Below, piece after piece: positions 1 to 64,000 of a stretch of 64,000 bases of DNA. A program made the translations under genes and the position numbers. Position 1 is the first letter of the stretch. Every line of letters begins with the position of its first letter. The DNA lies in the NCBI GenBank assembly GCA_964016885.1, contig OZ024742.1, positions 220,534,001 through 220,598,000 of the forward strand, written 5' to 3'. Source of the stretch: Eledone cirrhosa. Taxonomy: Eukaryota. The notes below the pieces were generated by a model that was not told where the DNA came from, did not search any database, and worked only from the letters and a program-made list of their open reading frames with translations.

Positions 1-765
1 TGTATTTTACCTGTGGAATTCCAATACACAAACGTATATATCAGTCATTTGAGTTTAAGTAAGAAACAATTTCCATGACAAAAAGGAAATTGTAAAATTT
101 AAAAGAAAAAGAAAAAAAGCAGAGAAAACAACTGACTCATAAAATAGATTCAGTTGATCACAGTGGGAGGGGGAGAGAAAGAGATAGAGAGCAAGAGGGG
201 AGAGAGAGGAGGAAGGAGAGAGCAGAGGAAGTTGAAAATATACTCAGATATATACACATAAATAGAAGTAGAATGTTTATACCGGGTTTCTTTACATAAA
301 AAAAAACTTTGTCACATTGATTAACTACAAGGTTTGTGTTAGACATTTTAAGAGGATATGCATATGATATTCAAATAGGTACATACACCCATTAATGAGC
401 ATATATGCACACACAAATGCACGCATACACCTGCACCTGCACATATACACTTCCATATGCCACAACATGTCTACATACACTCACGCGCATAAACAAATAT
501 GCTCTCACACTCATGAATGTGTACATACATGCATACACACACATACAAACACACATGCATGCACAAATATACCGTATATACTTGAATATAATTCAATTCC
601 CCCACCCCTATTTTATGTCTGAGAAATGAGCCAAAATCCAAACCCAAGCCAAGGCAGCATCAACACATATTTAGATGGCGCGGTTTTGAAATTCTCATGA
701 GTATAAAAGATATATATGGAATTTTAATATTTTGATGTTTAAAATGTTTTAAGTGTCGTTTAGAG

Positions 766-957
766 CAGGATGTCAAACGTGCAGCATGCAGGCCGCAAGC
801 ACACCTGCGGCCCACACAAAGGTTTTTTCCAGCATGAGCGTAATATAAAATTAAAAAATATTAGTTGTAATTTGCGCAATTAGTTGTCATGTGTGGCCCT
901 CAGACAACACATATGTGAGCCACGTGGCCCTCGGGGAGCCCCAGTTTGACATGCCTG
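766..957. mobile_element. hAT (Charlie-like) MITE
   Basis: TIRs CAGGATGTCAAAC / GTTTGACATGCCTG with an exact 8-bp TSD GTTTAGAG (758-765, 958-965). Confidence 0.85.
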
Positions 958-1264
958 GTTTAGAGTATAGTTTCAGGTTCACAACTCCATTGAGTAATGC
1001 TATTTTACTATTTCATTCGTTTTATAGTTTCAACAAGTTTATCAAACTTTTGTTCACTTCTAGCCACTCACATGCTGGAAGTAGTTGAAAGCAAGAGATT
1101 GAATAAGGAACTTTGTATAGGGATTCATAGAGTAGAAGAAGAAGAGAGAGACAGCAAGTGAGAAACGAAGAGAAGAGAAAGAGCGGGTGAGAGCAATGAA
1201 ACACAAGTCAAAATTAAAATTTCAATCTTACGTAAGATTGAAAGAAAAAGTGTGTGTGAGTGTG

Positions 1265-1568
1265 CAAACCTGCCAACCTCTAAAACCCCAAATGGGGAGT
1301 ACCATGAAAAAGTGCCCCAAAACAGGGAGAGATGAGGCAAAATGGGGAGATTTCACATAATGAAAGCTATACCCATTTTCACAAGACAAGACATCTCTTA
1401 CCAAAGCAAATAAAAATATTGCAAAATATTCTGAACGGGGAGTTTTCATGGGGAGATTTTTTTAAGTTTGTCAAAAATGGGGAGATTTTATGCCCTAATG
1501 GGGAGTCGAGGAGAAATGTGCCAAAACGGGGAGATCTCCCTGCTGAATGAGGAGAGTTGACAGGTCTG
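1265..1568. mobile_element. MITE, probably hAT-type
   Basis: TIRs CAAACCTGCCAAC / GTTGACAGGTCTG; internal reiterated GGGGAGAT motifs; TSD unclear in TG-rich flanks. Confidence 0.65.
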
Positions 1569-2019
1569 GTGTATGTGTGCATATATGTGCATGTACATGT
1601 GTGTGTGCATGTGTGTATGTATGTTTGTGCATGCATGTATGCGTATATGTATAGGGGATATTTATGTATTAAAATGTTTTATTATAAAAGTTTATTGGGA
1701 ATATTTTTAAATGAATGCATAAATAACACTAATGACAATGTAGTAAAGGTGGAAAAACTGTTTTATTGTAAAATAATCACTCCAGATATTTTAGCACCTT
1801 ATTTACATAGAATTTGAAGTTGGTGAAAATGAGTAAAATATTGACCTTGAAGTATATACAGTATATATATTTATGTATGAACCTGCACTGTAACTCCTGA
1901 TAGAGATGTAGTATCTTGAGCACTTTAAACTTGGCAGAGTCCATCCCCTCTCCAAGTCTGAACACAACCAATTTCTTGCAAAGAAGGAGAGAAAGTAAAA
2001 AAAGAGATATAAATGAAGA

Positions 2020-2170
2020 ATTGATCCCAGTACTGGACTGGTACTTTTTTTTTTATCAAACTAAAAATAATAAAAGGAAAGTTCACCTCGGTGGGTTTTG
2101 AACTCAGAGTACAGAGAGGTGAAATGAAGACTGCAGTGCATTCTGTCCACAGTTCTAACGACTCTACCAA
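2020..2170 (-). mobile_element. older tRNA-derived SINE fragment
   Basis: cccagtac..tggtacttt..ttatc..aaag..aagttcacctcgg..tttgaactcag resembles the young SINE family. Confidence 0.55.
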
Positions 2171-2999
2171 TGCACCATCATAGGAGAGCTTCATCTAACT
2201 CCCTGTTGGAACTAGTCCATGCTGGAGAGGAGAGCATGTTGCTCACCAGGGTGGAGCAAGCGTGGATTGAGGAAAGGAAGCAGGGGAGGGAGAGAGGGAC
2301 GAACATTTACAAAGACCAAGACCCCAAATCACTTGGGCAACGCAGCCTGATCACAGGACTCTGGAGAGAGTCTGACATTGACCAAGCACTCAGGTCTCTT
2401 GAAGATTAGGTCGTCGAAGCGTTGGAGGCAGGACAAAAATCTGAGATGGGCTAACCTTGAGCATATATAGAAACTTATGAATTGAAATGTAGTTTCTGAT
2501 TATGAAAAAACTTTCTAGCGGACATGATATCCAGTCTTATTTGTATCTGCCGCCACAGTTAAAGCATTCTTCATAGCATAGTTTTAGTTGACTTACGGAT
2601 CCTGACAGATATAAAGGTATTTTGTCATTTATTGGAACTTATCCAAAGACAAATCCTTTGATGATTAGTTTCATATCTTCCGGAACTTTACCAAAAGCGA
2701 TAGTTGGTAAAGGATAATCAATTATTTAGATCCATTTTTGCTTCGGTTTACGAAATATGAAACGGTCCAGTAAGGAAAATAAGAACTTTTCCATCTTAAA
2801 GTATGTACTTTTTCCTAAATTTTATATGCTTAATATATATGTACAAAATACTATATGTTTCTCTAACAATATATGGCTCTTTCTCTCTCTCCCTCTCTCT
2901 CTACATATATATATACATATATCTTTTAATTTGAATTATATGAATTACATATATATATATAAGCATATAGACAATATGCCCCCACCCTCTCCCACTGCA

Positions 3000-3147
3000 G
3001 ATGTAGAAATCTAGCCAGAATCAGTTCCCGTATGAGCATGACAAGGTCAGCTGACCGGGCACTGCCCACAACAGGACAACCCATCTAACCAATGCTAGCG
3101 TGGAAGAATGGACGTAAAATAGTGATGATGATGATGATGATGATGAT
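3000..3147 (+). mobile_element. retroposon 3' part with (GAT)n tail
   Basis: tgtagaaatc..atgctagcgtggaa..ggacgtaaaa..(GAT)n; related copies near 5060, 7580-7737, 12577-12735 (-), 22700-22795, 23040-23150 (-) and 53975-54158. Confidence 0.6.
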
Positions 3148-4169
3148 ATATATATGCAAAAAAGAAAATGGAAAAATAACACAACAGATGATGAAGTATA
3201 ATGAAGATATGTATTAGCTTCACGCTTAATATAGTAGGAAAAGTCTTAATGTTTCGGATGCTAGTCCTTCATCAGAAAATAGAATGAGAAATCAAAGAAG
3301 AAATAGAAAGATAGAAGAGAGTGGAAAACTGTTGATAGGAGCATTTATGGTGTAGGAAGTTTCAGTTGGGCGTCTTTTGAAAGCCTGGGATCAATAGCGT
3401 CTTATATAGTTCTGAACATGCACACAAATACACATGAGTTTATATATTTTTAAATAGGACACATCTATCAGTATATCTTTTACTATTAACATTGTAAATC
3501 ATATTTATTGCTTGTATTTTTCTTAAAACCACTGAACATATACAAAAGCTTTTATACCAGTAAAATTTTTGGAAATACAGCAACGACCTATATCTATTTG
3601 TCTATCTGTCAATCCCTCTCTCGCATTCTTTCTCCCCCCACCCCCTCTCTCTTTTATTCTCTCTTTCTCTCTATCTCTCTCTCTTCTGTAAATCTCTATC
3701 TCTATTTATATGTGCCTCTATATCTCTTTATACATACACCTATGTAAAGAAACAAATAGATTATCTGTAAGATAGTGATTTCGTGTTAGTGATTATATAT
3801 ATATTTTTTCCCTTCATTTCATTAAATGAAAATACATGATATGATATGAACCCTTTAACTCCTAAGGGAGCCATAGGGTGCTGATTTGACATATGGTGGT
3901 TCCTGGGACATTTTAAAGCCTGACAGAGATATAGTTAAAATGTGTAGTCCCAATGTAGAGATCAACCTTTTCAACTTCGATTTCAAAAGAAACTTGTGCA
4001 ACTAAAGTTGAAACAGACAAGACTGTCCATTGTGACTACACCTTTTAACTATACCGTCTCATTATGCATTGAGTACTACCTTGATTTTTGGTCTTAACAA
4101 AGACAGTCTTGTATTCTATCTCTCTGCATGACACCTTCAGCATGTGTTTCCTACTATAACTTTGATATG

Positions 4170-4400
4170 GGTGTTGGACTTAAGATCATAATATCGGGGT
4201 TCAATTCCTAGACTGGGTTGTGTTCTTGAGCAAAACACTTCATTTCATGTTGCTCCTGTATACTCAGCTAAAGATGAGTAGAAGCAATAGATGGGAGTTT
4301 AACCCTGTGATTGGCATCATGTCCAGAGAGAGGTCTTGTAATCTCACTTGGTTTAAGCCAAAGAAACTGAGATAAGCACAGACCAGATGAGGCTCCTGAC
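4170..4400 (+). mobile_element. tRNA-derived SINE with CORE-like domain
   Basis: B box GGTTCAATTCC followed by TGTTCTTGAGCAAAACACTT. Confidence 0.6.
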
Positions 4401-5321
4401 TTGAGACAAACTTGATTCAACCATTGCTTTATAAGAGAATTTCGTAGATGTACATATAGATATATGCAGCAAATTGGCAGTGTCATTAGAATATTGGATA
4501 GAATATTTTGCAGTATTCGTTCTGGCTCCCTGATCTCCGAATTCAAAACCTATCATGGTCAACTTTGCATTTCAATTCTTTCAAGTCCAATAGAAAAAAA
4601 AATAAGTACCAGTCCAGTACTGGGGTCCATTCTTCCTCCATATCTCTTTCTCATTTCTTCTTTCTCTCTCCTATCTACTCTGCAAGATATCAGCTGTTTT
4701 CAAACCCAGAGAGATGTTTAAAATACCTTTGTTTAAAATGCCCAAGTCCAACTGAATGTCAATATTACGCCCCTATGACTTCATCAGGAGTTACGGGTTC
4801 ATATATATGTGCATATTTAAATATACCACTGTGTGTGTGTGGGAGAGTGTCTAAGTGTGTGTGTATGTTTATATGAGTGTGTATATGTGTATATTTATGT
4901 GTGCCTGTCTACCAAAGGCTCTCTGCTTCTCTTCACATTCTCTTTAGCAAATATGGTAATATTTGTTTATGTTCTTGCAGAAACAGAGACAGTCTCATTG
5001 CTCATATATTAGACATGCAAATATTTACACTGTACTTTTAAAAAAGGACAGGTGAGAATTGGTGTCAGGAAGAGCATCCAGCAGTAGAATTCTGCTTCCA
5101 AAGGACTCTTCAAGCCCATGCCAGTTGTAAAACTGATGATAGGTAGATTACATACTTATCATCATCATCAATATCATCATCATCGCTTAATGTCCATTTT
5201 CCATGCTAGCATAGGTAGGACTATTATATGTGTGTGTGTGCGTGTGTGTATAGTAGAAAAAGCAGGTAAAGTGTTATACAAAACAAAGGTTATAGTTAAA
5301 AAAACGTCTAAAGTCTGTCTT

Positions 5322-5573
5322 AAGCCAGAAGGTTCATTTGGCCAGTGCTTATCCCAGTTTCATAGCATGAAGCGACTGAGTGTACAAGACTCCTCCCTGG
5401 ACTGGATGCCAGTCCATCGCAGGGTTAAACCCCCAGCTATTGCTGCTACTCATTTTCAGCTGAGTATACTGGAGCAATGTGAAATGAAGAACACAACACG
5501 CAACCCAGGAATCGAACCAACGACATTATGATCATAAGTCCAACACCCTTACCACTAGGCCACGTGCCTCCAC
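5322..5573 (-). mobile_element. tRNA-derived CORE-like SINE
   Basis: reverse complement reads GGAGGCACGTGGCCTAGTGGTAAGG (A box)..GGTTCGATTCC (B box); homologous to 4170, 22468 and 26270. Confidence 0.7.
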
Positions 5574-5679
5574 TATAGTTAAAAAGGGAAGGTAAAAATG
5601 CACTGCAGTATATTTAAAGTTTATTCTTTCTTTAATCCAACAGAATGAATAATTTTATAATTGTTGCATTAAATATAAT

Positions 5680-5865
5680 TGTTTCTACTTTTGGCACAAG
5701 GCCAGCAATTACCCAGTGTATTACTGGTACTTTATTTTATCGACCCTGTAAGGATGAAAGGCAAAGTTAACCTCGGCGGGATTTGAACTCAGAATGGCAA
5801 GGGCCGTAACTCTATGCGTCAAGGCATGGCATCCGACCCTCTACCGTTACTGCCAATCCACCGCC
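5680..5865 (-). mobile_element. full-length young tRNA-derived SINE, subfamily A (Meta-like core, tentative)
   Basis: A box TGGCAGTAACGG, B box GAGTTCAAATCC, core GCCTTTCATCCTTAC.GGGTCGATAAAA, 3' end AGAAACA; 20-bp TSD 5660-5679 / 5866-5885. Confidence 0.9.
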
Positions 5866-6473
5866 ATTGTTGCATTAAATATAATCAGTTTCGATTGGTA
5901 TAACAATCTTATAAATATTTTATATTAAATATCAAATATTCAAAAGAATGTTTTTTCATGTATTCTGTGAGCATTTCGAATATATGTGAGTTTTCTGTCA
6001 AAATTTCTCCTTATATATATGTTCTTTATGAAGGTGTGGTAGTGGAGTTGGAGGTCGGATTCAGCAAGTCAGAAATTCAATTGAATTCACTTGGTTAAAA
6101 ATAAAAAATGTTCTAACCATTCATACTAATGGACCAGAAGGCATTTTTAATGTGTGTGGGTGGGAGGTATTAAGGTGGGGTTCAATTGTGTCGAAAGGTC
6201 AGTTTAGGTGAGGATATAGAATTAATCTTTTGTTTTGTGGTGTGTGTGTGTATGTATGTGTGTATGTATGTGTGCTTTTACCCAATAATTAGTCATAGGA
6301 TTCCATGAACAAAATATTTACAGCCAATCTCTATTGCTATTTAGAGACACATTTCACACACAACTAAAAAACAACCAGAAAAGGTGCCTGAATGATTGCT
6401 TTATCTTATGACAGGAAAACCTTGATATACTCACAGAATTAACAGCAAAATCCAATTCCCAATGGAAATTAAT

Positions 6474-6574
6474 TGTTTCTACTTTAGGCACAAGGCCAGC
6501 AATTACCCAGTGCATTACTGGTACTTTATTTTATCGACCCCGTAAGGATGAAAGGCAAAGTCAACCTCGGCAGG
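6474..6574 (-). mobile_element. 5'-truncated copy of the young SINE
   Basis: near-identical to the 3' half of 5680-5865; abuts the Penelope relic. Confidence 0.85.
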
Positions 6575-7460
6575 TTATACCAAGGAACTAGTCTTTTTAG
6601 AAAACAACATTTTTTAAATGGAGGCAAGAATAGAAAGAGACATTTTTTATAAACCCACAGACTCCAAACAGTACCTTCTTTTTACATCGATTCACCCAAA
6701 ACACTCAAAACTGAACATTCCTTTTAACCTAGCTAAAAGGATTTGCACTATAGTATTGGACCCAGTCAAACGTGAGTAAAGACTGGATGAACTCAAAAAT
6801 ATACTCACCCAAAGAGCATTCCCACTGAGCGTGATCACCAACAAAATAGAAAGGGCTAAACTTATAAATCCAAGAGCTCAGGACAACAAAAATCAAAACC
6901 AAGGAAAATGTTTTACCATATATACAAAACCTTCCTATTTTATATGAAGATGAAAAAATGAAAAAAATTCAAGAAACACAAAATCATCAAGAGTAAAAGT
7001 CAGCCTAAAACACTAAACCAAATCCTTACTGGGACAAAAACCCATGAACAAATCTCCAACCGCACTGTTACAAAATGTGGAAAAACACATTGTAGTACCT
7101 GTTTACACCTATTTGAAGGACCAGAATTCAAATTTAAGGATGGACAATCCTTCAGAATAAAAGAACATTTCACCTGCAACTTGGAAAACCTAATCTATGT
7201 GATTACACACTGTGGATGTCTGCAAAATTAAATAGGACTGGCAGGAATTTCACTACACAAAAAATGACCATATACTGCCAACAAATCCACAAATGAAAAC
7301 AAGAGAAAATCCTTTTTAAGCAGCCACATTGCAACATGTGCAAGATTAGATATACCCAACTTGAAAATTTTCCCAGTCAACAAATGCTCAGACTCTTTCA
7401 CTCAACAATAGAGAATAAAGAAAAACAATTCATTAACAACAAATACAAACCACAATAGCC
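6575..7460 (+). mobile_element. Penelope-like element relic (RT thumb plus GIY-YIG region)
   Basis: translates FYKPTDSKQYLLFTSIHPKHSKLNIPFNLAKRICTIV, then KCGKTHCSTC..FTCNLENLIYVITHCGC; stops and frameshifts. Confidence 0.8.
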
Positions 7461-7819
7461 GGGAAGCTGGTAGTAAATATATATATATATATATAGTGTC
7501 ACAACAAAAAACATCCAGCTGACACTGTAAAGTGGTCATGTAGATGTCACAACAAAAAGTACCTAGCCCGTAAATATGGTTGGCATGAGAAGAGCATCCA
7601 GCTGTAGAAACCAAGCCAAAATCACTTCTATATAAGTAAGACATGGTCACCTGACCTGGCCTCTTTCACAAGAGAACAACTTGTCTAACCCATGCTAGCA
7701 TGGAAAATGGACATTAAACAGTAATGATGATGATGATTATATATATATATTATGTGGTGCAGGCTGACCTGTAGAGTTGAACCTCCCAAAGGATTGATTG
7801 AGTGGTGATATGTTATATG

Positions 7820-8089
7820 CAGGGGTGGATTTAGACCTTGGGGGCCTCCTCATACACAAAAAAAATAGAATACACACAGTACCCCCAATTTTAAATATCA
7901 AAGTAGCTTGGCACAAGTAATTGGAATTGTTATACATACAGGTATTAAATTCAAAAATTCTAACCATCCTAAAACTAAAAAGCCCAACTGAGGGCACAAA
8001 TAAATTGCTATAGCCATCACTAGTATGGCATCCGACTGCATGAGGCCCAGGGCAATTGCCCCCCTTTGCCCCCATTAAATCCAGCCCTG
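7820..8089. mobile_element. hAT-like MITE
   Basis: TIRs CAGGGGTGGATTTA / TAAATCCAGCCCTG; degenerate 8-bp TSD GTTATATG / GCCATATG. Confidence 0.7.
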
Positions 8090-8851
8090 GCCATATGCCA
8101 TACAATAGAGGACTTGCCTTCCCAACTTGTTTCCTATTCATTGCCTACTCCTCTGTCCCTCTTCTCCACCTTAATCCTTCTATCCTAGATATATTCTCCT
8201 TTCACTTATCTAAGTCCTCCACCTTAGTCTCCTTCCCCTTACATCCTTCACTGATCCATCCTTGTTCAACATATGCCAGTATGAAAGAAAGATGTACTCC
8301 TTACCACACATTGACAGAACCGTTAGACAAAATGCCTTGCTATATTTAACTTACAGATCTTTACTGCCATAGTTCAAATCTCACCAGGGTCAACTTTGCC
8401 TTTTATTCTTCCAGAATTTAATTGGTTGATCTCTTACCCTGAATTTCTTAACTTGGGACTATGTTAGAAACAATTGTGGCTGATCACCCAGACCCAGCCA
8501 CTGAAAGAGACAGGGGCCTTCTGTAGAATGTAAGCACCAAACAGCTGTAAAACACAGCAAGGAATGGGAGACAAAGAAAACATACCTAATCAACCTTCCA
8601 CTTGTAAAAGAATGTGATAAAGTCACTACTACTATCACTCCAACCAATACATAAAAAAGCAATGCAGCAAAGTATGACAACAACAACAACAACAATAACA
8701 ACACTAATACCCCTAAAACAACAGAAAATAACAAGTATAGCAAAGGCAAGAACAGTAACAACAAAACAAACAATGCCACTGCAAATTTCATGGAGAATGA
8801 TTTACCCTCACCCATTGCTCTATCTTCCTTAGTAGTTTACCTCTGCTGGGG

Positions 8852-9029
8852 TTGCTTATTCATCTGGCAGGAGCCCACTCATATTGTAACTATCATATTG
8901 TAACTAGCCATATCACTATCCACTACCTGTGATCCGTTCGCTAGCAGAATGGTGGTGGATAGCGATACAACCACCTGATCTGATAGTTAGTTGTGATATG
9001 ATCAGGCTCCTGCCAGACAAATAAGCAAT
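8852..9029. repeat. fold-back (inverted-repeat) element
   Basis: TGCTTATTCATCTGGCAGGAGCC / GGCTCCTGCCAGACAAATAAGCA, with inner arms ATCACTATCCACTACC / GGTGGTGGATAGCGAT. Confidence 0.65.
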
Positions 9030-9419
9030 AAACTACTAGGAGAGATAGATTAATGGATGATACTGTTAGCTCCCAAAAACCTCCCACAACTCAGGAATGT
9101 AGCTGCAATGATGCAAGTAAAGGCTGCCTCTAAAAAAGTTTACTTTTCGCAGGTCTAAGGAACGTACTAATTTGGTGACTGGCGCAAATGAAATACAAAA
9201 ACACAGCAATATGGCTAGACACAACAAAAGCAGTCATACTGCATCACCCTTCATGCAAGATAACAAGGGATGCATTCAGGTCTTTAGTAGATGGGCCTAT
9301 TCGAAAAATATAATGCAGTCTCCACCCAATGCTGTATAAACTGGCGATGGGCATGAAACCTGTCCTGGGAAGCATGAAATGGAAGTACAATGGTTGCATA
9401 TCATGAGACCACAGAGAGG

Positions 9420-11295
9420 GCCTGGAAGAGAGAGAACCTTGACAATTGGTAACTGGAATGTTACAACCCTTATAAGCATGAAGAAGGAGGTAGTAGAGGA
9501 AGCTAGATGCAACCAGATAGATATTTTCATGGTTTCCTCAATAAAGTTCTGTGAACATCTTCTACCAACATAAAGACAACCATAAATACACATGCTATAA
9601 GGGGAATTGGAGACAGAGATCAGTAATTGATCTTATTGTCTCTGATCTCTTCTATTCTGTGCTGGATGTTCGTGTTAAGTGTATGGCTGAGCTGTTAACT
9701 AATCACCGTTTAGTCATCTGCAGCTTGATACTACCTACAGCCAAAGAAGCCCACAAAACTTGCAGGTTCAGCTGGACCTACAGGATAAAGTGGACAGCAC
9801 TAGCAGATAAGGAAGTCAGGAACAGGTATGCAAATACCATTGCATCCAAATTCAGAGAACTCCCTGAACAAACTGAGAAAATTGAAACAGAGAGGAGAGT
9901 TTTTAGCTCTGCAATTTCTACTTCAGCTGTTAAATGCTGCAGGCAAAAGTGCCTTGGTGTAGCACCTGGTAAAAGGGGGACCCTTTGGTTCAATCAAGGG
10001 ATCAAAGATGCCATCTGAGCAAAGAAGGAAGATTACAAAGTTTGGCTTGGAAATAAGTCCTCGTTCTTGCACTTACAGTACAAGCAGGCACAAAAAATTG
10101 CAGCAGTGACAGTAAAAGCATCCAAAGTTAAGACATGGGGTTAAGCTGGAATCCAATTTCAGATCAGCAAATAAAGTGTTCTGGCGGACTATCTGCCAAC
10201 TTTGTAATAAGAAGTCCTCCTCCACATCTACTATCAGAAACAGGTTTGGGGTTCCCCGCTTTTCGGAGAGGTGGAGAATATATTTTGCTGATTTCCTAAA
10301 CCTAGTCACAACAACATCTGATGTACACGAGGTGCATCTGGGAAAATGATTAACCCCTAGGAGGCTGAGATCACAAGAGCAATTAAAGAACTGAAATGTG
10401 GTAAGACCGCTGGGAGGATGAAATTCAGCTTGAGATGTTAAAAGCCTTAAATAGAGACAGTATTTTCTGGCTGACTTATGTACACCAGGGGACCTGGATC
10501 TCTGGAAAGGCACCAAAAACAATGGCAATCGGGTGTGATAATCCCAATTTTCAAAAAGGGTGACAAGAGAGATTACTTGAATTATAGAGGGATCTCCTTG
10601 TTAAGCTTCCCCAGTAAAGTCTATGCTAAGTGTCTGGCAAAGAGATGTAGGGATATTGCCGAGTTCAAGCTAGTGTGGATTTTGCCCTGATACAGTACAG
10701 CCAACCAAGTATTCACATTGTGCCAGGTCTTTGAGGAATTATGAGAGTATTGCCAGGAGTTATATTCTTGTTTTGTAGAAAAGGGTGCATTCCATGGGAC
10801 CTGATGATGAAAGGTTCTACAGCTTCTTGTTGCCCTGATATCCCTATCCAAATGCATTATTTGTGTTCTGGTAAATTGTGGCAAGTCGAAACCATACAAT
10901 GTGTGTGTCAGACTCTGCTAATGGTACATACTGTCTCCTCTCCTGTTCATAATTTGTATGGACAGGATTGACATGTGCAGCTAGGTTAGAAGTGGTATCA
11001 CTACTGGTGGGTGTAGGATCAGTCGTCTGGAATTTGCAAACAACATAGTATTACTTAACTCATCAGAAGATGATCTCCGATATGTACTTGGAAGGTTTGC
11101 TGCTAAGTGCTGCCTGGAAGGAATGAAGATCAGTGCTGTGAAGACAGAGACACTTGTCCTCTTAAGAAAACCTGCACAGTGTACTATACATTTGCGTGGA
11201 GTTCTACAGAAGCAGGTGGAGAAGTTCAAGTATCTCTGGGCCATGTTCATGGGTGGTGGTAGGCAGGAGGCTGAATTAAATGCAAGAATTGCTTC
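9420..11295 (+). mobile_element. degenerate RTE-clade LINE (APE plus RT)
   Basis: LTIGNWNVTTL, RSVIDLIVSD, WQSGVIIPIFKKGDKRDYLNYRGISLLS, QVEKFKYL..AELNARI across broken frames. Confidence 0.85.
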
Positions 11296-11519
11296 AGCAT
11301 TCAGTCTTCAGAAGAAGGGAGGTAAGTGTAAAAACCAAACTCCTTTTTCTAAACAAGTTTGTTGTTTGCCCTTTGTTTTTATTTGTTTTTTATTTGTTTG
11401 TTTTGTTTTTTCTGTAGGATGAGGGACAGGGTGCACTTCACAATATAAGTTCTTCAAAACTCTAACAAACAGTTTTGTTATTTCAGAAATTCACCTGCAG
11501 ATATTTCACAATTACCAAA

Positions 11520-11582
11520 ATGTCGCTGAAAACCATGAATATTGTGAAACTGGTTTTCTTCATTCTAAACACTCTCTTTATG
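11520..11582 (+). CDS. tetraspanin coding exon 1 (MSLKTMNIVKLVFFILNTLFM)
   Basis: ATG in AAAATG context, TM1 with conserved Asn, donor ATG|GTGAGT; upstream acceptors tttcag (11486) and ctgcag (11500) imply an unseen 5' UTR exon. Confidence 0.85.
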
Positions 11583-11660
11583 GTGAGTTTCACATGTCGT
11601 TAGACAGTTTATAACTATAATTTTTTATTTCTTTTCTTTTTTTTTATCAAGCTCAGTCCA

Positions 11661-11904
11661 TTAACCTTTTTGATACTAACCCACCCCAAAGTGGCTCTGT
11701 TTCTGTACAACAAAAACATCTCTTTTAAAGAGTTCCTACTTAAATTATAACTTTCCAGTATGATTTTATATAAGAACATTTTGTTATGCTACAAATACCA
11801 TCTTAATGAAATTATAATTTTAGTAAATCTCAAATTCCCAAATTATTCATTAGTCAATTAAAATATAAGGGATTTTGTTAGAAATATGGCAGCAAAAGGG
11901 TTAA
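11661..11904. mobile_element. degenerate piggyBac-type MITE
   Basis: TTAACCTTTTTG ... CAAAAGGGTTAA termini. Confidence 0.5.
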
Positions 11905-11952
11905 TAATTATTGGTGTCATTTTTATTCTCATAAGGATGATCTGCAGAGTCA

Positions 11953-12176
11953 TTAACCCTTTAGCATTTAAACCGGCTATATCTGGCCAGAATTCTCCCA
12001 CTTCTTTCTTTCATGTTAAGGCTGTAATCGGTTGCTCATGTTAAGGTATTGTTCTCAAAATAGATAATATCAAAATTTCATAGATTTAATATTATGTAAG
12101 ATAATTATGTGAGGTAAAGCCTTTACCACAAAAATACAATAGTATATATAGAGTAATGTAAATGCTAAAGGGTTAA
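11953..12176. mobile_element. piggyBac-type MITE
   Basis: TTAA TSD and TIRs CCCTTTAGCATTTA / TAAATGCTAAAGGG. Confidence 0.8.
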
Positions 12177-12805
12177 AGTATTGAACAGATTCTTAGTAGT
12201 AATTGTTCTGGTTCTTTATATTCTGAATCCAAATCCCGTCAAGACCAACTTTGCCTTTCATTCAATAAAATAAAGTACCAGTCAAATACGGGGATTGATA
12301 TAATCAACTTTACCCCTTCCCCAAATTGTTGGTCATGTGCCCGAATTATTCTCACAATTGGTACCTTGTTTATTTCTATTTCAAGGTTCTTGTTCTTGCA
12401 TGTATATTCCTTTCTATCTTAAATTAGATATTTGGACAGTTCACTATGACCTCTTTAACATTTTCAACAGAGACATGTCCCAAAGTCTCATAGTCAGGAA
12501 ATTATCACATGCTGTTTGATATGTGCTTATATCACTATGGCCTCTTTCTCAGTCTCAACAATGACATGTCCCAAAGTATCATCATCATCATCGTTTAATG
12601 TACATTTTCCACACTAGCATGGGTTAGAAATGTTGTCCCATTTGAGGCAAGTTGGATCAGGTGACTGTGTCTTTCTCATATAGAACTGTTTCTGGCTAGG
12701 CTTCTATGGCTGGATGCCCTTCCTAATGCGAACCACGTGTAAAGTGTGTGTTAGGTGTTTTTTATTATGACACCTACATGACCACTTTACAGTGTGGGCT
12801 GGGTG

Positions 12806-14532
12806 CAATGGTCACTTTTCGGAATCTTTCAACATCATGTGCTTGGTTTGCCAAGGTTGTCCCCTCTCCTTCCTGTTGTATGTATTGACTCTAGAGCCAT
12901 TATTGCACAAACTGGGGACATTGAGGGGTATCCCGCATGAACTAGGATGCAGGAGAACCATGTTAGCTTATGCCTATGATGTCACTGTAGTGGTGTCAAG
13001 TGCCAAACACATCGAAGCAATCAGTACTGCTCTGAGAGAATAGGACGCGGTGACAAGCAAAATTTAACCAGGAAAAGTTGGTGGGCCTGCGGCTCGGCAC
13101 CTGAAGAGGCAAGACCATGTCATCCAACAGCATCATTGGGCACTGGATGGACAGACCAGTTAAATTGATAGGCATTTGGTTTGTTCCGGACCTCCAGATG
13201 GACAAAAACTGGGACACGGTGACAAGCAGGGGGGGGGGGAGGGGCACTCTCACACAGATATGGGCCAAGTGGAAGCTAACCCTGAAAGGTCAAGCGAAGG
13301 TGGCAAACACGGACATTGCATCTATCAGCTACTACTGCCTGACTGTTGTGCCTTGTCTAAAGCCTCATATGACTGGACTGGAGCATTTACTCTTTCAATT
13401 TTTGTGGAAAGGACATGCTCCGATTTCCAGGCAGTCCATCTGTTGTCAACACCTGCTGCGTGGAAGACAGGGCATACTGTGACTGATAGTGAGCAGACAT
13501 GCGCTGAGGCTACAACAGCTCCAGCTTTTCTTGAACAGTGAATAGGTGAGATCACCATCCGCTAGGCATGTTTTTCCCCAGCTCATCTCTTTGGTGAAGC
13601 TGCTTCCTGGGTCAAGCGGAGACCTACAAAAAGCATGTGGAGGCTAGTATCTCTTCAGGTGCTCACAGCCCTCAACCAATTGGGCACTATGATCGTTGGA
13701 AACTCCACCTTGGTGTTCTATAGAAGGTTAGTGATGGATAAAAGAAAGAATATTCTTGGGAAAAATCTGGCATTCAACGAAAATCAAATAGCCATTCTCT
13801 TCCACAGGATTTTTGGTCCAGTGCCTATGGACAACTTCTAGAAATCCCTGGCCTGGCAGCGCTACCATGGTGCATTGCCTATCCAAGATAAACTCTACAA
13901 CCATGGAAGTACCATCAGTTGGGCATATCCAAGATGTGTGCAGGGTGACAAAACTGTCAGGCATGCTCTCGTCCAGTGTCTGAGTATCACTGGCTTGTGG
14001 GTTTATCTGGAACACCTGCTGTTACATGTGGGATGGATCTGATTGTCAACTGAGTCTATCGTCAAAATCGCCCCGCCACCCTTCCTTAGTTGTTTTTGTC
14101 TGTCTGGTGACCATGGCAAAAGAGGTCATATGGTAGATGAATCTGAACAGGCTGAAGATGGGCACTTTCTTTTTCGGTGACCCTCTGATTAACTTCTTCA
14201 GGTTTCACTTGAAGAGGAAAATCAGGATGGAGAAGGAAGTGTTGCCTTCAAAGCAATTTGTTGAAAGGTGAATGAAAGCAGCAAGAATGACCCAAGTGTA
14301 TGAGCCTGCTTTGACCATGTGCCTGTAGATTGAGGGAGAACAACTGGGAGGAAACACTTGCATGGCGGTCAGGGTGACTGGGGCTTTTGTAAGCTTTCTC
14401 CCCCTATTGTGGAATTTTCTTTTCTTTCTACTTTTTTTTTTTTGTTACATCCATTGTTTTTGTTTTATACTCATTCTTACACACAGAAACTCTATACTGT
14501 CCTTAATGTATTTTTTTGTAAATAAAGGAAAC
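12806..14532 (+). mobile_element. 5'-truncated Tx1/L1-like LINE, copy 1 (degenerate)
   Basis: QGCPLSFLLY, AYAYDVT, VKLIGIWF; homologous to 58365-59978; ends AATAAAGGAAAC followed by (ATT)n. Confidence 0.85.
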
Positions 14533-14547
14533 ATTATTATTATTATT

Positions 14548-14956
14548 GTTCTTTGAGTCTGAGTCATTGATGTTATTTAACTGGAAAGTTTGTTGAAATG
14601 AATATCAATCCGCTACCTGCAGCCTCAGATATTCAGGACGTATCGGAGGGTTCTTGCTGTTCCCAGCAAGCATGCCTTTTGAAGTGTTCCAAAAAGCGGG
14701 GCTGGACTAATCTTCTTTAACCATCCTTGGAAACTCTTTAAGATAGTACCTAGTGCGCCTATGACAATCGAGACAACCTTGACTTCATGGCGGTTCCAAA
14801 TCCTTTTTAACTCCCACTTTCATGTCTGTGGATCTCTAAATTCCGTTTTCTTAAAGAAGGTACTATAAAGGGATTTTTCATGAAGGTTGCTCTTCCTCCT
14901 TGTTGTTATTTCCTCCTTGGACATCCCCTGGTCTATTGTCTTCTTCTTCAGTACAA
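14548..14956 (-). mobile_element. internally deleted R4/Dong-like retroelement 3' fragment
   Basis: near-identical to 56582-56850 joined to 57342-57477; (ATT)n on both sides. Confidence 0.85.
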
Positions 14957-15015
14957 TTATTATTATTATTATTATTATTATTAGTAGTAGTAGTAGTAGT
15001 AGTAGTATTTATTAA

Positions 15016-15236
15016 TGGGTGGTAGATTGACAGTATCAGCAGAGCATCAGACATCATGCTTCAAGGCATAGAGTTGCAGCCCTTTACATTCTCTCTTTAA
15101 AACCCATCAAGGGGAGCTTTGCTTTTCATCCTTACAGGACTGATATAAAATAAAATACCAGTAGTGTACTAGTGTCAATTTAATCGACTTCCCCTCCCCA
15201 AAAATTATTGGCCTTGTGCCTAAATCAGAAACCAAT
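15016..15236 (+). mobile_element. older member of the young-SINE family
   Basis: head gggtggtagattgacagtatc, core ctttgcttttcatccttac, end gccttgtgcctaaatcagaaacc. Confidence 0.65.
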
Positions 15237-15321
15237 ATTGTTATAATTATTACTATGAGTGAATTGACCTAACTTAGGAATTGTTATCCTCATCATTTTG
15301 ATCTGCTTTCTTTTATTACAG

Positions 15322-15516
15322 GTACTGGGAGTGGTGATGCTTGCTTTAGGAATCTATCTGCAGATATCTGAGGCAGCCAACTATATGGCAGTTCTAACGA
15401 AAGTGAAGTTCACTGTAACGGTTTCTTTATTGGTTGCAGCTGGTGTTGTTACCATTATTGTTTGTATACTTGGCTTCTGTGCTGCCTTCCTTGAGAGTCA
15501 CTGCTTGTTAATCTTG
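15322..15516 (+). CDS. tetraspanin coding exon 2 (end of TM1, small loop, TM2)
   Basis: ttacag| VLGVVMLALGIYLQ...ILGFCAAFLESHCLLIL |gtaaag; 195 nt, phase 0; matches the GCxGAxxExxCLL-type motif. Confidence 0.95.
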
Positions 15517-15541
15517 GTAAAGAACATGTTTTCCCTTTTCA

Positions 15542-15545
<4 letters not shown>

Positions 15546-15629
<84 letters not shown>
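15546..15629. repeat. (CT)n microsatellite
   Basis: pure CT run. Confidence 0.95.
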
Positions 15630-15633
<4 letters not shown>

Positions 15634-15706
15634 ATATATATAAACACACACACACACGCGCATGTACACATGCACATATCTATGTATATATATATATATA
15701 TATATA

Positions 15707-17078
15707 CTAGCTGGCCCGTCCGGCTGGCGCCCGGCTAGGTTTACCGGCATTTTATCTTTTCAGGAATCCACCCTACACTCTAGTGTAAAGATACTGCATG
15801 CCCTCTCAAGTCAGGGAGGTGGGGGTTAACGTGCTCTGATGTTGGGTTTGAATAGTTTTTAGGATTCCCCAGTTCAGCAGCTAGTACATTAAAGAAAATT
15901 GATAGTTACAACAATAAAGGCTGAACAGAGAACAAATTTTTTAACAAACAATAATTTGTACAACCATAATGGAAATTCCAAGTAACAGAAAATATTTAAA
16001 TTACATTGTTAGAGCCTCAGAGTATACAATACTTTTTGTTTGGCCCGCCGGAGTAAAGATTAAGAGATTGTTTGGCGAGCTAACCCTAGAGCATCCTACA
16101 TACAATTGACCGTGGGAGAATCACTGATTTCGTAGCTCATCTCGCGGAGAAGCTCTGTAGACGTTCACTGCTGGGCACTCCTATCAGGAGCAGGTAAGCT
16201 GTAGTGACTTAGAGGCCTACCACCAATTTCCAGGACACTGTTTTCAAGACAAATGAGCGCCTCATTGAAAACGACATCGTATGTTATGTTCGGATTGTGT
16301 CTGCGTGTGCGGTGGAGGATGTCCTCAGCTAGACTTTCGCGGTGGTTGTTCCACAGTGCGAGAGGGTCGGCGAGATCTCAGTTGTGCAGCATAATAGCAA
16401 AAAGTTTTCGCAGCTGAGAAGGGACTTTAGCAGTTGCTGCTTCTTGCAGGGTGAGGTGCCAATGGCTGTCATCGTGTAACATACCACGCATCTGGCAAGC
16501 CAAACGGTAAGTGGAACATTGATGGGCATTAGATCTACCAACTCAGATCTTGGAAAGACTGTGGTCCTCTAACCTCGAACAGTAACAATGACGATAAGCC
16601 GTCTGTGCTTTCATGAAATAAATAGGTTTTTGTTTTGTGTATGCAAAAATATCTGTACACGAATATATATATTAAAATAACAGATTAAAGTTTGAGCAAA
16701 GAATCGCTGCTTTCACCCTTAACAGGATCTTGAAAATAAAAAAATCCGTCTGTGAATGCAGAAGTAAATATTTCGAAAAACGTTATCTAATGCAAACAAC
16801 CAGACATACATAGACTAAGAAAAAGAGGGGAATGTTGTGCGACGTCATAAGAAAAGGTGAGGAATGACGTATAACCGGAAGTGTTGACATTTGAAATTTT
16901 AAAGAAGCGAATATTTAAATAATGTCTTTAATCTTTTAACAAAATTCAGTAGACAAAAATACCCTCACTTTTTTACTTGGAAAGATTTACATCTATGGTG
17001 CAAATTTGGTGGTGTTTGGTCCAGCCGTTTGGTGGAAAGTTTGTTACCTACATACGGCCGTCAGCTTTATAGTATAGA
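15707..17078 (-). mobile_element. complete non-autonomous Helitron (internally deleted RepHel)
   Basis: 5' TCTATACTATAAAG; 3' GC-rich hairpin plus CTAG; inserted between A and T; retains STYRLACQMRGMLHDDSHW..QLRKLFAIML and FSHGQLYVGCSRV..TKSIVYSEAL*. Confidence 0.9.
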
Positions 17079-18129
17079 TATATGTATGTAAGTAAAAGGT
17101 AAACAGAAATAACAACACAATCATATGTGTATATATATATATATATATACATATATATAATAAGAACAAAGTGGAGGCGTTACATAGGAGATTTATTGCT
17201 CAATCCTGGTTACAAATGTTTCTCAAGCAGCTGGCTCGTGATCTGGGTTGGCACCCCAGACCAGACGCCAAGTCTGCCTGATCCTCAGACCAGTGTTAAC
17301 ACAACAAAAATGACATCAAATCTGTGGACGAACTAGCAAAGACACAAACACACATATAGAATAACCAAACACGGACCTAGAATTCAAAAGACGCACCTAT
17401 CCCGAGCATTACAAGAAAAAAACATTATAAACAAAAACAAAAACAGAATTAACAGATATAAATGAATAAAGAAATATATCCATGTATACACAATCACACA
17501 TATACACACATACATGCATAAAATGCCTATGCACACACACACACACTCTCTCACATGTAGAAATTGTACATGTACATACATATACATACACACATCCTCA
17601 CACACATGCCTATATACACACATGCATATATATATATTCATATATAATATCTGCCGGTATTCCCAATGTGAGAGATTATGTCTACAGCAGGGACTCCATG
17701 CACTAATAGAAATGGAGCTCCAAGCCAACATCTAACCCACAGTAAAATACCCCCGGCTGCAGTAATGCTGGTCCAGACATTTCACAAAGGTATAAAAACA
17801 CAACCAAAAGTGGAAACTATAATCTTATCCAACACTGCAACCACACCTCCAGTCAGCAACTGCTCCCTAAACAAGAAAACTCTTTTCCAGCAATGATGGA
17901 AATGGTAAAAGAGATACAAAAAATCCTTCTAGCTATTACACAATGCAACCGTCTGCTATCACCCCAGTCCACCAGCTCCCCATATTGCTGTCACTAAAAG
18001 CAAACGCAAAACAAGCTCCCTGAAACAGTCAAAACCAGCCACTACTCTAGTCTCAACATTTCTACTCAAAGTACAAGTGTCAACTTTTCCATCAATACAC
18101 AGAAATAGAATGTCCAATTCATTGAGAAT

Positions 18130-21100
18130 TGGGTTGACAACCATCCATACCACATCCCTTTCTTCTTCCTAACTAAGACCCATCTTAACAACTCCCACAT
18201 GGAAGCTAAAATGAAGGTGAGGAATTTTACAACCATCTGCGCAGATCATGCCAGCAGAAGGAAGGGAGAAATTGCCATTTTCCTGCATGATTCCTTTACA
18301 GCAGATGGATGTACCATATTATCCAATAGCTACTGTGAACAAGTTACCACGCACAACAAAGCCAATGATTTGATAGTAGTTGGGCTCTATAGGCTACCCC
18401 AATCACCCTTACCATGCTTTAAAGAATGCCTCAACAACATTAAGTGTTTTATACAACATTGCCATTCTGGTAATATACTTATGATGGGAGATTTTAATCT
18501 ACCCTGTGTTGATTGGTCACAAACAGTTTGAAACCAGGTACTTCCACCTCAACCACTGTCAAAGCAGCAGGAGAATCACTACTCGACTTCATGGATGAGT
18601 TTTTTCTTGTCCCAACTTGTCCTTGCACCAACAAGATATCAGAAAAAACATTTTGGACCTAGTGTTTAATAACCACACTAACTATGCACAATACTTCAGT
18701 GGAAAAACCCTTCTCTCTGATTATGAGATGGTACTCTGTAACCTGAGATCCCACAAGCTGAAAGCTAAACCCAATGACTTCTCTCCAGCCTGCTCATTTG
18801 ATAACATGGATCTTCATAATGCCAACTAGGATGCAATCACTAACGATCTATCACATGTTGACTGGACATACATTTCCACCAACTTCAAAACATCCTGGCA
18901 GATATTTATAGACACTGTCACAAACATATGTGCAAAACATACCCCATCAAGATTTGTGAAAAAAACTAAGTGCAGAATCACCCAAAACAGAAAAACTTTT
19001 ATCTAAAATACTGCCAACAGTAACACACACATTTAACTGCTATTGCACACTCAAATTGAACAGCTAAGGAAGAATGGGCCATTAAGAAAATCAAACTCAA
19101 TCCCAAAGTGTTCTTTTCATTTGAAAAAAAAAAAACACGGTCACTGTCTCCACTGCTGGCCCTTTGATTGATGAAAATGAGACTCTCCAAGACAATGCTA
19201 AAACAATGGGTGAGATACTGCAAAATCAATACTACTCTGTTTTCAGCAATCCTGATATGGCTGATCTGGGCCCCTGATGTCTTAGCGGCATAAAACGAAA
19301 TTAAACACAATTCAGCAGTAGGCCCCGACAGGTTCCCTGCATGTGTTCTGAAGGTGCGTTGACACCAATTTGCATCTCCTCTTGCTAATCTGTGAAGGAA
19401 CTCACTGGATGCTGGCTATATACCTGAAAACTTCCTGTCCCAGTCTGTTTTTCCTGTTTTTCCTGTTTTTCCTGTCTGTTTTTTTTCAAAAAGGGAAACA
19501 AGCCCCTTGCAGTGAATTACTGTCTGATCTCACTCCCCTCTCATATCATCTTTGAGAGGGTGGTGAGATCATGAATAACTCACTTTTGTGAAAGCAACTA
19601 TCAGCTGAACTCCAAACAACATGGGTTCCGTAATGGAAGGGACTGCCTAATGCAGCTCCTGCATCATTCTGATGACATGTTAAGAGCTTTGGGAGAGGGA
19701 TCTTACACTGATGTCATATACCTGGATTTCAGCAAGGTCTTTGACTGGGTTGATCACAACATCCTATTGAAAAAACTATCCTGCATTGGTGTCTCTGGAA
19801 AGTTACTAAAATGGATCAAGTGTTTCCTGACAAACAGATCCCAACATATTGTAGTTGAAGAAGTACAATCAAGCCTAGCCAAAGTCAGTAGTGGTGTCCC
19901 ACAAGGCACTATGTTAGGCTCACTTCACTTCTCTTCATTATTTATATCAATGAGTGTGGATCAAGGGCGGTGGATTGGCAGTATTGGTAGAGGCTCGGAC
20001 GTCATGCTTTGACGCATAGAGTTACGGCCCTTTCCATTCTGAGTTCAAATCCTGCCGAGGTTAACTTTGCCTTTCATCCTTATGGGGTCGATAAAATAAA
20101 GTACCAGTAATGTACTGGTTAATTTCTGGCCTTGTGCCAAAAGTAGAAACAATTATTTATATCAATGACATTATCGACATCGATGTCGATAATGTCATTG
20201 ATATAAATAAGTAACATAAGACTCTTTGCAAATGATTCCTAGCTCCAGAAGGTCATCAATGGAGTGGGTGACCAGACATGCCTTCAATCAGATCTACTTG
20301 CTGTTATCCAATAGGCAGAAAATACTATATGCTGCTGAATGAGAATAAATTTGAACTAATCTGCTTTGGAAAAGAGGATACACTGAAACTATCATATTCT
20401 GTTCCCTCAGATGAAACCCTCATGTCATCCAACAACATCAGAGACCTGGGAGTAATTGTTGATAACAACCTAAGCTGGACTATATAAACAACAAAGTTGA
20501 CATAGCCCAAAGGGTGTGTTCTTGGATTCTCAGAACTTTCCAGTTAAGAAATATCCACACCATTATCCTTCTCTACTTTTGCCCAACCCTACATTAAATA
20601 GTGTTGTCCACTGTGGTCTCCCCACAGAAAACAAACTATTATGAAAATTGAACCACCTCAAAGGTCAATCACAAAAAAGATAGTTGGCATGTCAGGCCTT
20701 GACTATTTTAGTCGACTAGAAAAGCTCAAACTCTACTCTCTCCAATGCCATCGTGAGCGCTACATTTTCTGCATGATGTGAAAAATATTCCATCAGCATT
20801 GCCCAGATGATGTTGGCATCATCTTTAAAATACACCTAAAGCTTGGGCCCAGTACTATCTGCCCACAACAAAAATCAAACATGCAACTCATAACAACATT
20901 ATGACACAATTATTTCACCTCAATTGGTCCCACTCTCTTTAATATTACACCAAAACACATTAAAACAGAAACAAACCCCATAAAATCCAAAAGGTCTTTG
21001 GACAAATTCCATCAAGAAACTTGGATAAACCTCTAACACCATGATATGCCTCTGTAAACAATAACTCTCTACTTGAGTGGGCCATGGTATCCAAATCCTG

Positions 21101-21180
21101 ATTTGAAAGATTTGCAAGATGGTGTTATTAAGTTAGACATGGCCTGGATCAATACTGGCCGAAACCTGTCAAAGTTATTA
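18130..21180 (+). mobile_element. degenerate CR1-like LINE, copy 1 (APE plus RT)
   Basis: GLYRLP, MMGDFNLPCVDW, NILDLVF, DVIYLDFSKVFD, SGVPQGT, RDLGVIVD; the 5' part may extend to ~17150. Confidence 0.85.
19954..20151 (+). mobile_element. young SINE (subfamily A) inserted in the CR1-like RT
   Basis: full head, core and tail; 17-bp TSD ATTATTTATATCAATGA at 19937-19953 / 20152-20168. Confidence 0.9.
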
Positions 21181-21380
21181 AAGATATGTACATATATTTA
21201 TATATGCATATGTATACTGGATTTACTTCCATAAGCATAATTAGTTAGAAAGTGAAAACATTTAAACATATAAATAAGTAGATATATTATCTAAAAATAA
21301 AAAGAAAGAAATAGCTATATGTATGTAAATAAATAAATATATATGTATATGTGTGTAAATATAACTTCTATTTATTACAG

Positions 21381-21455
21381 TATATACTCTGTGTGTCCAC
21401 CATATTCTGTATGGAGATTGCAGCTGGATCGATTGGTTTAGTTCGCAAAAATAAG
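21381..21455 (+). CDS. tetraspanin coding exon 3 (TM3)
   Basis: ttacag| YILCVSTIFCMEIAAGSIGLVRKNK |gtaac; conserved TM3 Glu; 75 nt, phase 0. Confidence 0.93.
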
Positions 21456-21489
21456 GTAACACTCTCTTTCTTACTCTTTCTCCAAGATG

Positions 21490-21990
21490 TCCTTTGTACA
21501 AAATATCTTGCTCGGGGTTTACCTCTGGGTTTCATGTCAGTTGGTTTTGACTGTAAAATAAGTCCAACAATTCTTTCTCTAGCCATTCTACATTACTCAA
21601 AAGACCTTTCTTTGGAGGAACCCTATTTCAGCTGATCTATTTGCGATTGTCTTCTTTAGGTCATGACCCAAGATTCATGACCATATGTAAGGGTAGTCAT
21701 GAACACTGAATTGAAGATAGTGAGTTTGGCATTTACACCGACCTCCCTTCTGCTGATGACCAAATGCTGAAGCTGGCACATTACTGCATTACCTCCTGCA
21801 ATTCTTGCACTTAATTCAGTCTCTTACCTGCCATCACTCATGAAAATGGTCCTAAGACACTTGAACTTCTCCACCTGCTTCTCACATGTAGAGTTTCTCT
21901 GTCTTCACAGCACAGATCTTCATTCCTTCCGTGCAGTACTCGGCAGCAAACCTATCAACTGTATTCTTGCATTTGTACCCATCCTTCAGA
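21490..21990 (-). mobile_element. RTE LINE 3' fragment
   Basis: reverse-complement similarity to 11090-11290 (gaagatc.gtgctgtgaagacagag, gcaggtggagaagttcaag). Confidence 0.65.
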
Positions 21991-22467
21991 ATTCGATCAT
22001 CATGATCATTAGCATCACTGCTATTAATAATTATCTAATTATCTGGTATGTATTACATCACTGATGGACCATTTGAGAACTTTCCAAGTTACATCTTCTC
22101 CATCGCCACACTTAGCTGGTTTTGGCCAGTATATATTCACGCAGGACTATGCCCCATACCCTGGTGGCTATGGTCAGAGTAACTATCATCGGCATAATAG
22201 TATCTATAAAAACAGGATATATATCCCCACCATACTAGCCCAACACCTACCAAACCCACATTCACTAGCTTGCTATTCGAGGATGGTCTGCAACAACAAT
22301 TATACCTAGGTCGCAGGCCATTTCCAAATCAAATATTTCATCTATATTTTTTCTATTCTTTCTCCACTTGTATATGCCATAATTCCTTTATTGATTAACT
22401 AATTATGCAATCCACACCTAATGATGTCACCAGGATCTTACATAATCAGGCCATTGAAATATATATG

Positions 22468-22795
22468 GAGGCACATGGCTTAGTGGTTAGAGCATTGGCC
22501 TTGCAATCGAAAGGTTGTGAGTTCAATTCTCAGACCGGGTGATGTGTTGTTTCCTTGAGCAAGACACTTTATTTCACATTGCTCCAGTTTACTCAGCTGT
22601 AGAAATGAGATGATAGGACTGGGGTCCCTATCATTCCACTGCAAAGTGGTCGTGGAGGTGCCACAGCATAAAAGCACCCAGCACTCACTGTAAATGAGGT
22701 TGGTGTTAGGAAGGGCATCCAGCTGTAGAAATCAAGCCAGAATCAGTTCCTGTCCCACCCTTGCCAGAAGGGAAAAGCGGACGTAAAATGAAATG
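22468..22795 (+). mobile_element. tRNA-derived CORE-like SINE with RTE-like 3' part
   Basis: TGGCTTAGTGGTTAGAG (A box), GAGTTCAATTCT (B box), TCCTTGAGCAAGACACTT, then ggaagggcatccagctgtagaa. Confidence 0.75.
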
Positions 22796-23149
22796 TTATA
22801 GTGTTTTAGCAACAATAAAACTTTAAAGGAATATCACCAGTCCAGCCTTCTGTTATTTTAATCAAATCAATATTCAACTCCATTCCTGCATCAACCACTG
22901 GATTCAACATCAACGATGGATGAGTTGCATGATGTAGAGTGCCTTTCTTGCTATTATATCATGGTTAACTAAATGGAATGACAAGTTATATCCAGTGGTG
23001 AACCACTAAACATAAATGAATATACTTATATATATATCATCATAATCACCACGCGAGCATGGGTTAGACGAGCTGTCCTATTTGAGGCAAGTTGGGTCAG
23101 AACTGTTTCTGACTAGATTTCTATAGCTGAATGCCCTTCCTAATAGAAC

Positions 23150-23452
23150 CACATTTACAGTGTGTGCTGGATGCTTTTTACTGTGACTCCAACACGACCA
23201 CTTTATAGTGTGGAATGGGTGCTTTTTTTCGTGTCACCTACAAGACCACTTTACAGTGTGGGCTGGGTGCTTTTTGCCATGACTCCTACATGACCACTTT
23301 ATAGTGTGGGCTGGGTGCTTCTTTGTTGTGACACCTACATGATCACATTACAGTGTGGGCTGGGTGCTTTTTGTTGCGACTTCTACATGACCACTTTACA
23401 GTGTTGCCTGGGTGCTTTTTGTCACAACTCGTACACAACCACTTTACAGTGT
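23150..23452. repeat. ~50-bp minisatellite (~6 units) inside a SINE-like element
   Basis: CCACTTTACAGTGTGGGCTGGGTGCTTTTT..TGACACCTACATGA repeats; ~1.5 units also at 12735-12805. Confidence 0.85.
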
Positions 23453-23829
23453 GTATATATATATATTAAGTAGATATATAATATATTAAGCAGTGCACTA
23501 AGCAGTCAAGATATATAAAATTACACAGCAGTCTTGGTTACTTTCATTTTGTAAACAACTTTATCACACACACGTGTGTGTGTGTATGTATGTATATATG
23601 TATGTATGTATATATGTATGTATACTGTCTTTCCTCACTTTAAAAAAAAATCTTCACGCATAGGCATTGCACAATAGAATTAATTAATAATTATTAATAA
23701 TCGTATATCGTGCAATGGCCATACTCAATAACAACGGGACAGCCATCATGTATGTATGTATGTGTATGTCTCTCTTTCCCTTAATTTCGAGTACATTTTT
23801 GACCTGGTGGCAAGGTTGTAAAAGAAAAG

Positions 23830-24290
23830 AAATTGCCATTCCTTGAATTGCAAGAATATTTTGCAAATTTTGAAGGTGCCAGATATCGTAGCCATTTGTA
23901 GTCTATGAATTAGGGAGCTGCGCTCTTTGTCCACAAATCCAAGTTCAGTTATACTTTGGTTCAAGTGGGTTGGTATATAATCTGTAGCTCCAATAATGAT
24001 GTGTATGAAGCTGAAGGTGTATCTTGGATACTGGATCTGCAAACTCCTTATCAATGGTCCGTAGATGTCCTTCTCTTGTACTTTTCTTACAACGTTGACA
24101 TTAAGTGGGCAGCTGATCTCTACAACAATATCAGGCCAGTTGTGCTTTAATTTGGTGGCAGTTTTTATTTTCAGGTTCCACCAGTATTCTTTAGTGCCAT
24201 CTATCTCAACATATTCCTCCTCATTTGTTTTTAATTTTGTTTTCCTAAGTGGTTCTAGCTATCACATTGTATCTCATAGGGAGTATGTAT
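23830..24290 (-). mobile_element. RLE-type (R4-like) non-LTR 3' fragment
   Basis: SLQIQYPRYTFSFIHIIIGA..LQMATISGTFKICKIFL. Confidence 0.7.
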
Positions 24291-24534
24291 GTATGTATGT
24301 TCTTCTGGTTTTATAATTTCATAATGTTTGCCAATAGAGAGAGAGTCGGTTTCTAACATAGACACAAGACTCTCTCATTGGAATTTACACAACATCAGCT
24401 AGGTAGATATGTATGCATGTCTGCATGCATAAATGTGTAGATATGGATGTTATTGTATGTGTGGATGTAGATGTTTTGAGTTGTATGTGTGCATGTGTAT
24501 ATGCTTTGTATCTGTACATGTGTATATGTAGTTA

Positions 24535-24915
24535 TTAGATGCAAAGTTTTTGGAATGTTTTACATATTTTTACTGTTCCATTAATGGATTTTACTTGTAA
24601 TTTCCTAACTAGTTGTGTTCTTTCTGTTCCTGTGAAGCCTAGCTTCTCAAGATTTGTATTGAGGCAGTTACTAACATACCCCAGTGCCCCAATAATCACA
24701 GGCATAAATCTGAAGGTATAATCAGGGTGGAGTATCTGCAGATTTCTCATCAGTTCTGCATAAATATTCTCCTTTTCGCTAATCTTTGATATTATATTGG
24801 CATCTGCTGGACAGCTAACTTCCACTACTGTGCATGCTTTCTTTTCCCTGTCCCCATATAATAATATCAGGTCTGTTATGCCTGCATCCCTATCTCTTTT
24901 GTGAATCAGGTATTT
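24535..24915 (-). mobile_element. RLE-type (R4-like) non-LTR 3' fragment
   Basis: DLILLYGDREKKACTVVEVSCPAD..EKENIY..FMPVIIGALG..GTVKICKTF (PD-D/ExK-like endonuclease). Confidence 0.8.
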
Positions 24916-24929
24916 CGTGTATGTATGTA

Positions 24930-25510
24930 TCTGGGCAGCATCCTGACAAGCAGCGGCGACGCGGAGCTCGACATCAACTGTCAGATCGGCAAAGGAGCCG
25001 CGGTTTTCCAGTCTGGTCGTCTTCATGCATTAGCACCAAGACCAAGCTCTGCCTATACAAGAGCATCGTGCTGCCGACAGTGCTTTATACGAGCGAGACC
25101 TGGAAGAGTACGGCAAAAATAGAGAGACGGCTGAACGCTTTCCACCAGCGGTACCTGCGAAAGATCCTTCGTGTGTCCTGGTGCGACCGAGTGCGAAACG
25201 AAGAGATCCTGCGGAGAGCCTAGTTCTGGACACTACAGAGAGTGGTCACGGAGCGTCGGTGACCTCTGGCTGGCCATATTCTGCGTCTATCAAATGAACA
25301 GCATTCGAAAACAGCGATGAACTGGACTCCGCCTAGCAGTAAACGGAGGCGGGGTTGGCCAAGGATCACCTGGCGACGAACGTTCCGGAAGGACCTGATG
25401 GCAGTCAACATCACCTGGCACGGTCTCGAAAAAGTTGCCACTGATCGTGACCGTTGGCGAGTACTTACTGCTCGATGCGCCGAATGGAGCAGAAGAATCT
25501 AAGACTAAGA
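24930..25510 (+). mobile_element. 5'-truncated, GC/CpG-rich RTE LINE
   Basis: YLGSIL..LYKSIVLPTVLYTSETW..RVRNEEILRR..RRRGWPRITWRRT..DRDRWR; (CTAAGA) tail; flanked by TGTATGTATG. Confidence 0.88.
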
Positions 25511-25846
25511 TGTATGTATGAAGTCAATGTAGAAATGATGATAATGATAATATGCATTTTTATCTTCGTTTGGAAACTTCATTATATATATTTTCAATAT
25601 ATAAGTAAACGCTTACCTCCCCTTAATAGAAGTGGGAAAGACACGGCCAAACTTAAGTCACTCTACAGTTTTACTAGTTAAAACTCTATTAGCAGGCAGC
25701 AATAAAAGGTAATACTATGAAAACAGAAGACATTCTAATTTATTACCTTCTCATTGTTATCTCTACGTAATTGCCATGTTTGTGTTTTATTTTTGTTTAT
25801 TGTTTTTTTTTTGTTTGTTTTTTTGGTGGTGTGGAACATTGTTTAG

Positions 25847-25924
25847 TTGGAAAAAGATCTGATCAGCGACCTGCTCGAAAATATGAAAGACAAACAGAAA
25901 AACTGGGACATCATCCAGGAAACG
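25847..25924 (+). CDS. tetraspanin coding exon 4 (large extracellular loop helices)
   Basis: gtttag| LEKDLISDLLENMKDKQKNWDIIQET |gtgagt; WDxxQ motif; 78 nt, phase 0. Confidence 0.92.
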
Positions 25925-26139
25925 GTGAGTGTAATTTATAAGTCTGTCTCTTTATGTGTCTGCATTTACTCTGATGAATGTGTGAACATTTTTAGGCTGT
26001 TCTCCTGTCTGTTTTAATGCATCCATATTCTTGTGTATGTAGGGAAGGTGAATTCATGAATATATACATATATATATATATATATATAAACAAGAAGTGT
26101 AGGTCAACAGGTTACAATTAACTTTGTTTAATCATATTC

Positions 26140-26199
26140 GCTGTTATATATATTTCGGTAATAACCATTATGCAACAGCTATGACCTCATCAGACAACT
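26140..26199 (-). ncRNA. minimal type I hammerhead ribozyme (candidate)
   Basis: GUUGU-CUGAUGA-[GGUCAUAGC..GGUUAUUACC]-GAAA-UAUAUA-UA^ACAGC. Confidence 0.7.
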
Positions 26200-26269
26200 A
26201 GAATTTGAACAGGGAAAAAAAAACAGAAAAACATATTGATGGAATAAAGTATAAGACACGTTTCTGGAC

Positions 26270-26448
26270 AGGGCGCAGGGTTAAACTGCCAGCTATTGCT
26301 GGTACTCATTTTTTAGCTGCGTATACTGAAGCAACGTGAAATGAAATATTTTGCTCAAGAGCACAAAACACAACACAGTCCAGGAGTCGAACCCACGACA
26401 TTATGACCGTAAGTCTAACACCCTTACCACAAGGCCACGCGTCTCCAC
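26270..26448 (-). mobile_element. tRNA-derived CORE-like SINE
   Basis: homologous to 5322-5573; GGAGACGCGTGGCCTTGTGGTAAGG..GGTTCGACTCC. Confidence 0.7.
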
Positions 26449-27439
26449 AAAAAACAAGTAACATAGCAATTCGTTAAATATAGATCAATGAAACAAGTGT
26501 AAGACTGAAACTGGTACTGGATTCGATTATGATAGATTAAAACTTTTGGTGACACTACTTTGGCATGACACAAACTAAATGACCGAAACCTGTAAAACAA
26601 AATAATTAAGAATAATAAAATATATATGTAAGCATAAGAAAAAAGAGACGAACATTTGGATAATGTAATCTTAGATATAGTGGTTAAGAAGGATGAGACA
26701 GACACTGCTAGAATGTGTTATACGTCTGTTGGGTAAAAGTAACAATTAATTTGGATATTCATTTTTTTTTTCGAGAAGAAAACCATCAGGCAATGTATGA
26801 GTAACTTCCCTTGCATATGTCACCTTTATGTATTGAAAGGGAGAGTACTCGTAAACCATGTGCTTATATACAGTACAATTTTGTTCTGACTTATATTTTG
26901 AGTTCAAATCCTGCCAAGGGACCGATAAAATAAACTACTAGTCAAGTACTAGAGTTGATTTAATCACTTTGACCTCCCCCCATTTTCTGCTTTTATGACT
27001 CAATAATATTGAATACAGTTTATAGTAGGTAATATTGACTGGGGATTTCACGAGGAATATCAAGCGAAAAGTACACCATTTGTATTTTAGGAATGTATTT
27101 TTAAGATATCTAACGTTATTACCATTCATGGTAGAGATATGGTCCCATAACGCCTGAAGGAGTCGTATGGGTGTCGTAATGGCATACAGCGTTTCTTGGT
27201 CATTTTTAAAACTTGGCGGAGCTTATCTTTTCTCCAGGTCTGAACACAGCAGATTTCTTACAGAGAAAGACAGAAAGGAGATAGAGAGGATGTGAAAAAG
27301 AGATATAGAAGAAGAACTGACCCCAGTACTAGACTGGTACTTTTTTTATCGAATGGAATGATGCATAATAATATCTTACTGAAACAATGACATGATTTTT
27401 CATTATATAGTTTCCTACACACACAAACATGGATAGGGG

Positions 27440-27587
27440 TATGTATGCTATATGATAAGCCTATGTATGCTACATGATAAAGTCTATGTATTCTATATGA
27501 TAAAGTTTATGTATGCTTCATGATAAAGTCTATGTATGCTACATGATAAATGTATATATACTACATGATGATGTCTATGTATTCTAG
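27440..27587. repeat. ~23-bp tandem repeat (~6.5 units) ending at the exon 5 acceptor
   Basis: TATGTATGCTACATGATAAAGTC units. Confidence 0.85.
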
Positions 27588-27707
27588 AACAAATGCTGTG
27601 GAGTAAAAAACTACACTGACTGGATAGGAGAAGTGGCCTCCCCAGTAAACCTTCCAAATTCCTGTTGTATAGTCCAATGTCAAAGCACTAAAGATGCTTT
27701 TGTATTA
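27588..27707 (+). CDS. tetraspanin coding exon 5 (CCG exon)
   Basis: ttctag| NKCCGVKNYTDWIGEVASPVNLPNSCCIVQCQSTKDAFVL |gtgagt; CCG, DW and PxSCC signatures; 120 nt. Confidence 0.95.
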
Positions 27708-27726
27708 GTGAGTATAACACGTTTTA

Positions 27727-27728
<2 letters not shown>

Positions 27729-27801
<73 letters not shown>

Positions 27802-27884
27802 GAAGTAATTCCGTCGGAAAGGTCCAGGATAAAAGAGGGCTCTATGTAGGTTACAGAGCTTATTTATGTATATATATATATAAA

Positions 27885-27934
<50 letters not shown>

Positions 27935-28035
27935 TATATATATAAATATATAAATATAAATATATATATATAAATATATAAATATATATATATATAAACT
28001 TATATATATATAAACTTATTTATATATATATAAAC
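27729..28035. repeat. (CT)n and (TA)n microsatellites
   Basis: long TA runs. Confidence 0.9.
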
Positions 28036-28248
28036 TCTAAACAAAGAGAGGACAAGATAACGAACAGAAACAAGGCAAAACGAAAATTAATTTTTTAAGA
28101 GGAACCCATAAAAAATTAATAAAAAAAAAAAAATACAAACGAAGGCCACAGAACTCCATGGTGATCGGCTGTTGAGGTGGACGTTGGCAGTTTCTACCTC
28201 TATCAACGGTACTTCTGGTCCACCCGGGGTCATAAACACATTCACAGA

Positions 28249-28303
28249 CCGCATACACTCACTAAAGCACACTAATGCAGAGAGGGGTAGGGATAGAGGG
28301 ATC

Positions 28304-28337
<34 letters not shown>

Positions 28338-28592
28338 ATCAAAAGATGGTTAAAAGAGTTCCATGTATTTTATTATGCGCATTTTAACTCTTTTAACCAT
28401 CTTTTGATCTTATATATTATGTATACTCCAGTCCTACAAACTGTAGAGTGATTCTTATCCGATATCTGCATTGCTTTATTGTACTACAATAAAACTCACC
28501 TCCTACATACATATATATATATATATATATCCCTACCCCTCTCTCTCTCTCTCTCTCTTCCTACGTTACTGTGTTTTAGTGAGTTAATGCGG
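28249..28592. repeat. nested inverted-repeat (fold-back) structure
   Basis: imperfect outer arms 28249-28294 / 28528-28592; perfect ~32-bp inner arms 28329-28360 / 28386-28417. Confidence 0.75.
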
Positions 28593-28607
28593 TTATAGAT
28601 CTGCGTG

Positions 28608-28638
<31 letters not shown>

Positions 28639-28772
28639 AGTGCGCGCGTGTGTGTGTGTGTGAGTGCGTGTGCATGCGTGCGACAGTGTGTGTATAAGCT
28701 TGTATGGATATCTGTCTCGGTGTAGAATGGGAGGTTAAAGTGTGGTGCTACAGAAAGAGTGATATACATAAT

Positions 28773-28959
28773 TGTTTCTACGTTAGGCACAAGGCCAGCA
28801 AATTACCCAGTGTATTACTGGTACTTTATTTTATCGACCCCGTAAGGATGAAAGGCAAAGTTAACCTCGGCGGGATTTGAACTCAGAATGGCAAGGGCCG
28901 TAACTCTATGCGCCCGCCAAAGCATGGCGTCCGACACTCTACCGATACTGCCAATCCAC
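28773..28959 (-). mobile_element. young SINE (subfamily A)
   Basis: near-identical to 5680-5865; TSD ATACATAAT. Confidence 0.9.
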
Positions 28960-29369
28960 ATACATAATGAACAGATACAGATTTGTCATTAATAATTTCT
29001 TTTATATTTGATACAAACACAGGCAAACCACACACATACACAATGTTAATACAGCCCGACACACTTAGACAACCATCGCCAACAATAGACCATTCAACCA
29101 ATATATACGGTGATACACAAAAAATTAAAATCAACACTGACATATCCACATTTTTCTATATTTTATTTTCTAATCTATTTACTATTGTATTCCCCTGATG
29201 AAGGACTAATGTCCGATACGTTGAACATTTCTCTCTCTTTCGCCCAAATAGTGAACATAATAACACTAATTGTTTTTGTTTATATATATATAACAAAGTG
29301 TGGTAAGAAACAAGGTCGACAATAACGCACCAGATTACTCGATACTTAGGGCAGTAGAGTGGGTATATA

Positions 29370-29444
<75 letters not shown>

Positions 29445-29584
29445 CGTGTATATATATATGTGTGTGCGTGTATAATATATATGTATATGTGTGTGTGTGT
29501 ATAATATATATGTATGTGTGTGTGTGTAATTATGTTTATTACTTCATTTTGTTTCTTACGACCATTTTGTCTCTCTTTTCCAAG

Positions 29585-29668
29585 CCCTGCTATGACAAAC
29601 TGATATCCTGGATCTCTGACAACTTGTATCTGATTGGTGCTTCAGGTGTTACAATTGGCATACTTCAG
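29585..29668 (+). CDS. tetraspanin coding exon 6
   Basis: ttccaag| PCYDKLISWISDNLYLIGASGVTIGILQ |gtgggt; last loop Cys and TM4 Gln; 84 nt. Confidence 0.93.
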
Positions 29669-29867
29669 GTGGGTTTCTTTGTTTTTTTCGTCCTACGTGT
29701 ATTGCAGTCTTATTATATTGGCAAAGACATTTAACCGAGTCATCATAGCTGTATATAGCTAACATAGATGGCTACTGGCTACTGTTGATAATGAAAGTAG
29801 TAGAATAACAGTACAATTGATTTATTAGCGTACAATACTTAGCTTAGAGTTCACCATATTGACTTTG

Positions 29868-30432
29868 ATTTAGACACAAGGTCAAACGTTTTGCGGAAGG
29901 AGAAAGACGATCTACTTGAGTCCAGTGAATTACAGGTACTTTATTTTATCGACCCCCCGTATGAATGAAAGCTAACCTCGGTGAGATTTGAACACAAAAC
30001 GTAGAAAGTTGTAATTAAATACTACAACGCATGTTGTCCGAAGCTCTACCGATCCATAATGAAAGGTAGACACTGGTGATATTTGAACTTGGAACGCAGT
30101 GATCTGGAACAAATATACAAATCTCTAACGACTCTGCCAAATCGACCGCCGTCACACTGTAAAAAAAAAAGGATATTCTTATCATATTGGAGTTATCTCC
30201 CTTAACTTTGTCTGTCACCTTTCTTGGGTCGATAAAATGATTTCTAGAATAGGCACAAGGCCAGTAATTTAGGGAGGGGGGGGGGTCGATTAAATCGACC
30301 CCAGTACGTTACTGGTGCTTTATTTTATCGACCCGGTAAGGATGAAAGGCTTGATTTGAACTCAGATCATGAAGGGTCATAACTCTATGCTGCAAAGCAG
30401 GGCGTCTGACCCTCTAACAATACTGCCAATCC
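29868..30432 (-). mobile_element. cluster of older and variant copies of the SINE family
   Basis: cacaagg..ggtactttattttatcgaccc..tttgaac at ~29870-30060 and ~30240-30432. Confidence 0.7.
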
Positions 30433-30579
30433 AAAAGAGGAATCAGGTAAATATTGGAGTTGATTTAATCAGCTTTGTCCTTTTAAATGTGTTGGCCTTC
30501 TGCCTAAATATAGACATCAATATTGTGAATATACTTTAAATACTACGGGTAATATTAGATAATATTACATAGCTACAGT

Positions 30580-30703
30580 CCCTATACGATCTGAGTTCAA
30601 ATCCCACCGAGGTTAACTTTGCCTTTCATCCTTACGGGGTCGATAAAATAAAGTACCAGTAATGTACTGGGTGATTGCTGGTCTAGTGCCAAAAGTAGAA
30701 ACA
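30580..30703 (+). mobile_element. 5'-truncated young SINE (subfamily B)
   Basis: 16-bp TSD ATTACATAGCTACAGT at 30564-30579 / 30704-30719. Confidence 0.9.
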
Positions 30704-30755
30704 ATTACATAGCTACAGTAATTATAATTTTTCTTTTTTTAATTTTCATAATGCT

Positions 30756-33700
30756 TATACAAAGTTAGAATGTTGGGTGCCTGTCATACAAAGTTAGAAT
30801 GTTGGGTGCCTGTCATACAAAGTTAGAGTGGTGGGTGCCTGTCATACAAAGTTAGAGTGGTGGGTGCCTGTCAAACAAAGTTAGAGTGGTGGGGGCCTGT
30901 CATACAAAGTTAGAATGGTGGGTGCCTGTCATACGAAGTTAGAATGTTGGGTGCCTGTCATACAAAGTTAGAGTGGTGGGTGCCTGTCATACAAAGTTAG
31001 AGTGGTGGGGGCCTGTCATACAAAGTTAGAATGGTGGGGGCCTGTCATACAAAGTTAGAGTGGTGGGGGCCTGTCATACAAAGTTAGAATGGTGGGTGCC
31101 TGTCATACAAAGTTAGAGTGGTGGGTGCCTGTCATACAAAGTTAGAGTGGTGGGTGCCTGTCATACAAAGTTAGAATGTTGGGTGCCTGTCATACAAAGT
31201 TAGAGTGGTGGGGGCCAGTCATACAAAGTTAGAGTGGTGGGGGCCTGTCATACAAAGTTAGAGTGGTGGGGGCCTGTCATACAAAGTTAGAGTGCTGGGT
31301 GCCTGTCATACAAAGTTAGAGTGGTGGGGGCCTGTCATACAAAGTTAGAATGGTGGGGGCCTGTCATACAAAGTTAGAATGGTGGGGGCCTGTCATACAA
31401 AGTTAGAATGGTGGGGGCCTGTCATACAAAGTTAGAGTGGTGGGTGCCTGTCATACAAAGTTAGAGTGGTGGGGGCCTGTCATACAAAGTTAGAATGTTG
31501 GGTGCCTGTCATACAAAGTTAGAGTGGTGGGTGCCTGTCATACAAAGTTAGAATGGTGGGGGCCTGTCATACAAAGTTAGAGTGGTGGGGGCCTGTCATA
31601 CAAAGTTAGAGTGGTGGGGGCCTGTCATACAAAGTTAGAATGGTGGGGGCCTGTCATACAAAGTTAGAATGGTGGGGGCCTGTCATACAAAGTTAGAGTG
31701 GTGGGTGCCTGTCATACAAAGTTAGAATGGTGGGGGCCTGTCATACAAAGTTAGAATGTTGGGTGCCTGTCATACAAAGTTAGAGTGGTGGGGGCCTGTC
31801 ATACAAAGTTAGAATGGTGGGGGCCTGTCATACAAAGTTAGAATGGTGGGGGCCTGTCATACAAAGTTAGAATGTTGGGTGCCTGTCATACAAAGTTAGA
31901 GTGGTGGGTGCCTGTCATACAAAGTTAGAATGGTGGGGGCCTGTCATACAAAGTTAGAGTGGTGGGGGCCTGTCATACAAAGTTAGAATGTTGGGTGCCT
32001 GTCATACAAAGTTAGAATGTTGGGTGCCTGTCATACAAAGTTAGAATGGTGGGTGCCTGTCATACAAAGTTAGAATGTTGGGTGCCTGTCATACAAAGTT
32101 AGAGTGGTGGGTGCCTGTCATACAAAGTTAGAATGGTGGGTGCCTGTCATACAAAGTTAGAATGGTGGGTGCCTGTCATACAAAGTTAGAGTGGTGGGTG
32201 CCTGTCATACAAAGTTAGAGTGGTGGGTGCCTGTCATACAAAGTTAGAGTGGTGGGGGCCTGTCATACAAAGTTAGAATGGTGGGGGCCTGTCATACAAA
32301 GTTAGAGTGGTGGGGGCCTGTCATACAAAGTTAGAGTGGTGGGTGCCTGTCATACAAAATTAGAGTGGTGGGGGCCTATCATACAAAGTTAGAATGTTGG
32401 GTGCCTGTCATACAAAGTTAGAGTGGTGGGTGCCTGTCATACAAAGTTAGAGTGGTGGGTGCCTGTCATACAAAGTTAGAGTGGTGGGGGCCTGTCATGC
32501 AAAGTTAGAGTGGTGGGGGCCTGTCATACAAAGTTAGAATGTTGGGTGCCTGTCATACAAAGTTAGAATGGTGGGGGCCTATCATACAAAGTTAGAATGT
32601 TGGGTGCCTGTCATACAAAGTTAGAGTGGTGGGTGCCTGTCATACAAAGTTAGAGTGATGGGGGCCTGTCATACAAAGTTAGAGTGGTGGGGGCCTATCA
32701 TACAAAGTTAGAATGTTGGGTGCCTGTCATACAAAGTTAGAATGGTGGGGGCCTGTCATACAAAGTTAGAGTGGTGGGGGCCTGTCATACAAAGTTAGAG
32801 TGGTGGGGGCCTGTCATACAAAGTTAGAATGGTGGGGGCCTGTCATACAAAGTTAGAATGGTGGGGGCCTGTCATACAAAGTTAGAGTGGTGGGTGCCTG
32901 TCATACAAAGTTAGAGTGGTGGGGGCCTGTCATACAAAGTTAGAATGTTGGGTGCCTGTCATACAAAGTTAGAGTGGTGGGTGCCTGTCATACAAAGTTA
33001 GAGTGGTGGGTGCCTGTCATACAAAGTTAGAGTGGTGGGTGCCTGTCATACAAAGTTAGAGTGGTGGGGGCCTGTCATACAAAGTTAGAATGGTGGGGGC
33101 CTGTCATACAAAGTTAGAATGGTGGGGGCCTGTCATACAAAGTTAGAATGGTGGGGGCCTGTCATACAAAGTTACAGTGGTGGGTGCCTGTCATACAAAG
33201 TTAGAGTGGTGGGGGCCTGTCATACAAAGTTAGAATGTTGGGTGCCTGTCATACAAAGTTAGAGTGGTGGGTGCCTGTCATACAAAGTTAGAATGGTGGG
33301 GGCCTGTCATACAAAGTTAGAGTGGTGGGGGCCTGTCATACAAAGTTAGAGTGGTGGGGGCCTGTCATACAAAGTTAGAATGGTGGGGGCCTGTCATACA
33401 AAGTTAGAATGGTGGGGGCCTGTCATACAAAGTTAGAGTGGTGGGTGCCTGTCATACAAAGTTAGAATGGTGGGGGCCTGTCATACAAAGTTAGAATGTT
33501 GGGTGCCTGTCATACAAAGTTAGAGTGGTGGGGGCCTGTCATACAAAGTTAGAATGGTGGGGGCCTGTCATACAAAGTTAGAATGGTGGGGGCCTGTCAT
33601 ACAAAGTTAGAATGTTGGGTGCCTGTCATACAAAATTAGAGTGGTGGGGGCCTGTCATACAAAGTTAGAATGTTGGGTGCCTGTCATACAAAGTTAGAAT

Positions 33701-35505
33701 GTTGGGTGCCTGTCATACAAAGTTAGAATGGTGGGTGCCTGTCATACAAAGTTAGAGTGGTGGGTGCCTGTCATACAAAGTTAGAGTGGTGGGTGCCTGT
33801 CATACAAAGTTAGAATGGTGGGTGCCTGTCATACAAAGTTAGAATGGTGGGTGCCTGTCATACAAAGTTAGAGTGGTGGGTGCCTGTCATACAAAGTTAG
33901 AGTGGTGGGTGCCTGTCATTCAAAGTTAGAGTGGTGGGGGCCTGTCATACAAAATTAGAATGGTGGGGGCCTGTCATACAAAGTTAGAGTGGTGGGTGCC
34001 TGTCATACAAAATTAGAGTGGTGGGGGCCTATCATACAAAGTTAGAATGTTGGGTGCCTGTCATACAAAGTTAGAGTGGTGGGTGCCTGTCATACAAAGT
34101 TAGAGTGGTGGGGGCCTGTCATACAAAGTTAGAGTGGTGGGGCCTGTCATACAAAGTTAGAATGTTGGGTGCCTGTCATACAAAGTTAGAATGGTGGGGG
34201 CCTATCATACAAAGTTAGAATGTTGGGTGCCTGTCATACAAAGTTAGAGTGGTGGGTGCCTGTCATACAAAGTTAGAGTGGTGGGGGCCTGTCATACAAA
34301 GTTAGAGTGGTGGGAGCCTATCATACAAAGTTAGAATGTTGGGTGCCTGTCATACAAAGTTAGAATGGTGGGGGCCTGTCATACAAAGTTAGAGTGGTGG
34401 GGGCCTGTCATACAAAGTTAGAGTGGTGGGGGCCTGTCATACAAAGTTAGAATGGTGGGGGCCTGTCATACAAAGTTAGAATGGTGGGTGCCTGTCATAC
34501 AAAGTTAGAATGGTGGGGGCCTGTCATACAAAGTTAGAATGGTGGGGGCCTGTCATACAAAGTTAGAATGGTGAGTATCCTTCATACAAAGTTAGAATGG
34601 TGGGGGCCTGTCATACGAAGTTAGAGTGGTGGGTGCCTGTCATACAAAGTTAGAATGGTGGGTGCCTGTCATACAAAGTTAGAATGGTGGGTGCCTGTCA
34701 TACAAAGTTAGAGTGGTGGGGGCCTGTCATACAAAGTTAGAATGTTGGGTGCCTGTCATACAAAGTTAGAGTGGTGGGGGCCTGTCATACAAAGTTAGAG
34801 TGGTGGGGGCCTGTCATACAAATTTAGAGTGGTGGGTGCCTGTCATACAAAGTTAGAATGTTGGGTGCCTGTCATACAAAGTTAGAGTGGTGGGGGCCTG
34901 TCATACAAAGTTAGAATGGTGGGTGCCTGTCATACAAAGTTAGAATGGTGGGGGCCTGTCATACAAAGTTAGAGTGGTGGGTGCCTGTCATACAAAGTTA
35001 GAATGGTGGGTGCCTGTCATACTAAGTTAGAGTGGTGGGGGCCTGTCATACAAAGTTAGAGTGGTGGGTGCCTGTCATACAAAGTTAGAATGTTGGGTGC
35101 CTGTCATACAAAGTTAGAGTGGTGGGTGCCTGTCATACAAAGTTAGAATGTTGGGTGCCTGTCATACAAAGTTAGAGTGGTGGGGGCCTGTCATACAAAG
35201 TTAGAATGGTGGGGGCCTGTCATACAAAGTTAGAGTGGTGGGGGCCTGTCATACAAAGTTAGAGTGGTGGGGGCCTGTCATACAAAGTTAGAGTGGTGGG
35301 GGCCTGTCATACAAAGTTAGAATGGTGAGTATCCTTCATACAAAGTTAGAATGGTGGGTATCTTTCATACAAAGTTAGAATGGTGGGTATCTTTCACACA
35401 AAGTTAGAATAGTGTCCTTCATACAAAGTTAGAGTGGTGGGTATCCATCATACAAAGCTAAAATGGTGGGTATCCGTCATACAAATCTAGAGTGGTGTCC
35501 GTCAT
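30756..35505. repeat. 29-bp tandem satellite, ~160 units, intronic
   Basis: unit GTCATACAAAGTTAGA(G/A)TG(G/T)TGGG(T/G)GCCT; degenerate right edge. Confidence 0.98.
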
Positions 35506-36113
35506 ATTGGTGGGTTATGTTGGGATTATACTATTCCTTTTGTATACTAATTCCTTTTTACACCTCTAATTAATTGATCCACCCTTATAAAAGGGCAGAT
35601 GAACTCTTCGGAGTCAATGGCCATCCACTCCAACAATGGGTTAAATAGCTTCACCAACCCACAACTGGCCAAACTTGGTGAGTACGGTCACACAATTACC
35701 ATTACCAAAACCAAACAAAAAGTGATGGAGGTCAACCAGGGAGAGGTTCCTCTAACAAGAGCGAAAAGGCCTTGGATTGGATTGGAATTAATTGATAGTT
35801 AAAGAGTATTATTGTTTTCTAACATATATTTATTACAAATTTGTTCTATTTCATTTTATTTTGATATATTAAGGGCAATGTTCAGGCACATTTGTTAGAG
35901 CCACTTAAAAAAATGTTTATAGTATTTGTACTGGCTCTTTACATGTTAAATTCAACCCCTCCTTAGTCACCTTGGGGACAACCTTCTAAGTGGCCAATGG
36001 CTTCATCCTTGTAATGAAGGTGGATGAACTACAGCTTAGTAGCTAGTATTCAGGAAATAGTTGAATGAGGATTCAGGACCTACCAATGTGGTTTTTTCCT
36101 GATGAGAATTATG

Positions 36114-39100
36114 GATATACATCATCATATAGATAAGTATTAGTGCTATGTCCATGGTCCCTTACCATCAGCAATGATCATTATCAGATAGACATACAGT
36201 ATCATATAGATGAGCATTGGTGCTATTGTCTATGGTCTCTGACATACAGTATCATATAGATGAGCATTGGTGCTATTGTCTATGGTCCCTGACATACAGT
36301 ATCATATAGATGAGCATTGGTGCAATTGTCTATGGTCCCTGACATACAGTATCATCTAGATGAGCATTGGTGCAATTGTCTATGGTCTCTGACATACAGT
36401 ATCATCTAGATGAGCATTGGTCCCTGACATACAGTATCATATAGATGAGCATTGGTGCAATTGTCTATGGTCCCTGACATACAGCATCATCTAGATGAGC
36501 ATTGGTCCCTGACATACAGCATCATATAGATGAGCATTGGTGTAATTGTCTATGGTCCCTGACATACAGTATCATATAGATGAGCATTGGTGCAATTGTC
36601 TATGGTCCCTGACATACAGTATCATATAGATGAGCATTGGTGCAATTGTCTATGGTCCCTGACATACAGTATCATATAGATGAGCATTGGTGCAATTGTC
36701 TATGGTCTCTGACATACAGTATCATATAGATGAGCATTGGTGCAATTGTCTATGGTCCCTGACATACAGTATCATATAGATGAGCATTGGTGCAATTGTC
36801 TATGGTCCCTGACATACAGTATCACATAGATGAGCATTGGTGCAATTGTCTATGGTCCCTGACATACAGTATCATATAGATGAGCATTGGTGCAATTGTC
36901 TATGGTCTCTGACATACAGTATCATATAGATGAGCATTGGTGCAATTGTATATGGTCCCTGACATACAGTATCATATAGATGAGCATTGGTGCAATTGTC
37001 TATGGTCCCTGACATACAGTATCATATAGATGAGCATTGGTGCAATTGTCTATGGTCTCTGACATACAGTATCATATAGATGAGCATTGGTGCAATTGTC
37101 TATGGTCCCTGACATACAGTATCATATAGATGAGCATTGGTGCAATTGTCTATGGTCCCTGACATACAGTATCATATAGATGAGCATTGGTGCAATTGTC
37201 TATGGTCCCTGACATACAGTATCATATAGATGAGCATTGGTCCCTGACATATAGTATCATATAGATGAGCATTGGTCCCTGACATATAGTATCATATAGA
37301 TGAGCATTGGTCCCTGACATACAGCATCATATAGATGAGCATTGGTGCAATTGTCTATGGTCCCTGACATACAGTATCATATAGATGAGCATTGGTGCAA
37401 TTGTCTATGGTCCCTGACATACAGTATCATATAGATGAGCATTGGTCCCTGACATATAGTATCATATAGATGAGCATTGGTCCCTGACATATAGTATCAT
37501 ATAGATGAGCATTGGTCCCTGACATACAGCATCATATAGATGAGCATTGGTGCAATTGTCTATGGTCCCTGACATACAGTATCATATAGATGAGCATTGG
37601 TCCCTGACATACAGTATCATATAGATGAGCATTGGTGCAATTGTCTATGGTCCCTGACATACAGTATCATATAGATGAGCATTGGTGCTATTGTCTATGG
37701 TCCCTGACATACAGTATCATATAGATGAGCATTGGTGCAATTGTCTATGGTCCCTGACATACAGTATCATATAGATGAGCATTGGTCCCTGACATACAGT
37801 ATCATATAGATGAGCATTGGTGCAATTGTCTATGGTCCCTGACATACAGTATCATATAGATGAGCATTGGTGCTATTGTCTATGGTCCCTGACATACAGT
37901 ATCATATAGATGAGCATTGGTGCAATTGTCTATGGTCCCTGACATACAGTATCATATAGATGAGCATTGGTGCTATTGTCTATGGTCCCTGACATACAGT
38001 ATCATATAGATGAGCATTGGTGCAATTGTCTATGGTCTCTGACATACAGTATCATATAGATGAGCATTGGTGCTATTGTCTATGGTCCCTGACATACAGA
38101 ATCATATAGATGAGCATTGGTGCAATTGTCTATGGTCCCTGACATATAGTATCATATAGATGAGCATTGGTGCTATTGTCTATGGTCTCTGACATACAGT
38201 ATCATATAGATGAGCATTGGTCCCTGACATACAGTATCATATAGATGAGCATTGGTCCCTGACATATAGTATCATATAGATGAGCATTGGTGCAATTGTC
38301 TATGGTCCCTGACATACAGTATCATATAGATGAGCATTGGTCCCTGACATACAGTATCATATAGATGAGCATTGGTCCCTGACATACAGTATCATATAGA
38401 TGAGCATTGGTCCCTGACATATAGTATCATATAGATGAGCATTGGTCCCTGACATACAGTATCATATAGATGAGCATTGGTCCCTGACATATAGTATCAT
38501 ATAGATGAGCATTGGTCCCTGACATACAGTATCATATAGATGAGCATTGGTCCCTGACATATAGTATCATATAGATGAGCATTGGTCCCTGACATACAGT
38601 ATCATATAGATGAGCATTGGTGCAATTGTCTATGGTCCCTGATATACAGTATCATATAGATGAGCATTGGTCCCTGACATATAGTATCATATAGATGAGC
38701 ATTGGTGCAATTGTCTATGGTCCCTGACATACAGTATCATATAGATGAGCATTGGTCCCTGACATACAGTATCATATAGATGAGCATTGGTGCAATTGTC
38801 TATGGTCCCTGACATACAGTATCATATAGATGAGCATTGGTGCTATTGTCTATGGTCCCTGACATACAGTATCATATAGATGAGCATTGGTGCAATTGTC
38901 TATGGTCCCTGACATACAGCATCATATAGATGAGCATTGGTCCCTGACATACAGTATCATATAGATGAGCATTGGTGCAATTGTCTATGGTCCCTGACAT
39001 ACAGCATCATATAGATGAGCATTGGTGCTATTGTCTATGGTCCCTGACATACAGTATCATATAGATGAGCATTGGTGCAATTGTCTATGGTCCCTGACAT

Positions 39101-42100
39101 ACAGTATCATATAGATGAGCATTGGTGCAATTGTCTATGGTCTCTGACATACAGTATCATATAGATGAGCATTGGTGCAATTGTCTATGGTCCCTGACAT
39201 ACAGTATCATATAGATGAGCATTGGTGCAATTGTCTATGGTCCCTGACATACAGTATCATATAGATGAGCATTGGTGCAATTGTCTATGGTCCCTGACAT
39301 ACAGTATCATATAGATGAGCATTGGTGCAATTGTCTATGGTCCCTGACATACAGTATCATATAGATGAGCATTGGTGCTATTGTCTATGGTCCCTGACAT
39401 ACAGTATCATATAGATGAGCATTGGTGCTATTGTCTATGGTCCCTGACATACAGTATCATATAGATGAGCATTGGTCCCTGACATACAGTATCATATAGA
39501 TGAGCATTGGTGCAATTGTCTATGGTCCCTGACATACAGTATCATATAGATGAGCATTGGTGCAATTGTCTATGGTCCCTGACATACAGTATCATATAGA
39601 TGAGCATTGGTGCAATTGTCTATGGTCCCTGACATACAGTATCATATAGATGAGCATTGGTGCAATTGTCTATGGTCCCTGACATACAGTATCATATAGA
39701 TGAGCATTGGTGCTATTGTCTATGGTCCCTGACATACAGTATCATATAGATGAGCATTGGTGCTATTGTCTATGGTCCCTGACATACAGTATCATATAGA
39801 TGAGCATTGGTCCCTGACATACAGTATCATATAGATGAGCATTGGTGCAATTGTCTATGGTCTCTGACATACAGTATCATATAGATGAGCATTGGTGCAA
39901 TTGTCTATGGTCCCTGACATACAGTATCATATAGATGAGCATTGGTGCAATTGTCTATGGTCCCTGACATACAGTATCATATAGATGAGCATTGGTGCTA
40001 TTGTCTATGGTCCCTGACATACAGTATCATATAGATGAGCATTGGTGCTATTGTCTATGGTCCCTGACATACAGTATCATATAGATGAGCATTGGTGCTA
40101 TTGTCTATGGTCCCTGACATACAGTATCATATAGATGAGCATTGGTGCAATTGTCTATGGTCCCTGACATACAGTATCATATAGATGAGCATTGGTCCCT
40201 GACATACAGTATCATATAGATGAGCATTGGTGCTATTGTCTATGGTCCCTGACATACAGTATCATATAGATGAGCATTGGTGCTATTGTCTATGGTCCCT
40301 GACATACAGTATCATATAGATGAGCATTGGTGCTATTGTCTATGGTCCCTGACATACAGTATCATATAGATGAGCATTGGTGCAATTGGCTATGGTCCCT
40401 GACATACAGTATCATATAGATGAGCATTGGTGCTATTGTCTATGGTCCCTGACATACAGTATCATATAGATGAGCATTGGTGCTATTGTCTATGGTCCCT
40501 GACATACAGTATCATATAGATGAGCATTGGTGCTATTGTCTATGGTCCCTGACATACAGTATCATATAGATGAGCATTGGTGCAATTGTCTATGGTCCCT
40601 GACATACAGTATCATATAGATGAGCATTGGTGCTATTGTCTATGGTCCCTGACATACAGTATCATATAGATGAGCATTGGTGCTATTGTCTATGGTCCCT
40701 GACATACAGTATCATATAGATGAGCATTGGTGCTATTGTCTATGGTCCCTGACATACAGTATCATATAGATGAGCATTGGTGCAATTGGCTATGGTCCCT
40801 GACATACAGTATCATATAGATGAGCATTGGTGCTATTGTCTATGGTCCCTGACATACAGTATCATATAGATGAGCATTGGTGCAATTGTCTATGGTCCCT
40901 GACATAGAGTATCATATAGATGAGCATTGGTCCCTGACATACAGCATCATATAGATGAGCATTGGTGCAATTGTCTATGGTCCCTGACATACAGTATCAT
41001 ATAGATGAGCATTGGTGCAATTGTCTATGGTCCCTGACATACAGTATCATATAGATGAGCATTGGTCCCTGACATATAGTATCATATAGATGAGCATTGG
41101 TCCCTGACATATAGTATCATATAGATGAGCATTGGTCCCTGACATACAGCATCATATAGATGAGCATTGGTGCAATTGTCTATGGTCCCTGACATACAGT
41201 ATCATATAGATGAGCATTGGTCCCTGACATACAGTATCATATAGATGAGCATTGGTGCAATTGTCTATGGTCCCTGACATACAGTATCATATAGATGAGC
41301 ATTGGTGCTATTGTCTATGGTCCCTGACATACAGTATCATATAGATGAGCATTGGTGCAATTGTCTATGGTCCCTGACATACAGTATCATATAGATGAGC
41401 ATTGGTCCCTGACATACAGTATCATATAGATGAGCATTGGTGCAATTGTCTATGGTCCCTGACATACAGTATCATATAGATGAGCATTGGTGCTATTGTC
41501 TATGGTCCCTGACATACAGTATCATATAGATGAGCATTGGTGCAATTGTCTATGGTCCCTGACATACAGTATCATATAGATGAGCATTGGTGCTATTGTC
41601 TATGGTCCCTGACATACAGTATCATATAGATGAGCATTGGTGCAATTGTCTATGGTCCCTGACATACAGCATCATATAGATGAGCATTGGTGGAATTGTC
41701 TATGGTCCCTGACATACAGTATCATATAGATGAGCATTGGTGCAATTGTCTATGGTCTCTGACATACAGTATCATATAGATGAGCATTGGTGCTATTGTC
41801 TATGGTCCCTGACATACAGTATCATATAGATGAGCATTGGTGCTATTGTCTATGGTCCCTGACATACAGTATCATATAGATGAGCATTGGTGCAATTGTC
41901 TATGGTCCCTGACATATAGTATCATATAGATGAGCATTGGTGCTATTGTCTATGGTCTCTGACATACAGTATCATATAGATGAGCATTGGTCCCTGACAT
42001 ACAGTATCATATAGATGAGCATTGGTCCCTGACATATAGTATCATATAGATGAGCATTGGTCTCTGACATACAGTATCATATAGATGAGCATTGGTCCCT

Positions 42101-45100
42101 GACATATAGTATCATATAGATGAGCATTGGTGCAATTGTCTATGGTCCCTGATATACAGTATCATATAGATGAGCATTGGTCCCTGACATATAGTATCAT
42201 ATAGATGAGCATTGGTCCCTGACATACAGTATCATATAGATGAGCATTGGTCCCTGACATATAGTATCATATAGATGAGCATTGGTCCCTGACATACAGT
42301 ATCATATAGATGAGCATTGGTCCCTGACATATAGTATCATATAGATGAGCATTGGTCCCTGACATACAGTATCATATAGATGAGCATTGGTCCCTGACAT
42401 ATAGTATCATATAGATGAGCATTGGTCCCTGACATACAGTATCATATAGATGAGCATTGGTGCAATTGTCTATGGTCCCTGATATACAGTATCATATAGA
42501 TGAGCATTGGTCCCTGACATATAGTATCATATAGATGAGCATTGGTGCAATTGTCTATGGTCCCTGACATACAGTATCATATAGATGAGCATTGGTCCCT
42601 GACATACAGTATCATATAGATGAGCATTGGTGCAATTGTCTATGGTCCCTGACATACAGTATCATATAGATGAGCATTGGTGCTATTGTCTATGGTCCCT
42701 GACATACAGTATCATATAGATGAGCATTGGTGCAATTGTCTATGGTCCCTGACATACAGCATCATATAGATGAGCATTGGTCCCTGACATACAGTATCAT
42801 ATAGATGAGCATTGGTGCAATTGTCTATGGTCCCTGACATACAGCATCATATAGATGAGCATTGGTGCTATTGTCTATGGTCCCTGACATACAGTATCAT
42901 ATAGATGAGCATTGGTGCAATTGTCTATGGTCCCTGACATACAGTATCATATAGATGAGCATTGGTGCAATTGTCTATGGTCTCTGACATACAGTATCAT
43001 ATAGATGAGCATTGGTGCAATTGTCTATGGTCCCTGACATACAGTATCATATAGATGAGCATTGGTGCAATTGTCTATGGTCCCTGACATACAGTATCAT
43101 ATAGATGAGCATTGGTGCAATTGTCTATGGTCCCTGACATACAGTATCATATAGATGAGCATTGGTGCAATTGTCTATGGTCCCTGACATACAGTATCAT
43201 ATAGATGAGCATTGGTGCTATTGTCTATGGTCCCTGACATACAGTATCATATAGATGAGCATTGGTGCTATTGTCTATGGTCCCTGACATACAGTATCAT
43301 ATAGATGAGCATTGGTCCCTGACATACAGTATCATATAGATGAGCATTGGTGCAATTGTCTATGGTCCCTGACATACAGTATCATATAGATGAGCATTGG
43401 TGCAATTGTCTATGGTCCCTGACATACAGTATCATATAGATGAGCATTGGTGCAATTGTCTATGGTCCCTGACATACAGTATCATATAGATGAGCATTGG
43501 TGCAATTGTCTATGGTCCCTGACATACAGTATCATATAGATGAGCATTGGTGCTATTGTCTATGGTCCCTGACATACAGTATCATATAGATGAGCATTGG
43601 TGCTATTGTCTATGGTCCCTGACATACAGTATCATATAGATGAGCATTGGTCCCTGACATACAGTATCATATAGATGAGCATTGGTGCAATTGTCTATGG
43701 TCTCTGACATACAGTATCATATAGATGAGCATTGGTGCAATTGTCTATGGTCCCTGACATACAGTATCATATAGATGAGCATTGGTGCAATTGTCTATGG
43801 TCCCTGACATACAGTATCATATAGATGAGCATTGGTGCTATTGTCTATGGTCCCTGACATACAGTATCATATAGATGAGCATTGGTGCTATTGTCTATGG
43901 TCCCTGACATACAGTATCATATAGATGAGCATTGGTGCAATTGTCTATGGTCCCTGACATACAGTATCATATAGATGAGCATTGGTGCAATTGTCTATGG
44001 TCCCTGACATACAGTATCATATAGATGAGCATTGGTGCTATTGTCTATGGTCCCTGACATACAGTATCATATAGATGAGCATTGGTGCTATTGTCTATGG
44101 TCCCTGACATACAGTATCATATAGATGAGCATTGGTGCTATTGTCTATGGTCCCTGACATACAGTATCATATAGATGAGCATTGGTGCAATTGGCTATGG
44201 TCCCTGACATACAGTATCATATAGATGAGCATTGGTGCTATTGTCTATGGTCCCTGACATACAGTATCATATAGATGAGCATTGGTGCTATTGTCTATGG
44301 TCCCTGACATACAGTATCATATAGATGAGCATTGGTGCAATTGTCTATGGTCCCTGACATAGAGTATCATATAGATGAGCATTGGTGCTATTGTCTATGG
44401 TCCCTGACATACAGTATCATATAGATGAGCATTGGTGCAATTGTCTATGGTCCCTGACATACAGTATCATATAGATGAGCATTGGTGCTATTGTCTATGG
44501 TCCCTGACATACAGTATCATATAGATGAGCATTGGTGCAATTGTCTATGGTCCCTGACATACAGTATCATATAGATGAGCATTGGTGCTATTGTCTATGG
44601 TCCCTGACATACAGTATCATATAGATGAGCATTGGTGCAATTGTCTATGGTCCCTGACATACAGTATCATATAGATGAGCATTGGTCCCTGACATATAGT
44701 ATCATATAGATGAGCATTGGTGCTATTGTCTATGGTCCCTGACATACAGTATCATATAGATGAGCATTGGTGCTATTGTCTATGGTCCCTGACATACAGT
44801 ATCATATAGATGAGCATTGGTCCCTGACATACAGTATCATATAGATGAGCATTGGTCCCTGACATACAGCATCATATAGATGAGCATTGGTGCAATTGTC
44901 TATGGTCCTTGACATATAGTATCATATAGATGAGCATTGGTGCTATTGTCTATGGTCCCTGACATACAGTATCATATAGATGAGCATTGGTGCAATTGTC
45001 TATGGTCCCTGACATACAGTATCATATAGATGAGCATTGGTGCTATTGTCTATGGTCTCTGACATACAGTATCATATAGATGAGCATTGGTCCCTGACAT

Positions 45101-48100
45101 ATAGTATCATATAGATGAGCATTGGTGCAATTGTCTATGGTCCCTGACATACAGTATCATATAGATGAGCATTGGTGCAATTGTCTATGGTCCCTGACAT
45201 ACAGTATCATATAGATGAGCATTGGTGCTATTGTCTATGGTCCCTGACATACAGTATCATATAGATGAGCATTGGTGCAATTGTCTATGGTCCCTGACAT
45301 ACAGTATCATATAGATGAGCATTGGTGCAATTGTCTATAGTCTCTGACATACAGTATCATATAGATGAGCATTGGTGCAATTGTCTATGGTCTCTGACAT
45401 ACAGTATCATATAGATGAGCATTGGTGCAATTGTCTATGGTCCCTGACATACAGTATCATATAGATGAGCATTGGTCCCTGACATACAGTATCATATAGA
45501 TGAGCATTGGTCCCTGACATATAGTATCATATAGATGAGCATTGGTGCTATTGTCTATGGTCCCTGACATACAGTATCATATAGATGAGCATTGGTCCCT
45601 GACATACAGTATCATATAGATGAGCATTGGTGCTATTGTCTATGGTCCCTGACATACAGTATCATATAGATGAGCATTGGTGCTATTGTCTATGGTCCCT
45701 GACATACAGTATCATATAGATGAGCATTGGTCCCTGACATACAGTATCATATAGATGAGCATTGGTGCTATTGTCTATGGTCCCTGACATACAGTATCAT
45801 ATAGATGAGCATTGGTGCAATTGTCTATGGTCCCTGACATACAGTATCATATAGATGAGCATTGGTGCTATTGTCTATGGTCCCTGACATACAGTATCAT
45901 ATAGATGAGCATTGGTCCCTGACATACAGTATCATATAGATGAGCATTGGTCTCTGACATACAGTATCATATAGATGAGCATTGGTCCCTGACATATAGT
46001 ATCATATAGATGAGCATTGGTCCCTGACATACAGTATCATATAGATGAGCATTGGTCCCTGACATATAGTATCATATAGATGAGCATTGGTCCCTGACAT
46101 ACAGTATCATATAGATGAGCATTGGTGCAATTGTCTATGGTCCCTGATATACATTATCATATAGATGAGCATTGGTCCCTGACATACAGTATCATATAGA
46201 TGAGCATTGGTGCAAATGTCTATGGTCCCTGACATACAGTATCATATAGATGAGCATTGGTGCTATTGTCTATGGTCCCTGACATACAGTATCATATAGA
46301 TGAGCATTGGTGCTATTGTCTATGGTCCCTGACATACAGTATCATATAGATGAGCATTGGTGCTATTGTCTATGGTCCCTGACATAGAGTATCATATAGA
46401 TGAGCATTGGTGCTATTGTCTATGGTCCCTGACATACAGTATCATATAGATGAGCATTGGTGCAATTGTCTATGGTCTCTGACATACAGTATCATATAGA
46501 TGAGCATTGGTGCAATTGTCTATGGTCCCTGACATACAGTATCATATAGATGAGCATTGGTGCAATTGTCTATGGTCCCTGACATACAGTATCATATAGA
46601 TGAGCATTGGTGCAATTGTCTATGGTCCCTGACATACAGTATCATATAGATGAGCATTGGTGCAATTGTCTATGGTCCCTGACATACAGTATCATATAGA
46701 TGAGCATTGGTGCTATTGTCTATGGTCCCTGACATACAGTATCATATAGATGAGCATTGGTCCCTGACATACAGTATCATATAGATGAGCATTGGTGCTA
46801 TTGTCTATGGTCCCTGACATACAGTATCATATAGATGAGCATTGGTGCTATTGTTTATGGTCCCTGACATACAGTATCATATAGATGAGCATTGGTGCAA
46901 TTGTCTATGGTCTCTGACATACAGTATCATATAGATGAGCATTGGTGCAATTGTCTATGGTCCCTGACATACAGTATCATATAGATGAGCATTGGTGCAA
47001 TTGTCTATGGTCCCTGACATACAGTATCATATAGATGAGCATTGGTGCAATTGTCTATGGTCCCTGACATACAGTATCATATAGATGAGCATTGGTGCAA
47101 TTGTCTATGGTCCCTGACATACAGTATCATATAGATGAGCATTGGTGCAATTGTCTATGGTCCCTGACATACAGTATCATATAGATGAGCATTATTGCAA
47201 TTGTCTATGGTCCCTGACATACAGTATCATATAGATGAGCATTGGTGCAATTGTCTATGGTCCCTGACATACAGTATTATATAGATGAGCATTGGTCCCT
47301 GACATATAGTATCATATAGATGAGCATTGGTGCTATTGTCTATGGTCCCTGACATACAGTATCATATAGATGAGCATTGGTGCTATTGTCTATGGTCCCT
47401 GACATACAGTATCATATAGATGAGCATTGGTGCAATTGTCTATGGTCTCTGACATACAGTATCATATAGATGAGCATTGGTGCTATTGTCTATGGTCCCT
47501 GATATACAGTATCATATAGATGAGCATTGGTCCCTGACATATAGTATCATATAGATGAGCATTGGTCCCTGACATACAGTATCATATAGATGAGCATTGG
47601 TCCCTGACATATAGTATCATATAGATGAGCATTGGTGCTATTGTCTATGGTCCCTGACATACAGTATCATATAGATGAGCATTGGTGCAATTGTCTATGG
47701 TCCCTGACATACAGTATCATATAGATGAGCATTGGTCCCTGACATACAGCATCATATAGATGAGCATTGGTGCTATTGTCTATGGTCCCTGACATACAGT
47801 ATCATATAGATGAGCATTGGTCCCTGACATATAGTATCATATAGATGAGCATTGGTCCCTGACATACAGTATCATATAGATGAGCATTGGTCCCTGACAT
47901 ATAGTATCATATAGATGAGCATTGGTGCTATTGTCTATGGTCCCTGACATACAGTATCATATAGATGAGCATTGGTGCAATTGTCTATGGTCCCTGACAT
48001 ACAGTATCATATAGATGAGCATTGGTCCCTGACATATAGTATCATATAGATGAGCATTGGTGCTATTGTCTATGGTCCCTGACATACAGTATCATATAGA

Positions 48101-49345
48101 TGAGCATTGGTGCAATTGTCTATGGTCCCTGACATACAGTATCATATAGATGAGCATTGGTCCCTGACATATAGTATCATATAGATGAGCATTGGTGCTA
48201 TTGTCTATGGTCCCTGACATACAGTATCATATAGATGAGCATTGGTCCCTGACATATAGTATCATATAGATGAGCATTGGTGCTATTGTCTATGGTCCCT
48301 GACATACAGTATCATATAGATGAGCATTGGTGCAATTGTCTATGGTCCCTGACATACAGTATCATATAGATGAGCATTGGTCCCTGACATATAGTATCAT
48401 ATAGATGAGCATTGGTGCTATTGTCTATGGTCCCTGACATACAGTATCATATAGATGAGCATTGGTCCCTGACATATAGTATCATATAGATGAGCATTGG
48501 TGCTATTGTCTATGGTCCCTGACATACAGTATCATATAGATGAGCATTGGTCCCTGACATATAGTATCATATAGATGAGCATTGGTGCTATTGTCTATGG
48601 TCCCTGACATACAGTATCATATAGATGAGCATTGGTCCCTGACATACAGTATCATATAGATGAGCATTGGTGCTATTGTCTATGGTCCCTGACATACAGT
48701 ATCATATAGATGAGCATTGGTCCCTGACATATAGTATCATATAGATGAGCATTGGTGCAATTGTCTATGGTCCCTGACATACAGTATCATATAGATGAGC
48801 ATTGGTGCTATTGTCTATGGTCCCTGACATACAGTATCATATAGATGAGCATTGGTCCCTGACATATAGTATCATATAGATGAGCATTGGTGCTATTGTC
48901 TATGGTCCCTGACATACAGTATCATATAGATGAGCATTGGTGCAATTGTCTATGGTCCCTGACATACAGTATCATATAGATGAGCATTGGTGCAATTGTC
49001 TATGGTCCCTGACATACAGTATCATATAGATGAGCATTGGTGCAATTGTCTATGGTCCCTGACATATACTATCATATAGATGAGCATTGGTGCAATTGTC
49101 TATGGTCCCTGACATACAGTATCATATAGATGAGCATTGGTCCCTGACATACAGTATCATATAGATGAGCATTGGTGCTATTGTCTATGGTCCCTGACAT
49201 ACAGCATCATATAGATGAGCATTGGTGCAATTGTCTATGGTCCCTGACATACAGTATCATATAGATGAGCATTGGTGCAATTGTCTATGGTCCCTGACAT
49301 ACAACATATAGATTAGTATTGGTACAATTGTCCATGGTTTCTGAC
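36114..49345. repeat. 50/35-bp tandem satellite, ~13 kb, intronic
   Basis: unit GACATACAGTATCATATAGATGAGCATTGGTGC(A/T)ATTGTCTATGGTCCCT interspersed with a 35-bp deletion variant; degenerate edges. Confidence 0.98.
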
Positions 49346-49637
49346 TGTCAAAGGTGACGGTGGGAGGAGGCCAGACCAGACCGACCAGTTAAGTACTGAG
49401 ACCAATATAATTAACTTTCTTCCCTCAAATTTCTGGCCTAAATTTAAAAAAAAGCAGTATTTTGTATTAATTCATCAATTTGATTGACTGTAGGTAAGGG
49501 GTGTTTAAGTTTAGATCATTGATTACCTCAACAAGAATGTAGCTTTTTATTGCAGTAAAAATTGAAACATTTTAATTCTATCTTTTTGAAAACTCTATTG
49601 ATTCAACTAATGGTCCTTTTTTTTTTTATAATTCCAG

Positions 49638-49688
49638 ATTATTCTCCTAGTTATTGCAAGCATATTTCTATATTTGATGCGGAAATAG
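49638..49688 (+). CDS. tetraspanin last coding exon (IILLVIASIFLYLMRK*)
   Basis: strong T-tract acceptor ttccag; completes TM4 in phase 0; stop TAG; AATAAA downstream. Confidence 0.85.
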   Translation: MILLVIASIFLYLMRK

Positions 49689-49854
49689 CCTGCTGTTCAC
49701 ACCCAATGAACCCATAATGATCTTCCACCCCTGTTATAAATACAGGACACATACACACAAACACTCTGCTCCACTCCAAACCTATAGAAGAATTAAAAAG
49801 AAGACAATATTAATTCTGAAAGTTTCTTCTTCAAACCATACAAGGAGAATGTAA

Positions 49855-49860
49855 AATAAA
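49855..49860 (+). promoter_or_regulatory. candidate polyadenylation signal
   Basis: AATAAA ~170 nt after the stop, followed by T-rich sequence. Confidence 0.4.
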
Positions 49861-49957
49861 AAGAATACTTTTGTACATATTTTATTGGTCAGAAAGAAGT
49901 CGACAAGTAACTTACACCATCATGTAGAAATAAATGAATTTTTAACAAAACACATAA

Positions 49958-49988
<31 letters not shown>

Positions 49989-50072
49989 TATATATAAATG
50001 TCAGTGTAGATATGGACCAAATTTGTGTTGAACCATCGTTGGTCAGAAAGCAAATAAATTAATGTGTGAAAG

Positions 50073-50110
50073 TATATATACACACATACATATATATACA
50101 TACACACACA

Positions 50111-50166
<56 letters not shown>

Positions 50167-50172
50167 TATAAA

Positions 50173-50238
<66 letters not shown>

Positions 50239-50286
50239 TATATACATATATATATATACATATATACATATATATACATATATATA

Positions 50287-50346
<60 letters not shown>

Positions 50347-50404
50347 CGTATATACATATATACATATACATATATATATATGTATATATGTATATGTGTA
50401 TATA

Positions 50405-50449
<45 letters not shown>

Positions 50450-50477
50450 CATATATACAAATATATATATATATATA
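50073..50477. repeat. (TA)n-rich microsatellite
   Basis: long interrupted TA runs. Confidence 0.95.
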
Positions 50478-50781
50478 AGCAGAAGGGATATTCAATTTGT
50501 CGGTAATTCAACAAATATAAATGTTTATAACTGATTCAGACACTCGACAAGTTTTCTGGAGTATAATATTCAATGATATTAAATAAATGAAAACTATATT
50601 TATAAAACCATATTTATTCTATTATATATATTTCAAGGGTACTAAAAACTTTAGTACGCTTTCATCAGATAAAATACAAAGTGTGTTTTATAAATTTTTA
50701 CATAGCCAAGGAACATATCTTATCGGTTGGAAAACTTCAACCAATAAGGTATGTTCCTTGGCTATGTCAAAATTTATAAAA

Positions 50782-50838
50782 CTTTATCTGATGAAAGTGT
50801 ACCAAAGATTTTGGTACCCTTGAAATATATATAATAGA
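50782..50838 (+). ncRNA. minimal type I hammerhead ribozyme (candidate)
   Basis: UUUAU-CUGAUGA-[AAGUGUACCAAA GAU UUUGGUACCCUU]-GAAA-UAUAUA-UA^AUAGA. Confidence 0.7.
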
Positions 50839-50877
50839 ATAATATATACTTGTATATATATATAATAATTATACTTG

Positions 50878-50918
<41 letters not shown>

Positions 50919-51282
50919 GAATTAGGTCCAAAATTAATTAAAGGTGTTCATCATTTTTTTCAATATACAGGGAAATTTGTGTTTTTTGGCATATTTACAT
51001 GCCTACATATTGAATGTGCATATATTTACTTATTAGTTCAGTCTCAGTTACATACTCTGTATATATATATATATATACGTGTAAAATGAGTTGCAATGTC
51101 TCTGGTACCAAGCTCTATCAGCCATTGTCTTTCCCTTGGACAACATTGGTGACATGGAAAGGAGTGACTGGTATACATGTGCAACTGCTGGTCTACCACA
51201 AACAACCTGGCCTGGGCCTTTGTCATGGAGGTGTACCTTCTAGGTGCAAATCCCATGGTCATTTGTGACCAAATAGGGTTTT

Positions 51283-51324
<42 letters not shown>

Positions 51325-51329
<5 letters not shown>

Positions 51330-53200
51330 CTGTTATTTTGTCAACTTAAGAACACATTGAACAATTCGATTACAGCTTTGACAAGACAACAAATCGCAGA
51401 ACCATCTGAATTCCCTAATTGCTCTGAAAACCTTTGGCCAACAACGAATTGATACTGTGATTCATCACTGGAAAGCAGCTTCAATTCAGTTGCATAATAG
51501 ATCAGTTGAGAAACATCGTGATATATTGAAAAGGTCAATTCATTGTGTTGAAATGTTGTCCTGTTAAGAATTATCATTTTGAAAACACGATGAAACAGAA
51601 GGATCAAACAATAAGGGTAATTTTCTGGCTATATGTGAAGCAGTAGCAGAATACAATGATTGTTTAAGATCGCATTTAGATTTTATGAAGAAAAATGCTT
51701 ACTACACATTTTCTGGACTTTCAAGTTATATTCAAAACAAAATCATTAATTCTATGGCTGCTACAATTGAATGTGAAATTAAGGCAATGATAAAAAAAAA
51801 TCATCATTTGTTGCGGTTATATTTAATGAGACTACGGATCTTTCAATGAAATCTCAATTTACACGTATTTTGCGATTTGTTGACGAGAAGGAAAAGCCTC
51901 AAGAAAGGTTTTTGTGATAGGTCGATGTCAGTAAAAATAGAAGAGCTGCATTGGTGACAGAAGAAGTTTGAAAATTTGTTAATGAATTCAATTGTGGTAA
52001 AAAATTCATCACACAAAATTATGATGGAGCAAGCGTGATGACAGAGTATTTGAACAGAGTGCAAACAAGAACGAAGGAGATTTTTTTATGTGAACGTCAT
52101 GTTTGTACATTGTTATGTGCATTCACTTAATTTGGTACTCTCTCAATCAGCTTCAAGTATTCATGAATTCTCTTCCAAACTTTAAAAGGAACTTTTTTCT
52201 CAAAGTTGACAACTCAAATAGCTCTATTGGATGAAATTGTTGGAAGACGATTTCCCAAATTACCTGAGACATGTTGGAATTATTCATTTTGACAGGTATC
52301 TATTTTATTTGATAAAATTACTGTTTTCTGAGCCATTTTCAACGATATAAAATCGGGAAGATTGGAATGCTTCAGAATTAGAGCAGGGAAGGGGATTCAT
52401 TGCAACACTAGAAGATTTTCAGTTTAAATTGTTATTAGTAGTTTTTGAAACCATATGAGTAGTTCAGGAATTCTGTTTTCGATTCTTCAAAAAGGTTTCC
52501 TTGATATTTCGAGGTGCATTCATTGGGTTGAAGATTTCCAGAAACAATTGGTTGATATCAAGAACAACAAGTTTGAGGAATTTTACTGTCGGGTTCTGTA
52601 AGGTGTCGCTGAACCACTGGAGAAGCGTGGTCGATATCAAGAACCAGTTGTTTAAAGAATTTTGTTTAACAACATTTTGGATGAAGTTATTGTTCACGCT
52701 GAGCAAAGATTTTAAAAAATAGGAGAGTTCAGATTTGTTGAATTGTTGAATCCAAAGCTTTTTCATGCTTACGAAAAAAAATTTCCGATGGAAACGTTTT
52801 CATTCTTGGGTATCTTTATAAACATATTGGATTTGGATGGACTGAAATGCGAGCTGAAATTAGTTTATGCTGCAGATTTTGCAAAGCAGCTGTCAAGCAT
52901 CCAAGTTCGCAGACATAATACAGGAACTTGAACTAAATCAAGCTCTGGCAGAAGCAACAAAATTATTACGCCTGATTCTGGCTATACCTGCCACATCTGC
53001 TTCATGTGAGAGATTGTTTTCTTAATTAAAGCGAGTAAATAATTATATGAGGTGTTCTCAATGTGAAGAGAGATTGAGTAATTTGGTCTTCATTTTCATG
53101 AATTTTGAAGAAGATGAAGGTAGAGTGTGGTGCTGATGTATTTTATAGCAAAGTGATTGATGAATTGAACTGATTTACAAAGGAATTTTAAGTATCTCAT
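51325..53200 (+). pseudogene. decayed hAT transposase (DUF4371/ZMYM1-like)
   Basis: NKGNFLA, SSYIQNKII, NETTD, ERF, QNYDGASVM, VHCYVHSLNLVL, IPATSASCERLFS*LKRV; many frameshifts. Confidence 0.85.
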
Positions 53201-53744
53201 TATTTGAAGGTTTGTTATTTTCTCATATTTCTCTCGTAACCAATAAGGGTCATCATGACAGGTCCTTCGACAGGGTGTTACTAATGGGGAGACATCAAAT
53301 CCAGTGGAGAGGGGTATCAAGCCTGAAGTGTTGTCTGCTGGTAGATGTGCATTTTCTTACATTAGGATTAGCTCATATTACATTTACAAATGGAGGAGAG
53401 GACGACGAATAATTTTGCAGAGGAGGTTGAGGCTTCACAGCCACACTCTCCACCATGGTGACTGGACTGCATGCCCGCTTTCCAAGTTACCCTACAACAC
53501 TGCTCTGCAGTACATACATCTCTCACTAGCTATGCTGATAACACAAAGGTAGCACAGGCAATCAGGAACCCGGCTGATGCTACTCATTAACAAGATCTGG
53601 ATGCCATATACAAATGAGGTGAGAACAAAAACATGCAATTTAATGCTGGAAAAGCTCTACACTACCAACCTGCAAACACCAGGACAGTACAACAAAGCTA
53701 CATATATATCTATATATATGTATTATACTTTTCATTTTCATTTA

Positions 53745-53764
53745 TATATATGTATATATATATA

Positions 53765-53843
<79 letters not shown>

Positions 53844-53875
53844 TCATCTTCGTTTAACGCTAGCATGGGTTAGAC

Positions 53876-53931
<56 letters not shown>

Positions 53932-53945
53932 TATATATATATATG
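53745..53945. repeat. (TA)n microsatellites
   Basis: TA runs. Confidence 0.9.
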
Positions 53946-54125
53946 ATGGCTGCAAACTCACGCTAAGAATATTGCTGTAGAAATCAAGCTGTAGAAATCA
54001 GTTATAGAATCAGCTGTTGAAATCAAACCCAAATCGGTTCTGTATGAGCATAACATGGTCGCCTGACCTAGCATTGCTCACAACAGGATAACTCATGCCA
54101 GCAGGGAAAAATGGATGTTAAACAG

Positions 54126-54159
<34 letters not shown>

Positions 54160-54174
54160 ATATATGTAGCTTTG

Positions 54175-56345
54175 ATTACTTTGATAGGTTTTGGCCAGTA
54201 TTGGCACAGGCCATGTCTAACTTAATAGCACCACCTGGCGAAGTCTTTCAAATCAGGATTTGGACACCATAGTCCACTCAAACAGAGAGTTATTGTTTAC
54301 AGAGGCATATCCTGGTGTTAGAGGTTTATCCAGGATTTCTTGAAGGAATTTGTCCAAAAACCTTTTGGATTTTATGGGATTTGTTTCTGTTTTAATGTGT
54401 TTTGGTGTAATGTTAAAGAGAGTGGGACCAATTGAGCTGAAATAATTGTGCCATAATGTTTGTTGTTATGAGTTGCAAGTTTGATTTTTGTTGTGGGCAG
54501 AGAGTACTGGGCCCAAGCTTTAGGTGTATTTTAAAGGTGATGCCATCATCATCTTGGCAATGCTGATGGAATATTTTCCACATCATGCAGATGGCATTGG
54601 AGAAAATAGAGTTTGAGCTTTTCTAGTCGACCCCCAATAGTCAAAGCCTCTCATATCGTCTATCTTTTTTGTGATTGACCTTTGAGGTGCTTCAATATTC
54701 ATAATACTTTGTTTTCTGTGGGGAGATCACAGTGAACAACAGTATTCAAGGGGCAGTCGGGCAAAGGTAGAGAAGAGAAGGTTAATGGTGTGGATATTTC
54801 TCAAATGGAGAGTTCTGAGAATCCAGGAACACATTCTGCGGGCCATGTCAACTTTGCTGTTTATATGAGTGGCCCAGCTTAGGTTGTTTTTGACAATTTC
54901 TCCCAAGTCTCTGATGTTGTTGGATGCCACGAGAGTTTCACCTGAAGAAAGGGAATATGGGAGTTTCAGTGCATCTTCTTTTCCAAAGTGGATTAATTCA
55001 AATTTATCCTCAATCAGCAACATATTGTTCTTTTCCGTGCATTGGATAACAGCAAGTAGATCTGATTGAAGGCATGTCTGGTCACCCACTCTATTGATGA
55101 CCTTCTGGAGCTAGGAATCATTTGCAAAGAGTCTTATGTTATTGTGTTGATGATGTCAATAATGTCATTGATATAAATAATTGTTTCTACTTTTAGCACA
55201 AGGCCAGCAATTACCCAGTGCATTACTGGTACTTTATTTTATCGACCCCGTATGGATGAAAGGCAAAGTCAACCTCGGCGGGATTTGAACTCAGATCGTA
55301 AAGAGACGTAACTATGCTGGAAAGCATGGCGTCCGACCCTCTACCGATACTGCCAATCCACCGTCATTGATATAAATAATGAAGAGAAGTGAAGTGAGCC
55401 TAACATAGTGCCTTGTGGGACACCACTATTGACTTTGGCTAGACTTGATTGTACTCCTTCAACTACAATATGTTGGGCTCTGTTTGTCAGGAAACACTTG
55501 ATCCATTTTAGTAACTTTCCAGAGACACCAATGCAGGATAGTTTTTTCAATAGGATGTGATCAACCCAGTCAAAGGCCTTGCTGAAATCCAGGTATATGA
55601 CATCAGTGTAAGATCCCTCTCCCAAAGCTCTTAACATGTCATCAGAATGATGCAGGAGCTGCATTAGGCAGTCCCTCCCATTATGGAACCCATGTTGGTT
55701 GGAGTCAGCTGATAGTTGCTTTCACAAAAGTGAGTTATTCATGATCTCACCACCCTCTCAAAGAATATATGAGAGGGGAGTGAGATCAGACAGTAATTCA
55801 CTGCAAGGGGCTTGTTTCCCTTTTTGAAAAAAAACAGACAGGAAAAACAGGAAAAACAGACTGGGACAGGAAGTTTTCAGGTATATAGCCAGCATCCAGT
55901 GAGTTCCTTCACAGATTAGCAAGAGGAGATGCAAATTGGTGTCGACACACCTTCAGAACACATGCAGGGAACCTGTTGGGGCCTACTGCTGAATTGTGTT
56001 TAATTTTGTTTATTGTCGCTAAGACATCAGGTGTGCCAAACGTTATGTCTGATATAGTGTGTTGGAGGTTAATATCACTGATACGGCCCAGATCAGCCAT
56101 ATCAGGATTGCTGAAAACAGAGTAGTATTGTTTCTGCAGTATCTCACCCATTGTTTTAGTATTGTCTTAGAGAGTGCCATTTTCATCAATTAGAGTGCCA
56201 ACAGTGCAGACAGTGGCCTTGTGATTTTTTGCAGCTGTTTTTTTGGTTATTGATGATGATCTTCATGCATTGCTAGAGGTTATATGTTTTTTATTCAAGC
56301 AGTGCGATAGCAGTCAAATGTGTGTGTTGCTGTTGGCAGTCCTAT
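54175..56345 (-). mobile_element. degenerate CR1-like LINE, copy 2
   Basis: inverted homolog of ~19010-21180; YLDFSKAFD, SGVPQGT. Confidence 0.88.
55182..55363 (-). mobile_element. young SINE (subfamily B) in CR1-like copy 2
   Basis: TSD TCATTGATATAAATAAT at 55165-55181 / 55364-55380. Confidence 0.9.
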
Positions 56346-56581
56346 AGTTTGTTAAATTTCTTTTTTCGTTGTAAAATTTTTTCTTTGTTCTTTTTATTTT
56401 TCTGATAATAGTTGATGACATTGAAACTGTAAGTTACTACTGGTATGGCAAGCGAGTTTATGGTATCAATCCTATTCCTTGCATTCAACTCTGTTCTTAA
56501 GATTGCTCTTACTCTGCAGTTACATTACTTCCTTATCCTTTCCGTCATTGTCGAGTGCTTCTTCTTCTTATTATTATTATT

Positions 56582-58316
56582 GTTCTTTGAGTCTCAGTCA
56601 TTGATGTTTAACTGGAAAGTTTGTTGAAATGAATATCAAGCCGCTACCTGCAGCCTCAGATATTCAGGACGTATCGGAGGGTTCTTGCTGTTCCCAGCAA
56701 GCATGCCTTTTGAAGTGTTACAAAAAGCGGGGCTGGACTAATCTTCTTTAACCATCCTTGGAAACTCTTTGAGATAGTACCTAGTGCACCATTGACAATC
56801 AGAATGACCTTGATTTCATGGCAGTTCCAAATCCTTTTTACCTTCCACTTTAAGTCCTGGTATCGGTTAATTTTCTCCCTCTCCTTTTCTTGCACTCCCA
56901 TGTCAAATGGGCAGGCTACATCTACAATCAGGCACAATCTTTTTTCCTTGTCCAAAACCACCAGGTCAGGCCTATTGTGTTCTAATTTCTTGTTCGTCTG
57001 TATCCTAAAATCCCATAGCACCTTCACCTGATCGTTTTCTATCACCGACTCTGGCTTATGCTCATACCACTTCTCAGAATGTGGTAAATTGTTTACTTTG
57101 CATAGATGCCAGTGGATCACCCTGCTTATCACATCATGTCTCCAGCCTTTATAGTGAGTCTGGGCTAGGTGTTTACATTCAGATACAATGTGAGCCACAG
57201 TCTCCTCTCTCTACACACAGTGAGCTAGCCTCCTCCTTGTCAATATGGTGTTTCACCCACTTCATTCTGAGGGCTTGCTCTTTCACAGCCATTAGCATTC
57301 CTTCTGTAGCTTTTACAAGGTCTCCTCTTTTTAACCAGTTACATGTCTGTGGATCTCTAAATTCAGTTTTCCTAAAGAAGGTACTATGAAGGGATTTTTC
57401 ATGAAGGTTGCTCTTCCTACTTGTTGTTATTTCCTTCTTGGACATCCCCTGGTCTATTGTCTTCTCCTTCAGTACAATTTTGAACATTAGTTCACTACTG
57501 TCAGTTACATATTTGTGCAGGTTGTTTTTCTCCATCTGAACACAGTCCTCTATGCTGATTAGACCTCTTCTACCTTCAGATCTCCTTAAGTAGAGTCTAT
57601 CGACATCACTCCTCTTGTGAAACATGTTGTAGATAGTCAATAGCTTCCTAGTCTTCCTATCCATTTCTTTTTGTTCAGCAACATTGCATTTCAGAATTCC
57701 TGCACTGTACCTAATAATAGACACAGCTCGGGAATTTACTGCACTTATGACCTTCCTACTATTTAGATGTGATTTTAATACACTCCTTACTCTCCTTATG
57801 TACTCAGATCTTATCAATTCCTTCATTTTTTTGTTCTTGATGTCATCTGCCTCCAGAACACCTAAATATTTGTATCCCTCTTCAGTGTCAATTTCCTTTA
57901 TCATCTCACCTGTTGGTACCTGGATTCCGTTGCTTCTGCTCAATTTACACCTCTTCATCACAAGGACTCCACACTTATTAATACCAAATTCCATGCATAT
58001 ATCATTGCTCAAAATACGTACAGTGTCAACAAGTACATCCAACTCCTTCTCACTCATCCCAAAGAGTTTAAGATCGTCCATGAAGAGAAGGTGGTTGATG
58101 GTAAGCTCTCCTTTTCCCCACTTGTATCCTGCTCTCACTTTTCGCAATATAATGGTCAGGGGTATCAGGGTAGAGACAAACAGCAGAGGGAACAAATTGT
58201 CTCCCTGGAAGATACCTCTCTTGATCTTCATGCCTCCCAAGGATTCTCCACCCGATGTTAACTCTGTTTCCCAGGACTTCATACTTTTGCTCAACAACTG
58301 TCTGATGTTATCTGCC
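56582..58316 (-). mobile_element. 5'-truncated R4/Dong-like non-LTR retrotransposon (RT, CCHC, RLE)
   Basis: GIFQGD, HLLFMDDLKL, YKYLG, RLYLRRSEG, AHIVSEC..RHD, RPDLVV..DVACP..EKINRYQDL, GALG; (TTA)n on both flanks. Confidence 0.92.
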
Positions 58317-58330
58317 ATTATTATTATTAA

Positions 58331-58364
<34 letters not shown>

Positions 58365-58366
<2 letters not shown>

Positions 58367-59978
58367 AAGCCGACGACATTACCATAGTGGTGTCGAATGC
58401 CAAACACATCAAGGTGATCGGCACTACACTAAGAGAATATGAGGCAGTGATAGGAGCAATGATTAACCAGGAAAAGTCGGTAGGCCTACAGCTCGGCACC
58501 TGGAGAGGCAGGTCCATGCTGTCCAACAGCATCATTGGGTGCTGGACGGACGGACCGGTTAAATTGCTAGGGATCTGGTTTGTTTCAGACCTCCAGATGG
58601 ACAAAAACTGGGACAAGGTGATGAGCAAGGTGGCCTCTCTCAAAATGGGCCGAGAGGAAGCTATCCCTGAAAGGTCGAGCAGAGATGGTGAATGCATACA
58701 TCACGTCCGTCATTTACTGCCGCCTGACCGTCGTGCCTTGTCCTAAGCCTCGTTTGACTGCACTGAAGTGTTTGTTCTTTCTCTTTTTGTGGAAGGGATG
58801 CGCTCAGATCATCAGGTGGTCCGTTTTCTGTCAACACCCGCTACGTGGAGGGCTGGGCATGCCGTGGTTGATGATGCGCAAACATGCGCTCAGGCTACGG
58901 CACCTCCACCTCTTCCTCGATGGTGATCAGGTGTGGTTGCCGTTTGCTAGATGCATATTTTCCCAGCTCATCTCCTTGATGGAGCTGTAGACCTGGGTCA
59001 AGTGAAGACCGAGAGGGAGCGCTTGGAAACTGGAATGTCTTCAGGTGCTTACAGCCCTCGACCAATCGGGCAATGTGATCGGGGGAAATTCCACCTCAGC
59101 GTTCTATAGGTTAGTGGCGGGAAAGAGTGGCAACGTCCTTGGGGAGACTCAGGGTATCGACGAAAATCAACTACTCAATCTCTTCGGGAGAACTTTTGGG
59201 CCGGGGCCCATGGACAACTTCCAGAAATCCCTGGCCTGGCAGGGCTACCGAGGAGCTTTGCCAGTTCGGGATAAACTCTACAGGCATGGAAGTGCCGTCA
59301 GCCGGGCATGTCCGAGATGCGTGCAGGGGGATGAAACCGTCCAGCATGCACTCGTCCAGTGTCCGAGCATTGCTGAGTTTTGGGTTTATGTTGAACACCC
59401 GCTGTCACGTGTAGGACGGATCCGGCTATCAACTGAGTCCATCGTGAGGATTGCCCCGCCCTCTTCCTTTAGCCGGGAAGGGCAGGCAGTTTTTATCTGT
59501 CTGGTGGCCATGGCAAAAGAGATAGTATGGTGGACGCGTCTGAAAGGGCTGAAGACGAGCACTTACCTCTTCGGTAATGCCCTGATAACTTTTTCAAATT
59601 TCATTTGTAAAGGAAAATCAGGGTAGAGAGGGAAGTGTTCTCTTCCCAGCATTTTGTTGAAAGATGATTGAGAGAGGCAAGCATAGCCTGAGTGAATGGG
59701 CCTGCTCTGAGTATGCGCCTGTAAATTGAAGGTGGAAAATTTGGAGAGGGCACTTGCCTTGGTGGTCAGGGTCACCATGGCTTTGTTTAATGGGCTTTCT
59801 CCACGAGTGTCCTTCAGAAGTCTCCCCCCTATTGGCGAATTTTCCTTTGTTTCTTTTTTGTCAGCTTCTTTGTTTTTTTTCTTTACATGCAGAAATACCC
59901 ATTTTTACCATCCTGTACCGTCCTGTGCTGTCCTTAATGTTATACTTTATGTCAACCCTCATGGTTAATAAAGAAACA
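58365..59978 (+). mobile_element. 5'-truncated Tx1/L1-like LINE, copy 2
   Basis: ADDITIVV, EKS..G, KLLGIWF, GGLGMP, CPRC..ETVQHALVQCP zinc knuckle; ends AATAAAGAAACA followed by ATTGTT(ATT)n. Confidence 0.9.
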
Positions 59979-60129
59979 ATTGTTATTATTATTATGCATA
60001 TTGATATTATAAGCAAATATATATGCATGTAGATATGATACGTCAAATGAAAAGTAAATTGAGAATATACACAGAAATTGAAGAGAGACTGTGTTAAAGT
60101 AATCCATGATACATTAAAAAAAGACAATA

Positions 60130-61555
60130 TTATATATCGTCTTTTTTTAATGAGAGTTGATTGATGAATGTTCGAACAAGTCTTCCTTTACTATGTTGCC
60201 TTTGAGTTGGTTCCCACTGTAGTAGCTTGTGTATAATTTCCTGCTTGCTTCTCCAGCAATGTCTTGAAAATCGTAACCATCTTTGAGCAATCGTAGTTGT
60301 TATCTTGGACAAGTTTCTGTATAAACATTCATTTGTAATACATTAACACCAGTATATATTTTGTACAACTCTAAGAATTTTAGTGTATACACCATCTAGT
60401 TTCTTCTCAAGATTTTCTGTCAGGATCCATGTTCCTGATCCATATCCTTTCTATTTTGTTCATTGCAGCCCAGACTTTGGAAATTCTAATGTCAATGTCC
60501 TTTTTTGATGAACTCATCCAGCTGCATAAATATAGAAAATCATCAACTTGATTTAGTATTCCACCATTTAGTGGGACAAGATTTCTATCCTCTGTCTTGG
60601 TAACATTTATGTGTCGACTTATTTTCCTGGCAGAGAATTCAACTTTATGAAGTTCTTGAGCTTGACCAATGGTATTTGATAGAAGAGCTATGTCATCAGT
60701 AAAATCTGTATCACATATAACATTTGGTGGGTTTCACTTTGTATCAATGAAAGCCAATATCTTGTACATCAACAATGGTTTCCATCATACCATAGTCCAG
60801 AGCAATTATGAAAAGATATGGTGCCAATGTGTCACCTTGAAGGTGACACATTGGTACCAGATCTTTTCATTGGGATTTCAAAGATTCAGTAACACCATCA
60901 GGAAAAAGAACATCAGCTTCCGTGTTTATGTAGAATACATTTATAGCAGAAACTATTACATCATGCATACCATATGCAACTAGGATTGATATAAGCTTTC
61001 CTTTATGGGTGGAGACAAAAGTCTTTTTGAAGTCAATGATAGTACAGCTTTCAGGTACTTTGATCTGATACCTTTGATTCTGTCTGAAACCATTCTGATT
61101 TACTCTGATTATTGAGTCCAGATGTGGTACTACTCCATTTAGTAGCATTCTGTTGTAGATTTTAGCTGCAACTCCTGACAAAATAATTCCTCATTAACTT
61201 GCTGTATATCCCAGTTCACCCCTTTTGGGAAGAGGTACCACTCCTCCTTTTATTCAGATTTCCAGCACATCTCCTTTGAAGGTCTTTTGGCAGATTTCAA
61301 GCAGTTCATTGTTCATGTATACTTTCTATACGTTTTTTAAAATATTATCCCAGCCTGTAGTCTTGTTGTTTTGTGTTGACTTTATTACATCTTTCAACTC
61401 CTGCATTATAAAATCACCAACACCAATAGGCGGTCGGTTAAATACCTTGTCAATATTTCCTTCAACTATCAAGAGAGGTTATCCAAATAATTTAGCAAAA
61501 TGCTCCTTCCACTTCACTCATTCCTTGGGACTTTCAGCTTTTATCTTACTTCGGT

Positions 61556-61590
<35 letters not shown>

Positions 61591-62340
61591 TTATTTCATT
61601 GATAGCACTCCATGCAAGTTTAGTTTGTTTGTTGTTTTTTTTATTTAAGTGGACATTATGCAGTAGTTCTACTTTCTCCCTGGTGCAGCTTTCTTGTTCT
61701 TTGATATAAGTATGATCCAGATTCATTTGAGCTTCAACTATAAACTGTTTGTTTCTTTCAGTCAGATGGAGCATGTGTTTAGAATGGGCACTTTTGAATT
61801 CTTTCCTTTTCTTTACTACTTATTGGTTTTGCAATGAGATCTTCTTTGCTTTGTGCAGTCTCAAAGACATGTGCTGTTCTGCAGCCTTTTTATGTGCTTC
61901 ATTTATGTTTCCATACAGTGTGTTGGCAGAGTTACCTTGAGATTGTTCTTGAACAGCATGGTGTCTGTTACTAATTTCATCTGTGTCATTTTCCTTAGTG
62001 TTTTCATTTGTGTTTAGTGCAGACCAGTCAAAGGGAATTTTCTTTGTCTTGTTTGTTTTGTTACATCTAAGTAAATATGATCCTTGCTATGATAGGACGA
62101 TGATCTGAATCTAGTGGTAAGAAAGAGTTATAAGCTTCACAATTGATTGCACTATTTTTTACATTTATTATTTATTAAAATATGACCAAGTTAACTTCAG
62201 ATACCATTTGGATATTTAAATGGCCACAACTCTCCTAGTTTTATTAGTCAGGTTTTATTCATTTAAAATATCCAACAATAATTCCTCATTTCTGTCTGTT
62301 TTGTCATGAAAATTCTCCTGTGTTTTATGTGGAGTTCTAT
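60130..62340 (-). mobile_element. degenerate RTE-like LINE
   Basis: AAKIYNRMLL..NQNGFR, IDFKKTF, QGDTLAPYLF, RWLRF..HCWR..LLQWEP. Confidence 0.8.
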
Positions 62341-62388
62341 ACAGAATTGAAATATTATCAACAAGATGGACACACATATACAAATAAT

Positions 62389-62568
62389 TGTTTCTACTTT
62401 AGGCACAAGGCCAGTAATTACCTAGTGCATTACTGGTACTTTATTTTATCGACCCTGTAAGGATGAAAGGCAAAGTCAACCTCGGCGGGATTTGAACTCA
62501 GATCATAAAGGGACGTAACTATGCTGGAAAGCATGGTGTCCGACCCTCTACTGATACTGCCAATCCAC
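62389..62568 (-). mobile_element. young SINE (subfamily B)
   Basis: TSD ATACAAATAAT at 62378-62388 / 62569-62579. Confidence 0.9.
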
Positions 62569-62744
62569 ATACAAATAATATCAGGGGAAATAATCTTTGA
62601 GGCACCGAACCATGTAATTGTAAAATCTCTGAATTATTTCCCCTAAACTGTAAAGTCTAGACTAATGGAAATAAGATAGCATCTACATGTTTGCTTGACC
62701 TACTAGATATAGCAGCCAAATCTGGTGATGATGGTAATGATAAT

Positions 62745-63028
62745 TGTTTCTACTATTGGCACAAGGCCAGCAATTACCCAGTGCATTACTGGTACTTTAT
62801 GTTATCGACCCCGTAAGGTGATGGTGATGATAATTGTTTCTACTTTTGGCACAAGGCCAGCAATTACCCAGTACATTACTGGTACTTTATTTTATCGACC
62901 CCGTAAGGATGAAAGGCAAAGTTAACCTCGACGGGATTTGAACTCAGACCATAAAGGGACGTAACTATGCTGGAAAGCATGGCGTCCGACCCTCTACCGA
63001 TACTGCCAATTCACCGCCCTTCTGTGAA
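62745..63028 (-). mobile_element. tandem pair of young SINEs (one truncated, one full-length)
   Basis: three copies of the target TGATGGT(A/G)ATGATAAT bracket two SINE 3' ends. Confidence 0.88.
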
Positions 63029-63689
63029 GGTGATGGTAATGATAATGATGATTAGTATGATAAAGACAAATTTCTTCATCTTTATCTTCTCCTCATCATT
63101 TATTGCTTTTGAAAATAAAGATTATTACCACTGTTAAAAAAGTTTCGTTTCCCATAAGAACCTAAGAAATAAATGACATTTTGCTTATGAAATAACTTCA
63201 CTGAAATTGAGTATTTTCCATGAAGTTAGTGGGTGAGGGAAATATACGTGAAACTAAACTAAATAGCTGTAATCTAAATCACAGTAATTACGACAATATT
63301 GGTAAGAATAGTAATATTTATATTAACCAAACTGAACTTCTTAGTAACTCCCACTTCTATGCTAACACTAGTGCTAACACCAGTAATATTGTAACTAACA
63401 ACCAAAAAATGAACTACAAACTCCCAGCACATATAAACTTATCTATTCAGAATATAAATCTTACTGGAAGATCAACCAATGTAAATACGGATACTCCAGT
63501 AATCCACAATTATATACTCCAAACAAACAATGATATCTTATCTGTGTAAATATTATAAATTAATAAATAAAAATACAGATATCCTTGCTATGTTATATTC
63601 TTTCTGAGCTAGTGGTGTGCATTGACTGGTAATATGCCATACAGTTTCTCCATTCATGCCACAAATCCTACACTTATCACTTTCCTCTG

Positions 63690-64000
63690 TGTTGTTTACT
63701 CTATGCTCGATGTAATTAGTTCTTAGTGTTTGTTCTTGAGCAGCACAGATTGAGGCTTCTGTTTATGGTTTTAGATCATTTTTAGCCATCCATAACCACC
63801 TTTTTTCTCTATCTATCCTATCTTCAACATCTCTATGGAATTGTCCATACATTCTTTTTTCTGTCCATCTAGTTTCAACCCTCTTCAAATGCTTGTACAC
63901 TGTTTTTTCTTTGCAATCTTCTATTTTGCACAGCCCTGACCTTCTTACTTCCAGCAACGGGGGGTCTGTGGAATTTTTTATGTACTGCATCATGTTATTT
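63690..64000 (-). mobile_element. R4-like non-LTR fragment running off the window
   Basis: WTEKRMYGQFHRD..WLW..DLKP*TEASICAAQEQTLRTNYI. Confidence 0.75.

Follow-up and report, generated by a model that had tools for sequence, protein, structure and literature searches.

A SINE of Eledone cirrhosa that inserts at ATTA and shares a short 3' end with a Tx1-like LINE: a candidate SINE/LINE pair

The 64,000-nt stretch of Eledone cirrhosa DNA analysed here (the window) raises the question of which LINE copies the young SINE found along it. The original prediction held that this SINE inserts at ATTA and that an ATT-targeting LINE of the Tx1 clade mobilizes it. The window holds the following SINE and LINE copies, with target site duplications (TSDs) given as flanking pairs:

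5680..5865, minus strand: young SINE; TSD 5660-5679 (20 nt) and 5866-5885
6474..6574, minus strand: young SINE, 5'-truncated; ATTA behind, TSD not readable
12988..14532, plus strand: older Tx1-like LINE fragment, then (ATT)5; 5' boundary approximate
14548..14958, minus strand: 3' fragment of the LINE, presumed Dong/R4-like from its motifs, that also left the fragment at 56573..58320; tail-to-tail with the Tx1 copy at 12988..14532
19127..21195, plus strand: LINE that we take to be CR1-like, host of the 19963 SINE; related copy at 54158-56230, minus strand
19963..20151, plus strand: young SINE, full-length (189 nt); TSD 19937-19953 (17 nt) and 20152-20168
28773..28959, minus strand: young SINE; TSD 28764-28772 (9 nt) and 28960-28968
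30580..30703, plus strand: young SINE, 5'-truncated; TSD 30564-30579 (16 nt) and 30704-30719
55182..55363, minus strand: young SINE, same host position as the 19963 copy; TSD 55165-55181 (17 nt) and 55364-55380
56573..58320, minus strand: LINE fragment, again presumed Dong/R4-like from motifs; same microsatellite as the 58369 Tx1 copy, opposite polarity (TAA)n
58369..59978, plus strand: Tx1-like LINE, subfamily A, 5'-truncated (RT end, zf-RVT, 3' UTR); (ATT)n flanking both sides
62389..62568, minus strand: young SINE; TSD 62378-62388 (11 nt) and 62569-62579
62745..63021, minus strand: full SINE (62835-63021) and partial tandem copy (62745-62818) at a single site; TSD 62729-62744 (16 nt) and about 63031-63046

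The SINE is about 190 nt long and non-coding, with TSDs, 5' truncation and at least 185,017 exact tails genome-wide, and in these respects resembles tRNA-derived SINEs. In its head, TGGCAGTATCGG and GTTCAAATC resemble A and B boxes; ARAGORN detected no tRNA in the SINE, and Rfam gave no tRNA match. The SINE is not a SINEU, whose heads derive from U1/U2 snRNA: the one trace in Rfam was a sub-threshold U2 match in the central part (14.8 bits, gathering threshold 46, E 0.76). Membership of MetaSINE, in which a 66-bp Meta domain follows the tRNA-derived head, was rejected by eye against bivalve alignments, and three 8-mers from the SINE centre are absent from the supplement that carries these alignments (PMC4824008).

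Re-reading the window bore out that all seven readable TSDs start with ATTA in SINE sense at the positions first reported. Their independence is less secure at two of the sites (19937 and 55165), which represent one and the same position in a pair of related hosts; the window thus holds at most six surely independent sites. The two CR1-like hosts are 83-100% alike in a patchy manner; their SINEs are 89.6% identical, look like different subtypes and differ at their 5' joints. A reading as independent parallel insertions was set aside, host duplication plus conversion being equally likely. The SINE itself does end at AGAAACA, as proposed: copies that stand before GTTA or CTTA have matching letters in the 5' duplicate (L017, L028, L039, L057, L058), which fixes the boundary.

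Beyond the window, ATTA follows 162,746 of 185,017 SINE ends (88.0%; genome-wide exact tail pattern). In a 1.19-Mb sample of DNA picked at fixed coordinates, ATTA stands directly behind 94 of the 105 usable 3' ends of young SINEs and ATTAT behind 86, and exact TSDs of at least 8 nt flank 56/105 copies against 1/105 controls, the longest being 21 nt. When the 5' TSD copy was located by letters 6-13 only, leaving ATTA itself unused, it began with ATTA in 31/37 cases, compared with 0.87% of flank positions and 1/7 control anchors. Since ATTA is present in the 5' duplicate too, it is target rather than tail. The insertion site reads Y^ATTAT, the preceding base being C or T in 50/56 cases and never G. 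ATTA is confirmed as the target word of the SINE, beyond chance.

The Tx1-like LINE is 5.8 kb long with two ORFs. In one example (L069, 3835-9640), ORF1 encodes 513 aa and ORF2 matches RVT_1 (1.8e-23) and zf-RVT, a C-terminal zinc knuckle (1.1e-8); its Exo_endo_phos match is weaker than the cut-off (E=0.0069), with AP-like catalytic motifs visible in the alignment. Every aligned ATT-family copy has stops or frame breaks. The closest solved structure to the RT is human L1 ORF2 (E 2.5e-23; R2, 4.6e-11), placing it in the L1/Tx1 group. In a quick RT tree without RTclass1 references, the RT falls with unnamed 1,150-aa proteins in a 25-row clade (support 100) that sits toward two TX1-named proteins, with a support of only 80.

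Insertion of this LINE is sequence-specific. At least six subfamilies occupy three targets, namely (ATT)n, the (TATC)n at which sister subfamilies sit, and a AATATTAAC site. Genome-wide, ATTA follows 10,679/13,290 Tx1 ends (80.4%, by a pattern that takes in some TATC-family ends). At the 5' junction, ATTATT or TTATTA occurs in 23/48 Tx1 copies, internal alignment breaks kept in, and in 50/105 SINEs, with a background of 34/714. The SINE and Tx1 thus have an insertion signature in common and differ in tract-length preference: three or more ATT units stand behind 31/46 Tx1 ends and behind 10/105 SINE ends, the latter near the 393/5,996 found among all ATTAT sites.

The original prediction further rested on a shared 3' end of 7 nt. 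Both LINE 3' ends in the window read as first written, and a shared end does exist, but the 7-nt argument is weak: AGAAACA at 59978 is atypical of a family that ends AGAAA(A/G/T/C)C. The common end is instead about 22 nt long, with a short stem closed by a CTTGT loop and 16 nt from the loop to the insertion point, and aligns without gaps. Loop and register are the same in six Tx1 subfamilies and two SINE forms. The stem letters differ yet pair (C-G, G-C, G-C in the SINE; C-G, C-G, A-T, A-T in Tx1-A; C-G, C-G, G-C in Tx1-B and Tx1-C). In the window, the SINE at 19963..20151 has the hairpin TGGC-CTTGT-GCCA with 16 nt from loop to end, the Tx1-A copy at 58369..59978 has AACC-CTCAT-GGTT at 59954-59966, and the fragment at 12988..14532, 75% similar to that copy, has a 3' UTR without the hairpin. 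The likeness is strongest in the older SINE form, which ends AGAAA(C/T)C as Tx1 does. When the last 27 nt of this form were compared with Tx1-B, the terminal window came out on top (rank 1 of 443; 3/60,000 background windows), as it did with Tx1-C (1 of 453). For the young SINE, the match to Tx1-A is only modest, at rank 8 of 5,780 windows.

Convergence in A-rich DNA, with the common target reflecting AT-rich nicking, is barely credible as an account of these ends. The shared segment is short and partly A-rich, and the hairpin is weak in the SINE, where it is not the favoured fold (median predicted pair probability 0.01-0.20, against 0.78-0.96 in Tx1-A/B/C) and where the fourth pair is T-T in 47/156 copies. 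Chance of this kind would nonetheless have to yield 88% of ends at a single 4-mer with a background of 0.9%, as well as one loop in one register across all the Tx1 subfamilies and SINE forms compared. The distance from loop to SINE end is 16 nt in 185,017 ends and 15 nt in 749; ATTA is next in 642 of these 749.

Neither outcome that would have refuted the original prediction came about: the 5' TSD copy is enriched for ATTA, and the tails of RTE, CR1-like and Dong-like LINEs show no match to that of the SINE. Among 265 repeat-end clusters in 1.19 Mb, those at an ATTAT end comprise older SINEs, Tx1-A, Tx1-C, the CR1-like LINE and several AT-rich unclassified repeats. The CR1-like LINE (5,924 exact ends) has an (ATT)n end of the same polarity, with ATTA behind 28/30 ends, and might mobilize the SINE if ATTA arose from tail annealing. 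Its ATT is a tail, as its 5' junctions reveal: 9/34 carry ATT, seven of which are one internal 3' duplication, leaving 2/27, the background level. Its tail aligns with a score of 4, against 21-25 for Tx1, and its hairpin has a different loop. The junctions largely refute this explanation, which has very little chance of being correct.

A Dong/R4-like LINE or an RTE as partner is a shade less probable still. Dong-like copies share the microsatellite of the two Tx1 copies in the window and adjoin both of them, and RTEs are plentiful elements with long TSDs. Dong has an endonuclease of a different type from that of Tx1; the Dong-like elements here have TAA polarity, opposite to that of the SINE, and an unrelated tail (score 12, rank 141 of 1,721). 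Dong, of the R4 clade, includes described TAA-targeting elements (PMC3812793). RTE ends have a different tail with (GAT)n, and the SINE lacks the clear T stretch 10 nt upstream that is described for RTE-related SINEs (PMC6007223).

The ATT-targeting Tx1-like LINE therefore stands as the best candidate partner, as originally proposed, with the same target and polarity, the end of about 22 nt, overlapping ages and the failure of rival tails. Median best-pair identity is 93.8% for 73 SINEs and 96.2% for 23 Tx1-A pieces, consistent with a common activity period, and one SINE lies within a Tx1 body with the TSD ATTAAATTTGA (L062). Because the SINE lands at ATTA and ends like a Tx1 that uses the same word, an ATT-targeting Tx1-clade LINE probably supplies the ORF2 protein that copies it in trans, judging from sequence.

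The true partner might instead be a low-copy or extinct LINE, likeliest a Tx1 sister whose endonuclease is less strict, at the level of ATTAT, and to which the abundant Tx1-A/B/C are mere relatives. The SINE lacks their long-tract preference, its GGC/GCC stem exactly matches no sampled Tx1 subfamily, and at least six subfamilies exist. No LINE carrying the exact SINE tail was seen in the 654 kb and 1.19 Mb screened, 0.04% of the genome. Against this, SINE ends outnumber all Tx1 ends by 14 to 1, at an age similar to Tx1-A, and SINEU-1/2 provide precedent for a SINE with a weaker preference than its Tx1 partner (PMC4494074). A partner of this kind is unlikely.

If the ATT-targeting Tx1 is the partner, its AP-like endonuclease would nick the bottom strand at 5'-ATAAT^R-3', as the target-primed mechanism implies. 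The RT would bind the CUUGU loop and the A-rich spacer of the SINE RNA and start 16 nt downstream; the TSD would arise from a second nick, some 8-21 nt from the first. More speculatively, SINE RNA would run on into the AUUAU behind the element, as no T4 terminator lies within the SINE, and this AUUAU may pair with the nicked primer. Such pairing would explain why TATC-cutting sisters do not use the SINE. Tx1-D/E have a tail nearly the same as that of their ATT-targeting sisters, D even ending AGAAACA, yet cross-mobilization was not seen (2 SINE ends before TATC and 32 before NTATCT among 185,017); the tail alone thus does not pick the partner. Every insertion restores ATTA behind the element, accounting for SINE-SINE and SINE-Tx1 chains. 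Candidate SINE-Tx1 template-switch chimeras were discarded: L071 is more readily explained by a long duplication surrounding a Tx1 insertion, and L046 allows more than one reading.

The closest precedent is SINEU with Tx1-Mar, a pair made by target alone. In crocodilians, SINEU was assigned to Tx1-clade machinery through a common target preference, and some SINEU families are less strict than the LINE, as is the present SINE (Kojima 2015, PMC4494074). SINEU has U1/U2 heads and a Mariner target, unlike the tRNA-like head and 5-nt word here, and the account of SINEU-1 records no LINE with the same 3' terminus, whereas the present SINE has its 3' end in common with Tx1 (PMC4494074). Kibi at (TC)n, Koshi at (TTC)n and crocodilian Tx1 at (TTCC)n/(TTTC)n are likewise Tx1-clade APE LINEs in microsatellites; their described targets do not include the three occupied here, and those descriptions name no SINE partner (PMC4494074, PMC3812793).

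Tails shared with L1-clade LINEs are known for ZmSINE2/ZmSINE3 with LINE1-1_ZM and SINEX-3_CR with L1-1_CR (Ohshima 2013, PMC3747384). Like the present pair, these have a 3' end in common, which in maize includes a hairpin with a conserved loop and compensatory stem; these plant and algal SINEs are presented without a sequence-specific target, unlike the present one (PMC3747384). That review counts three SINEs with L1-clade tails among over 800 families, all from plants or algae; its Table 1 lists no Tx1 pair and includes UnaSINE1/UnaL2 of eel (PMC3747384). The present pair differs from the eel pair, which belongs to the L2 clade and has a longer common tail, a repeat tail and no defined target. 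UnaSINE1/UnaL2 is the model for stringent recognition of a common 3' stem-loop.

The Tx1 partnership found in print rests on target only, and tail sharing with L1-clade LINEs is very rare; a literature search, with Repbase outside it, turned up no description of a tRNA-type SINE that carries a Tx1 tail. It is an evenly balanced proposition that this SINE is the first of tRNA type in an animal to carry a 3' recognition element derived from Tx1, that target-specific Tx1 elements use stringent stem-loop recognition, and that partner choice combines tail with target read-through pairing, as suggested by six sister subfamilies that form a natural panel with a single tail and three targets. If true, such a pair, marked by target and tail alike, would reveal how Tx1 proteins recognize RNA and account for where at least 185,000 insertions lie in this genome. 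It would also supply sister enzymes, alike in tail but not in target, with which RNA recognition could be told apart from target choice, and this bears on site-directed LINE tools.

The target specificity of the young SINE is real, genome-wide and stronger than originally predicted. All seven TSDs proposed in the window exist and start with ATTA, but those at 19937 and 55165 might represent a single event, leaving their independence in doubt. These two sites lie in CR1-like copies (19127-21195 and 54158-56230) that form an inverted pair 35 kb apart, 83-96% alike outside one tract of ~600 nt that is 97-100% alike and ends at the common SINE site, a pattern that looks like gene conversion. For an unbiased view of the 3.0 Gb assembly, 119 stretches, each 10 kb long and taken at fixed coordinates, were sampled; they yielded 109 young SINE 3' ends (105 usable), followed by ATTA in 94/105 and by ATTAT in 86/105. 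Exact TSDs of 8-21 nt were recovered for 56/105 (control, 1/105), preceded by C or T in 50 of the 56. When TSDs were anchored on letters 6-13, avoiding circularity over ATTA, an anchor was obtained in 37 copies; the 5' TSD copy starts with ATTA in 31 of these, as predicted, versus 0.87% of flank positions and 1/7 control anchors. Genome-wide, 162,746 of 185,017 exact SINE tails precede ATTA. The ATTA motif is therefore part of the target. Insertions regenerate this site, so that 15/105 SINEs sit directly behind the end of an earlier element and SINE-Tx1 chains are common.

The Tx1-like LINE is represented by a natural full-length copy of about 5.8 kb (L069) with ORF1 and ORF2, the latter encoding AP-like endonuclease, RT and zf-RVT domains. 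On sequence grounds, the LINE can safely be assigned to the L1/Tx1 group and is likely Tx1 proper: the solved structure closest to its RT is human L1, and in a tree the RT falls on the side of TX1-named proteins with weak support. Its nearest proteins (P0001-P0024; 36-46% alike) are unnamed ~1,150-aa ORF2s from public assemblies, forming a clade apart from named Tx1s. No poly(A) tail was found on the LINE copies inspected. Of 13,290 ends fitting the Tx1 A/B pattern, 10,679 precede ATTA, and ATT occurs at 23/48 Tx1 5' junctions. At one locus (L071), a Tx1 insertion is flanked by what looks like a long duplication, comprising (ATT)4 and the first part of an old SINE.

Six Tx1 subfamilies were observed, forming one clade (FastTree support 100) with D/E nested inside (98).

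Targets of the Tx1 subfamilies
Tx1 A, B, C: ATT
Tx1 D, E: (TATC)n (D, 3,041 exact ends)
Tx1 F: AATATTAAC

Upstream of YLDR, a motif of the endonuclease, lies a loop that is TNRIGS in A and B and has other letters in D, E and F; in other APE LINEs, this loop is the specificity determinant. Tx1 D/E copies (L263-L269, L281, L282; L200-L224) are stacked in tandem and share the 3' hairpin of the ATT families. In sequence L279, AATATTAACCAAGA lies behind all three Tx1 F ends, perhaps a specific site within another repeat.

The proposed AGAAACA identity between SINE and LINE derived from one atypical LINE copy, the family A end being AGAAANC. A shared 3' end is confirmed by a longer, gap-free alignment.

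3' ends of the SINE and Tx1
Young SINE: TGGC CTTGT GCCW AAAGTAGAAACA
Tx1 A: AACC CTTGT GGTT AATAAAGAAANC
Tx1 B: AGCC CTTGT GGCC AATAAAGAAANC

The loop lies 16 nt from the insertion point in SINE and Tx1 ends (17 in Tx1 C), and the hairpin stems differ in letters with pairing kept. An older, longer SINE form ends in GCCTATATAAGAAACC or GCCTAAATCAGAAACC, likewise before ATTA; alignment of its last 27 nt gives a score of 34 with the Tx1 B end, the top of 443 windows and reached in 3/60,000 background windows, and of 30 with Tx1 C. The young SINE tail scores 21-25 against Tx1 A-D, 12 against the Dong-like LINE and 4 against the CR1-like end, and the RTE tail is different; none of these rivals offers the longer match that would have favored another partner. 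Counting against a partnership, fold prediction gives hairpin pair probabilities of 0.01-0.20 for the SINE versus 0.78-0.96 for Tx1 A/B/C, making the SINE hairpin only a possible fold, not the favored one. In Rfam, the SINE center (20067-20115) matches the 5' portion of U2 snRNA below threshold (E 0.76), probably by chance, although the existence of SINEU makes the match worth attention.

Repeat-end clustering in the 119-stretch sample revealed one further LINE ending at ATTAT, the CR1-like family. As an ATT-targeting partner it was rejected: the ATT is its own tail, and only 2/27 true 5' junctions (34 minus 7 copies of an internal duplication) carry ATT. One CR1-like subfamily (L233, L237, L242, L248, L249, L257, L159) has a fixed ~110-nt duplication of its own 3' end, and its (ATT)n tails are SINE targets (L252, L254). 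The Dong-like LINE has polarity opposite to the SINE. Tx1 and Dong-like LINEs, which are unrelated, use one microsatellite from opposite strands, meeting tail-to-tail in a single ATT/TAA tract (window 14533-14547; L032, L035, L052, L057). RTE ends bear a different tail with (GAT)n; a second abundant SINE-like family (L083, L087, L104 and others) carries this RTE tail, a separate SINE/RTE pair.

With abundant SINEs alongside RTE, Dong/R4-, CR1- and Tx1-like LINEs, the window has a repeat composition similar to that described for octopuses (PMC13282606, PMC8967140). The window also holds two large satellite arrays, at 30757-35500 (29/58-nt unit) and 36114-49345 (13 kb, short variable units), and an exon-like tetraspanin gene piece at 15268-15738 (+) (Pfam E 3.7e-5). 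Neither a tRNA-type SINE bearing a Tx1 tail nor this ATTA target was found in the literature covered, including available portions of PMC4494074, PMC3747384, PMC4824008, PMC4758252, PMC8967140, PMC3812793, PMC10294476, PMC5786205 and PMC6007223; the words "target" and "partner" are absent from the accessible part of PMC13282606. Repbase Reports, Dfam, SINEBase and octopus repeat-library supplements, outside this scope, may already name the SINE or its partner.

SINE and Tx1 agree in target, polarity, TSD, shared end and spacing, and their ages overlap. Against a partnership, ATT-tract preference differs: three or more units follow 31/46 Tx1 ends, whereas three follow 10/105 young SINE ends. 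Tx1 D and E tails are almost identical to the SINE tail, yet SINE ends precede TATC only 2 times and NTATCT 32 times. This near-absence is a control, indicating that the SINE goes with ATT enzymes, and also a warning that the tail alone is insufficient. On balance, the SINE is probably Tx1-mobilised and target-specific. The Tx1 A/B/C endonuclease would nick the bottom strand at 5'-ATAAT^R-3', reverse transcription would begin 16 nt beyond the CUUGU loop, and a second nick would generate the TSD. The SINE copy at 19963 lacks an internal T4, and its transcripts would therefore include AUUAU; speculatively, pairing of AUUAU with the primer might lock the SINE to ATT enzymes. The SINE/Tx1 case would be a variant form of the known SINE/LINE partnership.

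What the first reader, a model, noticed from the sequence alone, without database searches (positions are those of the whole stretch)
19937..55380. Two different SINE subfamilies sit at the identical nucleotide of two CR1-like copies
The inverted CR1-like copies each carry a SINE bounded by the same TSD, ATTATTTATATCAATGA. The insert at 19954 has subfamily-A diagnostics (GACGCATAGAGTTACGGCCC..CATTCTGAG) and a 12-nt 5' extension. The insert at 55182 has subfamily-B diagnostics (CCAGCATAGTTACGTC..GATCTGAG) and starts at CGGTGG. Simple duplication would give one subfamily. Inference: either parallel insertion at a hot spot (SINE homoplasy, normally assumed rare) or gene conversion of one SINE after duplication.
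Basis: partly seen in the sequence, partly recalled or inferred. Interest (0 to 1): 0.75.

Follow-up and report, generated by a model that had tools for sequence, protein, structure and literature searches.

The report
SINE landing hot spot inside a LINE
Two short mobile elements of different subfamilies sit at the same nucleotide of two copies of a larger mobile element, most likely because each landed there on its own: the spot matches the short element's preferred landing sequence, and other copies of the larger element across this genome carry differently joined inserts at the same point, so such insertions are not always one-off events.

Summary
The 17-base repeat ATTATTTATATCAATGA flanks a 198-base SINE at 19954-20151 (+) and a 182-base SINE at 55182-55363 (-). 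The two inserts belong to two real subfamilies.

The hot-spot reading is supported. The site lies in the reverse-transcriptase codons FIIYIN of an endonuclease-bearing LINE. I found 28 inserts at this point in 26 LINE copies. They include three subfamilies and a second SINE family, and all but one pair have different 5' junctions. Two copies were hit twice.

Genome-wide, 16 of 33 copies reading ATTATT at the site are filled, against 4 of 87 reading ATTATC. In an unbiased sample, 0 of 27 copies lacking ATTAT are filled. Every SINE 3' junction sampled starts RTTAT.

The two LINE copies are not simple duplicates. Their 5' ends differ, and their identity is a mosaic (about 97% around the site, about 84% elsewhere). 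This points to gene conversion between independent copies and explains the identical target.

A single insertion later overwritten by SINE-to-SINE conversion is unlikely. This is a new, well-quantified example of a known phenomenon.

The parts
17763..21216 (+). LINE copy A (non-LTR retrotransposon with endonuclease and RT), interrupted by SINE A
   Evidence: aligns to the longer family member L093 (reverse complement positions 3080-6411) in three pieces, 17763-19008, 19077-19938 and 20210-21216. L093 ORFs hit RVT_1 (3.4e-28) and Exo_endo_phos_2 (6.3e-8).
19937..19953 (+). 5' copy of the target-site duplication of SINE A. It encodes I-I-Y-I-N of the RT motif LFIIYIN.
19954..20151 (+). SINE A: A-type subfamily, full length with the 5' head GTGTGGATCAAGGG
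   Evidence: L008 carries the same head.
20152..20168 (+). 3' copy of the target-site duplication of SINE A
20153..20210 (.). Perfect 58-nt palindrome (29-nt arms) in copy A only. The right arm is an inverted copy of the TSD plus the downstream LINE sequence, and it replaces about 10 nt that are present in copy B.
   Evidence: (21-nt gap in B).
19246..20291 (.). Tract in which copy B is by far the closest relative of copy A: 94.5-98.7% identity, against 81-92% for the next-best copy. It is read as gene conversion between the inverted copies. The SINE inside it is not homogenised.
   Evidence: A+B sister 100/100, stem 0.067, tips 0.011.
20781..21075 (.). Second A-B high-identity patch (93.9%, next-best copy 85.9%). 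It is separated from the first by 20292-20780, where B ranks only third (83.5-83.9%).
54158..56413 (-). LINE copy B. It is 5'-truncated about 1.2 kb short of copy A's 5' end and is interrupted by SINE B.
   Evidence: aligns to L093 (reverse complement) 4307-6396 only; only about 72% identity to A over the first 190 columns.
55364..55380 (-). 5' copy (in element orientation) of the target-site duplication of SINE B
55182..55363 (-). SINE B: B-type subfamily, starts at CGGTGG without the head
55165..55181 (-). 3' copy of the target-site duplication of SINE B

Best explanation
The two SINEs were most likely inserted independently, one into each LINE copy, at a sequence-determined landing site, C^ATTATTTATAT, that lies in the LINE's reverse-transcriptase codons F-I-I-Y-I-N.

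Shown directly:
- Every sampled 3' junction of this SINE reads ...GTAGAAACA followed by RTTAT.
- The upstream copy of the duplication also carries ATTAT, so it is target sequence.
- The base before it is mostly C or T, and position +6 is T-rich and C-poor.
- The LINE site matches this pattern, and 26 LINE copies carry 28 inserts at this point, with different 5' junctions, duplication lengths (5 to 20 nt) and subfamilies.
- Occupancy follows the site's spelling: ATTATT 16 of 33, ATTATC 4 of 87, no ATTAT 0 of 27.

Inferred mechanism: target-primed reverse transcription. The partner LINE's endonuclease nicks the bottom strand just left of ATTAT. The freed 3' end pairs with the AUUAU end of the SINE RNA and primes cDNA synthesis. 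The second nick falls 5-20 nt downstream, often at 17-18 nt, and the 5' end is joined with variable truncation or filler.

Inferred history of this pair: copies A and B are independent LINE insertions 35 kb apart in inverted orientation. Gene conversion made their central kilobase nearly identical, which is why the target and its duplication are the same. The two SINEs probably landed after that conversion. The order is not settled.
For: (1) Different events in A and B.
- Their 5' junctions differ by 14 nt.
- The subfamily-diagnostic differences, 11 substitutions and a 2-nt indel, span about positions 44-160 of 184.

(2) Recurrence at the same site.
- An unbiased LINE sample was queried without the SINE or the site. 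Of 38 other copies, 5 are filled at or next to the site: 4 of the 9 that carry ATTAT and 0 of the 27 that do not (Fisher p=0.002).
- Exact-pattern counts genome-wide give 20 filled and 102 empty copies. ATTATT is 16 filled / 17 empty and ATTATC is 4 / 83 (p=9e-8).

(3) Independence of the events.
- The 5' junctions are catalogued. All differ except L099 and L104.
- L020 carries two SINEs, and the second duplication includes the filler TAG left by the first insertion, so the two hits were sequential.
- L101 carries a different SINE family plus an 8-nt fragment.
- The 3' flanks of filled copies are at most 89.7% identical (median 81.4%, 157 pairs), so none are recent duplicates.
- On the LINE tree, 'filled' needs 6 changes, well-supported branches force at least 4, and 0% of bootstrap trees give one origin.

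(4) Target rule from samples chosen without regard to the target.
- 36 of 36 3' flanks read RTTAT. Position +6 is T in 22, A in 10, G in 3 and C in 1.
- In 40 events with resolved duplications away from the hot site, the -1 base is C 20, T 13, A 6, G 1, and 4 are re-insertions directly behind another SINE end.

(5) A and B are not a simple duplicate.
- Their 5' ends differ.
- Their identity is a mosaic.
Against: - A and B are each other's closest relatives around the site. A shared filled ancestor followed by change within the SINE therefore cannot be excluded on flank phylogeny alone.
- Each SINE has somewhat more private changes than the flanks predict if both landed after the conversion. 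The count is 6 for A (3 of them CpG to TpG) and 4 for B in 184 nt, against about 2 expected from LINE tips of 0.011. The order of events is therefore open.
- The heat of the site is only partly explained. A weight matrix of positions +6 to +17 puts it at the 82nd percentile of the window's 218 ATTAT sites.
- The same 12-mer elsewhere in the genome appears about 7% occupied (7 of 100 listed sites). It could reach about 17% if half of all insertions have C at -1. The LINE context shows 48%.
- ATTATT-type LINE copies also sit on longer tree branches than ATTATC-type copies, so age may contribute to the tenfold contrast.
- The link to a partner LINE is weak. Tail similarity was reached by 13 of 500 shuffles.
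- ARAGORN and Rfam do not recognise a tRNA in the SINE.
Confidence: 0.85

Rival explanations
1. There was one insertion. The filled site was copied to the other LINE copy by the A-B conversion (or by duplication). One SINE was then overwritten by non-allelic gene conversion from an unlinked SINE of the other subfamily, and it also lost or gained the 14-nt head.
For: A and B are sister copies around the site, with tips of 0.011. Conversion clearly acts at this locus. SINE-to-SINE conversion that changes subfamily identity, both partial and complete, is documented for Alu (PMC8230782, abstract and passages).
Against: - The tract would have to cover nearly the whole element, from about position 44 to about 160 of 184.
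- A 14-nt difference flush with the duplication boundary cannot come from a donor that lacks the LINE flank. It would need a separate deletion ending exactly at the boundary. Only 4 other indels of 5 nt or more occur in about 2.2 kb.
- Differences outside the diagnostic positions are also denser in the SINE (about 9-10 in 184 nt) than in the adjacent flanks (about 2.5%).
- In primates, conversion-caused homoplasy was estimated to be rarer than parallel insertion (PMC8230782 passages).
- The site's measured occupancy makes a second hit cheap.
Confidence: 0.07
2. Both SINEs were inserted independently but before the A-B conversion, and the conversion, being patchy, skipped the SINE. This is still parallel insertion; only the order differs from the preferred history.
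For: Conversion here is visibly patchy: high-identity patches at 19246-20291 and 20781-21075 are separated by an unconverted 20292-20780. Private changes in the SINEs (6 and 4) exceed the roughly 2 expected from the post-conversion tips. A 14-nt heterology could block branch migration (inference).
Against: It needs converted sequence on both sides of a 200-nt unconverted island whose edges fall within about 60 nt of the SINE ends. CpG decay (3 of A's 6 changes) and differences among source genes can account for the excess private changes; the youngest sampled copies already differ from their consensus at 2-3 positions.
Confidence: 0.3
3. The site is hot not mainly because of the short motif but because of homing. 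SINE copies already sitting in this LINE site would give read-through transcripts whose 3' tails carry the downstream LINE sequence. These tails would pair over a long stretch with the same site in other LINE copies.
For: Occupancy in the LINE context (16 of 33) is several times that estimated for the same 12-mer elsewhere (about 7-17%). No run of four T follows the site in the LINE sequence, so read-through is conceivable (inference). L005 carries short LINE flanks on both sides of a SINE amid microsatellites.
Against: No transduced LINE 3' flank was seen at any of the 40 non-LINE SINE insertions examined. L005 also carries 29 nt of upstream LINE, which an internally promoted transcript would lack, so it looks like a LINE remnant. 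L009 shows the same 17-mer filled outside a recognisable LINE. The T-versus-C effect at +6 appears equally in the unbiased non-LINE sample.
Confidence: 0.08
4. A LINE master copy that already contained the SINE was amplified as a composite, so the filled copies would descend from one insertion.
For: Filled copies cluster among the older ATTATT-type lineages on the tree. Shuffled labels need 13.7 changes on average, against 6 observed.
Against: There are different 5' junctions, different duplication lengths, three subfamilies and a second SINE family at the site. About half of the ATTATT copies are empty. 0% of bootstrap trees give a single origin. An insertion 17 codons upstream of the FADD box would disrupt the RT reading frame.
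Confidence: 0.02

Closest known systems
Hot spots for SINE insertion inside the mys retrovirus-like element of Peromyscus (Cantrell et al. 2001, Genetics 158:769). I saw only its title in reference lists; the paper is not held, so its content is recalled.
   Same: A dispersed repeat family provides many paralogous copies of one sequence, and different SINEs insert independently at the same positions in those copies.
   Different: Here the host element is a non-LTR LINE and the site is in its RT coding region. The SINE does not end in poly(A) and its junction always reads RTTAT. Occupancy could be measured per site variant (48%, 4.6%, 0%).
CanSINE insertion hot-spot loci in Felidae (PMC4084570, passages read)
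   Same: There are several independent SINE insertions at one locus with overlapping target-site duplications. Independence is shown by differences at the junctions and tails, and a target motif of the LINE endonuclease is proposed as the cause.
   Different: Those are orthologous single-copy loci compared across species, with overlapping rather than identical duplications and sometimes opposite orientation. Here the sites are paralogous within one genome, the first nick is at the same nucleotide, and the orientation is always the same.
Precise parallel retrotransposon insertions in primates and toothed whales (PMC10531181, passages read)
   Same: Two lineages acquire a SINE at the same position (shift of 1 nt or less), often of different SINE types.
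   Different: The reported frequencies are 0.01-0.04% (primates) and 0.18-0.29% (toothed whales) of insertions. Here about half of the susceptible paralogous sites are filled. The two measures are not the same quantity, so the comparison is only qualitative.
Alu-Alu non-allelic gene conversion (PMC8230782, abstract and passages read)
   Different: Conversion cannot change a 5' junction beyond the shared homology. Here the junctions differ and the diagnostic positions span nearly the whole element.
LINE/SINE pairs of the stringent type that share a 3' tail and end in short repeats rather than poly(A), such as eel UnaL2/UnaSINE1, and target-specific non-LTR elements that land in microsatellites
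   Same: The SINE 3' end is defined (...GTAGAAACA) and not poly(A). The LINE ends in ...CAAAGTTAT, followed by a repeated unit or (AT)n. The junction suggests priming by short base pairing with the target.
   Different: Similarity between the SINE tail and the LINE tail is weak here. The target is a short motif found at thousands of places, not a single genomic site.

Membership tests
SINE (short non-autonomous retroposon) | Short, no coding capacity, many dispersed copies | tested here: met
   The element is 182-198 nt. There are 14 hits in the 64-kb window. Genome-wide, 1612 junctions share just one 11-mer target.
SINE (short non-autonomous retroposon) | Flanked by target-site duplications of variable length, with variable 5' truncation | tested here: met
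   Duplications were resolved in 62 of 92 copies, at 8 to 20+ nt. Truncated copies appear.
SINE (short non-autonomous retroposon) | Head derived from tRNA, 5S or 7SL RNA with an internal pol III promoter | tested here: inconclusive
   ARAGORN finds no tRNA. Rfam gives no tRNA, 5S or 7SL hit at E<=1 on 19900-20200. Box A-like and box B-like strings (TGGCAGTATCGGTAGAG, GAGTTCAAATCC) were judged by eye only, against consensus recalled from memory.
SINE (short non-autonomous retroposon) | 3' tail shared with a partner LINE | tested here: inconclusive
   Both end in RTTAT and share CTGG..CTGGCC, but the alignment score of 11 was reached by 13 of 500 shuffles.
   Pfam hits Exo_endo_phos_2 (6.3e-8) and RVT_1 (3.4e-28) on ORFs of family member L093.
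   The 3' ends read ...CAAAGTTAT, sometimes CAAAGTTATCAAAGTTAT, followed by (AT)n in 6 of 7 other copies printed.
   No reference LINE set is available. Of the 120 homologues listed, none carries a clade name, and the best named hit is a hypothetical protein of Argonauta hians (61% identity).
Insertion hot spot in a repeated element | Independent insertions at the same nucleotide in different copies | tested here: met
   There are 28 inserts in 26 copies. The 5' junctions are distinct in all but one pair, and the flanks are at most 89.7% identical. The tree needs 6 changes.
Insertion hot spot in a repeated element | Occupancy above that of comparable sites | tested here: met
   Occupancy is 16 of 33 for ATTATT, 4 of 87 for ATTATC and 0 of 27 without ATTAT. 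The window's ATTAT sites are about 4% occupied (9 junctions, 218 sites). The same 12-mer elsewhere is about 7% occupied. Only one other SINE hit lies in the 38 LINE pieces.
Non-allelic gene conversion between inverted repeats | Mosaic of near-identical and ordinarily diverged segments between two copies that are otherwise independent | tested here: met
   Searches show the mosaic. The copies have different 5' ends. Donor and direction were not determined.
Strictly site-specific non-LTR element (single genomic target) | Insertions confined to one target sequence or gene | tested here: not met
   The duplications share only RTTAT plus an AT-rich bias, and insertions occur at many unrelated sites.

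The most novel reading that the evidence does not exclude
This SINE family, and by inference the LINE that moves it, reads an extended target of about a dozen bases so strictly that preferred sites become saturated. One of the best such sites is a conserved reverse-transcriptase motif of the LINE family itself. The parasite would then preferentially land in, and break, copies of its own likely helper just upstream of the catalytic FADD box. The excess over the bare motif (48% against about 7-17%) would reflect a LINE-specific boost, such as homing through read-through transcripts. In this lineage, SINE presence/absence characters would be far from homoplasy-free.
Probability: 0.12. Interest if true: 0.75.

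Novelty: new member of a known kind. Interest (0 to 1): 0.5.

Why it matters
SINE insertions are used as nearly homoplasy-free markers, and published rates of precise parallel insertion are well below 1% (PMC10531181). Here one genome provides a natural replicate experiment: over a hundred paralogous copies of one target, with spelling variants.

It shows three things.
- A SINE with a strict target rule can hit the same nucleotide again and again.
- One base (T or C at +6) goes with a tenfold difference in occupancy.
- The same site can be hit twice in a row.

For this group of animals, shared SINE sites need junction-level checks before they are used as phylogenetic characters. Repeat annotators should also not mistake the recurrent LINE-plus-SINE arrangement for an ancestral composite family.

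The case also shows that gene conversion between nearby LINE copies can make two independent targets look like one duplicated locus.

Tried and rejected
- **Simple divergence of a duplicated SINE.** Overall SINE identity (89.5%) equals that of the 3' LINE flank (89.6%), which at first suggested plain duplication. I rejected this when sliding identity showed about 97% in the immediate flanks and the differences proved to be subfamily markers.
- **Segmental inverted duplication of a filled LINE.** Rejected as the whole story because the copies have different 5' ends, and B is no closer to A than other copies in 20292-20780 and 21076-21195.
- **Pfam on translations of copies A and B.** This failed because of 22 stop codons. 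I used ORFs of the better-preserved family member L093 instead.
- **tRNA origin of the SINE.** ARAGORN and Rfam gave nothing.
- **LINE clade from homologue names.** The names were uninformative.
- **SINE tail against LINE tail.** Only weak similarity.
- **A weight matrix of +6 to +17 as the full explanation of the heat.** The site reaches only the 82nd percentile, so this is insufficient alone.
- **Reading Cantrell et al. 2001.** The paper is not held.
- **Earlier notes of this scan.** None exist for this genome.
- **Two literature searches** failed on term format. The first was rerun in another form; the second was dropped.
- **Orthologous loci in related species** could not be checked, because the genome has no relatives in the collection (stated).

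Full report
**What is there**

The 17-base string ATTATTTATATCAATGA occurs four times without mismatch. It brackets a 198-nt insert at 19954-20151 (+) and a 182-nt insert at 55182-55363 (-). Chance expectation is 0.17 matches.

Both inserts are copies of an abundant short retroposon that ends in ...GTAGAAACA. The window holds 14 hits to it.

Each insert sits in a copy of one LINE family. Copy A is on the + strand and copy B on the - strand, about 35 kb apart. A better-preserved family member, L093, has ORFs matching RVT_1 and an apurinic-type endonuclease domain. The insertion point lies in the codons for F-I-I-Y-I-N, 17 residues upstream of the FADD box.

I could not verify the label 'CR1-like'. 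The 3' end (...CAAAGTTAT, then a repeated unit or (AT)n) is compatible with it. No reference set was available, and the homologue names are uninformative.

**Are the two inserts really different?**

Yes. Insert A has 14 extra bases, GTGTGGATCAAGGG, at its 5' end. This head recurs in other full-length copies such as L008.

The quoted 'diagnostics' are real subfamily markers. Other copies in the window carry one set or the other. In 69 copies I could class 32 as A-type, 13 as B-type and 13 as a third type; 11 stayed unclassed. The sample leans to A-type because 39 loci were picked by likeness to insert A's 3' half.

The two consensus sequences differ at 11 substitutions and a 2-nt indel, spread from about position 44 to about 160 of 184. 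Insert A differs from its own consensus at 6 positions and from the other at 17. Insert B differs at 4 and 17. The differences are therefore not a short patch.

**What the two LINE copies are**

They are not a plain duplicate pair.
- Against L093, copy A runs from 17763 to 21216, while copy B covers only 56413-54158. Their 5' ends therefore differ by about 1.2 kb.
- Their identity is a mosaic:

| Segment (copy A coordinates) | A-B identity |
|---|---|
| first 190 columns | about 72% |
| 19246-19953 | about 97% |
| SINE | 86-89% |
| 20152-20290 | about 96% |
| 20292-20780 | about 85% |
| 20781-21075 | about 94% |
| end of the copy | about 88% |

- Ranked against 40-odd other family members, B is by far A's closest relative in 19246-20291 and 20781-21075. 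It is only third in 20292-20780 and is not among the top six in 21076-21195.
- In a tree of the 5' flank, A and B are sisters with a long shared stem (0.067) and short tips (0.011).

I read this as two independent LINE insertions whose central parts were homogenised by gene conversion. That is why the target, and hence the duplication, is identical in both.

**Is the site a hot spot?**

First sample. A junction search found other, more diverged LINE copies filled at the same point (L001, L002, L003, L005, L006) and one empty copy (L004). That search was biased, because the query contained the junction.

Unbiased sample. I then sampled the LINE family with a query lacking both the site and the SINE and fetched all 38 other scored copies.
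- Five are filled at or next to the site: L018, L020, L024, L045, and L028 at the next ATTA 11 nt downstream.
- One copy (L032) lacks the site.
- L033 and L034 are identical to each other.
- Of the 36 copies with a readable site, 9 carry ATTAT and 4 of these are filled. The other 27 do not carry ATTAT (mostly CATCATCTACATTAATGA) and none is filled (Fisher p=0.002).
- Only one other SINE hit lies anywhere in these 38 pieces.

Genome-wide counts. Exact patterns give 20 filled 3' junctions and 102 empty sites.
- ATTATT: 16 filled, 17 empty.
- ATTATC: 4 filled, 83 empty.
- Two empty sites were not listed and so were not classed.
- Fisher p=9e-8.

**Are these separate events?**

I fetched the 14 filled copies not yet seen and read all the junctions. 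In total, 26 LINE copies carry 28 inserts at this point.

| Class | Inserts |
|---|---|
| A-type | 8 |
| B-type | 7 |
| third type | 5 |
| too truncated to class | 7 |
| a different SINE family (in L101) | 1 |

- The left edge is always ...GAAACA|ATTAT, except in L028.
- The upstream duplication copy is 5 to 20 nt long, and 17-18 nt in about nine inserts.
- The SINE starts at different bases or after different filler.
- Only L099 and L104 share a junction. It has a 3-nt TGA microhomology, and their flanks differ.
- L020 has two SINEs in tandem. The second duplication includes the filler TAG left by the first insertion, so the site was hit twice in succession.
- L102 has a target deletion of about 110 nt. 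In L103 the upstream flank is unrelated sequence.
- The downstream flanks of filled copies are at most 89.7% identical (median 81.4% over 157 pairs), so none are recent duplicates.
- On the LINE tree, 'filled' needs 6 changes, well-supported branches force at least 4, and no bootstrap tree gives a single origin.

**Why this site?**

I sampled 39 SINE copies using only the SINE's 3' half as the query.
- In the 36 with a readable end, the next five bases are A/G-T-T-A-T without exception. Position +6 is T in 22, A in 10, G in 3 and C in 1, and the following bases are AT-rich.
- In 40 insertions away from the hot site with resolved duplications, the upstream copy also starts with this motif, so it is target sequence. 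The preceding base is C in 20, T in 13, A in 6 and G in 1. Four of the six A cases are re-insertions directly behind another SINE's end.

The LINE site C^ATTATTTATAT fits this rule, and the poor ATTATC variant carries the disfavoured C at +6.

Inference: the nicked bottom strand pairs with the AUUAU end of the SINE RNA and primes reverse transcription. The LINE family's own 3' end also finishes in GTTAT, which makes it or a relative a plausible partner. The tail similarity is weak, however (13 of 500 shuffles as good).

**What remains unexplained**
- A weight matrix of positions +6 to +17 puts the site only at the 82nd percentile of the window's 218 ATTAT sites.
- Genome-wide there are 1612 junctions of the SINE end with ATTATTTATAT and 4244 sites reading CATTATTTATAT (the backwards control gives 4042).
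- I paired the listed coordinates on contig C1 up to 105.56 Mb. There, 7 of 100 C-sites lie 144-205 nt upstream of, and on the same strand as, one of 34 filled junctions. This gives about 7% occupancy. It could reach about 17% if half of all insertions have C at -1, as.
- The LINE context, at 48% (16 of 33), is therefore several-fold hotter than the bare 12-mer.
- Wider sequence context, the greater age of ATTATT-type LINE copies (they have longer terminal branches), or a LINE-specific boost may account for the rest.

**The rival for this particular pair**

Because A and B are sisters around the site, a single insertion could have been copied by the conversion and one SINE later overwritten from an unlinked SINE. 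Three points count against this.
- The tract would have to span nearly the whole element.
- A donor without the LINE flank cannot alter the 5' junction, so a separate 14-nt deletion flush with the duplication boundary is needed. Only four other indels of 5 nt or more occur in 2.2 kb.
- Non-diagnostic differences are denser in the SINE than in the adjacent flanks.

By contrast, a second hit at a site with about 48% occupancy is cheap. My rough odds are a few hundred to one for two insertions. This rests on assumed rates and is only a guide.

The order of events is open. If both SINEs landed after the conversion, about 2 private changes each are expected from the tips of 0.011. The observed counts are 6 (three at CpG) and 4. 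A patchy conversion that skipped SINEs already in place therefore remains possible. It would still mean two insertions.

**Comparison with what is known**
- Hot spots for SINE insertion inside a dispersed repeat were reported for the mys element of Peromyscus (Cantrell et al. 2001). I saw only the title in reference lists; the paper is not held, so its content is recalled.
- Felid CanSINE loci with four to six independent insertions and overlapping duplications are described in PMC4084570 (passages).
- Precise parallel insertions were measured at 0.01-0.04% in primates and 0.18-0.29% in toothed whales (PMC10531181, passages).
- Alu-Alu conversion that changes subfamily identity is documented but rarer still (PMC8230782, abstract and passages).

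The present case is a new and unusually well-replicated member of this kind. I made no literature search specific to this SINE, this LINE or this animal group, so I make no claim that it is unpublished.

**Verdict**

The hot-spot interpretation is supported, with confidence 0.85 for two independent insertions. The simple-duplication premise is corrected to gene conversion between independent LINE copies. Interest is moderate: the phenomenon is known, but the strength, precision and single-base dependence of this hot spot are worth recording.

Noticed in passing
window 20153-20210: There is a perfect 58-nt palindrome (29-nt arms) in LINE copy A, right at the SINE's 3' junction. Its right arm is an inverted copy of the duplication plus the downstream LINE sequence, and it replaces about 10 nt that are present in copy B. 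It looks like a fold-back or template-switch event. Whether it arose during SINE integration is unknown.
   Followed up: partly
window 62745-63021 (- strand): A full-length B-type SINE (62835-63021) is followed, after its duplication, by a 74-nt 5'-truncated SINE (62745-62818). The upstream flank of the truncated copy is the first SINE's end plus ATTATCATTACCATCA. This is an in-window example of re-insertion at the same nick site. Four of 40 resolved events show this arrangement.
   Followed up: partly
L033 (G000:C1:249124751-249127374) and L034 (G000:C1:247979618-247982241): Two LINE pieces about 1.15 Mb apart in opposite orientation are identical over the 377-nt tree segment and give identical hit tables. 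This suggests a recent large inverted duplication on contig C1.
   Followed up: no
G000:C1:143215979-143792942 (list): Eight + strand SINE junctions with the same 17-mer lie at steps of about 58-130 kb, mostly about 59 kb: 143215979, 143345446, 143405478, 143510644, 143569947, 143628812, 143687104, 143792926. This suggests a tandem segmental duplication array.
   Followed up: no
L009 (G000:C2:389143300-389145900), around 1285-1519: A SINE is flanked by ATTATTTATATCAATGA(T) on both sides, in a context that does not align to the LINE. The same 17-mer therefore appears to be used outside a recognisable LINE copy. This locus was picked by likeness to the junction, so it is a biased find.
   Followed up: partly
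L021, L025, L029, L035, L037, L039 (3' ends): The LINE's 3' end ...CAAAGTTAT is followed by long (AT)n runs in 6 of 7 other copies printed, and the last 9 nt are sometimes doubled. Either the family lands in (AT)n or it makes such tails itself.
   Followed up: no
window 6474-6574 and loci without a recognisable head: The 3' half of the SINE (from about GGTTGACTTTGCC onwards) also occurs joined to unrelated 5' parts. L101 shows a second SINE family with the same head but another tail ending in ...CAGAAACC, again followed by ATTAT. This looks like modular SINE families sharing one integration rule.
   Followed up: no
window 19273 / 56084, 19445, 20751: Copies A and B differ by a 53-nt indel (present in B only) and by 9-nt and 17-nt indels (present in A only), inside or next to the otherwise near-identical tracts.
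   Followed up: no
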